Assembly (NCBI GenBank): GCA_030390025.1
Contig: CM059431.1
Coordinates: forward strand, 157,234,001 to 157,298,000
Length of the DNA stretch: 64,000 bases
Direction: 5' to 3'
Source of the DNA: Squalus acanthias
Taxonomy: Eukaryota
In this document: piece by piece, positions 1 to 64,000 of the stretch
Layout of the letters: every line of letters begins with the position of its first letter
Position numbering within the stretch: the first letter of the stretch is position 1
The notes under the pieces: generated by a model
What the model was told of the DNA's origin: nothing
Database searches by the model: none
Seen by the model: only the letters and a program-made list of their open reading frames with translations
Made by a program: the position numbers and the translations under genes

Positions 1-510
1 CTCCTTCCTTTCTTAGAAGTATTTTAAAATTATAAATGAGTGAAAAATATATATTTTTTAAACTTATTTAAACTCTTATGCTGGGAAAAGCAGGCCTTAC
101 GCCTGCTTTTCCCAGGTGTAAGATTTTTAAGTATTTTCAGCGGGCTGAGGTCCTGCAGGAAGCTGAATCTCCACCTGCAGAGGCCCCTTTCCAGGGCAGG
201 CGTCCGATCTGTCAAGAGGCTTCTTATTATTTAATAAATTAATAACGGCAAGTTCTGTGTCCTTTGAGACGACATTAGCTGTAATCTAAGAGCACGTAAA
301 AGGGTGGGCCGTGAGAAGGCTGTTATCATTCACCCCTTGTCTATCAAGTCCTCGCACCACCACACCTACGCCGCGAACATAAAGTCGCCAGAGAATACAA
401 CCGTTAAACCAGCAAAGACAGGGCTTTCCAAACCGACTTGAACAATCTTCCACCAACATGTCTCAAATGTAGGAGGCCATTTAGACAATTCCAACATATA
501 TGTAGCATAC

Positions 511-671
511 CTTATGAATTGTTTCAGTAAACACGTTTGCATCTAAGAGCGATTGACTAACAGCTTCCACGAATTCTTCAATTGACGATTCTAGACTCTG
601 ACGGTAGCACCCGATAATTCTTCCAAGCTGGATATCCGTGTAGCTCGCCAACATTAGGAACATTTTAATAT
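511..671 (-). CDS. Exon A, copy A; partner exon B expected left of the window
   Basis: 161 nt, ttcag|AT ... AAG|gtatgc, open frame. Confidence 0.65.
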
Positions 672-1802
672 CTGAATTTTCTATAAAAGTGTAAATTTGA
701 ACAGGTTAAAATACTATGTTTGCTTTGAAGCAATGAATAATCTGAACTAACTTTTAGAGTCGCAGCATTTCTTCAGAGTCTTTTAAACAGTGAGACGGCC
801 AATGGCGCCTCACATAGAAGGAAATTAGAGATAAAGCTGCCTCTTTTTCGTAGAGTTAAGTGAAACGACCTAGATCTTGCAACATGTGGATGTTGTTTAA
901 AGTAAGTAGGAAGTAAAGAGTGGAGGCCCATTGCAAGATTCCAGCCAGTGGTGCTGACGACTTTGTTGGAGTCCGGAGCAGCGGAACCAATAATCTGGGG
1001 AACATAGGAAAGGGAGTGAATGGACAAGAAATAAAAGTGGGTTTCTGAAGAAGACTGTAGAGTTAAGACGCTCGAGACCGTAAATGGAATTGTAGATGAG
1101 GACGATTGTTTCACAAATTGTCTGGGATTGCAAGTGAATGTAGGTCACTGACGAAGGGGATTATGGATAAGTGGAAATGAGGGTGAACTGATGAACTGAA
1201 ACAGTGGAGATCTGGAGTTTCTATCTGGCAGTGCACAAAGGTAGTTTAAGGAATCGAGTCTAAAACTCATAAAATCGTACATAAAGCACGAGCAAATATT
1301 CATATGTTATAGATCCAGAAAATTAACATATGATGGTTGCGGACGGTGATCTGAGAATCCAGTTCGAAATTTATTGCTCGAATCACCAGATGCTGCTGAG
1401 CAATTAGAAATAGTTTTTGACTCTCGCTTGATTGCATAAAGACCTAATAAATAATGTACAGATATTTAAAGAAAGCAACAGTAAATGCATGCTTAATCCT
1501 TCCTTCCTGGGAAAAGTAAACTGGGATACGGAACGGAGAAATTGAAATACTGTGAATCTACAGGTACTCAGAATAAATTTGATAGATATCAATACAGCAA
1601 TTACAAGAACACACCATTTGGAAAATAGTTATTGATATCAAGTTAAAATAATAACAGAATCTCTAATACCACATCTGAAACATGGCAATAGCTGGTAGGA
1701 TTCATAATTGAATGTATCTGTTTCTAAAGTGCACTGCGATGGAAGTTAAAGGACTGAGAGATACCACAATTAAATTAAGAATGTCATGGTTTTGCGGTCA
1801 GC

Positions 1803-4800
1803 AGTGGCTGCGGAGGTGAGCGGCACGCGAGCTGGGAGCGAGAGAGAGATACAACGAACCGGTGAATATAAAGAGGTAAAAATTAATCGAAATTTGACGT
1901 CGCCAGAAAGCAGGTAATTGATTGTATAGTGAGTATTTCTCTATTTCTCGCTTTTTAGAAAATTCAGCTTCTAAATTTAAGTGCCTTGATGTAGATTAAA
2001 AGATACATGTGTTCCAAATTTTAAAACAATTTATTTAATTAATTGAGTTGGGCGACCAGCCAATGTCTTGTTGTTGTTGCATGTGGGAGCTGGTGGACAC
2101 CATTGAGGTACACGGCGACCACATCTGCAGCAAATGTTGGCTGCTCCAGGAACTTTGGCTCAGACTTGATGAGCTGGAGTCCGAGCTTCAGACACTGCGA
2201 CATATTAGGGAGTAGGAGCGTTACCTGGACACTAAGTTCCAGGACAGTCAAACCCACTAGAGTAATTACTTCCAAATGTGGCCCATGGTCAGGGACAGGA
2301 AGGTGGTATCGGGATCCAGGATGTCGTGAGGGAGCCTCAGCCCTTGGCCTTGTCCAATAGGTAAGAGATTCTTGCTCCCTTTGTGGACGAGGGCAGGGAA
2401 TTCAGGGAGGATGAGCAATCTGAGCACAGCACCATGGAACAGGGAGCCATTCAAGGGGTGGAAGTAAAAATAAATATTTTAGTGATTGGGGACAGTATAG
2501 TTAGGGAGATAGATACTGTTCTCTGCAGCCGAGAGCGTGATTCCCGCAGGCTGTGTTGCCTGCCGGGTGCCAGAGTTAAGGACATCTCCTCTGGGCTGGA
2601 GAGGAACATGGAGTGGGAAGGAGAAGATCCAGTTGTCATGGTCCACGTAGGTAGCAATGACATAGCAACGACAAAGAAAGAGGTTCTGCTGAGAGAATAT
2701 GAGCAGCTAGGGGCTAAATTAAAAAGCAGATCAACAAAGGTAATAATCTCTGGATTACTACCTGAGCCACGAGCGAATTTGCATAGGGTAAATAAGATCA
2801 GAGAAAAGAACGAGTAGCTCAAAGACTAACGTGGGAGAAATGTGTTTCGATTTGTGGGCACTGGCACCTCTGCTAGTGTAAGAGGGAGCTGTTCCGTCTG
2901 CACGGGCTTCACGTGAACCATGCTGGGGCTAGAGTCCAGGCGAATCGACTAACTAGGGCTGTAGAGAGGGCTTTCAACTAAATAGAGGGGGGAGGGTGCA
3001 GGTGAGCGGGAATTTAAAAATGCAATTAGAAATGAGAAAATAATAGAGCAGGATAGAGATGGGTGAAATAATAACCAGAGTGTAACAGGAAGGGACATAA
3101 TGTTTAAAAATAAGTGTGCAACAGAAAATGGTGCCAAAACAAGGAGAAATGGTAAAAAGACATAGGTAAAAGCTCTATCTCTGAATGCACGCAGCATTTG
3201 TAACAAGATAGATGAGTTCACGCACAAATAAATATAAATGGATATGATCTGATCGCCATTACAGAGACGTATTTGCAAGGTGACTATGGCTGGCAACTGA
3301 ACCTTCCAGGGTATTTGATAATGCGGAAGGACAGACAAAAAGAAAAGGCAGGTGGGGTGGCTTTGTTGGTAAAGAATGAAATCAGAGCAGTGGTGAGAAG
3401 TGATATTGGCTCAGAAGACCACGATGTAGAATCGGATTGAGTGGAGATAAAAAAATAATACAGGGAAAAAGTCTCTGGTGGGCGTAGTCTACAGGCCTCG
3501 AACAGTAGCAATACAGTTGGACAGAGTATAAATCAACAAAGAATGTAGGCCTGTAAAAAAGGTACGGTAATAATGATGGGTGATTTTAAACACCGTATTG
3601 ATTGGACAAATCAAATTGGCCATGGTAGCCTTGAGGCGGAGTTCATAGAGTGTATCTGGGATGGTTTCCTAGAACACTATGGAATGGAACCACCAGGAAG
3701 CAGGCTATCTTAGATGCGGTACCGTGTAATGAGACAGAATTAATAAATGATCTCATAATAAAGGAGCCTCTAGGAAAGTGTGATCATAACATGGTTGAAT
3801 TTCAAGTTGAATTGGAGGGTGAGAAAGCTGTATCTCAAACCATTGTCCTGATCTTTAACAAAGGAAATAACAATGGCATGAGGGCAGAACTGGCTAAACT
3901 GGACTGGAAAAGTAGATTAAAGTGTAAAACAGTTGAAATGCAGTGGCGATCATTTAAGGAGATATTTCGTAACTCTCAAACAAAATATATTCCAGGGAGA
4001 AAGAAAGAATCTAATAGAAGGGAGCACCATCCGTCGCTAACTAAGGAAGTAAAGGATGATATCAAATTGAAAACGAAGGCATACAATGTTGCCAAGATTG
4101 GTGGGTGGCCAGAGGATTGGGAATTTTTTAAAAACCAACAAAGGATGATTAAAAAAATAATAGAGAGAGATGATGAATTATGAGAGTAAACTGGCAAGAA
4201 ATATTAAAACAGATAGTAAGAGATTCTACAGGTATATAAAAAGGAAGAGATTAGCTGAGACAGGGGAATTTAAAATGGGGAACGGGGAAATGTCAGAGAT
4301 TCTGAACAAATATGTTGTATCTGTCTTCACGGTAGAAGACACTGACAACATCCCAATAATGGATAATCAAGGGGCCAGAGGGAGGGTGAATAAAGATAAT
4401 CACTATCACTAAAAAAAAAGTAATTGGTAAAATGATGGAACTAAAAGAATACAAGCACATGCCTCAGACGGCCTGCATCCCAGGGCCTTAACACAAGTGG
4501 CTGCGGAGATAGTAGATGCATTGTTTGCAATATATCAAAAGTACCTGGACTCTGGAGAGGTCCCAGTGGCTTGGAAAACCGCAAATATAATACCCGAATT
4601 TAAGAAAGTAGGGAGACAGAAAGCAGGAAACTATAGACCAGTTAGCCTAACATCTGTCTCTGGGAAAAGGCTGGATTCCTTTTTTAAGGAAACAGTTGCA
4701 ATGTATTTACTAAATCATAATGCAGTCAAGCAGAGTCAGCATGGTTTTATGACAGGGAAATCATGTTTAACAAATTACCTGGAGTTCTTATAGGATGTAA

Positions 4801-6035
4801 CCAGCAGGGTGGACAAAGGTAAGCCAGTGGATGTGGTGTATTTGGATTTCCGGAATGCATTCGATAAGGTGCCACATAAACGGTTACTGCATAAGATAAG
4901 AGCTCACGGAGTTGGGGGTAATATTTTAGCATGGACAGAGAATTGGCTGACTGACAGAAATCAGAGAGTCGAGATAAATGGGTAATTTTCCGGTTGGCAA
5001 ACGGTAACTGGTGGGGTGCCACAGGGATCGGTGCTTCGGCCTCAACTATTTACAATCGACATGAATGACTTAGATGAAGGGACCGAGTGTAATGTAGCCA
5101 AGCTGGCGGATGAAACAGAGATGGGTGGGAAAGCAAGTTCTGCAGAGGACTCAAAGAATCTGCAAATGGATATAAACAGGCTAAATGAGTGGCAAAAATT
5201 TGGAAGATGGAGAATAATGTGGGAAAGAGCGAGGTTATCCACTTTGGTAGGAAAAATAAAGAAGCGAATTATTATTTAAATGGAGAGAGATTACAAAATG
5301 CTACAGTTCAGAGGGATCAGCGGGTCCTTGTGCATGAAACACAAAAAATTTACATGCAGGTACAGAACGTAATCAAAAAGGCAAATGGAATGTTGGCCTT
5401 TATTGGAAAGGGATTGGAGTATAAAAGCAAGGATGTCCTGCTACAACTGTACAGGTTATTGGTGAAACTACACCTGGAGTACTGCGTACAATTTTGGTGT
5501 CCTTATTTTAGAAAGGATATATTTGCATTGGAGGCAGTTCAGAGACTAGTCACTAGGTTAATTCCACAGATGAGTGGGTTGACTTATGAAGAAAGGTTGA
5601 GCAGGTTGGACCTATACTCTTTGGAATTTAGAAGAATGAGAGGCGATCTTATTGAAACATATAAGCTACTGAGGGGGCTCGCCAAGGTAGATGCAGAGAA
5701 GATGTTTCCCCTCGTGGGGAAATCTAGAACTCGGGGGCATAGTTTCAGAATAAATGGTCGCCCTTTTAGAACTGTGATAAGGAGGAATTTCTTCTCTATG
5801 ACGGTCGTAAATCTGTGGAATTCTCTGCCCCAGTGAGCCGTGGAGGCTGGGTCATTAAATACATTTAAGTTGGAGATATACAGATTTTTGCAAGATAAGG
5901 GATTGAAGGGTTATGGGGAGCGGGCAGGGAAGTGGCTTTGAGCCCAAGATCAGCTATAATCGTATTGAATGGCGGAGCAGGCTCCAGGGGCCATGTGTCC
6001 TATTCCCATCCTAATCTTATGTTCGTATGTTATTA
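1803..6035 (+). mobile_element. Near full-length degenerate CR1 LINE (ORF1 zinc finger/SGNH esterase; ORF2 APE + RT)
   Basis: GDSIVR, CCLPGA, HVGSND esterase motifs; NYRPVSLTS, QHGF, PQGSVL; CR1 C-terminus; TTATG-type tail; many stops and frameshifts; empty site near 40150. Confidence 0.95.
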
Positions 6036-7195
6036 TATTCTAAGCAAATGCATTTGCTTCTAGCCCCAATGTAAGCTTCACACAAAGACGTCGCAATCTA
6101 TGTGTGGAAAATTTCAGGTTTTCCGAAGTGTAATTCAAATCAACGGAGGATCATGGGGAGCCCCGAGTGCCAGCTGATGTGACGGCAACAGGCTGTCTAA
6201 GCAGTCAATCAAAACGCAGAATTCTCACAGATAGCGAACAAAATAATTAGTAAGCTCTTAAACTTCTAACTTTTTAAAAATATGTTAGAGCGAACGGAAC
6301 AAACATTGGCTCTCACATGGGGAAAATGCAAATCAGAAATAAAGAGGAAAAACTTTTTAAACAATTACATTTTCTTAAAAATATTAATTTTTATTAAAAT
6401 GAATAAAGTTGACTGCGCAAAATTAAATTAGATTTTTAGGCCCATAACTTTTGTTTGGAAGTCAATACGCTTTTGAAACCCAGTTACACCCAATCCCTTT
6501 AGGACTACCATTCAGTGGGGAATTTTAAAGCGCAATTACTGTGGAAGAGCCGAAGATTTCAGCAGTTTCCCTGATGTGAGAGATTTCCCTGATTGCCGGC
6601 TCTGGACGGGCACAGCGCAGCCGCTGCAGTTCTATTGAAGTCAACCGCAGGGAATATCGGACCTAGCGCACAACGGGCAACAGATGCAACACCGGCCATT
6701 TTTCGGCGAGGACATGAAACAGGCGGTATCGCATCCATCACCAGTTATACCCTGCCCCCATATAAACTTGAATTTAGCGGAGTATCGGGCGTGTTTTGTA
6801 ACTATCCACAAATGCAATTCCGCCTGTTGTGTGTCCCCGCCCATGTAGAATTTCATCCTCATGGACTTTAACTTAAACTAAGTTACTCGACATAAATAAT
6901 GAACTCTCTTGCTCGGAATGTAAATAAGGTATTTCGCGGCTTTTCACAGTAAGCAAGAAGTAGTGAAATGGAGGGCTATAGGAATGAACATCCAGACAGT
7001 TCAGTTGACGTTTGTTGTTGGAGTCCAGAGCCGAAAATCGATATACTGTTTACTACATTAAAGGGAGAGTAGGGTTGGGAGTGTAATAGAAGATATGCGA
7101 AGAAGACTGTAGAGACAAAGTGGGAGAGACCGGAGAGGAATTTGTAGATGAGGAGGAGGCTTTCACATAATGTCAGTTTGGGATAAGAAGTTAAT

Positions 7196-7938
7196 GGCCC
7201 AAAAATTCATCCTGCTGCGCGCGAGTACGCACTGCGTACTCTCGCGTATTCCCTCTGCAATTGCCGGTTTTCTGCATGCCCTGCGCATGCGCTGAAAACC
7301 GGCAATTGCTCTTTTGAAAAGGGGGCGGTTCCTCGGTGCATCGCGTGCGCGCTACAGGCTGCGCGCACGCTGTGCACTTCATGCTTTGGACGCGCAGGTA
7401 AGTACTGAAGATTTTAGAAATGTAAAAAGGAGAAGTGAGATCCACTTTTAACAAGGTAAGTAGTGAATTAAGTATTTTTTTGATTTTTTTTTTACAGGTA
7501 TATCTTTTTTAGAGACTTTAAAGACAGGTAAGTTTATTTTTAGAACTTTTTAAAAGATTTTAAATTTTTTCAAAAATTTATTTTTTTATTTAAAATGGTT
7601 AATTTATTTAACTATACTTATTTTATTAATGTGATGGTTTTTTTTTTAATTTAATTGAGGTTTAGCTGTTATTTTGGGGGGATGTAAGATTCATAGATTT
7701 CACAACCATGCTATGAAACTTATGAATGGAAGATGGTGTACTGCCATTGGCTCTAACTGAGTCACGTGATCCCACAGCTCGCACGAATTCACTGCGCCGG
7801 TGGGATACGCAAGCACTGCCCGGCTGATGTCTGGAACATCAAGTTCGTGCGAGCTGGATCTGAAAAAGCACAAGCGAGTTGAGAGTACGCGGGGAAGGCT
7901 TACCTCCGCGGGAACAGAGCGAGATCAATTTCTGGGCC
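7196..7938. mobile_element. Non-autonomous DNA transposon (MITE), PIF/Harbinger-like
   Basis: TIRs ggcccaaaaatt...aatttctgggcc; 3-bp TSD AAT; empty site aagttaatgtatg near 49630 and 57492. Confidence 0.85.
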
Positions 7939-7971
7939 AATGTATGTCATTAATACGGGGGATTATGCATA

Positions 7972-8952
7972 ATATAAGAACATCAGAAATAGGAGCAAGC
8001 GTAGGCCATTTGATCCTTCGAGCCTGCTCCGCAATTCAATAAGAACATGGCTGATCTTCTACCTCATTACAACATTCCTGCAATAGCTAATATCATTTGA
8101 TTCTCTTAATATTCTAAAATCTGTCGATCTCTGTCTTGAGTATAATCAAAGACGGAGCTTCCACAGCCCTCTGGAGTAGAGAATTCCAAAGATTCAAAAC
8201 CCGATGAGTGAATACATTTCGCCTCATCTCAGTCCTAAATGGCCAAGCTCTGATTCTGAGACTGTAACACGTGGTTCTCGATTCTCCAGTCAGGGGAAAG
8301 ATCCTCCCTGCAACTACCCCGTCAAGCCATGTAACAATTGTGTATGTTTCATTGAGATCACCTCTCATTCTTCTAAACGCTAGATCATAAAGGCATAGTC
8401 TGCTCAATCTCTCCTCATAGGACAATTCCACCATCCCAGGAACAAGTCTGTTGAACCTTCGTTGCTCTCTCTTTATGGCAGGTATAACCTTCCTTAGTTA
8501 AGGAGACAAAAAACATACACAATACTCCAGGTATTGTCTCACCAGGGCCCTATATAGATGCAGTAAGACGCCTTTACTCTTATACTCAAATCCTCTTTCA
8601 ATAAAGGCGAATATAAAATATGATTTCCTAATTGTTTGATGTACCTGCATGTTCGCGTTCAGTGATTCGTGTACAATAACATCCAGGTCCCTCTGAACAC
8701 AAACATTTCCCGATCATTTACCATTTAACCAATGTCCTGCTTGTCCATTGTTCCTCCCACATTATATTCCATTCGCCAAGTTATTCCCTACTTAATTAGC
8801 CTGTTTATATCCGCTTGAAGACTGCTTGCATCCTCCTCACATCTTACATTCCCACCCAGCTTTGTATCATTAGCAAACTTGGATAAATTACATTTCGACC
8901 CCTCATCCAATTTATTGATGTAGATTGTGAACAGCTGAGACCAAAGCACTGA
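7972..8952 (-). mobile_element. Older 5'-truncated CR1, 3' part (continues at 14161-14530)
   Basis: Antisense RT C-terminus RRMRGDL...NLWNSL; split by the younger CR1. Confidence 0.9.
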
Positions 8953-9856
8953 GTGCAAGTCAGCAGATGCTGCTGTGAGTTTGGGTAAGTGGAAGTATTT
9001 CTTTAATTGTTAGTTCTCTTTAAATCATTCTTGATAAGAGTACTTAAGCAGTTTAAGTGAAGGGGAAAAGTTAACTATTTAGGTTTCTGTTGGTTAAGAA
9101 TAGTATAACAAGGTTACACTGCAGTAGCAGTAAATTGTCACAGCAGGCAGTGGAAACCAGTTTTCTAATCAATCAGCAGGGGTCAAAGTCAGAGGGCGGG
9201 GCCAATTCATTGGTACCCGTATATAGGTGGAGCTGTTGCTGAACCCGAGACACTACACTAGTAGTGTCTCCCACCCTCCCACCTCCTCTAACTTTTAGGG
9301 GTAGAGGGAATTTAAAAGGTAGGTTCGATTTATATTTTGTTTTCAGGGACTTAACTTAATAAAGTAATATAAGGGTTAAGTCATGGCAGGAAATATCGGA
9401 ACCGTGTCGTGCTCCTCCTGTGCTATGTGGGAAATCAGGGACACTTCCAGTGTCCCTGACAACTATGTGTGCAGGAAGTGCATCCAGCTGCAGCTCCTGA
9501 TGGACCGCATGGTGGCGCTGGAGCTGCGGATGGACTCACTCTGGAGCATCCACGATGCCGAGAACTTTGTGGATTACTCATTTAGTGAGTTGAACACACC
9601 GCGGGTAAAGGCTAGGTCAGACAGTAAATGGGTGACCAAGAGGCAGGGCAATATCAAGAAGGTAGTGCAGGAGTCCCCTGCGGTCGTCTCCCTCCAAAAC
9701 AGATATACCGTTTTGGATACTGTTGGGGGAAATGACCTACCAGGGGAAGGCACCAGCAGCCAGGTTCATGGCACCATGGCTGGCTCTGCTGCACAGCAGG
9801 GCGGGAAAAAGAGTGGTAGAGCTATAGTGATAGGGGACTCAATTGTAAAGGGAATA

Positions 9857-10604
9857 TGACTCGGCCAACGTTGTCTACCTCATACGTTGCAGGAAAGAAT
9901 GCACCGCGGCATGGTACATCGGCGAGACCATGCAGACACTGAGACAACGTATGAACGAGCACCGCGCAACAATCGCCAGGCAGGATTGTTACCTCCCAGT
10001 CGGGGAACACTTCAGCAGTCAAGGACATTCAGCCTCGGATCTGCGGGTAAGCGTTCTCCAAGGCAACCTTAGAAACACACGACAACGCAAAATCATCGAG
10101 CAGAAACTGATAGCCAAGTTCCGCACTCATGAAGACGGTCTCAATCGGGATCTTGGGTTTATGTCACGATACATGACGTGATCCGGACTCGAGTCGTCGT
10201 TAGCTTGTTCACAGATGTGATTCCCAGTAAAAAAGTAAAAATTTTCCCAGTAAAAAAGTAAAAAAATGTTAAAGCTTTTCGTTTTACATACAGACGGCAG
10301 CTTTTGACACGTTAGAACCCCTGCGACTACACCTCATTGTCTCAGTTGTATCTTGCTATGTCTTTGATGTGGTACCTTCCTTGCTGACTTAATTAACTTT
10401 ATCACACCTCGGCAGATAGTCAGGATGATTTAATTTATTGGTCTGCAATTGTAAAGTACACATGCTTTGTTTTCCATCTATATATGCTTTGGAGATTCTG
10501 TATCTAATTTACTTCACCTGAGGAAGGAGCAAATCGATAGCTCCGAAAGCTTGTGATTTCAAATAAAACTGTTGGACTATAACCTGGTGTTGTGCGACCT
10601 CTCA
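9857..10604 (+). mobile_element. 5'-truncated Penelope-like element (GIY-YIG endonuclease end plus pseudo-LTR)
   Basis: NVVYLIRC...WYIGET...LRQRMNEH...GLN motif; 12-bp target duplication gtaaagggaata at 9845-9856 and 10605-10616. Confidence 0.92.
10514..10556 (+). ncRNA. Minimal type I hammerhead ribozyme motif in the Penelope pLTR
   Basis: TCAC-CTGAGGA-A-GGAGC(loop)GCTCC-GAAA-GCTT-GTGA: core boxes, stems I and II, palindromic AAGCTT in place of stem III. Confidence 0.75.
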
Positions 10605-13600
10605 GTAAAGGGAATAGACAGGAGTTTCTGTGGCCGCAACCGAGATTCCAGGACGATATGTTGCCTCCCTGGTGCAAGGGTCAAGGATGTCTCGGAGCGG
10701 CCGCAGAACATTCTGGAAAGGGAGGGTGAAGAGCCAGCTGTCGTGGTGCATGTAGGTACGAACGATATAGGTAAAAAGCGGGAAGAGGTCCTACAAGCAG
10801 AATTTAGGGAGCTAGGAGCTAAATTGAAAAGTAGGACCTCAAAGGTAGTAATCTCTGGGTTGCTACCAGTGCCACGTGCTAATCAGAGTAGCATGAACAG
10901 GATAGCGAGATTAAGTACGTGGCTTGAGCAGTGGTGCAGGAGGGAGGGTTTCAAATACCTGAGGAATTGGAACCAGTTCTGCGGGAAGTGGGACCTGTAC
11001 AAAAGGGACGGTCTGCACTTGGGCAGGACTGGAGCCGATGTCCTCGGGATAATATTTGCTAAGGCAGTTCGGGAGGATTTAAACTAAAATGGCAGGGGAA
11101 TGGGAACCTATGTAGCGAAACTGGGGGAAGTAATATGCAGTCAGAAACAAATGTTAGAAGGGTGTGAAACAATAAGGGAAATCCGAGTAAACAAAGGCAA
11201 GAAACACAAAGGGCCATACTAAATCATAATTCTAAAAGGACAAAGGATGTTAATAAAACAAGCCTAAAGGCGCTGTGTCTTAATGCAAGGAGTATCCGTA
11301 ATAAGGTGGATGACTGTGCAAATTGATGTTAACGGATATGATGTGATTGGGATTAAAGAGACGTGGCTCCAGAACAATCAAGGCTGGGAACTGAATATCC
11401 AGGGGTATTCAACATTCAGGCAGGATAGAATAAAAGGAAAAGGGGGTGGGGTAGCATTGCTGGTTAAAAAGGAGATTAATGCAATAGCTAGGAAGGACAT
11501 TAGCTGGGAGGATGTGGAATCAATATGGGTTGAGCTGCAGAACACCAAAGGGCAGAAAACGTTAGTGGGGGTTGTGTACAGACCTCCAAACAGTAGTAGT
11601 GAGGTGGGGGAGGGTATGAAACAGGAAATCAGAGGTGCATGCAAAAAAGGCGCAGCAGTTATCATGGGTGACTTTAATATGCATATAGATTGGGCTACTC
11701 AAACTGGAAGCAATACGGTGGAGGAGGATTTCCTGGAGTGTTTAAGGGATGGTTTCCTAAACCAATGTGTTGAGGAACCAACTAGAGGGGAGGCCATCCT
11801 GGACTGGGTGTTGTGTAATGAGGAAGGACTAATCAGCAATCTTGTGGTACGAGGCCCCTTGTGGAAGAGTGACCATAATATCTGGAGTTCTACATTAGGA
11901 TGGAGAAGGAAACAGTTAATTCAGAGACCATGGTCCAGAACTTAAATAAGGGCAACTTTGAGGGTATGAGGCGTGAATTGGCGAGGTTAGATTGGCAAGC
12001 GATATTTAAGGGGTTATCAGTGGAAGGGCAATGTCAGACATTTAGAGATCGCATGGATGAACTACAGCAATTGTACATCCCTGTCTGGCGTAAAAATAAA
12101 AAAGGGAAGGTGGCTCAACCATGGCTAACAAGGGAAATCACGGATAGTATTAAAAGCAAGGAAGTGGCATACAAATTGGCCAGAAGTAGCAGCAAACCCA
12201 GGGACTGGGAGAACTTTAAATCTCAGCAGAGGAGGACGAAGGGTTTGATTAGGGCAGGGAAAATAAAATATTAAAGGAAGCTTGCGGAGAACATTAAAAC
12301 GGACTGCAAAAGCTTCTATAAATATGTAAAAAGAAAGAGGTTAGTAAAAACTAACGTAGGTCCCCTGCAGTCAGAAACAGGGGAAGTCATAATGGGGAAC
12401 AAAGAAATGGCAGATCAATTGAACAAGTACTTTGGTTCGGTGTTTACTGTGGAGGACATAAACAACCTTCCGGAAATAAAATAGATCAAAGGATCTGGTA
12501 AGAGGGAGGAGCTAAGGGAAATCCTTATTAGTCGGGAAAAGGTGCTGGGGAAATTGATGGGACTGAAGGCTGATAAATCCCCAGGGCCTGATGGTCTGCA
12601 TCCCAGAGTACTTAAGGAGGTGGCCTTTGGAAATCGTGGATGCATTGACGATCATTTTTCAACATTCCTTAGACCCTGGATCAGTTCCAAAGGAGTGGAG
12701 GGTGGCTAATGTAACCCCTCTTTTTAAAAAAGGAGGGAGGGAGAAAGCAGAGAATTATAGACCGGTCAGCCTGACATCGGTGGTGGGTAAAATGATGGAA
12801 TCAATTATTAAAGATGTAATAACAGAACATTTGGAAAGTGGCGACATGATAGGTCCAAGTCAGCATGGATTTGTGAAAGTGAAATCATGCTTGACAAATC
12901 TTCTGGAATTTTTGGAGGATGTTTCCAATAGGGTGGACGGGGGTGAACCAGCAGATGTGGTGTATTTGGACTTTCAGAAGGCCTTCGACAAGGTCCCACA
13001 CAAGAGATTGGTGTGCAAAGTTAAAGCACATGGGATTGGGGGTAAGGTGTTGACGTGGATTGAGAACTGGTTGGCACACAGGAAACAAAGAGGATGAGTA
13101 AATGGGTACTTTTCAGAATGGCAGTCAGTGACCAGCGGGGTACCGCAGGGTTCGGTGCTGGGGCCCCAGCTGTTTACATTATATATTAATGATTGGAGGA
13201 AGGGATTAATTGTAATATCTCCAAATTTGCGGATGACACTAAATTGGAGGCAGTGTGAACAATGAGGAGGATGCTAGGAGGCTACAGAGTGATTGGACAG
13301 GTTGGGTGAATGGGCAAATGTATGGCAGATGAAGGACAATGTGGATAAATGTGTGGTTATCCACTTTGGTGGTAAAAATAGGGAGGCAGACTATTACCTG
13401 AATGGTGGCAGATTAGGGAAAGGGGAGGTGCACCGAGACCTGGGCGTCATGGTACATCAGTCACTGAAGGTGGGAAGGCAAGTGCAGCAGGCAGTCAAGA
13501 AAGCAAATGGCATGATGGCCTTCATAGCAAGGGGATTTGAGTACAGGAGTAGGGAGGTGATGCTACAGTTGTACAGGGCCTTGGTGAGGCCACACCTGGA

Positions 13601-14160
13601 GTATTGTGTGCAGTTTTGGTCTCCTAACTTGAGGAACGACATTCTTGCTATTGAGGGAGAGCAACGAAGGTTCACTAGATTGATTCCTGGGATGGCCAGA
13701 CTGACATATCAAGAAAGACTGAATCAACTGAACTTGTAACCTCTGGAGTTCAGAAGAATGAGGGGGGAACTTATAGAGACGTTTAAAATCCTGACTGGTT
13801 TAGACAAATTAGATGCGGGCAGAATGTTTCCAATGTTAGGGAAAACTAAAACAAGGGGTCACAGTCTAAGGATAAAGGGGAAGCCATCTAAGACTGAGAT
13901 GAGGAGGAACTTCTTCACCCAGAGAGTGGTGAATCTGTGGAATTCTCTACCACAGAAGGTTGTTGAGTCCAGTTCGCTAAATATATTCAAAAGGGAGTTA
14001 GATATAATACTCACAACTAGGGAGATCAAGGGGTATGGTGAGAAAGCAGGAATGGGGTACTGAGGTAGCATGTTCAGCCATGAACGCATTGAATGGCGGT
14101 GCAGGCTCGAAGGACCGAATGGTCTACTCTTGCACCTATTTTCTATGTTTCTATGTTTCT

Positions 14161-15065
14161 ATCCTTGCAGTAGCTCACTAGGAACAGCCTGCCAACAAGA
14201 ATATGATCCTTTTATTCCAACTCTCAGTTTCTGTCAGTTAACCAATTCTCAATACATGCTAATATATTACGCCCAATCCCATGAGTCTTAATTTTGTTTA
14301 ACAACCTCTTGTGTGGCACCTATTCGAAAGCCTTCTGAAAATTCAAATGCACCACATCCACTGAGTCCCCCTTATCTGTTCTGCTAGTTAAAAACTCAAA
14401 AAACTGCAACAGATTTGTCAAACACGATTTCCCTTTTATAAATCCGTGTTGACTCTGGCCAATACCATTATTGTTTTCTAAGTGCCCTGTTAACACGTCC
14501 TTAAAAATAGATTCTAGCATTTACACTAATACTGTTCTATCCTTTGTTGCTCCAACATGGATGAGCTCAGATTTGTCTCCATTGAAATTCATTTGCCACG
14601 GTTCTGCACATACACTTAATCTATCGATATCTCTCTGTAAGTTTTGCTTTTATCTGCACTGCCTCCTAACTTTGTGAAAAGTCGCACAAAACCAGGTTAT
14701 AGTCCAACAGTTTTATTTGAAATCACATGCTTTCGGAGCTACTGCCCCTTCGTCAGGTGAAGTAAAAAGGCTTTTTACTTCACCTGACGAAGGGGCAGCA
14801 ACTCCGAAAGCTTGTGATTTAAAATAAAACTGTTGGACTACAACCTGGTGTTGTGCGACTTCTCACTTTTGTCCACCCCAGTCCAACACCGGCATCTCCG
14901 CATCATCCTAACTTTGAGTAATCAGTATATTTGAATGCAGGACGTTCTATGCTATCATCTAAGACGTTAATAAATACTGTCAATAGTTGAGACTGCAACA
15001 CAGATCCCTGCGGGACAAAACTAGCCACATCCTGTCAATGTGAGTCCCTAAACATTATCCCTAAT
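14161..15065 (-). mobile_element. Continuation of the antisense CR1 plus an adjacent degenerate CR1-like fragment
   Basis: QSQHGFIKGKSCLTNL...LNFQKAFE. Confidence 0.85.
14675..14905. mobile_element. Palindromic Penelope pLTR-only insertion with two opposed hammerhead motifs (14723-14760 minus, 14780-14817 plus)
   Basis: About 95-bp inverted arms centred at 14770; right arm matches the 3' end of the Penelope at 10510-10598; TSD tcctaactttg at 14664-14674 and 14906-14916. Confidence 0.88.
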
Positions 15066-15453
15066 TAACGGCCGTGTGTTAGATGGCTCGAGTTATCCAA
15101 AACTTCAGGAGTCACAGTTTATCGGAGAAAGCATGTTGATAGCCATGGTTGAACTAAGGTTGAGTGCAAAATTTTGCGTAGGGACAATACGTTATTTCTT
15201 AACATTCTGTAAGTTTGAGCGTATAATTTACCTCACTGGTATAGTTAACATTCCTGTGAAGCGCCTTGGGACTTTTACTACGTTAAAGTTGCTATATAAT
15301 TACACGATGTTTCTGTTGTTGATGAGTTTAACAGTCTCAGATCAGTCGGAATCCACAACTGAATGAGAAGAGATCAAAAACGCAACTTCAGGTTTACTGG
15401 ATTGCAAACAAAAGCTGGCAGATATATCAGTTGAAGTGAAAGAGTAACCTTAC

Positions 15454-15580
15454 CCGATGTGTGTGCGCTTGTGCCATATCTGCCGGCTCCTGGCTCTTCA
15501 TTTACTGTGTGTGTGAGGCTGATGTCATTGTATGTATTCGTGCTTTCCAAAGTTTCGGTTGGATCAATTTCCTGTTGGAT
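15454..15580 (-). CDS. Exon E3, copy A
   Basis: Intact splice sites (cag|ATC, G|gtaagg) and open frame. Confidence 0.55.
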
Positions 15581-16674
15581 CTGATTATAGGCAGAATATG
15601 ATTAGATACAATAGGTCTGACTTTCCGGTTACTGAAATGTATGAGCCACAAATTTCGCCAGCCAGTGCAGCAACCGACAATTAGAGTCCTCAGGGACGAG
15701 GTACGCTAATTACGCTAGAAATATATCGTGGTACCAATCATAATTGCAAAAACCGAAAACAACAAAGGCTATAAAGTTGTTCGATAAGGTGAATTAATTA
15801 AAAATGGAGCCGAGGTGATCCCAAAAGTTGTATTTAATCTTTAAGAAAGCAATTACTTGTGTAATCAGGATAAGAAAGTTTGTAAACTAAAATTCACAGA
15901 CTTCTGATGAGGCAGACTCTGAGCCGAGGTGAGCAGGAATCGCTTCACAAATAGGGGCGGGAGAGTAGAAGCATAATTAATGAATGTAATTCCGTAGACA
16001 TAGGGAAACTGGGAGCATAGGTAAATTTCCAATCCAATCCATCGGATGAAATCTCGCTCCAAATAGATACATGGCCCCAAATTACAGAGCCAAGAATGAA
16101 GTAACCGGAAGCATGTCGAAGAGGGGCCGGCCAAAATGAATGTGGTAAAGGTTGGAGTGACTATTGAAATGCAATATATCAGTTCGTGATTGGAGCCAAT
16201 AGTGCACATACAATGCGAGTGCTCTGCTTGGAGGCGAAGCTATAAATCTGGATCTGGGTTTAGAGGTGAGGAAGCAAATGCAGTCTTACTGTTGGGCATG
16301 GATGAAGGTTCATGACCAAGGGATTATATAGTTACTCAGTTAAAAGGATATATCTTAATTCATGCAAAATTAATCTTTGCTCTTGCAGAGCAGTGCTGGA
16401 TGCAGTTCACCGACTGTCTTCTGATTTACTTTCGGGGGTAAAAAAAAAATCGGTCAAAATTGGCGTCTGATACGCACCCGAGAGGAAATTATGCAATGAC
16501 GTGGAAATCTCGGCAATCAACCTTTTGCCTAATGCAAAATGTCAGAGCGGTGGTCCGTGTAACCAATGCGCAGTGCAACTTGCCTACTTCAGGAAGGAAA
16601 GGCTGACGAAGAGTAAAAGCTACTGGTTATAATTAAACAAACACGTCTGGTCAATCCATTTAAGTCAAAAATAC

Positions 16675-16844
16675 CTCAGAATCAATCGGAGTGAATACGC
16701 TTTTATGAAGCAGATTTGCACTGATACCAGACGCAGATTCTTCTTCAGCTTCAAGTATTCTATCTCGGTACATTTCCGTATCTTTGGATTCATGAGTGTC
16801 AGCGCCTGTCGATACAGTTGGTCCAACTCCAGTAATATTATCCA
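16675..16844 (-). CDS. Exon E2, copy A
   Basis: Intact splice sites and open frame (VDNITGVGPTVSTGADTHESKDTEMYRDRILEAEEESASG...DSE). Confidence 0.55.
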
Positions 16845-17084
16845 CTATAAAATACAAGTGGAACAAAAAATATCGGATAGCTAAAATAAACGATAATCTG
16901 TAGAAGAGGCATATAGAAATATTTTGCACTGCATCAAACTAATTATTCAAACGAAGAGGGAAAGTCAAATAATTAATAATCAATCTGTAAATATATATTT
17001 ATCTGTCTGTATGTGTATCTCGTTGACTGTCTGGCTATCAATCTAACTATTACATATATCTCCATCTGTCTATTTGCTTATTCT

Positions 17085-17830
17085 ATTTAGTGATCTGCTA
17101 AACTGTACTCTGATGTAATTGAATACACGGCAGTCGATGCATCATCTTAAGCATACTGCAGGGTGAATCTTTGAAACACAATCAGTGGATTTCTCGACAC
17201 TGGCCTTGCAATTGGTTCGTGCTGGAGGCCGCATACTGGGCACGGGCCTGAAGTGTAATTGTGACGTTCTAAGATAAATTAAAACGTGCTGAATTAAATG
17301 GGCAGCACCTTTTACATTTCTCCCGATTTTGATATACATTCACTACGTTCGCTAGTACTTTCGATTCGCTATCGGTCATTGTACACCATCACACGAAGCC
17401 AAAATTACCCCGGGGAATTATGTGATGTAAATGGTAGGGCTGAGACTCATCAATATCACCATCTGGCAATCTGCTTAGTCTATTTATGGATCAGCTAAAC
17501 TGTACCCTGGTGTAATGGAATAGACGGCAGGTTACCGTCTGCAGTCGATGCATCACTAAAAGCATAGTGCAGGGTGAACGCTTAAAACTCAATCAGTGAA
17601 TGTATCTACCCTGCCCTAGAAATTTGTCCTTGCCGGCTGCCGCGAATTGGACACGGGGCAGAGCTTGTAATTGTGACTTTCTAATTGTGAAATCAATTTA
17701 AATTTGCTGATTTGATTGGGCATGTGTTTTTACATCTCTTGCGATTTCGACTTCCATTCGCTTTACTATTTTCGATTCGCTATCGCCCAGTTTACATCAT
17801 CACACGATGCCAATATTACATCATTTCTGC
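17085..17830. repeat. Two diverged ~390-bp tandem units in intron 1; related unit at about 19240-19450; paralogs in copies B and C
   Basis: gctaaactgtac...gcagtcgatgcatca...tgcagggtgaa...ttcgattcgctatcg occurs twice. Confidence 0.75.
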
Positions 17831-17930
17831 GCCAAAAAGGGGAGGCCTGAGACACTCCCAATATTGAGGTTTACAGGATTGAATTTAAATAATTGCGATT
17901 ATATCAGTTCAAAAGAAGGAGTAAACTCAC

Positions 17931-18462
17931 CGGATGTGTATAATCGTTTGTCAACCATGCTGGCTCCTTTTTCTTGCAGCCGTGAATGTTGAATTTCTTT
18001 CAATATGGGTGTGGGGCTCATTTCGTGAGTATTCGTGCTGAGCACAGTTTCCATCGGAGCGGTTTCCTCTTGGTTAGGATGAAATATTTCAGGCTTGATA
18101 CTGACAGGACTGCTCTTTACAGATATATTGGTGTGAGACTCGTTTCCAGTGGGAACATTTTCTTCCAATTCTTTTTTGTGACATTTAACCATGTCACCAG
18201 CTGTCGCGGTGCTTCTGTCAGTTACTGCAGGGATATTCTGCGCTTTGCCCTTTTCTTTATGACTCTCATTGTTTGTAGATAAAGTGCCTTTATCTTTGAA
18301 CAATCCTCCGGCAATGACATTCGGTTCTGTGTCTGGTCTCTTGTGCCAATGTTCACTTCGATCACCGGGATTGGTTTTGACATCATGCAGTTCGTCACAA
18401 TGATGAATACGTTAGAGCGAATCTTTTGTTCCCCGGGAGATCTCTTTCGGATTCTGAGCCAT
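17931..18462 (-). pseudogene. Exon E1, copy A, with premature stop
   Basis: ATG in good context (accATGG) at 18462, but codon 17 is TAA (18412-18414) where copies B and C have GAA; donor intact. Confidence 0.7.
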
Positions 18463-19829
18463 GGTGTCTCCAGACGGAGAATCTTCTCTTTCTAAATCAA
18501 AGACTCAGATATTCAGCAATAACATTGGTAGACCTGATCTTATATATCTGTAACTGGACAAGACAGATTTTAAATAATATTTCAAGAAATTCACGCGTTT
18601 CATATTTTTTACAATACCTGGTATGATCCAGTATTGTTTGGGCTCCATCACACTAAATTGAGGGCAATAGGAAGAAGGATAAAGCGTAGCATTACCCGTG
18701 CCACGTGTAAATGAAGACACACTGGAGTAATTAGCGGGCCAACGCGTGGTTAGTACTTAGGTGTACGGAATTCGGAATTTCGTTTCTTTATACAATGGGA
18801 CACCGAAGCGGGGCGGGTGCTGTACAGAACTATTGGTCTGCAACTAAACAGGTCATCGTGGCAGGGTAGATATAATGGAGGGGGGAATGTTTCAACCAGA
18901 TGCAGGGGTTGTTGTGGTAAGTGTCAGAAAACCCCCTTACTGATTATAGCATACATTCTTTTATGCCAGAGCATATATAAATTAACCTTTAATAACTCTA
19001 ATACCAAAGTTGGGAGAACATGATTGTAAAATGTTAATAACGTAAATGCGAGACATAAAAAAAACAATAGAGCTTTGCTTGAATTAATTAAAAATGTTTG
19101 ACAAATAAGATCTGTGACCTGGAACTTTATTTTAGGGGATTATAGATTGGACATGATTATCTTCACGCATACATGGTGGAATGATTCAAATCGCTCGATT
19201 AAATATCTGTAACGATAATTGTTTTAGATTAATTTATACACAATGGCCTAGAGATTGGTTCTTGCTGGTTGGCGTGAACTGAGCGCCGCGAGGAGTGTTT
19301 TATTGTGACTTTCTTATTGTGAGATGAAATTAAAACTTGCTCAAGTGAATGGGCTGCCGGTTTTACAACTCTCACGATTTTGGATTCCATTGATTACAGT
19401 CGCTAGTACTGTCGATTCACCATCACCCATTTTACAACATCACCCAACATCAAAGTTACCGCCGACACACCCGATATTGGGCCTCGGGCCTCGTTTACAG
19501 CAGACTGGGGCGGTGCAGAGACCTGCTGAGCTTCCACAGGAACCTGGCCAATGACCATGATTTTAAGATCGATGGTCTGAAATGGGCAACTGGGACAGTT
19601 CAGTGATTTAGCGAAGAAGGGCGATCAGATTAGAGCGAGAGAGAAGTGGTCGGCTGAGAGAGTGTGGGACTGGTAGAAGAGCGAGGGGTGCAAACGTCGA
19701 GCGAGTGAGAGAGGCAATCGAGATTAGTGACCGAGATCTTTGTGTGAAGCACACTATTGGGCTAACAGCAAACGCCTCTGCTTCGTCGCTGACTGCAAAT
19801 TCCGGCCCATTCTTTATTTGATAGTGGTA

Positions 19830-20588
19830 TCCTGGGAACGGTAGCATCGTGGTAATGTCACTGTGCGAGTAATACAGCAGGTCTGGATGCTGTGATGATT
19901 CAGAGACGTAAGTTCAAATCCCACCACAGCAGCTGCGGAATTTATATTTAGTTAATTAATTGAATCTGGAATAAAAAAAGCCAGTATCTGCCGTTCTTAT
20001 CTGCCTATATGTAACTCCAGACCCACAGCAATGTAATTGAATCTTAAGTGCTCTCTGAAATGGCCTAGCAAGCCACACAATAATAAGAAGGAAACCGGGC
20101 AAACCACAGGCATCGAACTCGGCACCAGCTACGGACATGGCAACTGCACACCTAGCCCAGTGGAACCTGCAAAGGCATCCTCACCAACATTGTGGACTGG
20201 TGCCAAATTTGGGGAGCTGTCCCACAGGCGAGTAAAGCAGAAGCCTGATATTGTCATCCTCACAGAATTATATCTTTCAGACAATGTCCCACACTCCTCC
20301 ATCGCCATCGCTGGGTGGCGGCACAGAGGTATAAAATCGGCAAGGAGTGGCCCCTAGGTGTCCTTAACATTGACTCCGGATCCCATGATGCCTTAGGCTT
20401 CACGTGAAGCATGGGCAATGAAACCTCTTATTACCTACCGCCCTTCCTCAGCTGATGAATCAGTACTCCTCCATATTGAACACCACTTGGAAGAAGCACT
20501 GAGAGTAACAAGGGCACAGAATGTACTCTGGTTGGGGGTCTTTAATGTCCACCAAGAGTGCCTCGGTGGCACCACTACTGACCGAGCT
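19830..20588 (+). mobile_element. Inverted paralog of the same APE-type LINE fragment
   Basis: PDIVILTELYL, TYRPSS, LGVFNVH (GDFN-like) motifs; gttcaaatccc B-box-like sequence. Confidence 0.75.
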
Positions 20589-20590
20589 AC

Positions 20591-20798
20591 TCACCCCATT
20601 GGAATTTATTTTATCTCTTTAGTTTTAGCTTCGCTGGAACAAGGCCTTTATACCAAGGGCCCATATCAGCGCTGTTTCACCATTCTTTAGTTTCCCCGGA
20701 GTAATGAATGGTAATATTATTTGGTCAATGGCTACACTTGAGTTATACATATATGCTTCTCGTCTACTAAATATCCCTAGATATCAGACTTTCGTACA
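20591..20798 (-). mobile_element. Inverted fragment of the same LTR
   Basis: Reverse complement of the LTR 5' end together with its host flank. Confidence 0.85.
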
Positions 20799-20897
20799 AA
20801 ATGCTGCTGCTCTAAAAGTTAGATCAAATTATTAATTGATTCAAAGCGGACACTGTGATTTAACCTGTGCTCTTTTACACTTTTGCAGATAATTGAG

Positions 20898-21058
20898 ATA
20901 CTAAAATATTAATAATGTTGGCGAGCTACACGGATATCCAGCTGGGAAAAATTATCGGTTTCTACCGTCAGAGACTAGAACAGTCAATTGAAGAATTCGT
21001 GGAAGCTGTTAGTCAGTCGCTCTTAGATGCAAACGTGTTTACTGAAACAATTCATAGG
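20898..21058 (+). pseudogene. Inverted full-length exon A copy (opposite strand to the gene)
   Basis: 161-nt open frame LASYTDIQLGKIIGFYRQRLEQSIEEF...IHR|gtatgc; acceptor weakened (ttgag instead of ttcag); no plus-strand partner exons seen. Confidence 0.6.
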
Positions 21059-21099
21059 GTATGCTACAAATATGTTGGAATCGTCCAAATGGTCACCTA

Positions 21100-21400
21100 A
21101 ATTTGAGAAAGTTTGGTGGTAGATTGTTCAAGTAGGTCTGGAACAACATGTCTTTGCGATGTTGCGGTTGTATTCTCTGGGGACTGTATATTCGCCGCGT
21201 AGGTGTGGTGGTGCGATGTTTGCAAGCACAGGCACCCACGGTGCTGCTGTTGATAAAAGTGTACCGGTGATAAATCTCATAACAGAGTTCAGCTGCACAT
21301 CAACGGATTTAACATGCGGACTTGATAGCCATGGGGTTGATAATAATAGCCTTCTCACGGCCCACTCTTTTATGTGATCATGATTACAACTAATATCGTC
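21100..21400 (-). mobile_element. Old Ingi/Vingi-like LINE fragment next to exon A; shorter paralogs at about 280-470, 32730-32920 and 42700-42890
   Basis: PW.SSPHVKSVDVQLNSVMRFITGTLLST..PW.PVLANIAPPHLR resembles the recalled Vingi ORF C-terminus. Confidence 0.6.
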
Positions 21401-21503
21401 TCAAAGGACACATAACTTGTCGTTTTTAATGCATTATATTATCTGTGAACAGCATCTCAATGTATAACCATGAGTTCCTCGTCGAAGAATCCTCGACACA
21501 ATC

Positions 21504-21533
21504 AGCTCGCCAACATTAATAATATTTTAGTAT
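21504..21533 (-). pseudogene. Truncated exon A remnant (first ~30 nt) at an inversion breakpoint
   Basis: Acceptor and 5' end of exon A are present; similarity stops abruptly at about 21504. Confidence 0.65.
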
Positions 21534-21632
21534 CTGAATTTTCTGTAAAAGTGTAAAAGAGAACAAATTAAAATATAGTGCCCGCTTTGAGGAAATGAAT
21601 AATTTTTAATAACTTTTAGAGCAGCAGCTTTT

Positions 21633-24600
21633 TGTACGAAAGGCTGATATTTAGAGATATTTAGTAGACGAGAATCATATGTGTATAACTTCAAGTGTTG
21701 CCATTGACAAAATAATAGTACCATTAATTACTCCTGGGAAACTCAAGACTAATGAAAAAGCGCTGATATGGGCCATTGGTATAAAGGCCTTGTACCAGGC
21801 GAGCTAAAAACGAAAGAGATAAATTAAATTCCAATGGGGTGAAAAACTATGAACAAGATAACACTGAACATGGCAAAGTTGGTGGAAAAATACTGGAAAA
21901 GCGAGATGCTAACTTAGTCTCAGTGACAATGGTATTTTGAACATTAGAACCAATTATAAAAGGTGATTTTGTTAAAGACCATATATGGACAGTGGCCAAA
22001 CGAACTGTTGATAAGAAAAGGGTTAAAACCGCGATACTCAAGAACAACTTTACACAGACCTACTGCGAGAACAAAGGAACAGACATAAGACAAAGTAATC
22101 TGTGTCCGAGAGGTTCCAGAGACCAAGGGCTGCGAGCTACTAGTTAAACTATCGCCTAATATTAAGTATATTACGCTGTATGCTTAATAAATCTTGATCT
22201 ATTGCTCAAACATACTGGCTGCTGCCTATTGGTGTGTTATCCAAGAAATCAGAGATCATTAAGATCTTACAAATTGGCACCCTCCAGATGGGACAAGATA
22301 AAGCGGCTAGTATTGTGTAATAGATCGGACCTCAAAAGTAGCTTCCTGATCAGCTGTTGCTCTTGAGGAGGGATAAACCCCATGGCGTGTGGAGAGTGCC
22401 TGTGAATTGCGCGCCAAAAGTAATTGAGGTTAGAGGTCTGTTAAGAAAATCAACAAATGGCTAGTAAAAGTTGTGTTAATGCATAGAAGAGTATGCTAGA
22501 CAGAGGCTCAAAGCGGAGCAAGTGCAGGTATTATTGACGGAACGTTTAATCAAAGGAGAGGGAGTCCCCTTTGAAAAAGCGATAAACTTTATTCCGGAAA
22601 CCTGTCTCAGAAAAAACACGTGTTAAGAGATAAACATAGCCAGGATAGTTAAGCATGATGTGCAGGAGAGAGAGGCAGAGATAAAGAAAGAAAAAAATCT
22701 AATTTGCAGGCTAACCAACCTGAAAACTCAGCAAAGGAAGGGAAAAAACAGGGATTTGGAAAGCAAGGAAAAGCTGCTGAGACGCCAATTTAAAATGAGG
22801 AGAAAAAAGAGAAATTTAAAGTTTGCCTGACATGGAAGTTATTAACATCTGTGCTGAGACAAATAAAACTCCAGATTTGCTGAGTGAAAGGAAGCTTAAA
22901 AAAATGCTGGAATTTCAGTTTGTGTGAAAGTGCATGTTAAAAGGCGAAAGTTTTCCTCATTATGAATGTTTAAGAAGTTACAGCATTTCTTTTGTCTGAA
23001 AGTCTGTTTTAAAAAAATGTCTGTTATGTGTTTTAGCTCCACCCACTTCTCTTTGCTAAAAGCCTTTAAAACTTTTGTCTTGTCTTGGATTTTGGAAGTT
23101 TTAAGAATGTGCGAATAAGATTTTGCCCCAGGAATTGAAAAAAAAAAACTTTGAACTACAATTTAAGTTAAGCTGGTGTATAATTCTGAGAAGAACAACT
23201 AAAAGTTTGTTCAACAAACATTAAGTTTCAGTCTAAGATTTAACCTTGGAATTGCGGTTGCTATGGTGAAATCTTCCAAAGCAGTTTCATTTGATTTGTT
23301 TAAATGTGAAAAAAGAAATTTTCTCCTGTTATATTCAATATTTTTCGGTTTTTTGGAAAGGCATCTGAAGAAAGGACAATAAGAAATATGACGTAATTTT
23401 CAGTTTTCTGTAAGCATGTGCTATTTTGTTTAGTTTTGCTCTTTTCGTGTTTAGTTAAAGTGTGAAAACGAACTGTCTTTTTCGATCGGGAAAGTTTTTT
23501 TTAATTTACGTGAAGTGACGCAATTGCGAGCACCTGACAATGTTTTGCTCCACCTTCTTAAAAACATGCAAAGGAGTTAACCCTTTCCACTGACAGCTGT
23601 TTAAGTTCAACAAGCAACAAGTTTAGTATGAAATTTAAAGATAATGATCCTTATTACATTTAAGTTTCTTAACTTAAATTAATATTTTCCCACAGTGACA
23701 GAAGGAAAACTATTAAGCAGAGTCACAATGGAGTATTTTCTTTCTTTTGTTATATGGAAGTTACCTTATTAACTAATTGCAGCACCTCTGTCTCTAATGT
23801 TAAAACACAGTGTAAACCACCTAGCCTGGGAATCACTCGTTTCTGAAATTGGAAATGGAAGATAAAGAGACAGAAATGAAATTTAACATTGACAAAACCT
23901 GTCAGTTCAACAATGCTGCTGTTTGCATTTTGGGATAATTTTGTAATAACAAAATGGACTCAAGCACTATATATTGGGTTGCTTTTGGGAAAATAAAAGG
24001 TCCTCTAAAATAATGATAATAAAAGTGTTAAAAACTTGGACCAAGTGAGAAGGCTTGATCTAAGTTTTCAATCGTAAAAATTGTACTGGACAGTAAAGTT
24101 CCTCCAGGGCTCAAGAATGAGATATGAATGGTAATTAATGGGATGTGTAAAATGGAGAGAGGAGGTGATTGAGGGTGTGAGGTATAAACAGTAGAAATAC
24201 ACCAACAAATGGGTATTTTCCAAACTTTCTAGTGAATGTCAGGAAGTGTCGTTTAGAATAGTAAATTGATAGCTTTCTCTTGGAGACATTTGTGCCCCTG
24301 TCTATAATGAACTTTTTAAGAAAACAGAATTTGATAGTCAGGCCACTATCCAAGACATCGGGACCATGTGGTGGAAGATGAACAAAGACCTCCAGACAAT
24401 CTTTTGGCAGGATTAGCTGAAAGCCCAAGAATGGCTTGTATCGGATGGCACGTGTGGCACGATATTGAGATACCGATATAAGTTTGCAAATGTGATTCGT
24501 TACGAATGAGGCAATTACCATCCGGGAATGTCTGTTGAATTTGCAATGAAGAACAGGTATCAGACAGGCTCAGTTACTTGACAACAGCAAGACATGAAAT

Positions 24601-26448
24601 GGTTAATGTGGCTCAGGAGAGTGAGACAACTTTTAAAGCATTGACACACACTCCATCGAGAAACTATCGAATTAATGAAACAATCGGAATAGATTTAAAC
24701 ACACTGGTGCCTGTTCGAAGGATTGAATTTGAAGTTGAAGTGGAGAGTTATATGGAATTTGGATTGGGACAATTGTGTACCAAGGAGAAACCATGATTAG
24801 TTAGAATTATCCACAAGATGGATACAATTAAGAGAGATCTGGCGAATCTTTTAAGTCCATGATTTGTTGATTAGATGTTAAACTGCAATGTCACATGAAA
24901 TGATTACAAGACTGAATTTAACTTGTAACTGTTATAATTGTGTTTTGTAGGTAACAGAGCGTGAGAAAAACCAGTACGAAGCTAGTATGAGGTGGTTTTG
25001 GTGGTGTGTCCTTTGTCACTACTGCCGCAACTACCATGCTTTAATGGCCTAACAGGACCTGTCCCATCACCCAACACGTTTTTAAGTATGAGCTGCAACT
25101 CGAGAATGGACATGGAAATTGACAGCATAGAGGACAACTCACACTGGTGGGATATTGGGCTTGATATATGAGCACGCCCTTAGGTTCAAATAATTTCACA
25201 CGCTCTGCTAGTTCTCCAACTTGTAATGATAGCGTATTTCATATATGTAACCTATGTAGTAAGACTTTGATACATAAGTCAATTGTATACTCATGCCTAT
25301 AACTAACCTGCATCAACAAGTTCATTGAGCTCACCGAAAGAGAATATTCAAAGCAATGTGGAGGAGACCCCAGGCGGGGTAACATCAGCAAAGATAGAAG
25401 AAACAGAGGATACCCCAGACGGGGCAGAATTGGAACACCGGAACTGTGAATTGAATTTGAGTAAGGGGTGAGATCAGGACCGAAACTGCCAGATCGTATG
25501 ATGCAGCAATAGGAGCAGCGGGCAGAGGAGAAAGGATAGACTGGGACACATTGCAAGGCAAGACATATCAGCACGGCCAACATGATGGTTGAGGAGACCC
25601 CGGGATCTCCTCCAGCCATGAGAATAGGCGGTCGGGCCCTGTGAGTGTCATAGTTAGCACCCAGACCTAAAATGAAAAGGGGGATAAAACCTCATTTGTG
25701 AAGCGCTCCGTTCCCCTCAATTAGAGGACTCCAATTTGCAGTAACGCTGGTCAGAGAATAGACTGAAGTAGTCGAGCAGTCAATGTTTTAAACATTTCAT
25801 CCTCGAGGTGGGGACTTGTACGAAAGGCTGATATTTAGAGATCTTTAGTAGACAAGAATCATATATTTATAACTGCAAGTGTAGCCATTGACCAAATAAT
25901 ATTACCCATAATCACTCCTGGGTAAATCAAGCCTAGTGAAAGTGCGCTGATATGGGCCTTGGTATAAAGGCCTTATACCAGGGAAGCTAGAATTGAAAGA
26001 GATAAACTAAATTCTAATGGGATGAAAAACTATAAACAAGATAACACTGAACATGTCAAAGATGGTGGAAAAATATTGGAAAGGCGGGCTATTCCCTTAG
26101 TCTGAGTGCCAATGGTATTTAGACCATTAGAACCAATTAGAAAAGGTGATTTTGTTAAAGACCATATATGGACAGTGGCCAAACGAACTGTTGATAAGAA
26201 AAGGGTTAAAACTGCGATACTCAAGAACAACTTTACACAGAACTAATGTGAGAATAAGGGAACAGACTTAAGACGACGTCATCTGTCTCCGAGAGGTTCC
26301 AGAGATCAACGGCTGTGAGCTACTCGTTAAAACTATCGCCTAATATTAAGTATATTACGCCGTATGCTTAATAAATCTTGATCTATTGCTCAAACATACT
26401 GGCTGCTGTCTATTGGTGTCTTGTCCAAGAACACAGAGATCATTAAGA
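21633..26448 (+). mobile_element. Degenerate ERV-like LTR element; 5' LTR 21633-22271, 3' LTR 25817-26448 (end clipped by a LINE)
   Basis: About 640-bp direct repeats with TG...CA ends; PBS tggcaccctccagatgggac; PPT gaggtgggga; env-like remnant HWWDI plus hydrophobic stretch near 25142-25270; no pol motifs seen; empty sites in paralogs at about 770, 33220 and 43200. Confidence 0.88.
22275..22294 (+). promoter_or_regulatory. Primer-binding site, probably tRNA-Arg(CCT)
   Basis: Matches the recalled TGGCACCCCAGATGGGAC with a 2-nt insertion, 3 nt after the LTR end. Confidence 0.6.
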
Positions 26449-27765
26449 GTGGATCATCTACTCGGCACTTCTGGCTGTCGATGGTTGAAAACGCTTCAGT
26501 CTTGTCTTTTGTACTCACGTGCTGAGCTCCTCCATCATGGAAGATGGGGATATTCATGGAGCCTCCTCTTCCCGTTAGATGTTTAATGGTTCGCCACCAT
26601 TCACGACTGGATGTGGCTGGGCTGCAGAGCTTTGATTTCATCCGTTGTTTGTGGGATCACTTAGCCCTGTCTATAACATGCTACTTCCGCTTTTTAGCAT
26701 GCATGTGGTGCAGCTTACCCAGGTTGGCACCTCATTTTTAGGTACGCCTGGTGCTGCTCCTTTCATGCTCTTCTGCACTCCTGATTGTACCAGGTTTGGT
26801 ACGATGGCTTGATGGTAATCTTAGAGTGAGGGATATGCCGGGCCATGAGGTTACAGATTGTGGTGTAATACAATTCTGCTGCTGCTGATGGACCACAGCG
26901 TCTCATGGATGCCCAGTTTTAAGCTGCTAGAATTGTTCTGAATCTCTCACCACCTGTCGCAGGACCAGACTGGCAGCTATGTCCTTCAGGACTCGGCCAG
27001 CTCGGCCAGTACTGGTGCTACCGAGTCACTCTTCGTGGATATTGAAGTCCCCCACTCAGAGTGCATTCTGTGCCCTTGCTACTCTCAGTGCTTCTTACAA
27101 GTGATGTTCAACATGGAGGAATATTGATTCATCAACTGAGGAAGGGCAGACGGTGGTAATCAGAAGGAGGTTTCCTTGTGCCCATGCTTCCCCTGAAGCC
27201 ATTAGACTTCATGGGATCCGGAGTCAATGTTAAAGACACCCAGGGCCACTCCTTGCGGAGTGTATACCTCTGTGCCGCCACCCATGGATGGTGATGGAGA
27301 AGTTTAGGACATTAACTGAAAGATATGATTCTGTGAGTATGACAATATCAGCCTGTTGCTTGACTAGCCTGTGGGACAGCGCCAAAATGTTGGCACCAGT
27401 CCCTGGATGGTGGTTTGCAGGATCGACTGGGCTAGGTGTGCCGTTGCCATGTCCGTAGCCTTTGCCGAGTTCGATGCATGGTGGTTTCATTTTTATTATT
27501 GTGTTTCGTAGCAACTGAATGGCTTGCTAGGCCACTTCAGATGGCACTTAAGAGTCAACTGCATTGCTGTGGGTATGGAGTTACATAGAGACCAGACCAG
27601 GTAAGGACGGCAGATTCTAGCTTTTTATTCCAGATTCATTAAATTAAACAAATTTAAATTCTTAAACTGCTCTGGTGAGATTTAGAACTCACGTCACTGG
27701 ATCATCAGTCCAGGCCTCTGGATGACTAGCCCAGTGACATTACCACTATGCTACCGTTCCCAGGA
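26449..27765 (-). mobile_element. Degenerate APE-type non-LTR retrotransposon 5' part with a tRNA-like head
   Basis: DIVILTESYL and REWWRTIK...NIP motifs; head gtagcatagtggtaatgtcactgggctagt with A/B-box-like sequence. Confidence 0.75.
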
Positions 27766-28565
27766 TACCATTATTAAATAAAGAATGATCCGGAATTTGC
27801 GGTCAGCGACGAAGCAAAGGCGTTTGCTGTTAGCCCCAAAGTAAAATTCACACAGAGATCTCGCATTCACTGGGTGGAGAAGTTGAGGTTTTACGAACTG
27901 TAATTCAAATTAGCGGAGTATCATGGGGATTCTCTCGTGCAAGATGCTGTGACGGTAACAGAGAATCAATACTCAGAATTCTCACAGGCAACGAACAAGG
28001 AAGTGAGCAAGAAACTGAAGAAAGTAGAATCTGCACAAAATTAAAATTAGATTTTCAGGCACAAAACTTTTGTTTAGAAATCAAAACGCTGTTGAAAACC
28101 AGTTACACCCAATCGCTTTTAGTGGGGATTTTAAGAGCATAATTACTGTGAAGAGCAGAAGATTTCAGCAGTTTCCCTGATTTGAGAGATGTCCCTGATT
28201 GCCACCTCTTGGAGGGCACAGCGCAGCATCTGCAGTTATATTGGAGTAAAAGGAAGGTAATGTCCACCGAGCGCACAACGGGCAGCAGAAGTAATTTCGG
28301 CCGTTTTTTGGCGAGGACATAATACAGGCGGTATCACATCCATCACCTGTTATATATTGCGCCCTAATGAACTTGAATTGCACTGAATATCGGGCGTGTG
28401 TTGTAACTGCCGGCAAATGCGAATCCGCCTGTTGTGTGTCCCCGCTCAATTAGAATGTCATCCTCACGGACATTAACTTTAAATAACTTCCTCAGTATAA
28501 TCAATGTACTCTGTTACTCTGAAATTAAACAAGATCTTTTGCAATTAGATTTGGACGCCACCTAC

Positions 28566-28764
28566 CTTCTCGATCATTTTCTACCCCTGTACCTCTCTTC
28601 TGTATCTCTATCAATGTCGCTTTCAGTTTGGGTATTGTGTTCTGCAGTTTAAGAAATATGTTCCAGATTGTTCTTTCTCCCCGAGCTCCCTTTTCCAGCA
28701 CGGTATCGAAAATGAGTTGGGAAGCATCATTTCTGCGCTGACTTTCAGCAAGGGATCTGATTTC
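28566..28764 (-). CDS. Exon B, second module (EIRSLAESQRRNDASQLIFDTVLEKGARGERTIWNIFLKLQNTIPKLKATLIEIQKRGTGVENDRE)
   Basis: Acceptor ttttttag|GAA, donor GAAG|gtaggt; 199 nt, open; this frame is not in the ORF track. Confidence 0.75.
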
Positions 28765-28859
28765 CTAAAAAATATATAGCAATCATATTCAACCATGTAA
28801 TTTAGACAAGAAGCGTCTGTTTTTTTCTCCCACTCTTTATGAGAGGAACGAATAGAAAA

Positions 28860-29110
28860 GCTCACAATAAGGTGAACAAAATCTTTGTCTACGAGCTAAG
28901 TTTTAAGGAGCCCCTTCAAGAAGGAGAGAATGGCAGAGATCTGGATAGGATTAGGGAGTGAATTCCAGAGCTTCGGGCCGAGAAAGCTCAAGGCACGGCT
29001 ACCAATGGTTGCGTGCAGAAAATTGGGGATTCGCAAAAGGCCAGAATTGGATGAGCGCAGAGATCACGGGGGGTTAAAGGGCTGGAGGAATTTGCAGAGA
29101 TAGAGAGGAC
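28860..29110 (-). mobile_element. L2-like 3' fragment (paralog at about 41370-41550)
   Basis: gagtgaattccagagc...aaggcacggctaccaatggt is typical antisense L2 3' sequence. Confidence 0.55.
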
Positions 29111-30233
29111 CAGCGTTGAGTCACCGAGGGAAATTGGATTTTCTCAACTGATAGATGAAATAAGGGTAAAGTGCCAAAAAAGGGAAAAACTTCTGATTGC
29201 AGGAATATGATTCGTCCAATCAAGTATTATTGGTTGTTAGTAACAGCAATATTTTGGAAAGCTCATAATTTGCTTTCAGGAACTCAAATTGCACAGATTC
29301 AAAAACAATGCGGATGAAATTGGAGTCGGTCAGTCGCAGGAAAGTTGCTGATAGCGAATGGGCGCCCCGTTTAACATGCGTCCGCATTTCTTTACCATTG
29401 ACTGCAATGAGACTTTTGTTTATTCAAAATATCGTTCATCGAAACAGTAGCAAATGCTTATCAGACAATTCTTCATCATCGATATGAACCATTGCCTTTC
29501 TATATTTGAGCAGCACTGTCTTATGAATTACTACTTTATTTTAAGTGTTTATGAAATGTGATCATTGTCTAGAATTATGCCACCTGCCAAACACCAAACT
29601 CTTGAACTGACAACGTTTTACCTTCTGTTCTTTATCATCTACGCTTCTATGATTTATTTTATGTAATTAACCATACACTCCATACATTCAATTTTAAAAT
29701 CTCCTTTTTATTACGTTTTCTATGCACGTCCAAACAGTACTTGGTTGCACCCTTTTTATTATCAAGTAAATCGCATATATTGTTTGGCAATCATTTCCGA
29801 ATTGGTACCTTCCTATTGCTTCCTGACGGATTTATCTGTCATTTCCGTCGCAATATATCTGGGCTAGTGTGTTTTTGCTTTGTTGAAATAGGTTAGGTTC
29901 CTGTAAATGTATATTGCTTTGATTTACTGTACATATGAATAGTAATGATAACATGTCTTCTGACATATTCCACTTCCCTTATCCGTTTGCAGATAGAAGC
30001 CAATCGTCATTCCTAACTGCTGTTCTGAAACCGTACCCATCCAGCTAACGTCCTGGACACGTGGCAGATAATACACTCACCCTTCCATCTTGCATCACTT
30101 CTATACTTTATGTATTTAAAGTCACCCATCACACTGATACCCTTGCTAAAAAATCTCGAATTTTTCAATATATCGCTTCCTCAGTCCGTATCCCAGCACT
30201 TGGTGCATGATAATCAATTCCTAATAGATAAAG

Positions 30234-30431
30234 AGTCATAGAATCGTAGCGTCATAGAGTTATACAGCACAGGATGAGGCCCTTCGGCACATCAAGTCCG
30301 ACCGGCCATCAAGCCCTGTCTATTCTAATCCCATTTCCCAGCACTTGGTCCGTAGCCTTGTATGCTATGGCGTTTCAAGTGCTCAATTAAATGCTTCTTG
30401 AATGATGTGAGGGTTCCTGCATCTACCACAC
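30234..30431 (-). mobile_element. Short CR1 3'-end fragment flanked by a ~118-bp direct repeat
   Basis: Tail gtcatagaatcgtagcgtcatagag; same family as 37115-38225; flanks 30116-30233 and 30432-30550 are diverged duplicates. Confidence 0.8.
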
Positions 30432-31475
30432 TTAAAGTCACCCATAACTCTGATACCCTTGGTAAAATTTCTTCAGTTTTTCAATATATCGCTTCCTCAA
30501 TCCATATCGCACCACTTGCTGCATGATAATCAACTCCTGATATATAAAGAGATCCATTATTATGCTATAATCCCAAGCGTATAGATTACAATTGTTAATC
30601 ACTCCTTATATGAGTCCTGAGTTTCCGTGCTGCAATTGAATATGTTAATAATAACTTCCGTTGTTTTGTTTAAAATGTGTTCTTTTATTTGTAACAGGAC
30701 ATTTTAGCCTCTAGCTCCCAGCCCTGCCCTTATATAAGCCATGTAACTGTTAAACGTTCCATAACTTTACTTCCAAAAGCATCACCAGGCAATCGTTGCT
30801 TTCGACTAACCAGGTTTATTCAGAATACTTTATTAACATATATGTTACTTAACTCTAGGAAATATTCGAAAAGAGAGGAGATAGACATCACAGATGATAC
30901 TAGGGATTGTTTTTTAAATGGGACATAATGGAAAACTTGAAATAAGAGGCTGGTATTGTTGATGTCTCTGAGCATTGTGCCGAAAATGGGGCGTGACCTG
31001 AGCTGTACTGGTGTAAAGTTAGAAGGTTCGTAAACCGTGGGCTGGATGCATTTTGTGAGCGCTTGGCGATACGTGGAATAATGCAGATTGTGTAAGGTTG
31101 TAAATTAAAAGTAATATCTGTGGAAGGGAAGATGATAGAAATGCAGGTAGAAGCAGGTATGCAGTGAAGTTGGAAGCAAAAGAGAACTGGAAGCAACGAC
31201 TTGGATATGTCCATTAGAAAGTTCTAGAAATTCGTATCACCGACAGTTACTCAAACGAATCGTATAATTTAATGGTAGCTTCAATCAAGAACAGACAGAA
31301 ACTCTTGGCCGTGACCGACAGTTCATTTTGTTTCGTCAATAAATTTCTTCACCTGTGATTAGTTACATGTGGCTATTACAAGTTTTATCGAGCTCCAGGA
31401 TTTCCATTGTGACTGTGCTGAGGAAGCGTGATGCTTTCGCTGCTACTGGTGTTTTATTCAATTATTCATTACAAT

Positions 31476-32218
31476 GGGGCCGAAAATTGATCTCGGGACG
31501 CGAGAGTACGCACTGCGTACTCTCGCGTATTCCCACTCCAATTGCCGGTTTTCTGCATGCCCTGCGCATGCGCTGAAAACCGGCAATTGCTCTTCTGAAA
31601 AGGAGGCGGGTCCTCGGTGCATCGCGTGCGCGCTACAGGCTGCGCGCACGCTGTGCACTTCATGCTTTGGACGCGCAGGTAAGTACGGAAGATTTTGGAA
31701 ATGTAAAAAGGAGGAGTAAGACCCACTTTTAAGAAGGTAAGTAGTGAATTAAGTATTTTTTTGAATTTTTTTTAACAGGTATATCTTTTTTAGAGACTTT
31801 AAAGACAGGTAAGTTTATTTTTATAACTTTTTAAAAGATTTTAAATTTTTTCAAAAATTTAATTTTTTATTTAAAATGGTTAATTTAATTAACTATACTT
31901 ATTTTATTAATGTGATGGTTTTTTTTTTATTTAATTGAGGTTTAGCTGTTATTTTGGGGGGGTGTAAGATTCATAGATTTAACAGCCGTGCTGTGAAACT
32001 TATGAATGGAAGATGGTGTGCTGCCATTGGCTCTAACTGGGTCACGTGATCCCACCGCTCGCACGAATTCACTACGCCGCTGGGATACACAAGCACTGCC
32101 CAGCTGATGTCTAGGACATCAAGTTCGTGCGAGCTGGATCTGAAAAAGCACAAGCGAGGTGAGAGAACGCGGGGAAGCCTTACCCCCGCGGGAACAGAGC
32201 GAGATCAATTTCTGGGCC
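31476..32218. mobile_element. Second copy of the same MITE at an unrelated site
   Basis: Highly similar to 7196-7938; TIR ...aattgatctcg / cgagatcaatttctgggcc; flanks AAT and ATT. Confidence 0.85.
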
Positions 32219-32960
32219 ATTGTGTCTTGGCGTGTTCCTTGCAATCCTGAAATTTGGATTAATTGCTCCATGGATAGAATGCCATTTATGTCCGATTACT
32301 GAAACAACAGTAACCCGAATCCCAGCAGAAATACGGCCAAGGTAATTACCTTAACTGCAAGACGTTTGTCAGTGAATTATCAGTTGATTAGAGAGTCTCT
32401 TTCTGCAGATGGTTTTTGCCTGTCACTTATGTGGTACAAATGCTCCTTGCCAATTATCCACCCAAACTGGCATGTTAACCAGTTCTTGTTGCATACGGGC
32501 ATGGACTGCTTAGTTACCTGAGGAATTGGGAATGGAATTGTACACTGCAATCATCAGCGTACAGCCCACAACCTGCCCTTATGAGGGAAGTTAATTGATG
32601 AAGCAGCTGGCGATATTTCGGTCGAGGATTCTTCCACGATGAACTCATGGTTATACTATGAGATGCAGTTCTCTTCTTATTTAATGCATTAAAAACGACA
32701 AGTTCTATGTCCTTTGAGACGACATTAGCTGTAATCTAAGAGCACATAAAAGGGTGGTCCGTGAGAAGGCTGTTATGATCCACCCCATGGCTACCAAGTC
32801 CTCGCAAAACCACACCTACGCCGGGAATATACAGACGCCAGAGAATACAACCGTTACACCAGCAAAGACATGCCGTCCCAGACCGACTTGAACAATCTAC
32901 CCCCGACCCGTCTCAAATTTAGGAGGCCATTTGCACAATTCCAACATATATGTAGCATAC

Positions 32961-33121
32961 CTTATGTATTGATTCGGTAAATACGTTTGAATCTAAGAGC
33001 GACTGACTAACAGCTTCCACGAATTCTTCAATTGACGGTTCTAGTCTCTGACGGAAGCAACCGATGATTCTTCCAAGCTGGATATCCGTGTAGCTCGCCA
33101 ACATTAGTAATATTTTAGTAT
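32961..33121 (-). CDS. Exon A, second module
   Basis: 161 nt, canonical splice sites, open frame (LASYTDIQLGRIIGCFRQRLEPSIEEFVEAVSQSLLDSNVFTESIHK). Confidence 0.7.
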
Positions 33122-33959
33122 CTGAATTTTCTGTAAAAGCGTAAATGAGAACAGATTAAAATACTATGTCTGCTTTGAAGCAATGAATAATTTGAACTAA
33201 CTTTTAGAGCTGCAGCTTTTCTTTAGAGCCGTTCAAGCCGTGAGACGGCCAGTGGCGCATCACAGAGCAGGAATTTAGAGTTAAAGCTGCCTCTTTTTCA
33301 TAGAGTTAAGATAAACGACCTAGATCTTGCAACATGTGGAGGTTGTTTAAAGTAAGTAGGAAGTAAAGAGTGCAGGCCCATAGCAACGAATTCCAGCCAG
33401 TGGTGCTGACGACGTTTTTGGAGTCCGGAGCAGAGGAACCAATAATCTGGGGACCACAGCAAAGGGAGAGAATGGACCAGAAATAAAAGAGGGTTTCTGA
33501 AGAAGACTGTAGTGTTAAGACGCTCGAGACCGCAAACGGAATTGTAGATGAGTAGGAGACTTTCACAAATTGTCTGGGATAACATGTGAATGTAGGTCAC
33601 TGACGAAGGGGATTACGGATAAGTGGAAATGAGGTTGAATTTATGAAAAGAAGCAGACTAGCTCTGGAGTTTCCAACAGGATTGCACAAAGGTCGTTTAA
33701 GGAATCCAGTCTAAACCTCACAAACGCATAGATAAAGCACGAGCAATATTCATATGTTATCATATATCCAGAAAATTAACATATGATGGTTGCGGACGGT
33801 GATCTGAGAATCCAGGTCGAAATTTATTGCTTGGAATCACCAGATGCTGCTGAGCAATTAAAAATAGTTGTGACTCTCGGTTGATTGCCTAAAGAGCTAA
33901 TAAATAATGTACAGATATTTAAAGAAAGCGACAGTAAATGCAAACTCATTCCTTCCTTC

Positions 33960-34870
33960 TCGCCTGTCATTATGCCTCTTTTCATTTCTCCTATCTCGGA
34001 TAAAATGCCCTTAAAAATTTCTGCACCAACAATTCAATGCTCTTCGACCGTCCAACTCTCCTGCTGCAGTCTATCTTAGATAAGTATACAGCATCCCTCG
34101 TTGCCTCTCTTGACATCTTCCGAAAGGTCCACCGTGGCACTCGTTGCTGCTTCCTCACGATCAGAAACCCCAACTGTATTATCCGACTCTTCCCAAGAAC
34201 CTCCCACCCAGCCCGCCCGCTGGGGGCTAATCTTCTCAATCTCCTTCCCGTCCAACTCACCCTCCCAGCGCTCAGCCTGTGGACAATGGCAATGGGTTAG
34301 ATATCACCGAGCTCTCTATTTCCCTCCAGAATGGCCATTCTCTTGCGAACCAGGTCCTTTCCATTCATGAGCTTATCGTGATTGAGTGCATCGACATCAT
34401 GGCCCTGACGAGGATGAGGGTTGATGAAGACTTACCCTTAAGTGAAGACTCCCCGCCTTGGTATATCTCCAGCACATGCCTCGCCCAGAGTGCGATGGCG
34501 ACAGTGTGGTTCTCATCACCAAATCACACCTTGGTCTGTCCCCCTACTCCTCCACCACTTTCTCCTCCTTTGAGCATCTCACCTTATTCCACAACGCTCA
34601 CCTCTCATTTAAAATTCTCGTTCTCTCCCGCCGACCCAAGTCCCATTATAATTTATCACCGAGATAACTTCACTGCTTTCTTCCCTCAGCAATTGCACCG
34701 AGCGACTTCTCATCCTCCGTGATTTCAACCTCCCTCGCAATTCATCATGCTGTCTATGCGCTGATTTCACTGCCTTGCTGCATCCCTTAATCTCTAACTC
34801 CAAATAAACTCCCCAAACCATAATCATGACCACAGCCTCGACCATGCCATCTCTCGTGGCCTCGAGGACA
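33960..34870 (+). mobile_element. Degenerate L2-like LINE fragment (endonuclease region)
   Basis: IHELIVIECIDIMALT..., LSEDSPPWY; C/T-rich strand bias. Confidence 0.6.
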
Positions 34871-35330
34871 TTTACCGCTGATCCACTAATATTAACACTA
34901 ATGAATAATGTTATGAATCATGTAACTTTAAACTGTGAGGTCATGCACAGCATTGATTTCTGGAATATATTTAGGGGTCTGACAGTCTCTGATTTGGCCA
35001 TAAATATAAACTGCTATTTTACAATCACAATTCTTCACTTGTGAGCGTGTCTCGATGTGTGTGTGCGCCCACAAACGTATGTACAATAAATCTATCAGCC
35101 GTGTCCTATCCTTTCCCAACTGCGGAAATGTAGTTTCATTCTCGGCTCAGTAATTTCTCGAAACTATAGTTGAAGTTATTTTCCGGAATTAATTTTGAAA
35201 CATTTTAACATTAATTTATCTGCTGTTTCATACCTAGTATAATAAACACATAAGTCACAACAACAAATTGCATTTCCACAGCGCTTTAAACATCGACAAA
35301 CATCGCAAGGTGCTTCACAGGAGCCGAATC

Positions 35331-35763
35331 AAACATAGAAACATAGAAACATAGAATCGAGGAGCAGGAGTAGGCCATTCGGCCCGTCGAGCCTGCTCCG
35401 CCATTCAATACGATCATGGCTGATCATCCAAATCCAGTACCCTGTCCCCGCTTCAATCCGCACAGTACACATACCCCACCCTACCCCCGTAACCCCACGT
35501 ATTTAATTCCCCCTAACATATCCCATCCTATCCCCACAACCCCACATATCCAATCCCCCCTAACATTAAGGGTCAATTTATCATAGCCAAATCAACCTAA
35601 CCCACACATTTTTGGACTGTGGGAGGAAACCGGAGCACCCGGAGGAAACCCACGCAGACACGGGGAGAATGTGCAAACTCCACACAGACAGTCACCCGAG
35701 GTCAGATTCGAACCCGGGTCTCTGGCGCTGTGAGGCACCAGTGCTAACCACTATGCCACCATG
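35331..35763 (-). mobile_element. HE1-type V-SINE with CR1/HER1-like tail
   Basis: tRNA-derived head (ggtggcatagtggttagcact...ggttcgaatc), V-domain gtggagtttgcacattctccccgtgtctgcgtgggtttcctccggg, (TTTCTATG)n tail. Confidence 0.88.
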
Positions 35764-35764
35764 G

Positions 35765-37020
35765 TCGCTGAATAAAGGAGGTAGAAGAGGAGTGGAACAA
35801 AAGATTGGTAAAAGAAGTCGGGATTAGGAGCATCTTAAAAGGAGGGGAAGAAGCTGGAGAGGTTTATGTGGGGAATTTCAGATAAGAGAACCCGGACAGC
35901 CGAAGGTACAGCCGCCACAGATGGGCTGAGGAGAGGGTGCAATGCACTCGAGACCAGAACCGGAGGAATAGAGAGACCTTGGTGGTGGGGGCTTGTACGG
36001 GTGAAGGAGATGACAGAGACAGGGAAGACAAGACCATGAAGGGAATTAAACGAGGGTGTGAATGTTAATTTGGAACTGCTGGGGTCCGGGAGCCAAAGTA
36101 GGTTCGCAAGGACAGGGGTGATCGGTGAGCAGCATTTTAATTCCACCCAAGTTTACGGAGGGTGAAAGGACAAAGCCAATCCCGGAGAGCACTGGAAAGA
36201 TCGAATCTACAGCTGATGAAAGCAAGTATGAGGATTTCAGCAGCAGATGGACTTAAGCAGGGATAAAGATGGTTGATGTTACGGAGGTGGAAGCAGGCGA
36301 TCTTCGTGTTGGAGAAAATATCGGTTCGGAAGCACAGCTTGGCCTCCTGGAGAACACAGAGGTTGTAAACAGTCTGAGACACTGGCTTGGACGGGGATGG
36401 AATCACGAAAAGGGAAGACAATTTGTGGCGGGGGTCGAAGACCATGTCTTCGGTCTTACCAATTTTTATTTGGAGAAACGTGTAGCATATCTCAGACTGG
36501 CTGTCGGACAAGCAGTGTGAGAAAGCAGAGTCATTGGAGGGGCGGGAGAGGTGCTGGAGAGGTGGAGCAGAGAATTGTTGGTGTATATGTGAAAGCTGAC
36601 CACTTATCTTCGGATAATGTCTCCAATGGGCAGCAAGGAGATGAGCAATAGGAGGGGGCGAGGGGCGCTCTACGGGGGTCTCCAGGGTAACAGTACGGGA
36701 GCGGGAAGAGAAGCCCTTGATGAATATTCTTCGGGTACGACTGGATGGGTAAAAGCGGACACAAGCGAGGGCAGTCCCACTGAGCTGGACAACGGAGGAG
36801 AGGCGGTGGAGGATGTAGTGCTGGGCCGTGTAAAGGCTGCAGACGTCAAGAAAAATGAGGGGAGATAATTTACCACTTTCGCAGGCATAGAGCGTTTCAT
36901 TGGTGACTTTGATTATTGTCATTTCAGAGCTGTGTCAGGAGCGGAAACCCGATTGGAGAGATTCAAACATGAAGTTGTGTGAAAGCTGGGCATAGGTTCG
37001 TTAGGCGACAAAACATTGTT
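35765..37020 (-). mobile_element. Degenerate L2 LINE RT/3' fragment; its tail lies at about 35255-35330
   Basis: KVTNE...LIFLD, QIKIGKTE, FHLRNI...AAEILILAFISCRFD, PITPVLANLLWLP motifs. Confidence 0.85.
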
Positions 37021-37114
37021 GGGGAAAGGGAGGCTGGAGATGGAGATACACATGGCCAAGTCTTCAACCACGTGGCAAACTGGGTGCATCCCTTGGCTCA
37101 AACTCTCTCACGGA

Positions 37115-38225
37115 GTCATAGAGTTATACAGCACAGAAAGAGGCCTTCGGCCCATCGTGTCCGCGCGGCCATCAAGCCCTGTCTATTTTAATTCCATTTT
37201 CCAGCACTTGGTCCGTAGCCTTGTATGCTATGGCGTTTCAAGTGCTCATCTAAATGCTTCTTGAATGTTGTGAGGGTTCCTGTCACTACCACCCTGTCAG
37301 GTAGTGAGTTCCATATTCCAATCACACTCTGGGTGAAAAAGTTTTTCCTCAAATCCCCTCTAAACCTCCTGCCCCTGGTTATTGATCCTTCTACTAAGGG
37401 GAAAAGTTCCTTTCAATCTACCATATCTATGCCCCTCATAATTTTGTACACCACAATCAGGTCCCCCCTCAGCCTTCTCTACTCTAAGGAAAACAACCCC
37501 AGCCTGTCCAGTCTCTCTTCATAGCTGAAGCGCTTCAGCCCAGGTAACATCCTGGTGAATCTCCTCTGCATCCTCTCCAATGCAATTATATCCTTCCTAT
37601 AGTGTGGCGACCAGAACTGCACACAGTATTCCAGCTGTGGCCTAACTAGCGTTTTGTACAGCTCCACCATAACCTCCCTGCTCTTATATTCTATGCCTCG
37701 GCTGATGAAGACAAGTATCCCATATGCCTTTTTAACCAACTTATCTACCTGTCCTCCTGCCTTCAGGGATCTATTTACATGCACACCAAGGTCCCTGCTG
37801 ATTCTCTGTCCTTCCTAGGGTCCTACCATTCATTGTGTATTCCCTTGCCTTGTCAGTCCTCCCAAAATGCATCACCTCACACTTTTCAGGGTTAAATTCA
37901 ATTTGCCACTGTTCTGCCCATCTGACCAGCCCGTCTATATCGTCCTGTAGCCTAAGGATTTCCTCCTCGCTATTTACCACCCCACCAATTTGCGTGTCAT
38001 CTGCAAACTTACTGATCATACCTCCTACATTCATATCTAAATCATTAATGTACACTACAAACAGCAAAGGACCCAGCACCGATCCCTGCGGTACACCACT
38101 GGACACAGGCTTCCAGTCACAAAAACAACCTTCGACCGTCACCCTCTGCCTCCTGCCACTAAGCCAATTTTGGATCCAATGTGCCAAGTTGCCCTGGATC
38201 CCATGGGCTTTCACATTCTTGACCT
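37115..38225 (-). mobile_element. 5'-truncated CR1 LINE
   Basis: [22 protein letters not shown]...FADDT; LVRPQLEYCVQFWSP. Confidence 0.95.
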
Positions 38226-38699
38226 CTCCTCTGAAATACACGAGTCTCATTTGGCGTGTAATGCTACAGGCATTGTTAAAATCATTTTACTTTTACAAAA
38301 CATTCCACGTGCCCTGGCTGGGCAACTGGAATCTCCCAGATACAGCGGAGGGGTTTGCGTGTCGCAGGTTACAGAATTAGAGCAAAGCTTCCGATATTCA
38401 CCATTTACAAAACAGCTTCAGAAAATGCAGCGCCGTCACATCCCTTTTTTTAACACAGAGAATTACATAGAAGGTACAGCTCAGAAACAGTGCATTCGTC
38501 TCAACTGCTCCATGCCTGTGTTTATACTCCACTGGAACCTCCTCCCGTACCTCTTCATCTAACCCTATCAGCATAATCTTCCAATTCCTTTCTTCCTCTT
38601 GTTTAACTAGCTTATCCTCAAATACATCTTTTCTTTGCAGTGAGGCTGGGTAACCTGGAGCTTGACCTCTCACTGACCCTGTGTAGTTCAAGTGCTTTT

Positions 38700-39400
38700 G
38701 TTCATCCGTCCCACTGACACAGCCAAACATAGAAGTCCCACTGATACAGCACCACGCCCCACTGACCCACCCAACACCCAATTGAAGCAGCCCCACACCC
38801 CGCTGACCCAGCCCCACACCCCCTGACACAGTCCCGCACAACACTGGTGAAGACTCCACAAACCACTGAACGAGCCTCACACTGCCACTCCATTGAACCT
38901 TCCCCACCCCCGACCGACCCAGCCCCCTCTACCCAGCGAAGTAGCCCCGCCCCTCAGCAATCCATCCTCCCCTCCAACCGACCCAGCCACCCAACTGACT
39001 CAGCTCCGCACCCTCATCAAATCATCCCCAACCCTCACCGACCCCGCCCCAAATCCCTCAGCAAATCAACCCCACCCCCCACCGACCCTTCACTGTCTAC
39101 CCACCGACCCAGTCCCGAACCCCTCAGCAAATCAACCCCAACCTCCAGCGACCCAGCACCGTCTACCCAACGAACCAGCCCCGAACCTCAGCAATCCATC
39201 CCCAACCCCGCCCGAAACTTCCCCGCCACACCACAGAAACAGCCCCGCCCCCTCAGCAATCGATGCCCACACCCCACTGACTCAGCCCCGCATACTCAAC
39301 GACCCAGCCCCGCCCGCTCAGCAATTCAACCCCAACACCCACCAACCCAGCCCCTCTACCCACCGAACCAGCCCCGCCCCCTCAGCTATCCATCCCCACC
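38700..39400. repeat. C/A-rich degenerate minisatellite-like tract
   Basis: Recurrent ccgacccagcccc, ccctcagcaa and ctacccac motifs; very strong strand skew. Confidence 0.85.
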
Positions 39401-40133
39401 TGAAGAAGACTGTAGAGCTAAGACGCTCGATACCGTAAAGGGAATTGTAGATGAGTAGGAGTCTTTCAGAAATTGTCTGGGATAGCAAGTGAATGTAAGT
39501 CACTGACGAAGGGGATTATGGATAAGTGGAAATGAGGGTAAACCGATAAATTGAAGCAGTCGAGCTCTGGAGTTTCTATCTGGCAGTGCACCATAGTCGT
39601 TTAAGGAATCGAGTCTGAACCTAACAAAAGCGTAGCTGAATCACGAGCAAATATTGATATGTTATCAAAAATCCTTAAAATTAACATTTGATGGTTGCGG
39701 ACGGTGATCTGTGAATCCAGGTCGAAATTTAGTGCTTGGAATCACCAGATGCTGCTGAGCAAATAAAAATAGTCGTGACTCTCGGTTGTTAGCCTATAGA
39801 GCTAATATATAATGTACAGATATTTAAAGAAAGTAACAGTAATTGCAAGCTCATTCCTTCCTGCTTGGAAAACTAAACTGGGATACGGACCGGAGAAATA
39901 GAAATACTGTGAATCTAAATGTACTCAAAATAAATTTGATAGATAGCAATACAACAATTACAAGAACACACCATTGGGAAAAAGTTATTGATATAAAATT
40001 TAAATAATAACTAAATCTCTAATACCATATCTGAAACATGACAATAGCTGGTAGGAATTATAATTGAATGTATCTGATTCTGAAATGCCTGTCGATGGAA
40101 GTAGAAAGGCCTGAGAGATACTAAATAAAGAAC

Positions 40134-40962
40134 GGTCCGGAATTTGCGGTCAGCGCGAAGCAAAGGCATTTGCTGTTGGCCACAAAGTAAGCTTGACAGA
40201 AAGATCTCGCAATCAGGTTTTCCGAAGTGTAATTCAAATCAACGGAGCGTCATTGGGAACCCCGAGTGCAAGCTGCTGTGACGTCGACAGGCTGTCTAAG
40301 CATCCAATGAAACCGCAGAATTCTCACAGACAGCGAACAAGGAAGTGAATAAGCTGTTAAACTTCTAACATTTAAAAAAATTGATCGAGCGAACGAAACA
40401 AATATTGGGGCTCTCACATGGGGGAATGCAAAGCAGAAAGAAGGAGGAAAAAACTTTTTAAATAATTACATTTTCATAATAATGTTAATTTTTATTTAAA
40501 TGAATAAAGATGTCACTGCAGAAAATTAAAATTAGATTTTCAGTCCATCACATTTGTTTAGAATTCAATACGCTGTGGCAATCCAGTTACACCCATCCCT
40601 TTCAGTCAAACTTTTAGTGGGGAATTCAAGAGCGGAATTACTGTGAAAGAGCTGAAGATTACATCAGTTTTCCTGATTTGAAAGATTTCCCTGATTACCG
40701 GCTCTGGGTGGGCACAGCGCAGCCTCTGAAATTTTATTGGAGTCAAAGGAAGCGAACAAAGCGCACGGAGCTCACAACGGGCAGCAGATGCAATACCGGC
40801 CGTTTTTCGGCGAAGACAAAACACAGGCCGTATCGCATCCATCGCCTATTATACGCTGCGACCGAATAAACTTGAATTGAGCTGAATATCGGGCGTGTGT
40901 GTATCTGTCGGCAAATGTGAAGCCGGCCATTGTGTGTCCGCGACAATTAGAATTTCATCGTC
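40134..40962. mobile_element. Older MITE-like interspersed repeat; copies at about 6040-6862, 27787-28465, 48478-49300 and 56340-57162
   Basis: Five related copies with GC-rich ends and an AT-rich core; split by CR1 at about 1803 and 44233. Confidence 0.55.
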
Positions 40963-41062
40963 ATGGACATTAACTTAAAATAACTTCCTCGACAGAAATA
41001 ATGAACTCTCTTACTCTGAAAGTAAACGAGATCTTTTGCAATTAGATTTTGACATCGCCTAC

Positions 41063-41261
41063 CTTCTAGATCATGTTTTGTCCCTGTGCCTCTGTTCTGT
41101 ATCTCTGACAATGTCGCTTTCAGCTTAGGTTTTGTATTACGCATTTGAAGAAATATGTTCCACATTGTTCTTTCTCCCCGAGCTCCCTTTTCCAGCACGG
41201 TATCGAAAATGCGTTGGGAAGCATCGTTTCTGCGCTGACTTTCAGCAAGTGTACTGATTTC
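41063..41261 (-). CDS. Exon B: second half of the CARD-like domain (EISTLAESQRRNDASQRIFDTVLEKGARGERTMWNIFLQMRNTKPKLKATLSEIQNRGTGTKHDLE)
   Basis: Acceptor tttttttag|GAA, donor GAAG|gtaggc; 199 nt, phase 0 to 1; CARD-like 'L..v..KG' motif; joins exon A in frame. Confidence 0.75.
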
Positions 41262-42015
41262 CTAAAAAAAATAATGCAATCATATTGAACAAATTATTTT
41301 CCAAAATCAGCTAAGAAACGTCGGTTTTCTTTCTCCCTCTCTTTATGGGAGGAATGAATAGAAAAGCTCACAATCAGGTGACCAAAATCTTCGTCAACGA
41401 GATAAGTTATAAGGAGCGTCTCTAAAGTGCAGAGAATGGCAGACGGCCGGAGAGGATTAGAGAGTTAATTCCAGAGATTAGGACCGAGGCAGCACAATGA
41501 ACGGCTACCAATGATGGCGTGAAGAGAATCGGGGTTGTGCAAAGGTTCAGAATTTGTATAGTCCTGTCTTATGAGTAACTATTTTATTTGAAGTGTTTAT
41601 GAAATGTGATCATTGTACCGCATTCTGTCACCTGCCATTCAACAAATTCTTAAACTGTGAACGTTTTACCTTTTGCTTGTTAACCTCTATGTTTCTTTGA
41701 TTTGATTTATATAATCAACCCCTACATTCAATTTGAAAATCTACTTTTAATTTCCTTTTCTATGCACATCCAAGTAATTCTTGTATGTGGTCCACCCTTT
41801 TTATTATCGTGTAATTCCTATATATTGTATTGCAATCATTTCCTACTTGGTACCTTCGTTTTGCTTCCCGACGGAATGTTCTGATCCATTCCGTCCCAAT
41901 ATATGTGGCTATTCGAGGTTCTATCTAGCTCCAGGATATCCATTGGGACTTTGCTGAGGACGCGTGATGCTTGCGCTGCTAGTGGTATCTTATTCAAATA
42001 TTCTTTAAAATATTT

Positions 42016-42650
42016 GGCCCGTAATTTCCGTTAGGAGGCTTCCTGCGTGCGGATGCCTCCTATCGGGAAGAAATCTACGCCCTTACCTGAGGGCTCCCGA
42101 GGTGGGGCCATTTCCGATCCTGGACCTGTACACAGTAGAAATGCGCGGGGCCCACCTGATCCCAGGGACGCTTGCGAACCTTGTGCGCCCCTGGGATACG
42201 TGGGCCAGGCGAGACAATAGGAGAAGTGAAACTCTCTTCATAGTTTCGACAGATAGACCTGTCAAAAGTATGAATGGAGATCACTCCAGAAACACAACCA
42301 AACATTAAATACATTTTAAAAAAGCATCGCGTTTTTAAAATGTGTTATAAGTACATTCATTTAAATTTTTTAAACAAAAAATATATTTTTTGAAAAAATT
42401 ATTAAAGTTTTTTACGGAGCTAAAATTAAACTTACCTTTCTTAGAAGTATTTTAAAATTATAAATGAGTGAAAAATATATCAATTTTTTTTCTTTTATAA
42501 ACTCTTATGCTGGGAAAAACAGGCTTACGCCTGCTTTTCCCAGGTGTAAGATTTTTAAGTATTTTCAGCGAGAGGAGTTCCTGCAGCAAGCGGAAATCTC
42601 CACCTGCAGAGGCCCCTTTCCAGGGCAGGCGTCCGATCTGTCAAGAGGAT
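42016..42650. mobile_element. Different MITE-like element, probably truncated (its right part is also at 1-220)
   Basis: Starts ggcccgtaatttcc, has a subterminal hairpin (taggaggc...gcctccta) and an AT-rich core; absent from the 31-33 kb paralog. Confidence 0.5.
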
Positions 42651-42940
42651 TCTAATTATTTAATGCATTAACAACGACAAGTTCTGTGTCCTTTGAGACG
42701 ACATTAGTTGTAATCTAAGAGCACGTAAAAGGGTGGTCCGTGAGAAGGATGTTATCATTCACCCCAATGTCTATCAAGTCCTGGCACCACCACACCTACG
42801 CCGCGAACAAAAAATGGCCAGAGAATAAAACCGTTAAACCAGCAAAGACATGCCGTTCCAGACCGACTTGAACAATCTCCCACCAACCCGTCTCAAATTT
42901 AGGAGGCCATTTAGACAATTCCAACATATATGTAGCATAC

Positions 42941-43101
42941 CTTATGTATTGATTCAGTAAATACGTTTGCATCTAAGAGCGATTGACTAACAGCTTCCAC
43001 GAATTCTTCAATTGACGATTCTAGTTTCTGGCGGAAGCACCCGATAATTCTTCCAAGCTGGATATCCGTGTAGCTCGCCAACATTAGTAACATTTTAGTA
43101 T
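42941..43101 (-). CDS. Exon A: first half of a CARD-like death-fold domain resembling chondrichthyan NLR N-termini (DTKMLLMLASYTDIQLGRIIGCFRQKLESSIEEFVEAVSQSLLDANVFTESIHK)
   Basis: Acceptor aattcag|AT, donor AAG|gtatgc; 161 nt, phase 1 to 0; helical amphipathic pattern; similarity to shark/ray NLR N-termini is from recall. Confidence 0.7.
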
Positions 43102-44232
43102 CTGAATTTTCTGCAAAAGTGTAAATGAGAACAGGTTAAAATACTATGTTTGCATTTGAAGCAATGAATATTTGAACTAACTTTTAGTGCATCAGCTTTT
43201 CTTTCGAGCTTTTCAAGCAGTGAGACGGCCAATGGCGCCTCACACAGCAGGAATTTAGAGTTAAACTGCCTCTTTTTCGTAGAGTTAAGAGAAACGACCG
43301 AGATCTTGCAACATGTGGAGTTTGTTTAAAGTAAGTAGGAATTACAGAGTGGAGGCCCAAAGCAACGGATTCCAGCCAGTGTTGCTGACGACTTTGTTGG
43401 AGTCCGGAGCAGAGGAACCAATAATTTGGGGACCACAGCAAAGGGAGTGAATAGACAAGAAATAAAAGAGGGTTTCTGAAGAAGACTGTAGAGTTAAGAC
43501 GCTCGAGACCGTAAAGGGAATTGTAGATGAGTAGGAGACTTTCACAAATTGTCTGGGATAGCAAGTGAATGTCGGTCACTGACGAAGGGGATTATGGATA
43601 AGTGGAAATGAGGGTGAACTGATGAATTGAAACAGTGGAGATCTGGAGTTTCTATCTGGCAGTGCACAAAGGTCGTTTAAGGAATCGAGTCTAAACCTCA
43701 TAAAATCGTAGATAAAGCACGAGCAAATATTCATATGTTATAGATCCAGAAAATTAACATATGATGGTTGTGGACGGTGATCTGAGAATGCAGTTCGAAA
43801 TTTATTTCTGGAATCACCAGATGCTGCTGAGAAATTAGAAATAGTTGTGACTCTCGATTGATTGCATAAAGACCTAATAAATAATGTACAGATATTTAAA
43901 GAAAGCAACAGTAAATGCATGCTTTTTCCTTCCTTCTTGGGAAAACTAAACTGGGATACGGAACGGAGAAATTGAAATACTGTGAATCTACAGGTACTCA
44001 GAATAAATTTGACAGATAGAAATACATCCATTACAAGAACACAATATTGGGAAAATAGTTATTGATATCAAGTTAAAATAATAACAGAATCTCTAATACC
44101 ACATCTGAAACATGGCAATAGCTGGTAGGATTCATAATTGAATGTATCTGTTTCTAAAGTGCAGTGCGATGGAAGTTAAATGCCTGAGAGATACCACAAT
44201 TAAATTAAGAATGGCAAGGTTTTGCGGTCAGC

Positions 44233-47200
44233 AGCGGCTGCGGAGGTGAGCGGCACCCGAGCTGGGAGCGAGAGAGAGATACAACGAACCAGTGAATATA
44301 AAGAGGTAAAAAATAATCGAAGTTTGACGTCGCCAGAAAGCAGGTAATTGATTGGATGGTGAGTATTTCTCTATTTCTCGCTTTTTTCCAAAATTCAGCT
44401 TCTAAATTTAAGTGCCTTGAAGTAGATTAAAAGATGCATGTGTTCCAAATTTTAAAACAATTTATTTAATTAATTGAGTTGGGCGACCAGGCAATGTCTT
44501 CTTGTTGTTGCATGTGGGAGCTGGTGGACACCATTGAGGTACACGGCGACCACATCGGCAGCAAATGTTGGCTGCTCGAGGAACTTCGACTCAGACTTGA
44601 TGAGCTGGAGTCCGAGCTTCAGACACTGCGACACATTAGGGAGGAGGAGCGTTACCTGGACACTAAGTTCCAGGAGGCATTCACACCCACTAGAGTAATT
44701 CCTTCCAAATGTGGCCCATGGTCAGGGACCAGGAGGGTGGTATTGGGATCCAGGAGGTCGTGAGGGAGCCTCAGCCCTTGGCCTTGTCCAATAGGTAAGA
44801 GATTATTGCTCCCTGTGTGGATTAGGGCAGGGAATTCAGGGAGGATGAGCAATCTGAGCACAGCACCGTGGAACAGGAAGCCATTCAAGTGGGGGGAGTA
44901 AAAAGAAATATTGTAGTGATTGGGGACAGTATAGTTAGGGGGACAGATACTGTTCTCTGCAGCCGAGAGCATGATTCCCGCAGGCTGTGTTCCCTGCCGG
45001 GTGCCAGAGTTAAGGAGATCTCCTCTGGGCTGGAGAGGAACATGGAGTGGGAAGGAGAAGAGCCAGTTGTTATGGTCCACGTAGGTACCAATGACATGGG
45101 AACGACAAAGAAAGAGGTTATGCTGAGAGAATATGAGCAACTAGGGTCTAAATTAAAAAGCAGAATAACAAAGGTAATAATCTCTGGATTACTACCTGAG
45201 CCACGAGCGAATTTGCATAGGGTAAATAAGATCAGAGAAAAGAACGAGTAGCTCAAAGACTAACGTGGGAGAAATGTGTTTCGATTTGTGGGCACTGGCA
45301 CCTGTACTAGGGTAAGAGGGAGCTGTTCCGTCTGGACGGGCTTCACGTGAACCATGCTGGGGCTAGAGTCCAGGCGAATCGAATAACTAGGGCTGTAGAG
45401 AGGCCTTTCAACTAAATAGAGGGGGGAGGGTGCAGGTGAGCGGGAATTTAAAAAGTCAATGAGAAATGAGAAAATAATAGAGTAGGATAGAGATGGGTGA
45501 AATAATAACCAGAGTGTAACAGGAAGGGACAGAATGTTTAAAAATAAGTGTGCAACAGAAAATGGGGCCAAAACAAGGAGAAATGGTAAAAAGACATAGG
45601 TAAAAGCTGTATCTCTGAATGCACGTAACATTTGTAACAAGATAGATGAGTTGACGCACAAATAGATACAAATGGATATGATCTGATCGCCATTACAGAG
45701 ACGTAGTTGCAAGGTGACCAGGGCTGGCAACTGAACCTTCCAGGGTATTTGATAATGCGGTAGGATAGACAAAAAGGAAAGGCAAGTGGGGTGGTTTTGT
45801 TGGAAAAGAATTAAATCCATGCAGTGGTGAGAAGTGATATTGGCTCAGAAGACCACGATGTAGAATCGGATTGAGTGGAGATAAAAAAATAATACAGGGA
45901 AAAAGTCTCTGGTGGGCGTTCTACAGGCCCCGAACAGTAGCAATACTGTTGGACAGAGTATAAATCAACAAAGAATGGAGGCCTGTAAAAAAGGTACGGT
46001 AATAATGATGGGTGATTTTAATCTCCGTATTGATTGGACAAATCAAATTGGCCATGGTAGCCTAGAGGCGGAGTTCATAGACTGTATCTGGGATTGTTTC
46101 CAAGAACACTATGGAATGGAACCACCAGGGAGCAGGCTATCTTGGATCCGGTACCGTGTAATGAGACAGAATTAATAAATGGTCTCATACTAAAGGAGCC
46201 TCTAGGAAAGTGTGATCATAACATGGTTGAATTTCAAATTGAATTGGTGGGTGAGAAAGTTGTATCTCAAACGAGTGTCTTGATCTTTAACAAAGGAAAT
46301 TACAATGGCATGAGGGCAGAACTGGCTAAACTGGACTGAAAAAGTAGATTAAAGTGTAAGACAGTTGAAATGCAGTGGCGATCATTTAAGGAGATATTTC
46401 GTAACTCTCAAACAAAATATATTCCAACGTGAGAAAGAAAGAATCTAATAGAAGGGAGCACCATCCGTCGCTAACTAAGGAAGTAAAGGATGATATCAAA
46501 TTGAAAACGAAGGCATACAATGTTGCCAAGATTGGTGGGAGGCCAGAGGATTGGGAAATTTTTAAAAAACAACAAAGGAGGACTAAAAAAATTATAGAGA
46601 GAGATGATGAATTATGAGAGTAAAATGGCAAGAAATATTAAAACAGATAGTAAGAGCTTCTACAGGTATATAAAAAGGAAGAGATTAGCTGAGAAAGGGC
46701 AATGAAAAATGGGGAACGGGGAAATGTCAGAGATTCTGAACAAATATGTTGTATCTGTCTTCACGGTAGAAGACACTGACAACATCCCAATACTGGATAA
46801 TCAAGGGAGCAGAGGGAGGGTGAACTAAAGACAATCACAATCAGTAAAAAAAAAGTAATTGGTAAAATGTTGGAACTAAAAGAATACAAGCACATGCCTC
46901 AGATGGCCTGCATCCCAGGGCCTTAAAATAAGTGTCTGCGGCGATAGTAGATGCATTGTTTGCAATATATCAAAAGTACTTGGACTCTGGAGAGGTCCCA
47001 GTGGCATGGAAAACCGCAAATATAATACACGAATTTAAGAAAGTAGGGAGACAGAAAGCAGGAAACTATAGACCAGTTAACCTAACATCTGTCTCTGGGA
47101 AAAGGCTGGATTCCTTTTTTAAGGAAGCAGTAGCAACGTATTTGCAAAATCATAATGCAGTCAAGCAGAGTCAGCATGGTTTTATGACAGGGAAATCATG

Positions 47201-48470
47201 TTCAACAAATTACCTGGAGTTCTTTGAGGATGTAACCAGTAGGGTGGACAAAGGTAAGCCAGTAGATGTGGTGTATTTGGATTTATGGAATGCATTCGAT
47301 AAGGTGCTACATAAACGGTTACTGCATAAGATAAGAGCTCACGGAGTTGGGGGTCATATTTTAGCATGGACAGAGAATTGGCTAACTAACAGAAAGCAGA
47401 GACTCGAGATAAATGGGTAATTTTCCGGTTCGCAAACGGTAACTGGTGGGGTGCCACAGGGATCGCTGCTGTGACCTCAACTATTTACCATCTACATTAA
47501 TGACTTAGATGAAGGGACCGAGTGTAATGTAGCCAAGCTGGCGGATGATACAGAGATGCTTGGGAAAGCAAGTTCTGCAGAGGACTCAAAGAATCTGCAA
47601 ATGGATATGAACAGGCTAAATTAGTGGGCAAATATTTGGCAGATGGAGAATAATGTGGGAAAGTGCGAGGTTATCCACTTTGGCAGGAAAAATAAAGAAG
47701 CGTATTATTATTTAAATGGAGAGAGATTACAAAATGCTACAGTTCAGAGGGACCAGCGGGTCCTTGTGCATGAAACACAAAAAATTAACATGCAGGTACA
47801 GCACTTAATCAAAAAGGCAAATGGAATGTTGGCTTTTATTGCAAAGGGATTGGAGTATAAAAGCAAGGATGTCCTGCTACAACTGTACAGGTTATTGGTG
47901 AAACTACACCTGGAGTACAGCGTTCCGTTTTGGTGTCCTTATTTTAGAAAGGATATACTTGCATTGGAGGCTGTTCAGAGACGAGTCACTAGGTTAATTC
48001 CACAGATGAGTGGGTTGACTTATGAAGAAAGCTTGAGCAGGTTGGGCCTATACTCTTTGGAATTTAGAAGAATGAGAGGCGATCTTATTGAAACATATCA
48101 GCTACTGAGGGGGCTCGCCAAGGTCGATGCAGAGAAGATGTTTCCCCTCGTGGGGAAATCTAGAACTCGGGGGCATAGTTTCAGAATAAATGGTCGCCCT
48201 TTTAGAACTGAGATAAGGAGGAATTTCTTCTCTCTGACGGACGTTAATCTGTGGAATTCTCTGCCCCAGTGAGCCGTGGAGGCTGGGTCATTAAATACAT
48301 TTAAGTTGTAGATAGACAGATTTTTGCAAGATAAGGAATTGAAGGGTTATGGGGAGCGGGCAGGGAAGTGGCTTTGAGCCCAAGATCAGCTTTAATCGTA
48401 TTGAATGGCGGAGCAGGCTCCAGGGGCCATGTGTCCTATTCCCATCCTATTCTTATGTTCTTATGTTATT
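44233..48470 (+). mobile_element. Paralogous degenerate CR1 LINE, copy B
   Basis: Same element and insertion site as 1803-6035. Confidence 0.95.
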
Positions 48471-49664
48471 ATATTCTAAGCAAATGCATTTGCTGCTAGC
48501 CCCAATGTAAGCATCACACAAAGACAGCGCAATCTATGTGTGGAGAATTTCAGGTTTTCCGAAGTGTAATTCAAATCAACGGAGGACCATGGGGAGCCCC
48601 GAGTGCCAGCTGCTGTGACGGCAACAGGCTGTCTAAGCAGTCAATCAAAACGCAGAATTCTCACAGATAGCGAACAAGAAAATGAGTAAGCTCTTAAACT
48701 TCTAACTTTTAATAAATATGTTAGATCGAACGCAACAAACATTGGCTCTCACATGGGGAAAATGCAAATCAGAAATAAGGAGGAAAAAACTTTTAAAACA
48801 ATTACATTTTCTTAAAAATATAAATTTTTATTAAAATGAATAAAGTTGACTGCGCAAAATTAAATTAGATTTTTAGGACCATAACATTTGTTTGGAAGTC
48901 AATACGCTTTTGAAACCCAGTTACACCCAATCCCTTTGGCTCTACCATTCAGTGGCGAATTTTAAAGCGCAATTACTGTGGAAGAGCCGAAGATTTCAGC
49001 AGTTTCCCTGATGTGTGAGATTTCCCTGATTGCCGGCTCTGGGCGGGCACAGCGCAGCCGCTGCAGTTCTATTGAAGTCAACCGCAGGGAATATCGGACC
49101 GAGCGCACAACGGGCAACAGATGCAACACCGGCCATTTTTCGGCGAGGACATGAAACAGGCGGTATCGCATCCACCACCAGTTATACGCTGCCCCCATAT
49201 AAACTTGAATTTAGCTGAGTCTCGGGCGTGTGTTGTAACTATCCGCAAATGCAATTCCGCCTGTTGTGTGTCCCCGCCCATGTAGAATTTCATCCTCATG
49301 GACATTAACGTAAACTAAGTTCCTCGACATATATAATGAACTCTCTTGCTCGGAAAGTAAACAAGATATTTCGCGGCTTTTCACATTAAGCAAGAAGTAG
49401 TGAAATGGAGGGCTATAGGAATGAACGTCCAGACAGTTCGGTTGACGTTTGTAGCTGTAGTCCAGAGCAGAAAATCGATATACTGTTTACTGCAGTAAAG
49501 GGAGAGTAGGGTTAGGAGTGTAATAGAAGATATGCGAAGAAGACTGTAGAGACAAAGTGGGAGAGACCGGAGAGGAATTTGTAGATGAGGAGGAGGCTTT
49601 CACATACTGTCAGTTTGGGATAAGAAGTTAATGTATGCCATTAATACGGGGGATTACGCATAAT

Positions 49665-51010
49665 ATAAGAACATCAGAAATAGGAGCAGGAGTAGTCCAC
49701 TTGATCCTTCGAGCCTGCTCCGCCATTCAATAAGAACATGGCTGATCTTCTACCTCATTACCACATTCCTGCAATAGCTAATATCATTTGATTCCCTTAA
49801 TATTCAAAAATCTGTCGATCTCTGTCTTGAGTATAATCAAAGACGGAGCTTCCACAGCCCTCTGGAGTAGAGAATGCCAAAGATTCACCACCCGATGAGT
49901 GAATATTTTCGCCTCATCTCAGTCCTAAATGGCCAAGCTCTGATTCTGAGACTAAAACACGTGGTTCTCGACACCCCAGTCAGGGGAAAGATCCTCCCTG
50001 CAACTACCCCGTCAAGCCATGTAACAATTGTGTATGATTCAATGAGATCACCTCTCATTCTTCTAAACGCTAGATCATAAATGCATCTTCTACTCAATCT
50101 CTCCTTATAGGGCAATCCCCCCCATCCCAGGAACCAGTCTGTTGAACCTTCGTTGCTCTCTCTTTATGGCAGGTATAACCTTCCTTAGTTAAGGAGACAA
50201 AAAACATACACAATACTCCATGTATTGTCTCACCAGGGCCCTATATAGTTGCAGTAAGACGCCTTTACTCTTATACTCAAATCCTCTTTCAATAAATGCG
50301 AACATAAAATTTGCTTTCCTAATTGCTTGATGTACCTGCATGTTCGCTTTCAGTGATTCGTGTACAAGAACACCCATGTCCCTCTGAACACCAACATTTC
50401 CCGATCATTTACCATTTAACCAATGTCCTGCTTGTTTATTGTTCCTCCCACGTTATATTCCATTTGCCAAGTTCTTGCCAACTTACTTAACCTGTCTATA
50501 TCCGCTTGAAGACTGTTTGCATCCTCCTCACAACTTACATTCCCACCCAGCTTTGTATCATTAGCAAACTTGGATAAATTACATTTCGACCTCTCATCCA
50601 AATTATTGATGTAGATTGTGAATAGCTGAGACCAAAGCACTGATCCTTGCAGTAGCTCACTAGGAACAGCCTGCCAACAAGAATATGACCCGTTTATTCC
50701 AACTCTCTATTTCTGTCAGTTAACCAATTCTCAATCCATGCTAATATATTACGCCCAATCCCATGAGTCTTAATTTTGTTTAACAACTTCTTGTGTGGCA
50801 CTACTTCGAAAGCCTTCTGAAAATTCAAATGCACCACATCCACTGAGTCCCCCTTATCTGTTCTGCTAGTTAAAAACACAAAAAAACTGTAACAGATTTT
50901 TCAAACACGATTTCCCTTTTATAAATCCGTGTTGACTCTGGCCAATCCTCTTATTGTTTTCTAAGTGCCCTGTTACCACGTCCTTAAAAATAGATTCTAG
51001 CATTTACCCT
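49665..51010 (-). mobile_element. Uninterrupted antisense CR1 fragment, copy B
   Basis: RT motifs; represents the pre-insertion state. Confidence 0.9.
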
Positions 51011-51157
51011 AATACTGTTCTATCCTTTCTTGGTTCAAAATGGATGAGCTCACATTTGTCTCCATTGAAATCCATTTGCCACGGTTTTGCACATTCACTT
51101 AATCTATCGATAATTCTCTGTAAGTTTTGCTTTTATCTGCACTGCCTCCTAACTTTG

Positions 51158-51388
51158 TGAAAAGTCGCACAACACCAGGTTATAGTCCAACAGTTTTATT
51201 TGAAATCACAAGCTTTCGGAGCTGCTGCCCCTTCGTCAGGTAAAGTAAAAAGGCTTTTTCCTTCACCTAACGAAGGGGCAGCAGCTCCGAAAGCTTGTGA
51301 TTTAAAATAAAACTGTTGGTCTATAACCTGGTGATGTGCGACTTCTCACTTTTGTCCTCCCCAGTCAAACACCGTCATCTCCGCATCA
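51158..51388. mobile_element. Paralog of the palindromic Penelope/hammerhead insertion, copy B
   Basis: Same structure; plus-strand core mutated to CTAACGA. Confidence 0.88.
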
Positions 51389-51782
51389 TTCTAACTATGT
51401 GTAATCAGTACATTTGGATGCAGGACCTTCTATGCTATCATCTAAGTCGTTAATAAATACTGTCAGTAGTTGAGACTGCAACACAGATCCCTGCGGGACA
51501 AAACTGGCCACATCCTGTCAATGTGAGTATCTAACCATTATCCCAAATTAACGGCCGTGTGTGAGATGGCTCGAGTTATCCAAAACTTCAGGAGTCACAG
51601 TTTATCGGAGAAAGCAAGTGGAAAGCCATGGTTGAACTAAGGTTGAGTGCAAAAATTTGCGGAGGGACAAGACGTGATTTCTTAACATTCTATAACTTTG
51701 AGCGTATAATTTACCTCACTGGTATAGTTAACATTCCTGTGAAGCGCCTTGGGACTTTTGCTACGTTAAAGTTGCTATATAA

Positions 51783-51841
51783 TTACACGATGTTTCTGTT
51801 GTTGATGAGTTTAACAGTCTCAGATCTGTCGGAATCCACAA
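51783..51841 (-). CDS. Possible short terminal exon E4, copy B (VVDSDRSETVKLINNRNIV*); paralogs start at 15358 and about 59703
   Basis: Good acceptor tctcttctcattcag about 95 nt after the E3 donor; the phase-1 reading reaches TAA inside an L2/SINE-tail-like sequence; copy A has an earlier TGA. Confidence 0.3.
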
Positions 51842-51936
51842 CTGAATGAGAAGAGATCTAAAACACAACTTCAGGTTTACTGGATTGCAAACAAAAACTG
51901 GCAGATATATCAGTTGAAGTGAAAGAGTAATCTTAC

Positions 51937-52063
51937 CCGATGTGTGTGCGCTTATGCCATATCTGCCGGCTCCTGGCTCTTCATTTACTGTGTGTGTGAG
52001 GCTGATGTCATTGTATGTATTCGTGCTTACCAAAGTTTCGGTTGGATCAATTTCCTGTTGGAT
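51937..52063 (-). CDS. Host gene exon E3, copy B
   Basis: AG/GT boundaries, 127 nt, open frame, phase 0 to 1. Confidence 0.65.
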
Positions 52064-53188
52064 CTGATTATAGGAAGAATATGATTAGATACAATAGGTC
52101 TGACTTTCCGTTTACTGAACTGTATGAGCCAGAAATTTCGCCAGCCAGTGCAGCAACCGACAATTAGAGTCCTCAGGGACGAGGTACGCTAATTACGCTA
52201 GAAATATATCGTGGTACCAATCATAATCGCAAAAACCGAAAACAACAAAGGCTATAAAGTTGTTGGATAAGGTGAATTAATTAAAAATGGAGCCGAGGTG
52301 ATCCCAAAAGTTGGATTTAATCTTTAAGAAAGCAATTACTTGTATAATCAAGATAAGAGAGTTTGTAACCTAAAATTCACACACTTCTGATGAGGCAGAC
52401 TCTGAGCCGAGGGGAGCAGGAATCGCTTCACAAACAGGGCGGGAGAGTAGAAGCATAATTAATGAATGTAATTCCGTAGAAGTAGGAAAACTGGGAGCAT
52501 AGGTAAATTTCCAATCCAATCCATCGGATGAAATCTCGCTCCAAATAGATACATGGCCACAAAATACAGAGCCAAGAATGAAGTAACCGGAAGCATGTCG
52601 AACAGGGGCCGGCCAAAATGAATGTGGTAAAGGTTGGAGTGACTATTGAAATGCAATATATCAGTTGGTGATTGGAGCCAATAGTGCACATACAATGCGA
52701 GTGCTCTGCTTGGAGGCGAAGCTATAAATGCAATGTAGGATCTGGGTTTAGAGGTGAGGAAGCAAATGCAGTCTAACTGTTGGGCATGGATGAAGGTTCA
52801 TGACCAAGGGATTATTTAGTTACTCAGTTAAAAGGATATATCTTAATTCATGCAACATTAATCTTTGCTCTTGCAGAGCAGTGCTGGATGCAGTTCACCG
52901 ACTGTCTTCTGAGTTACTTTCACGGGTAAAAAAAAGTCGGTCAAAATTGGCGTCTGATACGCACCCGAGAGGAAATTATGCAATGACGTGGAAATCTCGG
53001 CAATCAACCTTTTGCCGAATGAAAAATGTCAGAGCGGTGGTCCGTGTAACCAATGCGCAGTGCAACTCGCCTATTTCAGGAAGGAAAGCTTCACGAAGCG
53101 TAAAAGCTACTGATTATAATTAAACAAACACGTCTGGTCAATAATACGGTACAGTACCATAGGTTCAATCCATTTGAGTCAAAAATAC

Positions 53189-53358
53189 CTCAGAATCAAT
53201 CGGAGTGAATACGCTTTTATGAAGCAGATTTGCACTGATACCAGACACAGATTCTTCTTCAGCTTCAAGTATTCTATCCCGGTACAATTCCGTATCTTTG
53301 GATTCATGAATGTCAGCGCCTGTCGATACAGTTGGTCCAAATCCAGTAATATTATCCA
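53189..53358 (-). CDS. Host gene exon E2, copy B
   Basis: AG/GT boundaries, 170 nt, open frame, phase 1 to 0. Confidence 0.65.
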
Positions 53359-54444
53359 CTATAAAATACAAGTGGAACAAAAAATATCGGATAGCTAAAA
53401 TAAACGACAATCTGTAGAAGAGGCACATAGAAATATGTTGCACTGCATCAAAAAAATTATTCAAACGAAGAGGGAAAGTCAAATAATTAATAATCAATCT
53501 GTAAATATATATTTATCTGTCTGTATGTGTATCTCGTTGACTGTCTGTCTATCATTCTAACTATTACATATATCTCCATCTGTCTATTTGCTTATTCTAT
53601 TTAGGGATCTGCTAAACTGTACTCTGATGTAATTGAATACACGGCAGTCGATGCATCATCATAAGCATACTGCAGGGTGAATCTTTAAAGCACAAGCAGT
53701 GCATTTATCGACACTGGCCTTGCAATTGGTTCGTGCTGGCTGCCGCAACCTGGGCACGGGCCAGAAGTGTAATTGTGACTTTCTAAGATAAATTAAAACG
53801 TGCTGAATTAAATGGGCAGCACCTTTTACATTTCTCCCGATTTTGATATACATTCACTACGTTCGCTAGTACTTTCGATTCGCTATCGGCCATTGTACAC
53901 CATCGCATGAAGCCCAAATTACCCCGGGGAATTATGTGATGTAAATGGTAGGGCTGAGACACATCAATATCACCATCTGGCAATCTGCTTAGTCTATTTA
54001 TGGATCTGCTAAACTGTACCCTGGTGTAATGGAATAGACGGCAGGTTACCGTCTGCAGTCGATGCATCACTAAAAGCATAGTGCAGGGTGAACGCTTAAA
54101 ACTCAATCAGTGAATGTATCTACCCTGCCCTAGAAATTTGTCCTTGCCGGCTGCCGCGAATTGGACACGGGGCAGAGCTTGTAATTGTGACTTTCTAATT
54201 GTGAAATCAATTTAAATTTGCTGATTTGATTGGGCATGTGTTTTTACATCTCTTGCGATTTCGACTTCCATTCGCTTTACTATTTTCGATTCGCTATCGC
54301 CCAGTTTACATCATCACACGATGCCAATATTACATCATCCCTGCGCCAAAAAGGGGAGGCCTGAGACACCCCCAATATTGAGGTTTACAGGATTGAATTT
54401 AAATAATTGCGATTATATCAGTTCAAAAGAAAGAGTAAACTCAC

Positions 54445-54976
54445 CGGATGTGTATAATCGTTTGTCAACCATGGTGGCTCCTTTTTCTTGCAGCCGTGAA
54501 TGTTGATCTTCTTTCAATATGGGTGTGGGGCTCATGTCGTGAGTATTCGTGCTGAGCACAGTTTCCATCGGAGCGGTTTCCTCTTGGTTAGGATGAAATA
54601 TTTCAGGCTTGATACTGACAGGACTGCTCTTTATTGATATATTGGTGTGAGACTCGTTTCCAGTGGGAACATTTTCTTCCAATTCTTTGTTGTGACATTT
54701 AACCATGTCACCAGCTGTCGCGGTGTTCCTGTCAGTTACTGCAGGGATATTCTCCGCTTTGCCCTTTTCTTTATGACTCTCATTGTTTGTAGATAAAGTG
54801 ACTTTATCTTTGAACAATCCTCCGACAATGACATTCGGTTCTGTGTCTGGTCTCTTGTGCCAAAGTTCACTTCCATCATCGGGATTAGTTTTGACAACAT
54901 GCAGTTCGTCACAATGATGAATGCATTCGAGCGAATCTTTTGTTCCCCGGGAGTTCTCTTTCGGATTCTCAGCCAT
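54445..54976 (-). CDS. Host gene exon E1, copy B
   Basis: Same translated ORF as copy C; ATG at 54976, donor G|gtgagt at 54444. Confidence 0.7.
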
Positions 54977-55301
54977 TATGTCTCCAGACGGAGAATCTTC
55001 TCTTTCTAAATCAAAGACTCAGATATTCAGCAATAACATTGGTAGACCTGATCTTATATATCTGTAACTGGACAAGACAGATCTTAAATAATATTTCAAG
55101 AAATTCACGCGTTTCATATTTTTACAATACCTGGTATGATCCAGTATTGATTGGGCTCCATCACACTAAATTGAGGGCAATAGGAAGAAGGATAAAGCGT
55201 AGCATTACCCGTGCCACGTGTAAATGAAGACACACTGGAGTAATTAGCGGGCCAACGCGTGGTTAGTACTTAAGTGTACGGAATTCGGAATTTCGTTTCT
55301 T

Positions 55302-56335
55302 TAACTGGTGGGGTGCCACAGGGATCGGTGCTGTGGCCTCAACTATTTACCATCTACATTAATGACTTAGATGAAGGGACCGAGTGTAATGTAGCCAAGC
55401 TGGCGGATGATACAGAGATGCTTGGGAAAGCAAGTTCTGCAGAGGACTCAAAGAATCTGCAAATGGATATGAACAGGCTAAATGAGTGGGCAAATATTTG
55501 GCAGATGGAGAATAATGTGGGAAAGTGCGAGGTTATCCACTTTGGCAGGAAAAATAAAGAAGCGTATTATTATTTAAATGGAGAGAGATTACAAAATGTT
55601 ACAGTTCAGAGGGACCAGCGGGTCCTTGTGCATGAAACACGAAAAATTAACATGCAGGTACAGCAAATAATCAAAAAGGCAAATGGAATGTTGGCTTTTA
55701 TTGGAAAGGGATTGGAGTATAAAAGCAAGGATGTCCTGCTACAACTGTACAGGTTATTGGTGAAACTACACCTGGAGTACAGCGTTCCGTTTTGGTGTCC
55801 TTATTTTAGAAAGGATATACTTGCATTGGAGGCTGTTCAGAGACGAGTCACTAGGTTAATTCCACAGATGAGTGGGTTGACTTATGAAGAAAGCTTGAGC
55901 AGGTTGGGCCTATACTCTTTGGAATTTAGAAGAATGAGAGGCGATCTTATTGAAACATATCAGCTACTGAGGGGGCTCGCCAAGGTCGATGCAGAGAAGA
56001 TGTTTCCCCTCGTGGGGAAATCTAGAACTCGGGGGCATAGTTTCAGAATAAATGGTCGCCCTTTTAGAACTGAGATAAGGAGGAATTTCTTCTCTCTGAC
56101 GGACGTTAATCTGTGGAATTCTCTGCCCCAGTGAGCCGTGGAGGCTGGGTCATTAAATACATTTAAGTTGTAGATAGACAGATTTTTGCAAGATAAGGAA
56201 TTGAAGGGTTATGGGGAGCGGGCAGGGAAGTGGCTTTGAGCCCAAGATCAGCTTTAATCGTATTGAATGGCGGAGCAGGCTCCAGGGGCCATGTGTCCTA
56301 TTCCCATCCTATTCTTATGTTCTTATGTTATTATA
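55302..56335 (+). mobile_element. 3' part of the same CR1, copy C, starting at the duplication junction
   Basis: GVPQGSVL...NLWNSLPQ open frame and CR1 tail. Confidence 0.95.
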
Positions 56336-57526
56336 TTCTAAGCAAATGCATTTGCTGCTAGCCCCAATGTAAGCTTCACACAAAGACAGCGCAATCTATG
56401 TGTGGAGAATTTCAGGTTTTCCGAAGTGTAATTCAAATCAACGGAGGACCATGGGGAGCCCCGAGTGCCAGCTGCTGTGACGGCAACAGGCTGTCTAAGC
56501 AATCAATCAAAACGCAGAATTCTCACAGATAGCGAACAAGAAAATGAGTAAGCTCTTAAACTTCTAACTTTTAATAAATATGTTAGATCGAACGCAACAA
56601 ACATTGGCTCTCACATGGGGAAAATGCAAATCAGAAATAAGGAGGAAAAAACTTTTAAAACAATTACATTTTCTTAAAAATATAAATTTTTATTAAAATG
56701 AATAAAGTTGACTGCGCAAAATTAAATTAGATTTTTAGTACCATAACATTTGTTTGGAAGTCAATACGCTTTTGAAACCCAGTTACACCCAATCCCTTTG
56801 GCTCTACCATTCAGTGGCGAATTTTAAAGCGCAATTACTGTGGAAGAGCCGAAGATTTCAGCAGTTTCCCTGATGTGTGAGATTTCCCTGATTGCCGGCT
56901 CTGGGCGGGCACAGCGCAGCCGCTGCAGTTCTATTGAAGTCAACCGCAGGGAATATCGGACCGAGCGCACAACGGGCAACAGATGCAACACCGGCCATTT
57001 TTCGGCGAGGACATGAAACAGGCGGTATCGCATCCACCACCAGTTATACGCTGCCCCCATATAAACTTGAATTTAGCTGAGTCTCGGGCGTGTGTTGTAA
57101 CTATCCGCAAATGCAATTCCGCCTGTTGTGTGTCCCCGCCCATGTAGAATTTCATCCTCATGGACATTAACGTAAACTAAGTTCCTCGACATATATAATG
57201 AACTCTCTTGCTCGGAAAGTAAACAAGATATTTCGCGGCTTTTCACATTAAGCAAGAAGTAGTGAAATGGAGGGCTATAGGAATGAACGTCCAGACAGTT
57301 CGGTTGACGTTTGTAGCTGTAGTCCAGAGCAGAAAATCGATATACTGTTTACTGCAGTAAAGGGAGAGTAGGGTTAGGAGTGTAATAGAAGATATGCGAA
57401 GAAGACTGTAGAGACTAAGTGGGAGAGACCGGAGAGGAATTTGTAGATGAGGAGGAGGCTTTCACATACTGTCAGTTTGGGATAAGAAGTTAATGTATGC
57501 CATTAATACGGGGGATTACGCATAAT

Positions 57527-58872
57527 ATAAGAACATCAGAAATAGGAGCAGGAGTAGTCCACTTGATCCTTCGAGCCTGCTCCGCCATTCAATAAGAACA
57601 TGGCTGATCTTCTACCTCATTACCACATTCCTGCAATAGCTAATATCATTTGATTCCCTTAATATTCAAAAATCTGTCGATCTCTGTCTTGAGTATAATC
57701 AAAGACGGAGCTTCCACAGCCCTCTGGAGTAGAGAATGCCAAAGATTCACCACCCGATGAGTGAATATTTTCGCCTCATCTCAGTCCTAAATGGCCAAGC
57801 TCTGATTCTGAGACTAAAACACGTGGTTCTCGACACCCCAGTCAGGGGAAAGATCCTCCCTGCAACTACCCCGTCAAGCCATGTAACAATTGTGTATGAT
57901 TCAATGAGATCACCTCTCATTCTTCTAAACGCTAGATCATAAATGCATCTTCTACTCAATCTCTCCTTATAGGGCAATCGCCCCCCATCCCAGGAACCAG
58001 TCTGTTGAACCTTCGTTGCTCTCTCTTTATGGCAGGTATAACCTTCCTTAGTTAAGGAGACAAAAAACATACACAATACTCCATGTATTGTCTCACCAGG
58101 GCCCTATATAGTTGCAGTAAGACGCCTTTACTCTTATACTCAAATCCTCTTTCAATAAATGCGAACATAAAATTTGCTTTCCTAATTGCTTGATGTACCT
58201 GCATGTTCGCTTTCAGTGATTCGTGTACAAGAACACCCATGTCCCTCTGAACACCAACATTTCCCGATCATTTACCATTTCACCAATGTCCTGCTTGTTT
58301 ATTGTTCCTCCCACGTTATATTCCATTTGCCAAGTTCTTGCCAACTTACTTAACCTGTCTATATCCGCTTGAAGACTGTTTGCATCCTCCTCACCACTTA
58401 CATTCCCACCCAGCTTTGTATCATTAGCAAACTTGGATAAATTACATTTCGACCCCTCATCCAAATTATTGATGTAGATTGTGAATAGCTGAGACCAAAG
58501 CACTGATCCTTGCAGTAGCTCACTAGGAACAGCCTGCCAACAAGAATATGACCCGTTTATTCCAACTCTCTATTTTTGTCAGTTAACCAATTCTCAATCC
58601 ATGCTAATATATTACGCCCAATCCCATGAGTCTTAATTTTGTTTAACAACTTCTTGTGTGGCACCACTTCGAAAGCCTTCTGAAAATTCAAATGCACCAC
58701 ATCCACTGAGTCCCCCTTATCTGTTCTGCTAGTTAAAAACTCAAAAAACTGTAACAGATTTTTCAAACACGATTTCCCTTTTATAAATCCGTGTTGACTC
58801 TGGCCAATCCTCTTATTGTTTTCTAAGTGCCCTGTTACCACGTCCTTAAAAATAGATTCTAGCATTTACCCT
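57527..58872 (-). mobile_element. Uninterrupted antisense CR1 fragment, copy C
   Basis: RT motifs; near-identical to copy B. Confidence 0.9.
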
Positions 58873-59019
58873 AATACTGTTCTATCCTTTCTTGGTTCAA
58901 AATGGATGAGCTCACATTTGTCTCCATTGAAATCCATTTGCCACGGTTTTGCACATTCACTTAATCTATCGATAATTCTCTGTAAGTTTTGCTTTTATCT
59001 GCACTGCCTCCTAACTTTG

Positions 59020-59250
59020 TGAAAAGTCGCACAACACCAGGTTATAGTCCAACAGTTTTATTTGAAATCACAAGCTTTCGGAGCTGCTGCCCCTTCGTCA
59101 GGTAAAGTAAAAAGGCTTTTTCCTTCACCTGACGAAGGGGCAGCAGCTCCGAAAGCTTGTGATTTAAAATAAAACTGTTGGACTATAACCTGGTGTTGTG
59201 CGACTTCTCACTTTTGTCCACCCCAGTCAAACACCGGCATCTCCGCATCA
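59020..59250. mobile_element. Paralog of the palindromic Penelope/hammerhead insertion, copy C
   Basis: Same structure; both CTGACGA...GAAAGCTT cores intact. Confidence 0.88.
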
Positions 59251-59798
59251 TTCTAACTATGTGTAATCAGTACATTTGGATGCAGGACCTTCTATGCTAT
59301 CATCTAAGTCGTTAATAAATACAGTCAGTAGTTGAGACTGCAACACAGATCCCTGCGGGACAAAATTAGCCACATCCTGTCAATGTGAGTATCTAACCAT
59401 TATCCCAAATTAACGGCCGTGTGTGAGATGGCTCGAGTTATCCAAAACTTCAGGAGTCACAGTTTATCGGAGAAAGCAAGTGGAAAGCCATGGTTGAACT
59501 AAGGTTGAGTGCAAAAATTTGCGGAGGGACAAGACGTGATTTCTTAACATTCTATAACTTTGAGCGTATAATTTACCTCACTGGTATAGTTAACATTCCT
59601 GTGAAGCGCCTTGGGACTTTTGCTACGTTAAAGTTGCTATATAATTACACGATGTTTCTGTTGTTGATGAGTTTAACAGTCTCAGATCTGTCGGAATCCA
59701 CAACTGAATGAGAAGAGATCTAAAACACAACTTCAGGTTTACTGGATTGCAAACAAAAACTGGCAGATATATCAGTTGAAGTGAAAGAGTAATCTTAC

Positions 59799-59925
59799 CC
59801 GATGTGTGTGCGCTTATGCCATATCTGCCGGCTCCTGGCTCTTCATTTACTGTGTGGGTGAGGCTGATGTCATTGTATGTATTCGTGCTTACCAAAGTTT
59901 CGGTTGGATCAATTTCCTGTTGGAT
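59799..59925 (-). CDS. Host gene exon E3, copy C (IQQEIDPTETLVSTNT...SAHTS)
   Basis: Acceptor tataatcag|ATC, donor TCGG|gtaaga; 127 nt, phase 0 to 1; peptide resembles the end of E1. Confidence 0.65.
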
Positions 59926-61051
59926 CTGATTATAGGAAGAATATGATTAGATACAATAGGTCTGACTTTCCGTTTACTGAACTGTATGAGCCACAAATTT
60001 CACCAGCCAGTGCAGCAACCGACAATTAGAGTCCTCAGGGACGAGGTACGCTAATTACGCTAGAAATATATCGTGGTACCAATCATAATCGCAAAAACCG
60101 AAAACAACAAAGGCTATAAAGTTGTTCGATAAGGTGAATTAATTAAAAATGGAGCCGAGGTGATCCCAAAAGTTGGATTTAATCTTTAAGAAAGCAATTA
60201 CTTGTATAATCAAGATAAGAGAGTTTGTAACCTAAAATTCACAGACTTCTGATGAGGCAGACTCTGAGCCGAGGGGAGCAGGAATCGCTTCACAAACAGG
60301 GGCGGGAGAGTAGAAGCATAATTAATGAATGTAATTCCGTAGAAATAGGAAAACTGGGAGCATAGGTAAATTTCCAATCCAATCCATCGGATGAAATCTC
60401 GCTCCAAATAGATAAATGGCCACAAATTACAGAGCCAAGAATGAAGTAACCGGAAGCATGTCGAAGAGGGGCCGGCCAAAATGAATGTGGTAAAGGTTGG
60501 AGTGACTATTGAAATGCAATATATCAGTTGGTGATTGGAGCCAATAGTGCACATACAATGCGAGTGCTCTGCTTGGAGGCGAAGCTATAAATGCAATGTA
60601 GGATCTGGGTTTAGAGGTGAGGAAGCAAATGCAGTCTAACTGTTGGGCATGGATGAAGGTTCATGACCAAGGGATTATTTAGTTACTCAGTTAAAAGGAT
60701 ATATCTTAATTCATGCAACATTAATCTTTGCTCTTGCAGAGCAGTGCTGGATGCAGTTCACCGACTGTCTTCTGAGTTACTTTCGGGGGTAAAAAAAAGT
60801 CGGTCAAAATTGGCGTCTGATACGCACCCGAGAGGAAATTATGCAATGACGTGGAAATCTCGGCAATCAACCTTTTGCCGAATGAAAAATGTCAGAGCGG
60901 TGGTCCGTGTAACCAATGCGCAGTGCAACTCGCCTATTTCAGGAAGGAAAGCTTCACGAAGCGTAAAAGCTAATGCTTATAATTAAACAAACACGTCTGG
61001 TCAATAATACGGTACAGTACCATAGGTTCAATCCATTTAAGTCAAAAATAC

Positions 61052-61221
61052 CTCAGAATCAATCGGAGTGAATACGCTTTTATGAAGCAGATTTGCACTG
61101 ATACCAGACACAGATTCTTCTTCAGCTTCAAGTATTCTATCCCGGTACAATTCCGTATCTTTGGATTCATGAATGTCAGCGCCTATCGATACAGTTGGTC
61201 CAAATCCAGTAATATTATCCA
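61052..61221 (-). CDS. Host gene exon E2, copy C (VDNITGFGPTVS...FTPIDSE)
   Basis: Acceptor ttgtattttatag|TG, donor GAG|gtattt; 170 nt, phase 1 to 0; in frame with E1 and E3. Confidence 0.65.
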
Positions 61222-62307
61222 CTATAAAATACAAGTGGAACAAAAAATATCGGATAGCTAAAATAAACGACAATCTGTAGAAGAGGCACATAGAAATATG
61301 TTGCACTGCATCAAAAAAATTATTCAAACGAAGAGGGAAAGTCAAATAATTAATAATCAATCTGTAAATATATATTTATCTGTCTGTATGTGTATCTCGT
61401 TGACTGTCTGTCTATCATTCTAACTATTACATATATCTCCATCTGTCTATTTGCTTATTCTATTTAGGGATCTGCTAAACTGTACTCTGATGTAATTGAA
61501 TACACGGCAGTCGATGCATCATCATAAGCATGCTGCAGGGTGAATCTTTAAAGCACAAGCAGTGCATTTATCGACACTGGCCTTGCAATTGGTTCGTGCT
61601 GGCTGCCGCAACCTGGGCACGGGCCAGAAGTGTAATTGTGACTTTCTAAGATAAATTAAAACGTGCTGAATTAAATGGGCAGCACCTTTTACATTTCTCC
61701 CGATTTTGATATACATTCACTACGTTCGCTAGTACTTTCGATTCGCTATCGGCCATTGTACACCATCGCATGAAGCCCAAATTACCCCGGGGAATTATGT
61801 GATGTAAATGGTAGGGCTGAGACACATCAATATCACCATCTGGCAATCTGCTTAGTCTATTTATGGATCTGCTAAACTGTACCCTGGTGTAATGGAATAG
61901 ACGGCAGGTTACCGTCTGCAGTCGATGCATCACTAAAAGCATAGTGCAGGGTGAACGCTTAAAACTCAATCAGTGAATGTATCTACCCTGCCCTAGAAAT
62001 TTGTCCTTGCCGGCTGCCGCGAATTGGACACGGGGCAGAGCTTGTAATTGTGACTTTCTAATTGTGAAATCAATTTAAATTTGCTGATTTGATTGGGCAT
62101 GTGTTTTTACATCTCTTGCGATTTCGACTTCCATTCGCTTTACTATTTTCGATTCGCTATCGCCCAGTTTACATCATCACACGATGCCAATATTACATCA
62201 TCCCTGCGCCAAAAAGGGGAGGCCTGAGACACCCCCAATATTGAGGTTTACAGGATTGAATTTAAATAATTGCGATTATATCAGTTCAAAAGAAAGAGTA
62301 AACTCAC

Positions 62308-62839
62308 CGGATGTGTATAATCGTTTGTCAACCATGGTGGCTCCTTTTTCTTGCAGCCGTGAATGTTGATCTTCTTTCAATATGGGTGTGGGGCTCATGT
62401 CGTGAGTATTCGTGCTGAGCACAGTTTCCATCGGAGCGGTTTCCTCTTGGTTAGGATGAAATATTTCAGGCTTGATACTGACAGGACTGCTCTTTATTGA
62501 TATATTGGTGTGAGACTCGTTTCCAGTGGGAACATTTTCTTCCAATTCTTTGTTGTGACATTTAACCATGTCACCAGCTGTCGCGGTGTTCCTGTCAGTT
62601 ACTGCAGGGATATTCTCCGCTTTGCCCTTTTCTTTATGACTCTCATTGTTTGTAGATAAAGTGACTTTATCTTTGAACAATCCTCCGACAATGACATTCG
62701 GTTCTGTGTCTGGTCTCTTGTGCCAAAGTTCACTTCCATCATCGGGATTAGTTTTGACAACATGCAGTTCGTCACAATGATGAATGCATTCGAGCGAATC
62801 TTTTGTTCCCCGGGAGTTCTCTTTCGGATTCTCAGCCAT
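62308..62839 (-). CDS. Host gene exon E1 (ATG-containing), copy C; low-complexity N-terminal region MAENPKENSRG...KRLYTS
   Basis: 532-nt open frame from ATG at 62839 to strong donor TCCG|gtgagt (phase 1); no TE motif recognised; present in three paralogous copies. Confidence 0.7.
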
Positions 62840-64000
62840 TATGTCTCCAGACGGAGAATCTTCTCTTTCTAAATCAAAGACTCAGATATTCAGCAATAAC
62901 ATTGGTAGACCTGATCTTATATATCTGTAACTGGACAAGACAGATCTTAAATAATATTTCAAGAAATTCACGCGTTTCATATTTTTACAATACCTGGTAT
63001 GATCCAGTATTGATTGGGCTCCATCACACTAAATTGAGGGCAATAGGAAGAAGGATAAAGCGTAGCATTACCCGTGCCACGTGTAAATGAAGACACACTG
63101 GAGTAATTAGCGGGCCAACGCGTGGTTAGTACTTAAGTGTACGGAATTCGGATATTTCGTTTCTTTATACAATGGGACACCGAAGCGGGGCGGGTGCTGT
63201 ACAGAACTGTTGGTCTGCAACTAAACAGATCATCGTGGCAGGGTAGATATAATGGAGGGGGGAATATTTCAACCAGATGCAGGGGCTGTTGTGGTAAGTG
63301 TCAGAGAAACCCCTTACTGATTATAGCATACCTTCATTTATGCCAGAGCATATATAAATTAACTTTTAATAACTCTAATACCAAAGTTGGGAGAACATGA
63401 ATATAAAATGTTAATAACGTAAATGCGAGACATAACAAAAAACAATAGAGCTTTGCTTGAAATAATGAAAAATGTTTCACAAGTAAGATCTGTGACCTGG
63501 AACTTTATTTTAGGGGATTATAGATTGGAAATGATTATCTTCACGCATACATGTTGGAATGATTCAAATCGCTCGATTAAATATCTGTAACAATAATTGT
63601 TTTGGATGTATTTATCGACAATGGCCTAGAGATTGGTTCTTGCTGGTTGTTGCGAACTGAGCAACGCGAGGAGTGTTTTATTGTGAATTTCTTACAGTGA
63701 GATGAAATTAAAACTTGCTGAAGTGAATGGGCTGCCAGTTTTACAACTCTCACGATTTTGGTTTCCATTGATTACAGTCGCTAGTAGTGTCGATTCACCA
63801 TCACCCATTTTACAACATCACCCAACGTCAAAGTTACCGCCGACACATCCGATATTGGGCCTCGGGCCTCGTTTACAGCAGACTGGGGCGGTGCAGAGAC
63901 CTGCTGAGCTTTAGCAGGAAACTGGCCAATGATCATGATTTTAAGATCGATGGTCTGAAATGGGCAACTGGGACAGTTCAGTGATTTCGCGAAGAAGGGC

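Follow-up and report, generated by a model that had tools for sequence, protein, structure and literature searches.

A probable NLR locus of Squalus acanthias with repeated linker and CARD exons ahead of a single NACHT-LRR end

Introduction

Mammalian NOD2 carries a fixed pair of CARDs before its NACHT domain, and CARD-only proteins such as ICEBERG serve as regulators. Symmetric modules of class 1-1 are the units of the exon-shuffling concept, and Dscam-like genes make many isoforms from a single gene by combinatorial splicing.

According to Howe et al. 2016 (PMC4852459), the NLR-B30.2 genes of zebrafish are clustered, with one large NACHT exon and N-terminal peptide repeats, each encoded by a single exon, that have been extensively duplicated and shuffled between members. 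An expansion of NLRP-related genes with rapid turnover is described in the whale shark (Tan et al. 2021, PMC8455134), and a transmembrane NLR design was reported in 2016 as specific to anthozoans (PMC5094078). A search of main texts, largely outside the subscription journals, found no publication on multi-CARD or transmembrane NLRs in sharks.

NLRs number in the hundreds in the genome of Squalus acanthias and are represented chiefly by automatic annotation; 95 NACHT matches were scored among 481 candidates. The window analyzed here is a stretch of 64,000 nucleotides that, together with its neighbors, displays a modular signaling end. We consider it fairly probable that the 5′ exons in the window belong to one NLR locus, with three E1-E2-E3 sets and three CARD pairs in frame with a single intact NACHT-LRR end just outside, probably produced by duplication on site together with recombination among paralogues, and that the default transcript, including all exons, would stop in E1(A).

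Exon Organization

The initial annotation had proposed that twelve exons, in the order E1(C)-E2-E3-E2-E3-A-B-A-B-E2-E3-A, can be spliced without a stop (Table 1). This order holds: AG/GT ends are present on all 12 exons at the positions that it gave, and the joined frame is open for 2,331 nt with the first acceptor of exon A or 2,304 nt with the acceptor originally chosen. Its model of copy B, at 1,549 nt, is likewise free of stops. Exon A has two in-frame AG acceptors, 9 nt apart. The annotation used the second AG (43101, 33121 and 671, against 43110, 33130 and 680 for the first). Among 48 A copies, the first AG is kept in 43 and the second in 45, and no copy lacks both.

Table 1. Exons and rearrangements of the locus. 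Unprefixed positions are those of the window; C7 coordinates in the Position column lie beyond its start.
Feature	Position	Strand	Remarks
E1(C), linker exon	62308..62868	-	561 nt; in-frame phase-1 acceptor 62868; ATG 62839; phase-1 donor
E2(C)	61052..61221	-	170 nt, phase 1 to 0; half CARD, homologous to exon A but decayed
E3(C), linker	59799..59925	-	127 nt, phase 0 to 1; homologue of the 3′ end of E1
E1(B)	54445..55005	-	identical to E1(C); in-frame inclusion as internal exon possible
E2(B)	53189..53358	-
E3(B)	51937..52063	-
A1, CARD 1 N-terminal half	42941..43110	-	second in-frame acceptor 43101
B1, CARD 1 C-terminal half	41063..41261	-	96% to module 1.6 Mb away, 86% to B2
A2, CARD 2 N-terminal half	32961..33130	-
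B2, CARD 2 C-terminal half	28566..28764	-	93% to module at C7:158.59 Mb
E1(A)	17931..18491	-	splice sites intact; premature TAA 18414-18412; predicted poison exon
E2(A)	16675..16844	-
E3(A)	15454..15580	-
A3, CARD 3 N-terminal half	511..680	-	gene continues beyond window
B3	C7:157233831-157233633		outside window
NACHT exon	C7:157226083-157224361		outside window
LRR exons	C7:157222879-157222793 and 157222528-157222337		outside window
Terminal exon	from C7:157222093		outside window
Recent tandem duplication	47440..63167	.	47440-55303 vs 55302-63167, 99.4% identical (42 mismatches, 4 gaps)
Rearrangement	19733..21542	.	B-to-A intron joined to E1-upstream DNA, junction 19733; removes conserved upstream block
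Older duplication unit (broken A, E1-E2-E3, A)	7..24075	.	~95% identical to 42435-68448 (past window end)

The A exons are 170 nt long and run from phase 1 to 0, the B exons 199 nt and from phase 0 to 1, and all copies of E2 and E3 share the lengths and phases of those in copy C. As the annotation had claimed, E2+E3 and A+B thus each run from phase 1 to phase 1, and E1 ends in phase 1. Phase-1 introns lie at both ends of E1, of E2+E3, of A+B and of a transmembrane (TM) exon found in related genes. This symmetry was inherited from the duplicated exons and is therefore not independent evidence.

The A+B modules encode an N-terminal death fold. A1 shares 58% and B1 53% identity with residues 620-733 of the Scyliorhinus torazame protein XP_072354261.1 (P0003), where Pfam gives a CARD match over cut-off. 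A Mobula relative, folded with the window exons in its alignment, reached a pLDDT of 84, and its best structural matches were CARDs (ARC and NOD1) with a probability of 1.0, although the E values were only 0.13-0.44. None of the 15 translations of single exons or ORFs had a Pfam match over cut-off, exon A matched none of five longer candidate proteins, and a search with region 50-740 of P0003 returned only that protein itself. P0083, with 22 stretches, was dropped as a multi-CARD candidate, being a low-complexity repeat.

A reading of E2+E3 as a death-fold unit is rejected. E2 is a decayed A exon and E3 a copy of the 3′ end of E1 that gives no score against the B profile; plain BLASTP also misses the likeness of E2 to A. 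The match of E1 to C-terminal linkers of Chiloscyllium is weak (E 0.019).

The NACHT-LRR End

The gene continues past position 1 of the window, which had been overlooked. First comes B3, then a single intact NACHT exon, a pair of LRR exons and a terminal exon, all at 0.2-12 kb from that point; the NACHT, LRR and terminal exons lie 8-12 kb away, and the latter two kinds are likewise intact. The NACHT exon matches NACHT (E 2.6e-30), NOD2_WH (8.4e-8) and NLRC4_HD2 (2e-8), all over the Pfam cut-off, so that NACHT, winged helix and HD2 are all found just outside the window, and tblastn aligns the two LRR exons with the LRR segments of NLR models from sharks. The frame terminates 28 aa into the terminal exon. 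Extended into these exons, the 12-exon path translates into an NLR of 1,539 aa that has three CARDs, and every in-frame exon path reaches the intact NACHT-LRR end.

No match to NACHT, LRR, TM or terminal exons was found within the window, and the fourth exon (E4) of the initial annotation could not be identified there. Of the 14 NACHT exons mapped, 9 are broken, whereas the one at this locus is intact, which suggests that the gene is in use. The private changes of this NACHT give an omega-like ratio of 0.58 (23 changes), indistinguishable from those of two broken sisters (0.61 and 0.70).

The annotation's proposal that the window could be one long gene thus stands in part: the modules belong to one locus rather than to separate complete genes, in that there is one NACHT-LRR end, no terminal, NACHT or LRR DNA intervenes, and module numbers vary within single genes in paralogues and other sharks, but the skipping of internal E1 copies on which it relied is not the default. 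We think it quite unlikely that only the last few exons, for instance E2(A)-E3(A)-A3-B3-NACHT-LRR, form a gene with an unrecognized internal start, the exons before them being remnants of duplication or a CARD gene of their own without NACHT. The locus is indeed a patchwork with rearrangement scars, NACHT-less CARD arrays occur elsewhere in the cluster, and stop depletion within the window is weak (one observed against ~3.9 expected, as a sum of scaled values). Against this, no remnant of a terminal or NACHT exon separates the copies, no internal start was found, and paralogues that share this exon order each carry a single conserved upstream block and a single NACHT.

Start Site and the Internal E1 Exons

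A block upstream of E1, as at C7:154862900-154863460, is conserved in five paralogues and is a likely promoter. It is missing upstream of all three E1 copies here and absent from 284 kb around the window, which makes E1(C) no better a start than the other two; transcription of this copy would then have to begin further upstream. E1(B) lost its upstream sequence ~330 bp above the ATG, as had been noted, where it is cut by the tandem junction at 55302/55303. The DNA at 19440-19733 was considered as a promoter and rejected as a copy of the intron following E1 or E3, and a supposed signal-peptide first exon upstream is actually a diverged TM-type exon.

Previously overlooked was an in-frame phase-1 acceptor that lies 29 nt before the ATG of E1. 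Because of it, internal E1 copies are expected in the transcript, and the acceptors and donors of E1(A) and E1(B) are the same as those of E1(C). The premature stop reported in one internal E1 is confirmed at codon 17 of E1(A), where the path including all exons terminates after 834 aa. The locus carries a practical lesson: a stop-free path is not a transcript.

It is unlikely that this is a working long gene in which combinatorial splicing varies the number of CARDs and linkers and E1(A) is routinely skipped. All the in-frame paths exist and lead to an intact NACHT-LRR end, and RefSeq isoform models of relatives vary in length, in Heterodontus francisci (X1, X3-X6) by steps of 64 aa and in Chiloscyllium plagiosum (X1-X6) in the linker and C-terminal parts. 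However, the Heterodontus series consists of nested starts rather than internal skipping, the splice sites of E1(A) equal those of E1(C), and the conserved upstream block is missing. Family-wide, 4 of 12 E1 copies have lost the acceptor, which may be weak, and this would favor skipping. To yield the full-length receptor, with three CARDs and 1,539 or 1,726 aa, the transcript would have to skip E1(A); inclusion of E1(A) would give a NACHT-less protein of 834 aa with two CARDs, or a substrate for decay. Full-length expression of this gene thus seems possible, if rather doubtful, from its sequence.

Duplication and Exchange of Modules

The recent tandem duplication joins a LINE to E1-upstream DNA with ~2 nt of microhomology and no Ns. 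The rearrangement at 19733..21542 includes 39 nt from the start of an A exon (21542-21504) and, inverted on the + strand at 20891-21058, a dead A copy that contains a stop. It is very improbable that the repeated modules, or at least the 99.4% identical B/C pair, are an artefact of assembling two haplotypes: the 0.6% difference between B and C would be compatible with alleles, but the novel join with its microhomology and uninterrupted sequence argues otherwise, and the other copies differ by 4-17%, well above allelic levels.

The modules were duplicated, as the annotation had it, but not only locally. Each B exon of the window resembles some module of a different gene at 93-96% and its siblings in the window at 83-87%, and the best-match map of the locus is a patchwork, so that the CARD modules, nearer to other genes than to each other, form a mosaic. 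Module counts vary accordingly. Neighboring genes have 1-5 CARD modules before NACHT, 0-4 E2-E3 units and 1-3 E1 copies, and arrays with no NACHT nearby reach nine CARDs and end in a transmembrane exon. Paralogues with a single NACHT are laid out as E1-CARD, E1-(E2-E3)x3-CARD (with intact NACHT), (E2-E3)x4-CARD, E1x2-E2-E3-CARDx2, E1x3-E2-E3-CARD, CARDx3 and CARDx5. In other sharks, gene models have 3-5 CARDs before one NACHT, among them XP_072354261.1 with five and XP_078087540.1 (P0084) of Mustelus asterias with three.

Frames are kept family-wide: among 52 B copies, one has a stop, where ~11 stop variants are expected, and none a frameshift; these counts are skewed to detectable copies, many of them segmental duplicates. 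Amino acids drift, with omega-like ratios of 0.76-1.12 across A, B, E1, E2 and E3, an estimate from tree-free variant counts against column majorities that cannot demonstrate function of this copy.

On the evidence of these sequences, the accordion proposed by the annotation is real at the DNA level and includes shuffling between paralogues. With phase-1 borders, linker and CARD units could be gained or exchanged in frame by unequal crossing-over, often at LINEs, and the accordion would act mainly in DNA, between genes and probably between alleles.

Significance and Comparison with Known Systems

Across these genes, the number of linker and CARD units changes and the units pass from one gene to another with the frame preserved. 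If the genes are expressed, the bearing of the number of CARDs in a receptor on oligomer nucleation could be tested in a vertebrate. A highly speculative extension is that shark NLR signaling might be tuned by CARD valency, with two-exon cassettes added, lost and swapped between clustered genes, a phase-1 TM exon anchoring some members, and the stop-bearing E1(A) of this gene deciding by its splicing whether a receptor with three CARDs or a two-CARD decoy without NACHT is made. If expressed, NLRs with the TM exon would extend the design that PMC5094078 reports as anthozoan-specific.

The closest models, XP_072354261.1 and XP_078087540.1, share with the window the A+B module, present five or three times before one NACHT with short LRRs, at identities of ~43-58% for A, 37-55% for B and 48-52% for NACHT. 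Unlike the window model, these automatic models have a hydrophobic segment and no E1-E3 linkers between CARDs. The NACHT exon has no Fisna match and no B30.2 was found at the locus, which sets it apart from NLR-B30.2 genes. The repeated unit in zebrafish is a 30-aa peptide (PMC4852459), whereas this locus also repeats whole two-exon CARDs. The whale shark has a similarly large NLR expansion, and N-terminal module arrays are absent from the available part of that account (PMC8455134).

More than one CARD precedes the NACHT here, as in NOD2, and NACHT-less CARD products are possible regulators in the manner of ICEBERG. The pair in NOD2 is fixed, whereas this cluster has 1-5 CARDs before NACHT and up to nine in NACHT-less arrays.

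Exon path and downstream exons

The gene lies on the minus strand, and a twelve-exon path can be read through it, E1(C)-E2-E3-E2-E3-A-B-A-B-E2-E3-A, in which E1 and E3 are linker exons, E2 is a half-CARD-like exon and A and B form a two-exon CARD. As the initial annotation proposed, this path is stop-free with the phases it gave, and measures 2,331 nt with the first of two in-frame exon A acceptors, 9 nt apart, or 2,304 nt with the acceptor originally chosen. The 1,549-nt copy-B model also has no stop. Since phase symmetry passes to duplicates, it counts as one fact, not twelve. The window exons contain one stop where about 3.9 would be expected, a weak depletion. The host genome is 3.7 Gb and the window DNA (C7:157234001-157298000) is mostly LINE-like retrotransposon sequence; simple tandem repeats create long open frames within retrotransposon-like DNA (Table).

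Beyond window position 1 lie B3, a 1,723-nt stop-free NACHT exon, two LRR exons and a terminal exon. Pfam confirmed NACHT, winged helix and HD2 in the NACHT exon; DNA and protein comparison gave no NACHT, LRR or terminal-exon match in the window itself. With this tail, the path amounts to 1,539 aa, or 1,726 aa if E1(B) is included. Farther downstream, 44 kb from the intact NACHT exon, is another that is broken; it is accompanied by LRR exons, and no A or B exon was found in front of it.

A+B can be assigned as a CARD from its 53-58% identity to a segment bearing a Pfam CARD match and from the predicted fold of a relative, for which CARD structures were the best matches, at E-values >0.1. E2 has the length and phases of A, agrees with it at 76 of 170 bases and gives profile scores exceeding those of shuffles; it is a decayed A, and E3 is a copy of the 3' end of E1 and not of B. 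The nearest proteins to the gene come exclusively from sharks and rays.

Internal E1 copies

The twelve-exon path skips the internal E1 copies, which is probably not the default. The AG ahead of E1 is in frame, in phase 1 and kept in three of the five E1 copies of two tandem-E1 paralogues, and E1(A) and E1(C) have identical acceptors and donors. Because of these shared sites, an upstream transcript should include E1(B) in frame and also E1(A), which carries the premature stop noted earlier (TAA at codon 17). With all exons included, its reading frame would close in E1(A) after 834 aa, a long way ahead of many of the junctions that follow. Against default inclusion, the AG is lost in 4 of 12 E1 copies, so the acceptor may be weak. 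One paralogue with an intact NACHT and three E2-E3 pairs has lost both the E1 ATG and the acceptor AG (Table).

Assembly of the locus and its upstream region

The E1-E3 units are local duplicates, 95-100% identical to one another versus at most 86% to other genes. Each window B is 93-96% identical to another gene's module versus 83-87% to its siblings; for A1 and A3, too, outside copies are the closer match by a small margin. The best-match map alternates among several paralogue types, often switching at LINEs. An inversion at 19733-21542 disrupted an A exon and fused a B-to-A intron to sequence lying 1.27 kb upstream of the E1 ATG, a join that copy C inherited. E1(B), described as having lost upstream sequence, belongs to a tandem duplicate of 7.86 kb that matches copy C at 99.4% identity and has a clean novel junction.

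The inversion join also removed a 500-bp non-coding block. Five paralogues conserve this block upstream of E1, whereas the 284 kb around the window contain no copy. The block carries the ETS-like motif CGGAAG(T/A)G and is therefore a likely candidate for a promoter or first exon. Transcription may come from a diverged TM-A-B-A-B-TM-A unit (TM, the 129-nt transmembrane exon) on the same strand, 41-66 kb above the window end; TM-to-A gaps of 26-44 kb are found in paralogues. The frames of this unit are open and its A exons retain only the second AG; its second TM exon has no donor and its last A no B partner.

Module number across the cluster

The cluster map covers 1.65 Mb from C7:154-159.6 Mb and C1065, picked by similarity and not as a survey; 5 of the 14 NACHT exons mapped are intact. 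The proposal of a one-locus accordion is right at the level of DNA and family, with a single NACHT end and paralogues that vary in module number (E1, E2+E3 or A+B). That the window copy yields a long product, or a variety of splice forms, is hypothetical and faces two specific obstacles.

Table. Locations of single-NACHT cluster units and other features (contig C7 unless stated)
Feature	Location	NACHT exon
E1-CARD unit	159.55 Mb	intact
E1-(E2-E3)x3-CARD unit	155.86 Mb	intact
(E2-E3)x4-CARD unit	156.77 Mb	with stops
E1x2-E2-E3-CARDx2 unit	154.87 Mb	broken
E1x3-E2-E3-CARD unit	155.67 Mb	with stops
TM-CARDx3 unit	154.04 Mb	with frameshift
CARDx5 unit	158.59 Mb	with stop
CARD unit	C1065	intact
E1 without ATG and AG	155871797-155872356	intact
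Nine-CARD array	158832880-158902409	
Diverged TM-A-B-A-B-TM-A unit	157338791-157363497 (window 104791-129497)	
Conserved 500-bp block (example)	154862900-154863460	
Second NACHT exon	157180331-157182040	broken
Tandem-repeat open frames	window 38766-39458; window 85055-85809	

Five CARD arrays, with nine CARDs, six plus a lone A, a lone B plus six, five and one, close with the phase 1-1 TM exon, and no NACHT was found in the 20-120 kb examined beyond them. The nine tandem A-B modules of the first all have open frames and kept splice sites. A TM exon follows 2.2 kb after it and another lies 44 kb upstream; the next 120 kb contain no NACHT except in a diverged CARD-NACHT gene. Its B-to-TM junction is common to four similar arrays.

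Frame conservation

Intact copies number 45/54 for A, 48/52 for B, 7/12 for E1, 14/16 for E2, 15/18 for E3 and 8/8 for TM, counts in which detection is biased to intact copies and many copies are segmental duplicates. The B copies have one stop and no frameshifts versus about 11 stop variants expected on a rough, majority-based count, and in a set of 46 B copies the exon has one 6-nt indel, compared with 25 non-triplet indels across 210 flanking nt. Amino-acid change in the module exons is near neutral; thus, frames are kept while the sequence drifts. Private changes of the window's intact NACHT give an omega-like value of 0.58, not separable from that of its broken sisters.

Comparison with other species

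Among published accounts, zebrafish NLR genes have single-exon N-terminal repeats that were duplicated and exchanged between family members (Howe et al. 2016, PMC4852459), and their copy number varies widely (PMC11192531). An NLRP-related expansion is described in whale shark (Tan et al. 2021, PMC8455134), and transmembrane NLRs have been called anthozoan-specific (PMC5094078). No paper on shark multi-CARD arrays was found in the literature searched. In bony fish, an Arctogadus glacialis protein model (CAL8349490.1, P0092), matched by exon B, has at least eight tandem stretches with Pfam CARD matches, a multi-CARD array that is apparently independent. Chiloscyllium plagiosum LOC122544084 (models P0062-P0065, P0025, P0026) has linker repeats, weakly E1-E3-like, after the LRRs, and two isoforms terminate in a CARD-like domain; this layout reflects a CARD architecture at the C terminus or else read-through in the gene model.

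The shark NLR models of other species are automatic annotations. A hydrophobic segment lies ahead of the CARD or NACHT part in shark and ray models P0003, P0004, P0005, P0020 and P0084, and behind the CARDs in P0087. Such predicted proteins suggest membrane-anchored NLRs in cartilaginous fish. In XP_072354261.1 (P0003, Scyliorhinus torazame) the hydrophobic segment separates four CARDs from a fifth, which is followed by NACHT; in XP_078087540.1 (P0084, Mustelus asterias) it precedes three CARDs, with NACHT and LRRs after them. The isoforms of Heterodontus vary by linker steps of 64 aa, through nested starts, and two paralogues there have unlike unit numbers.
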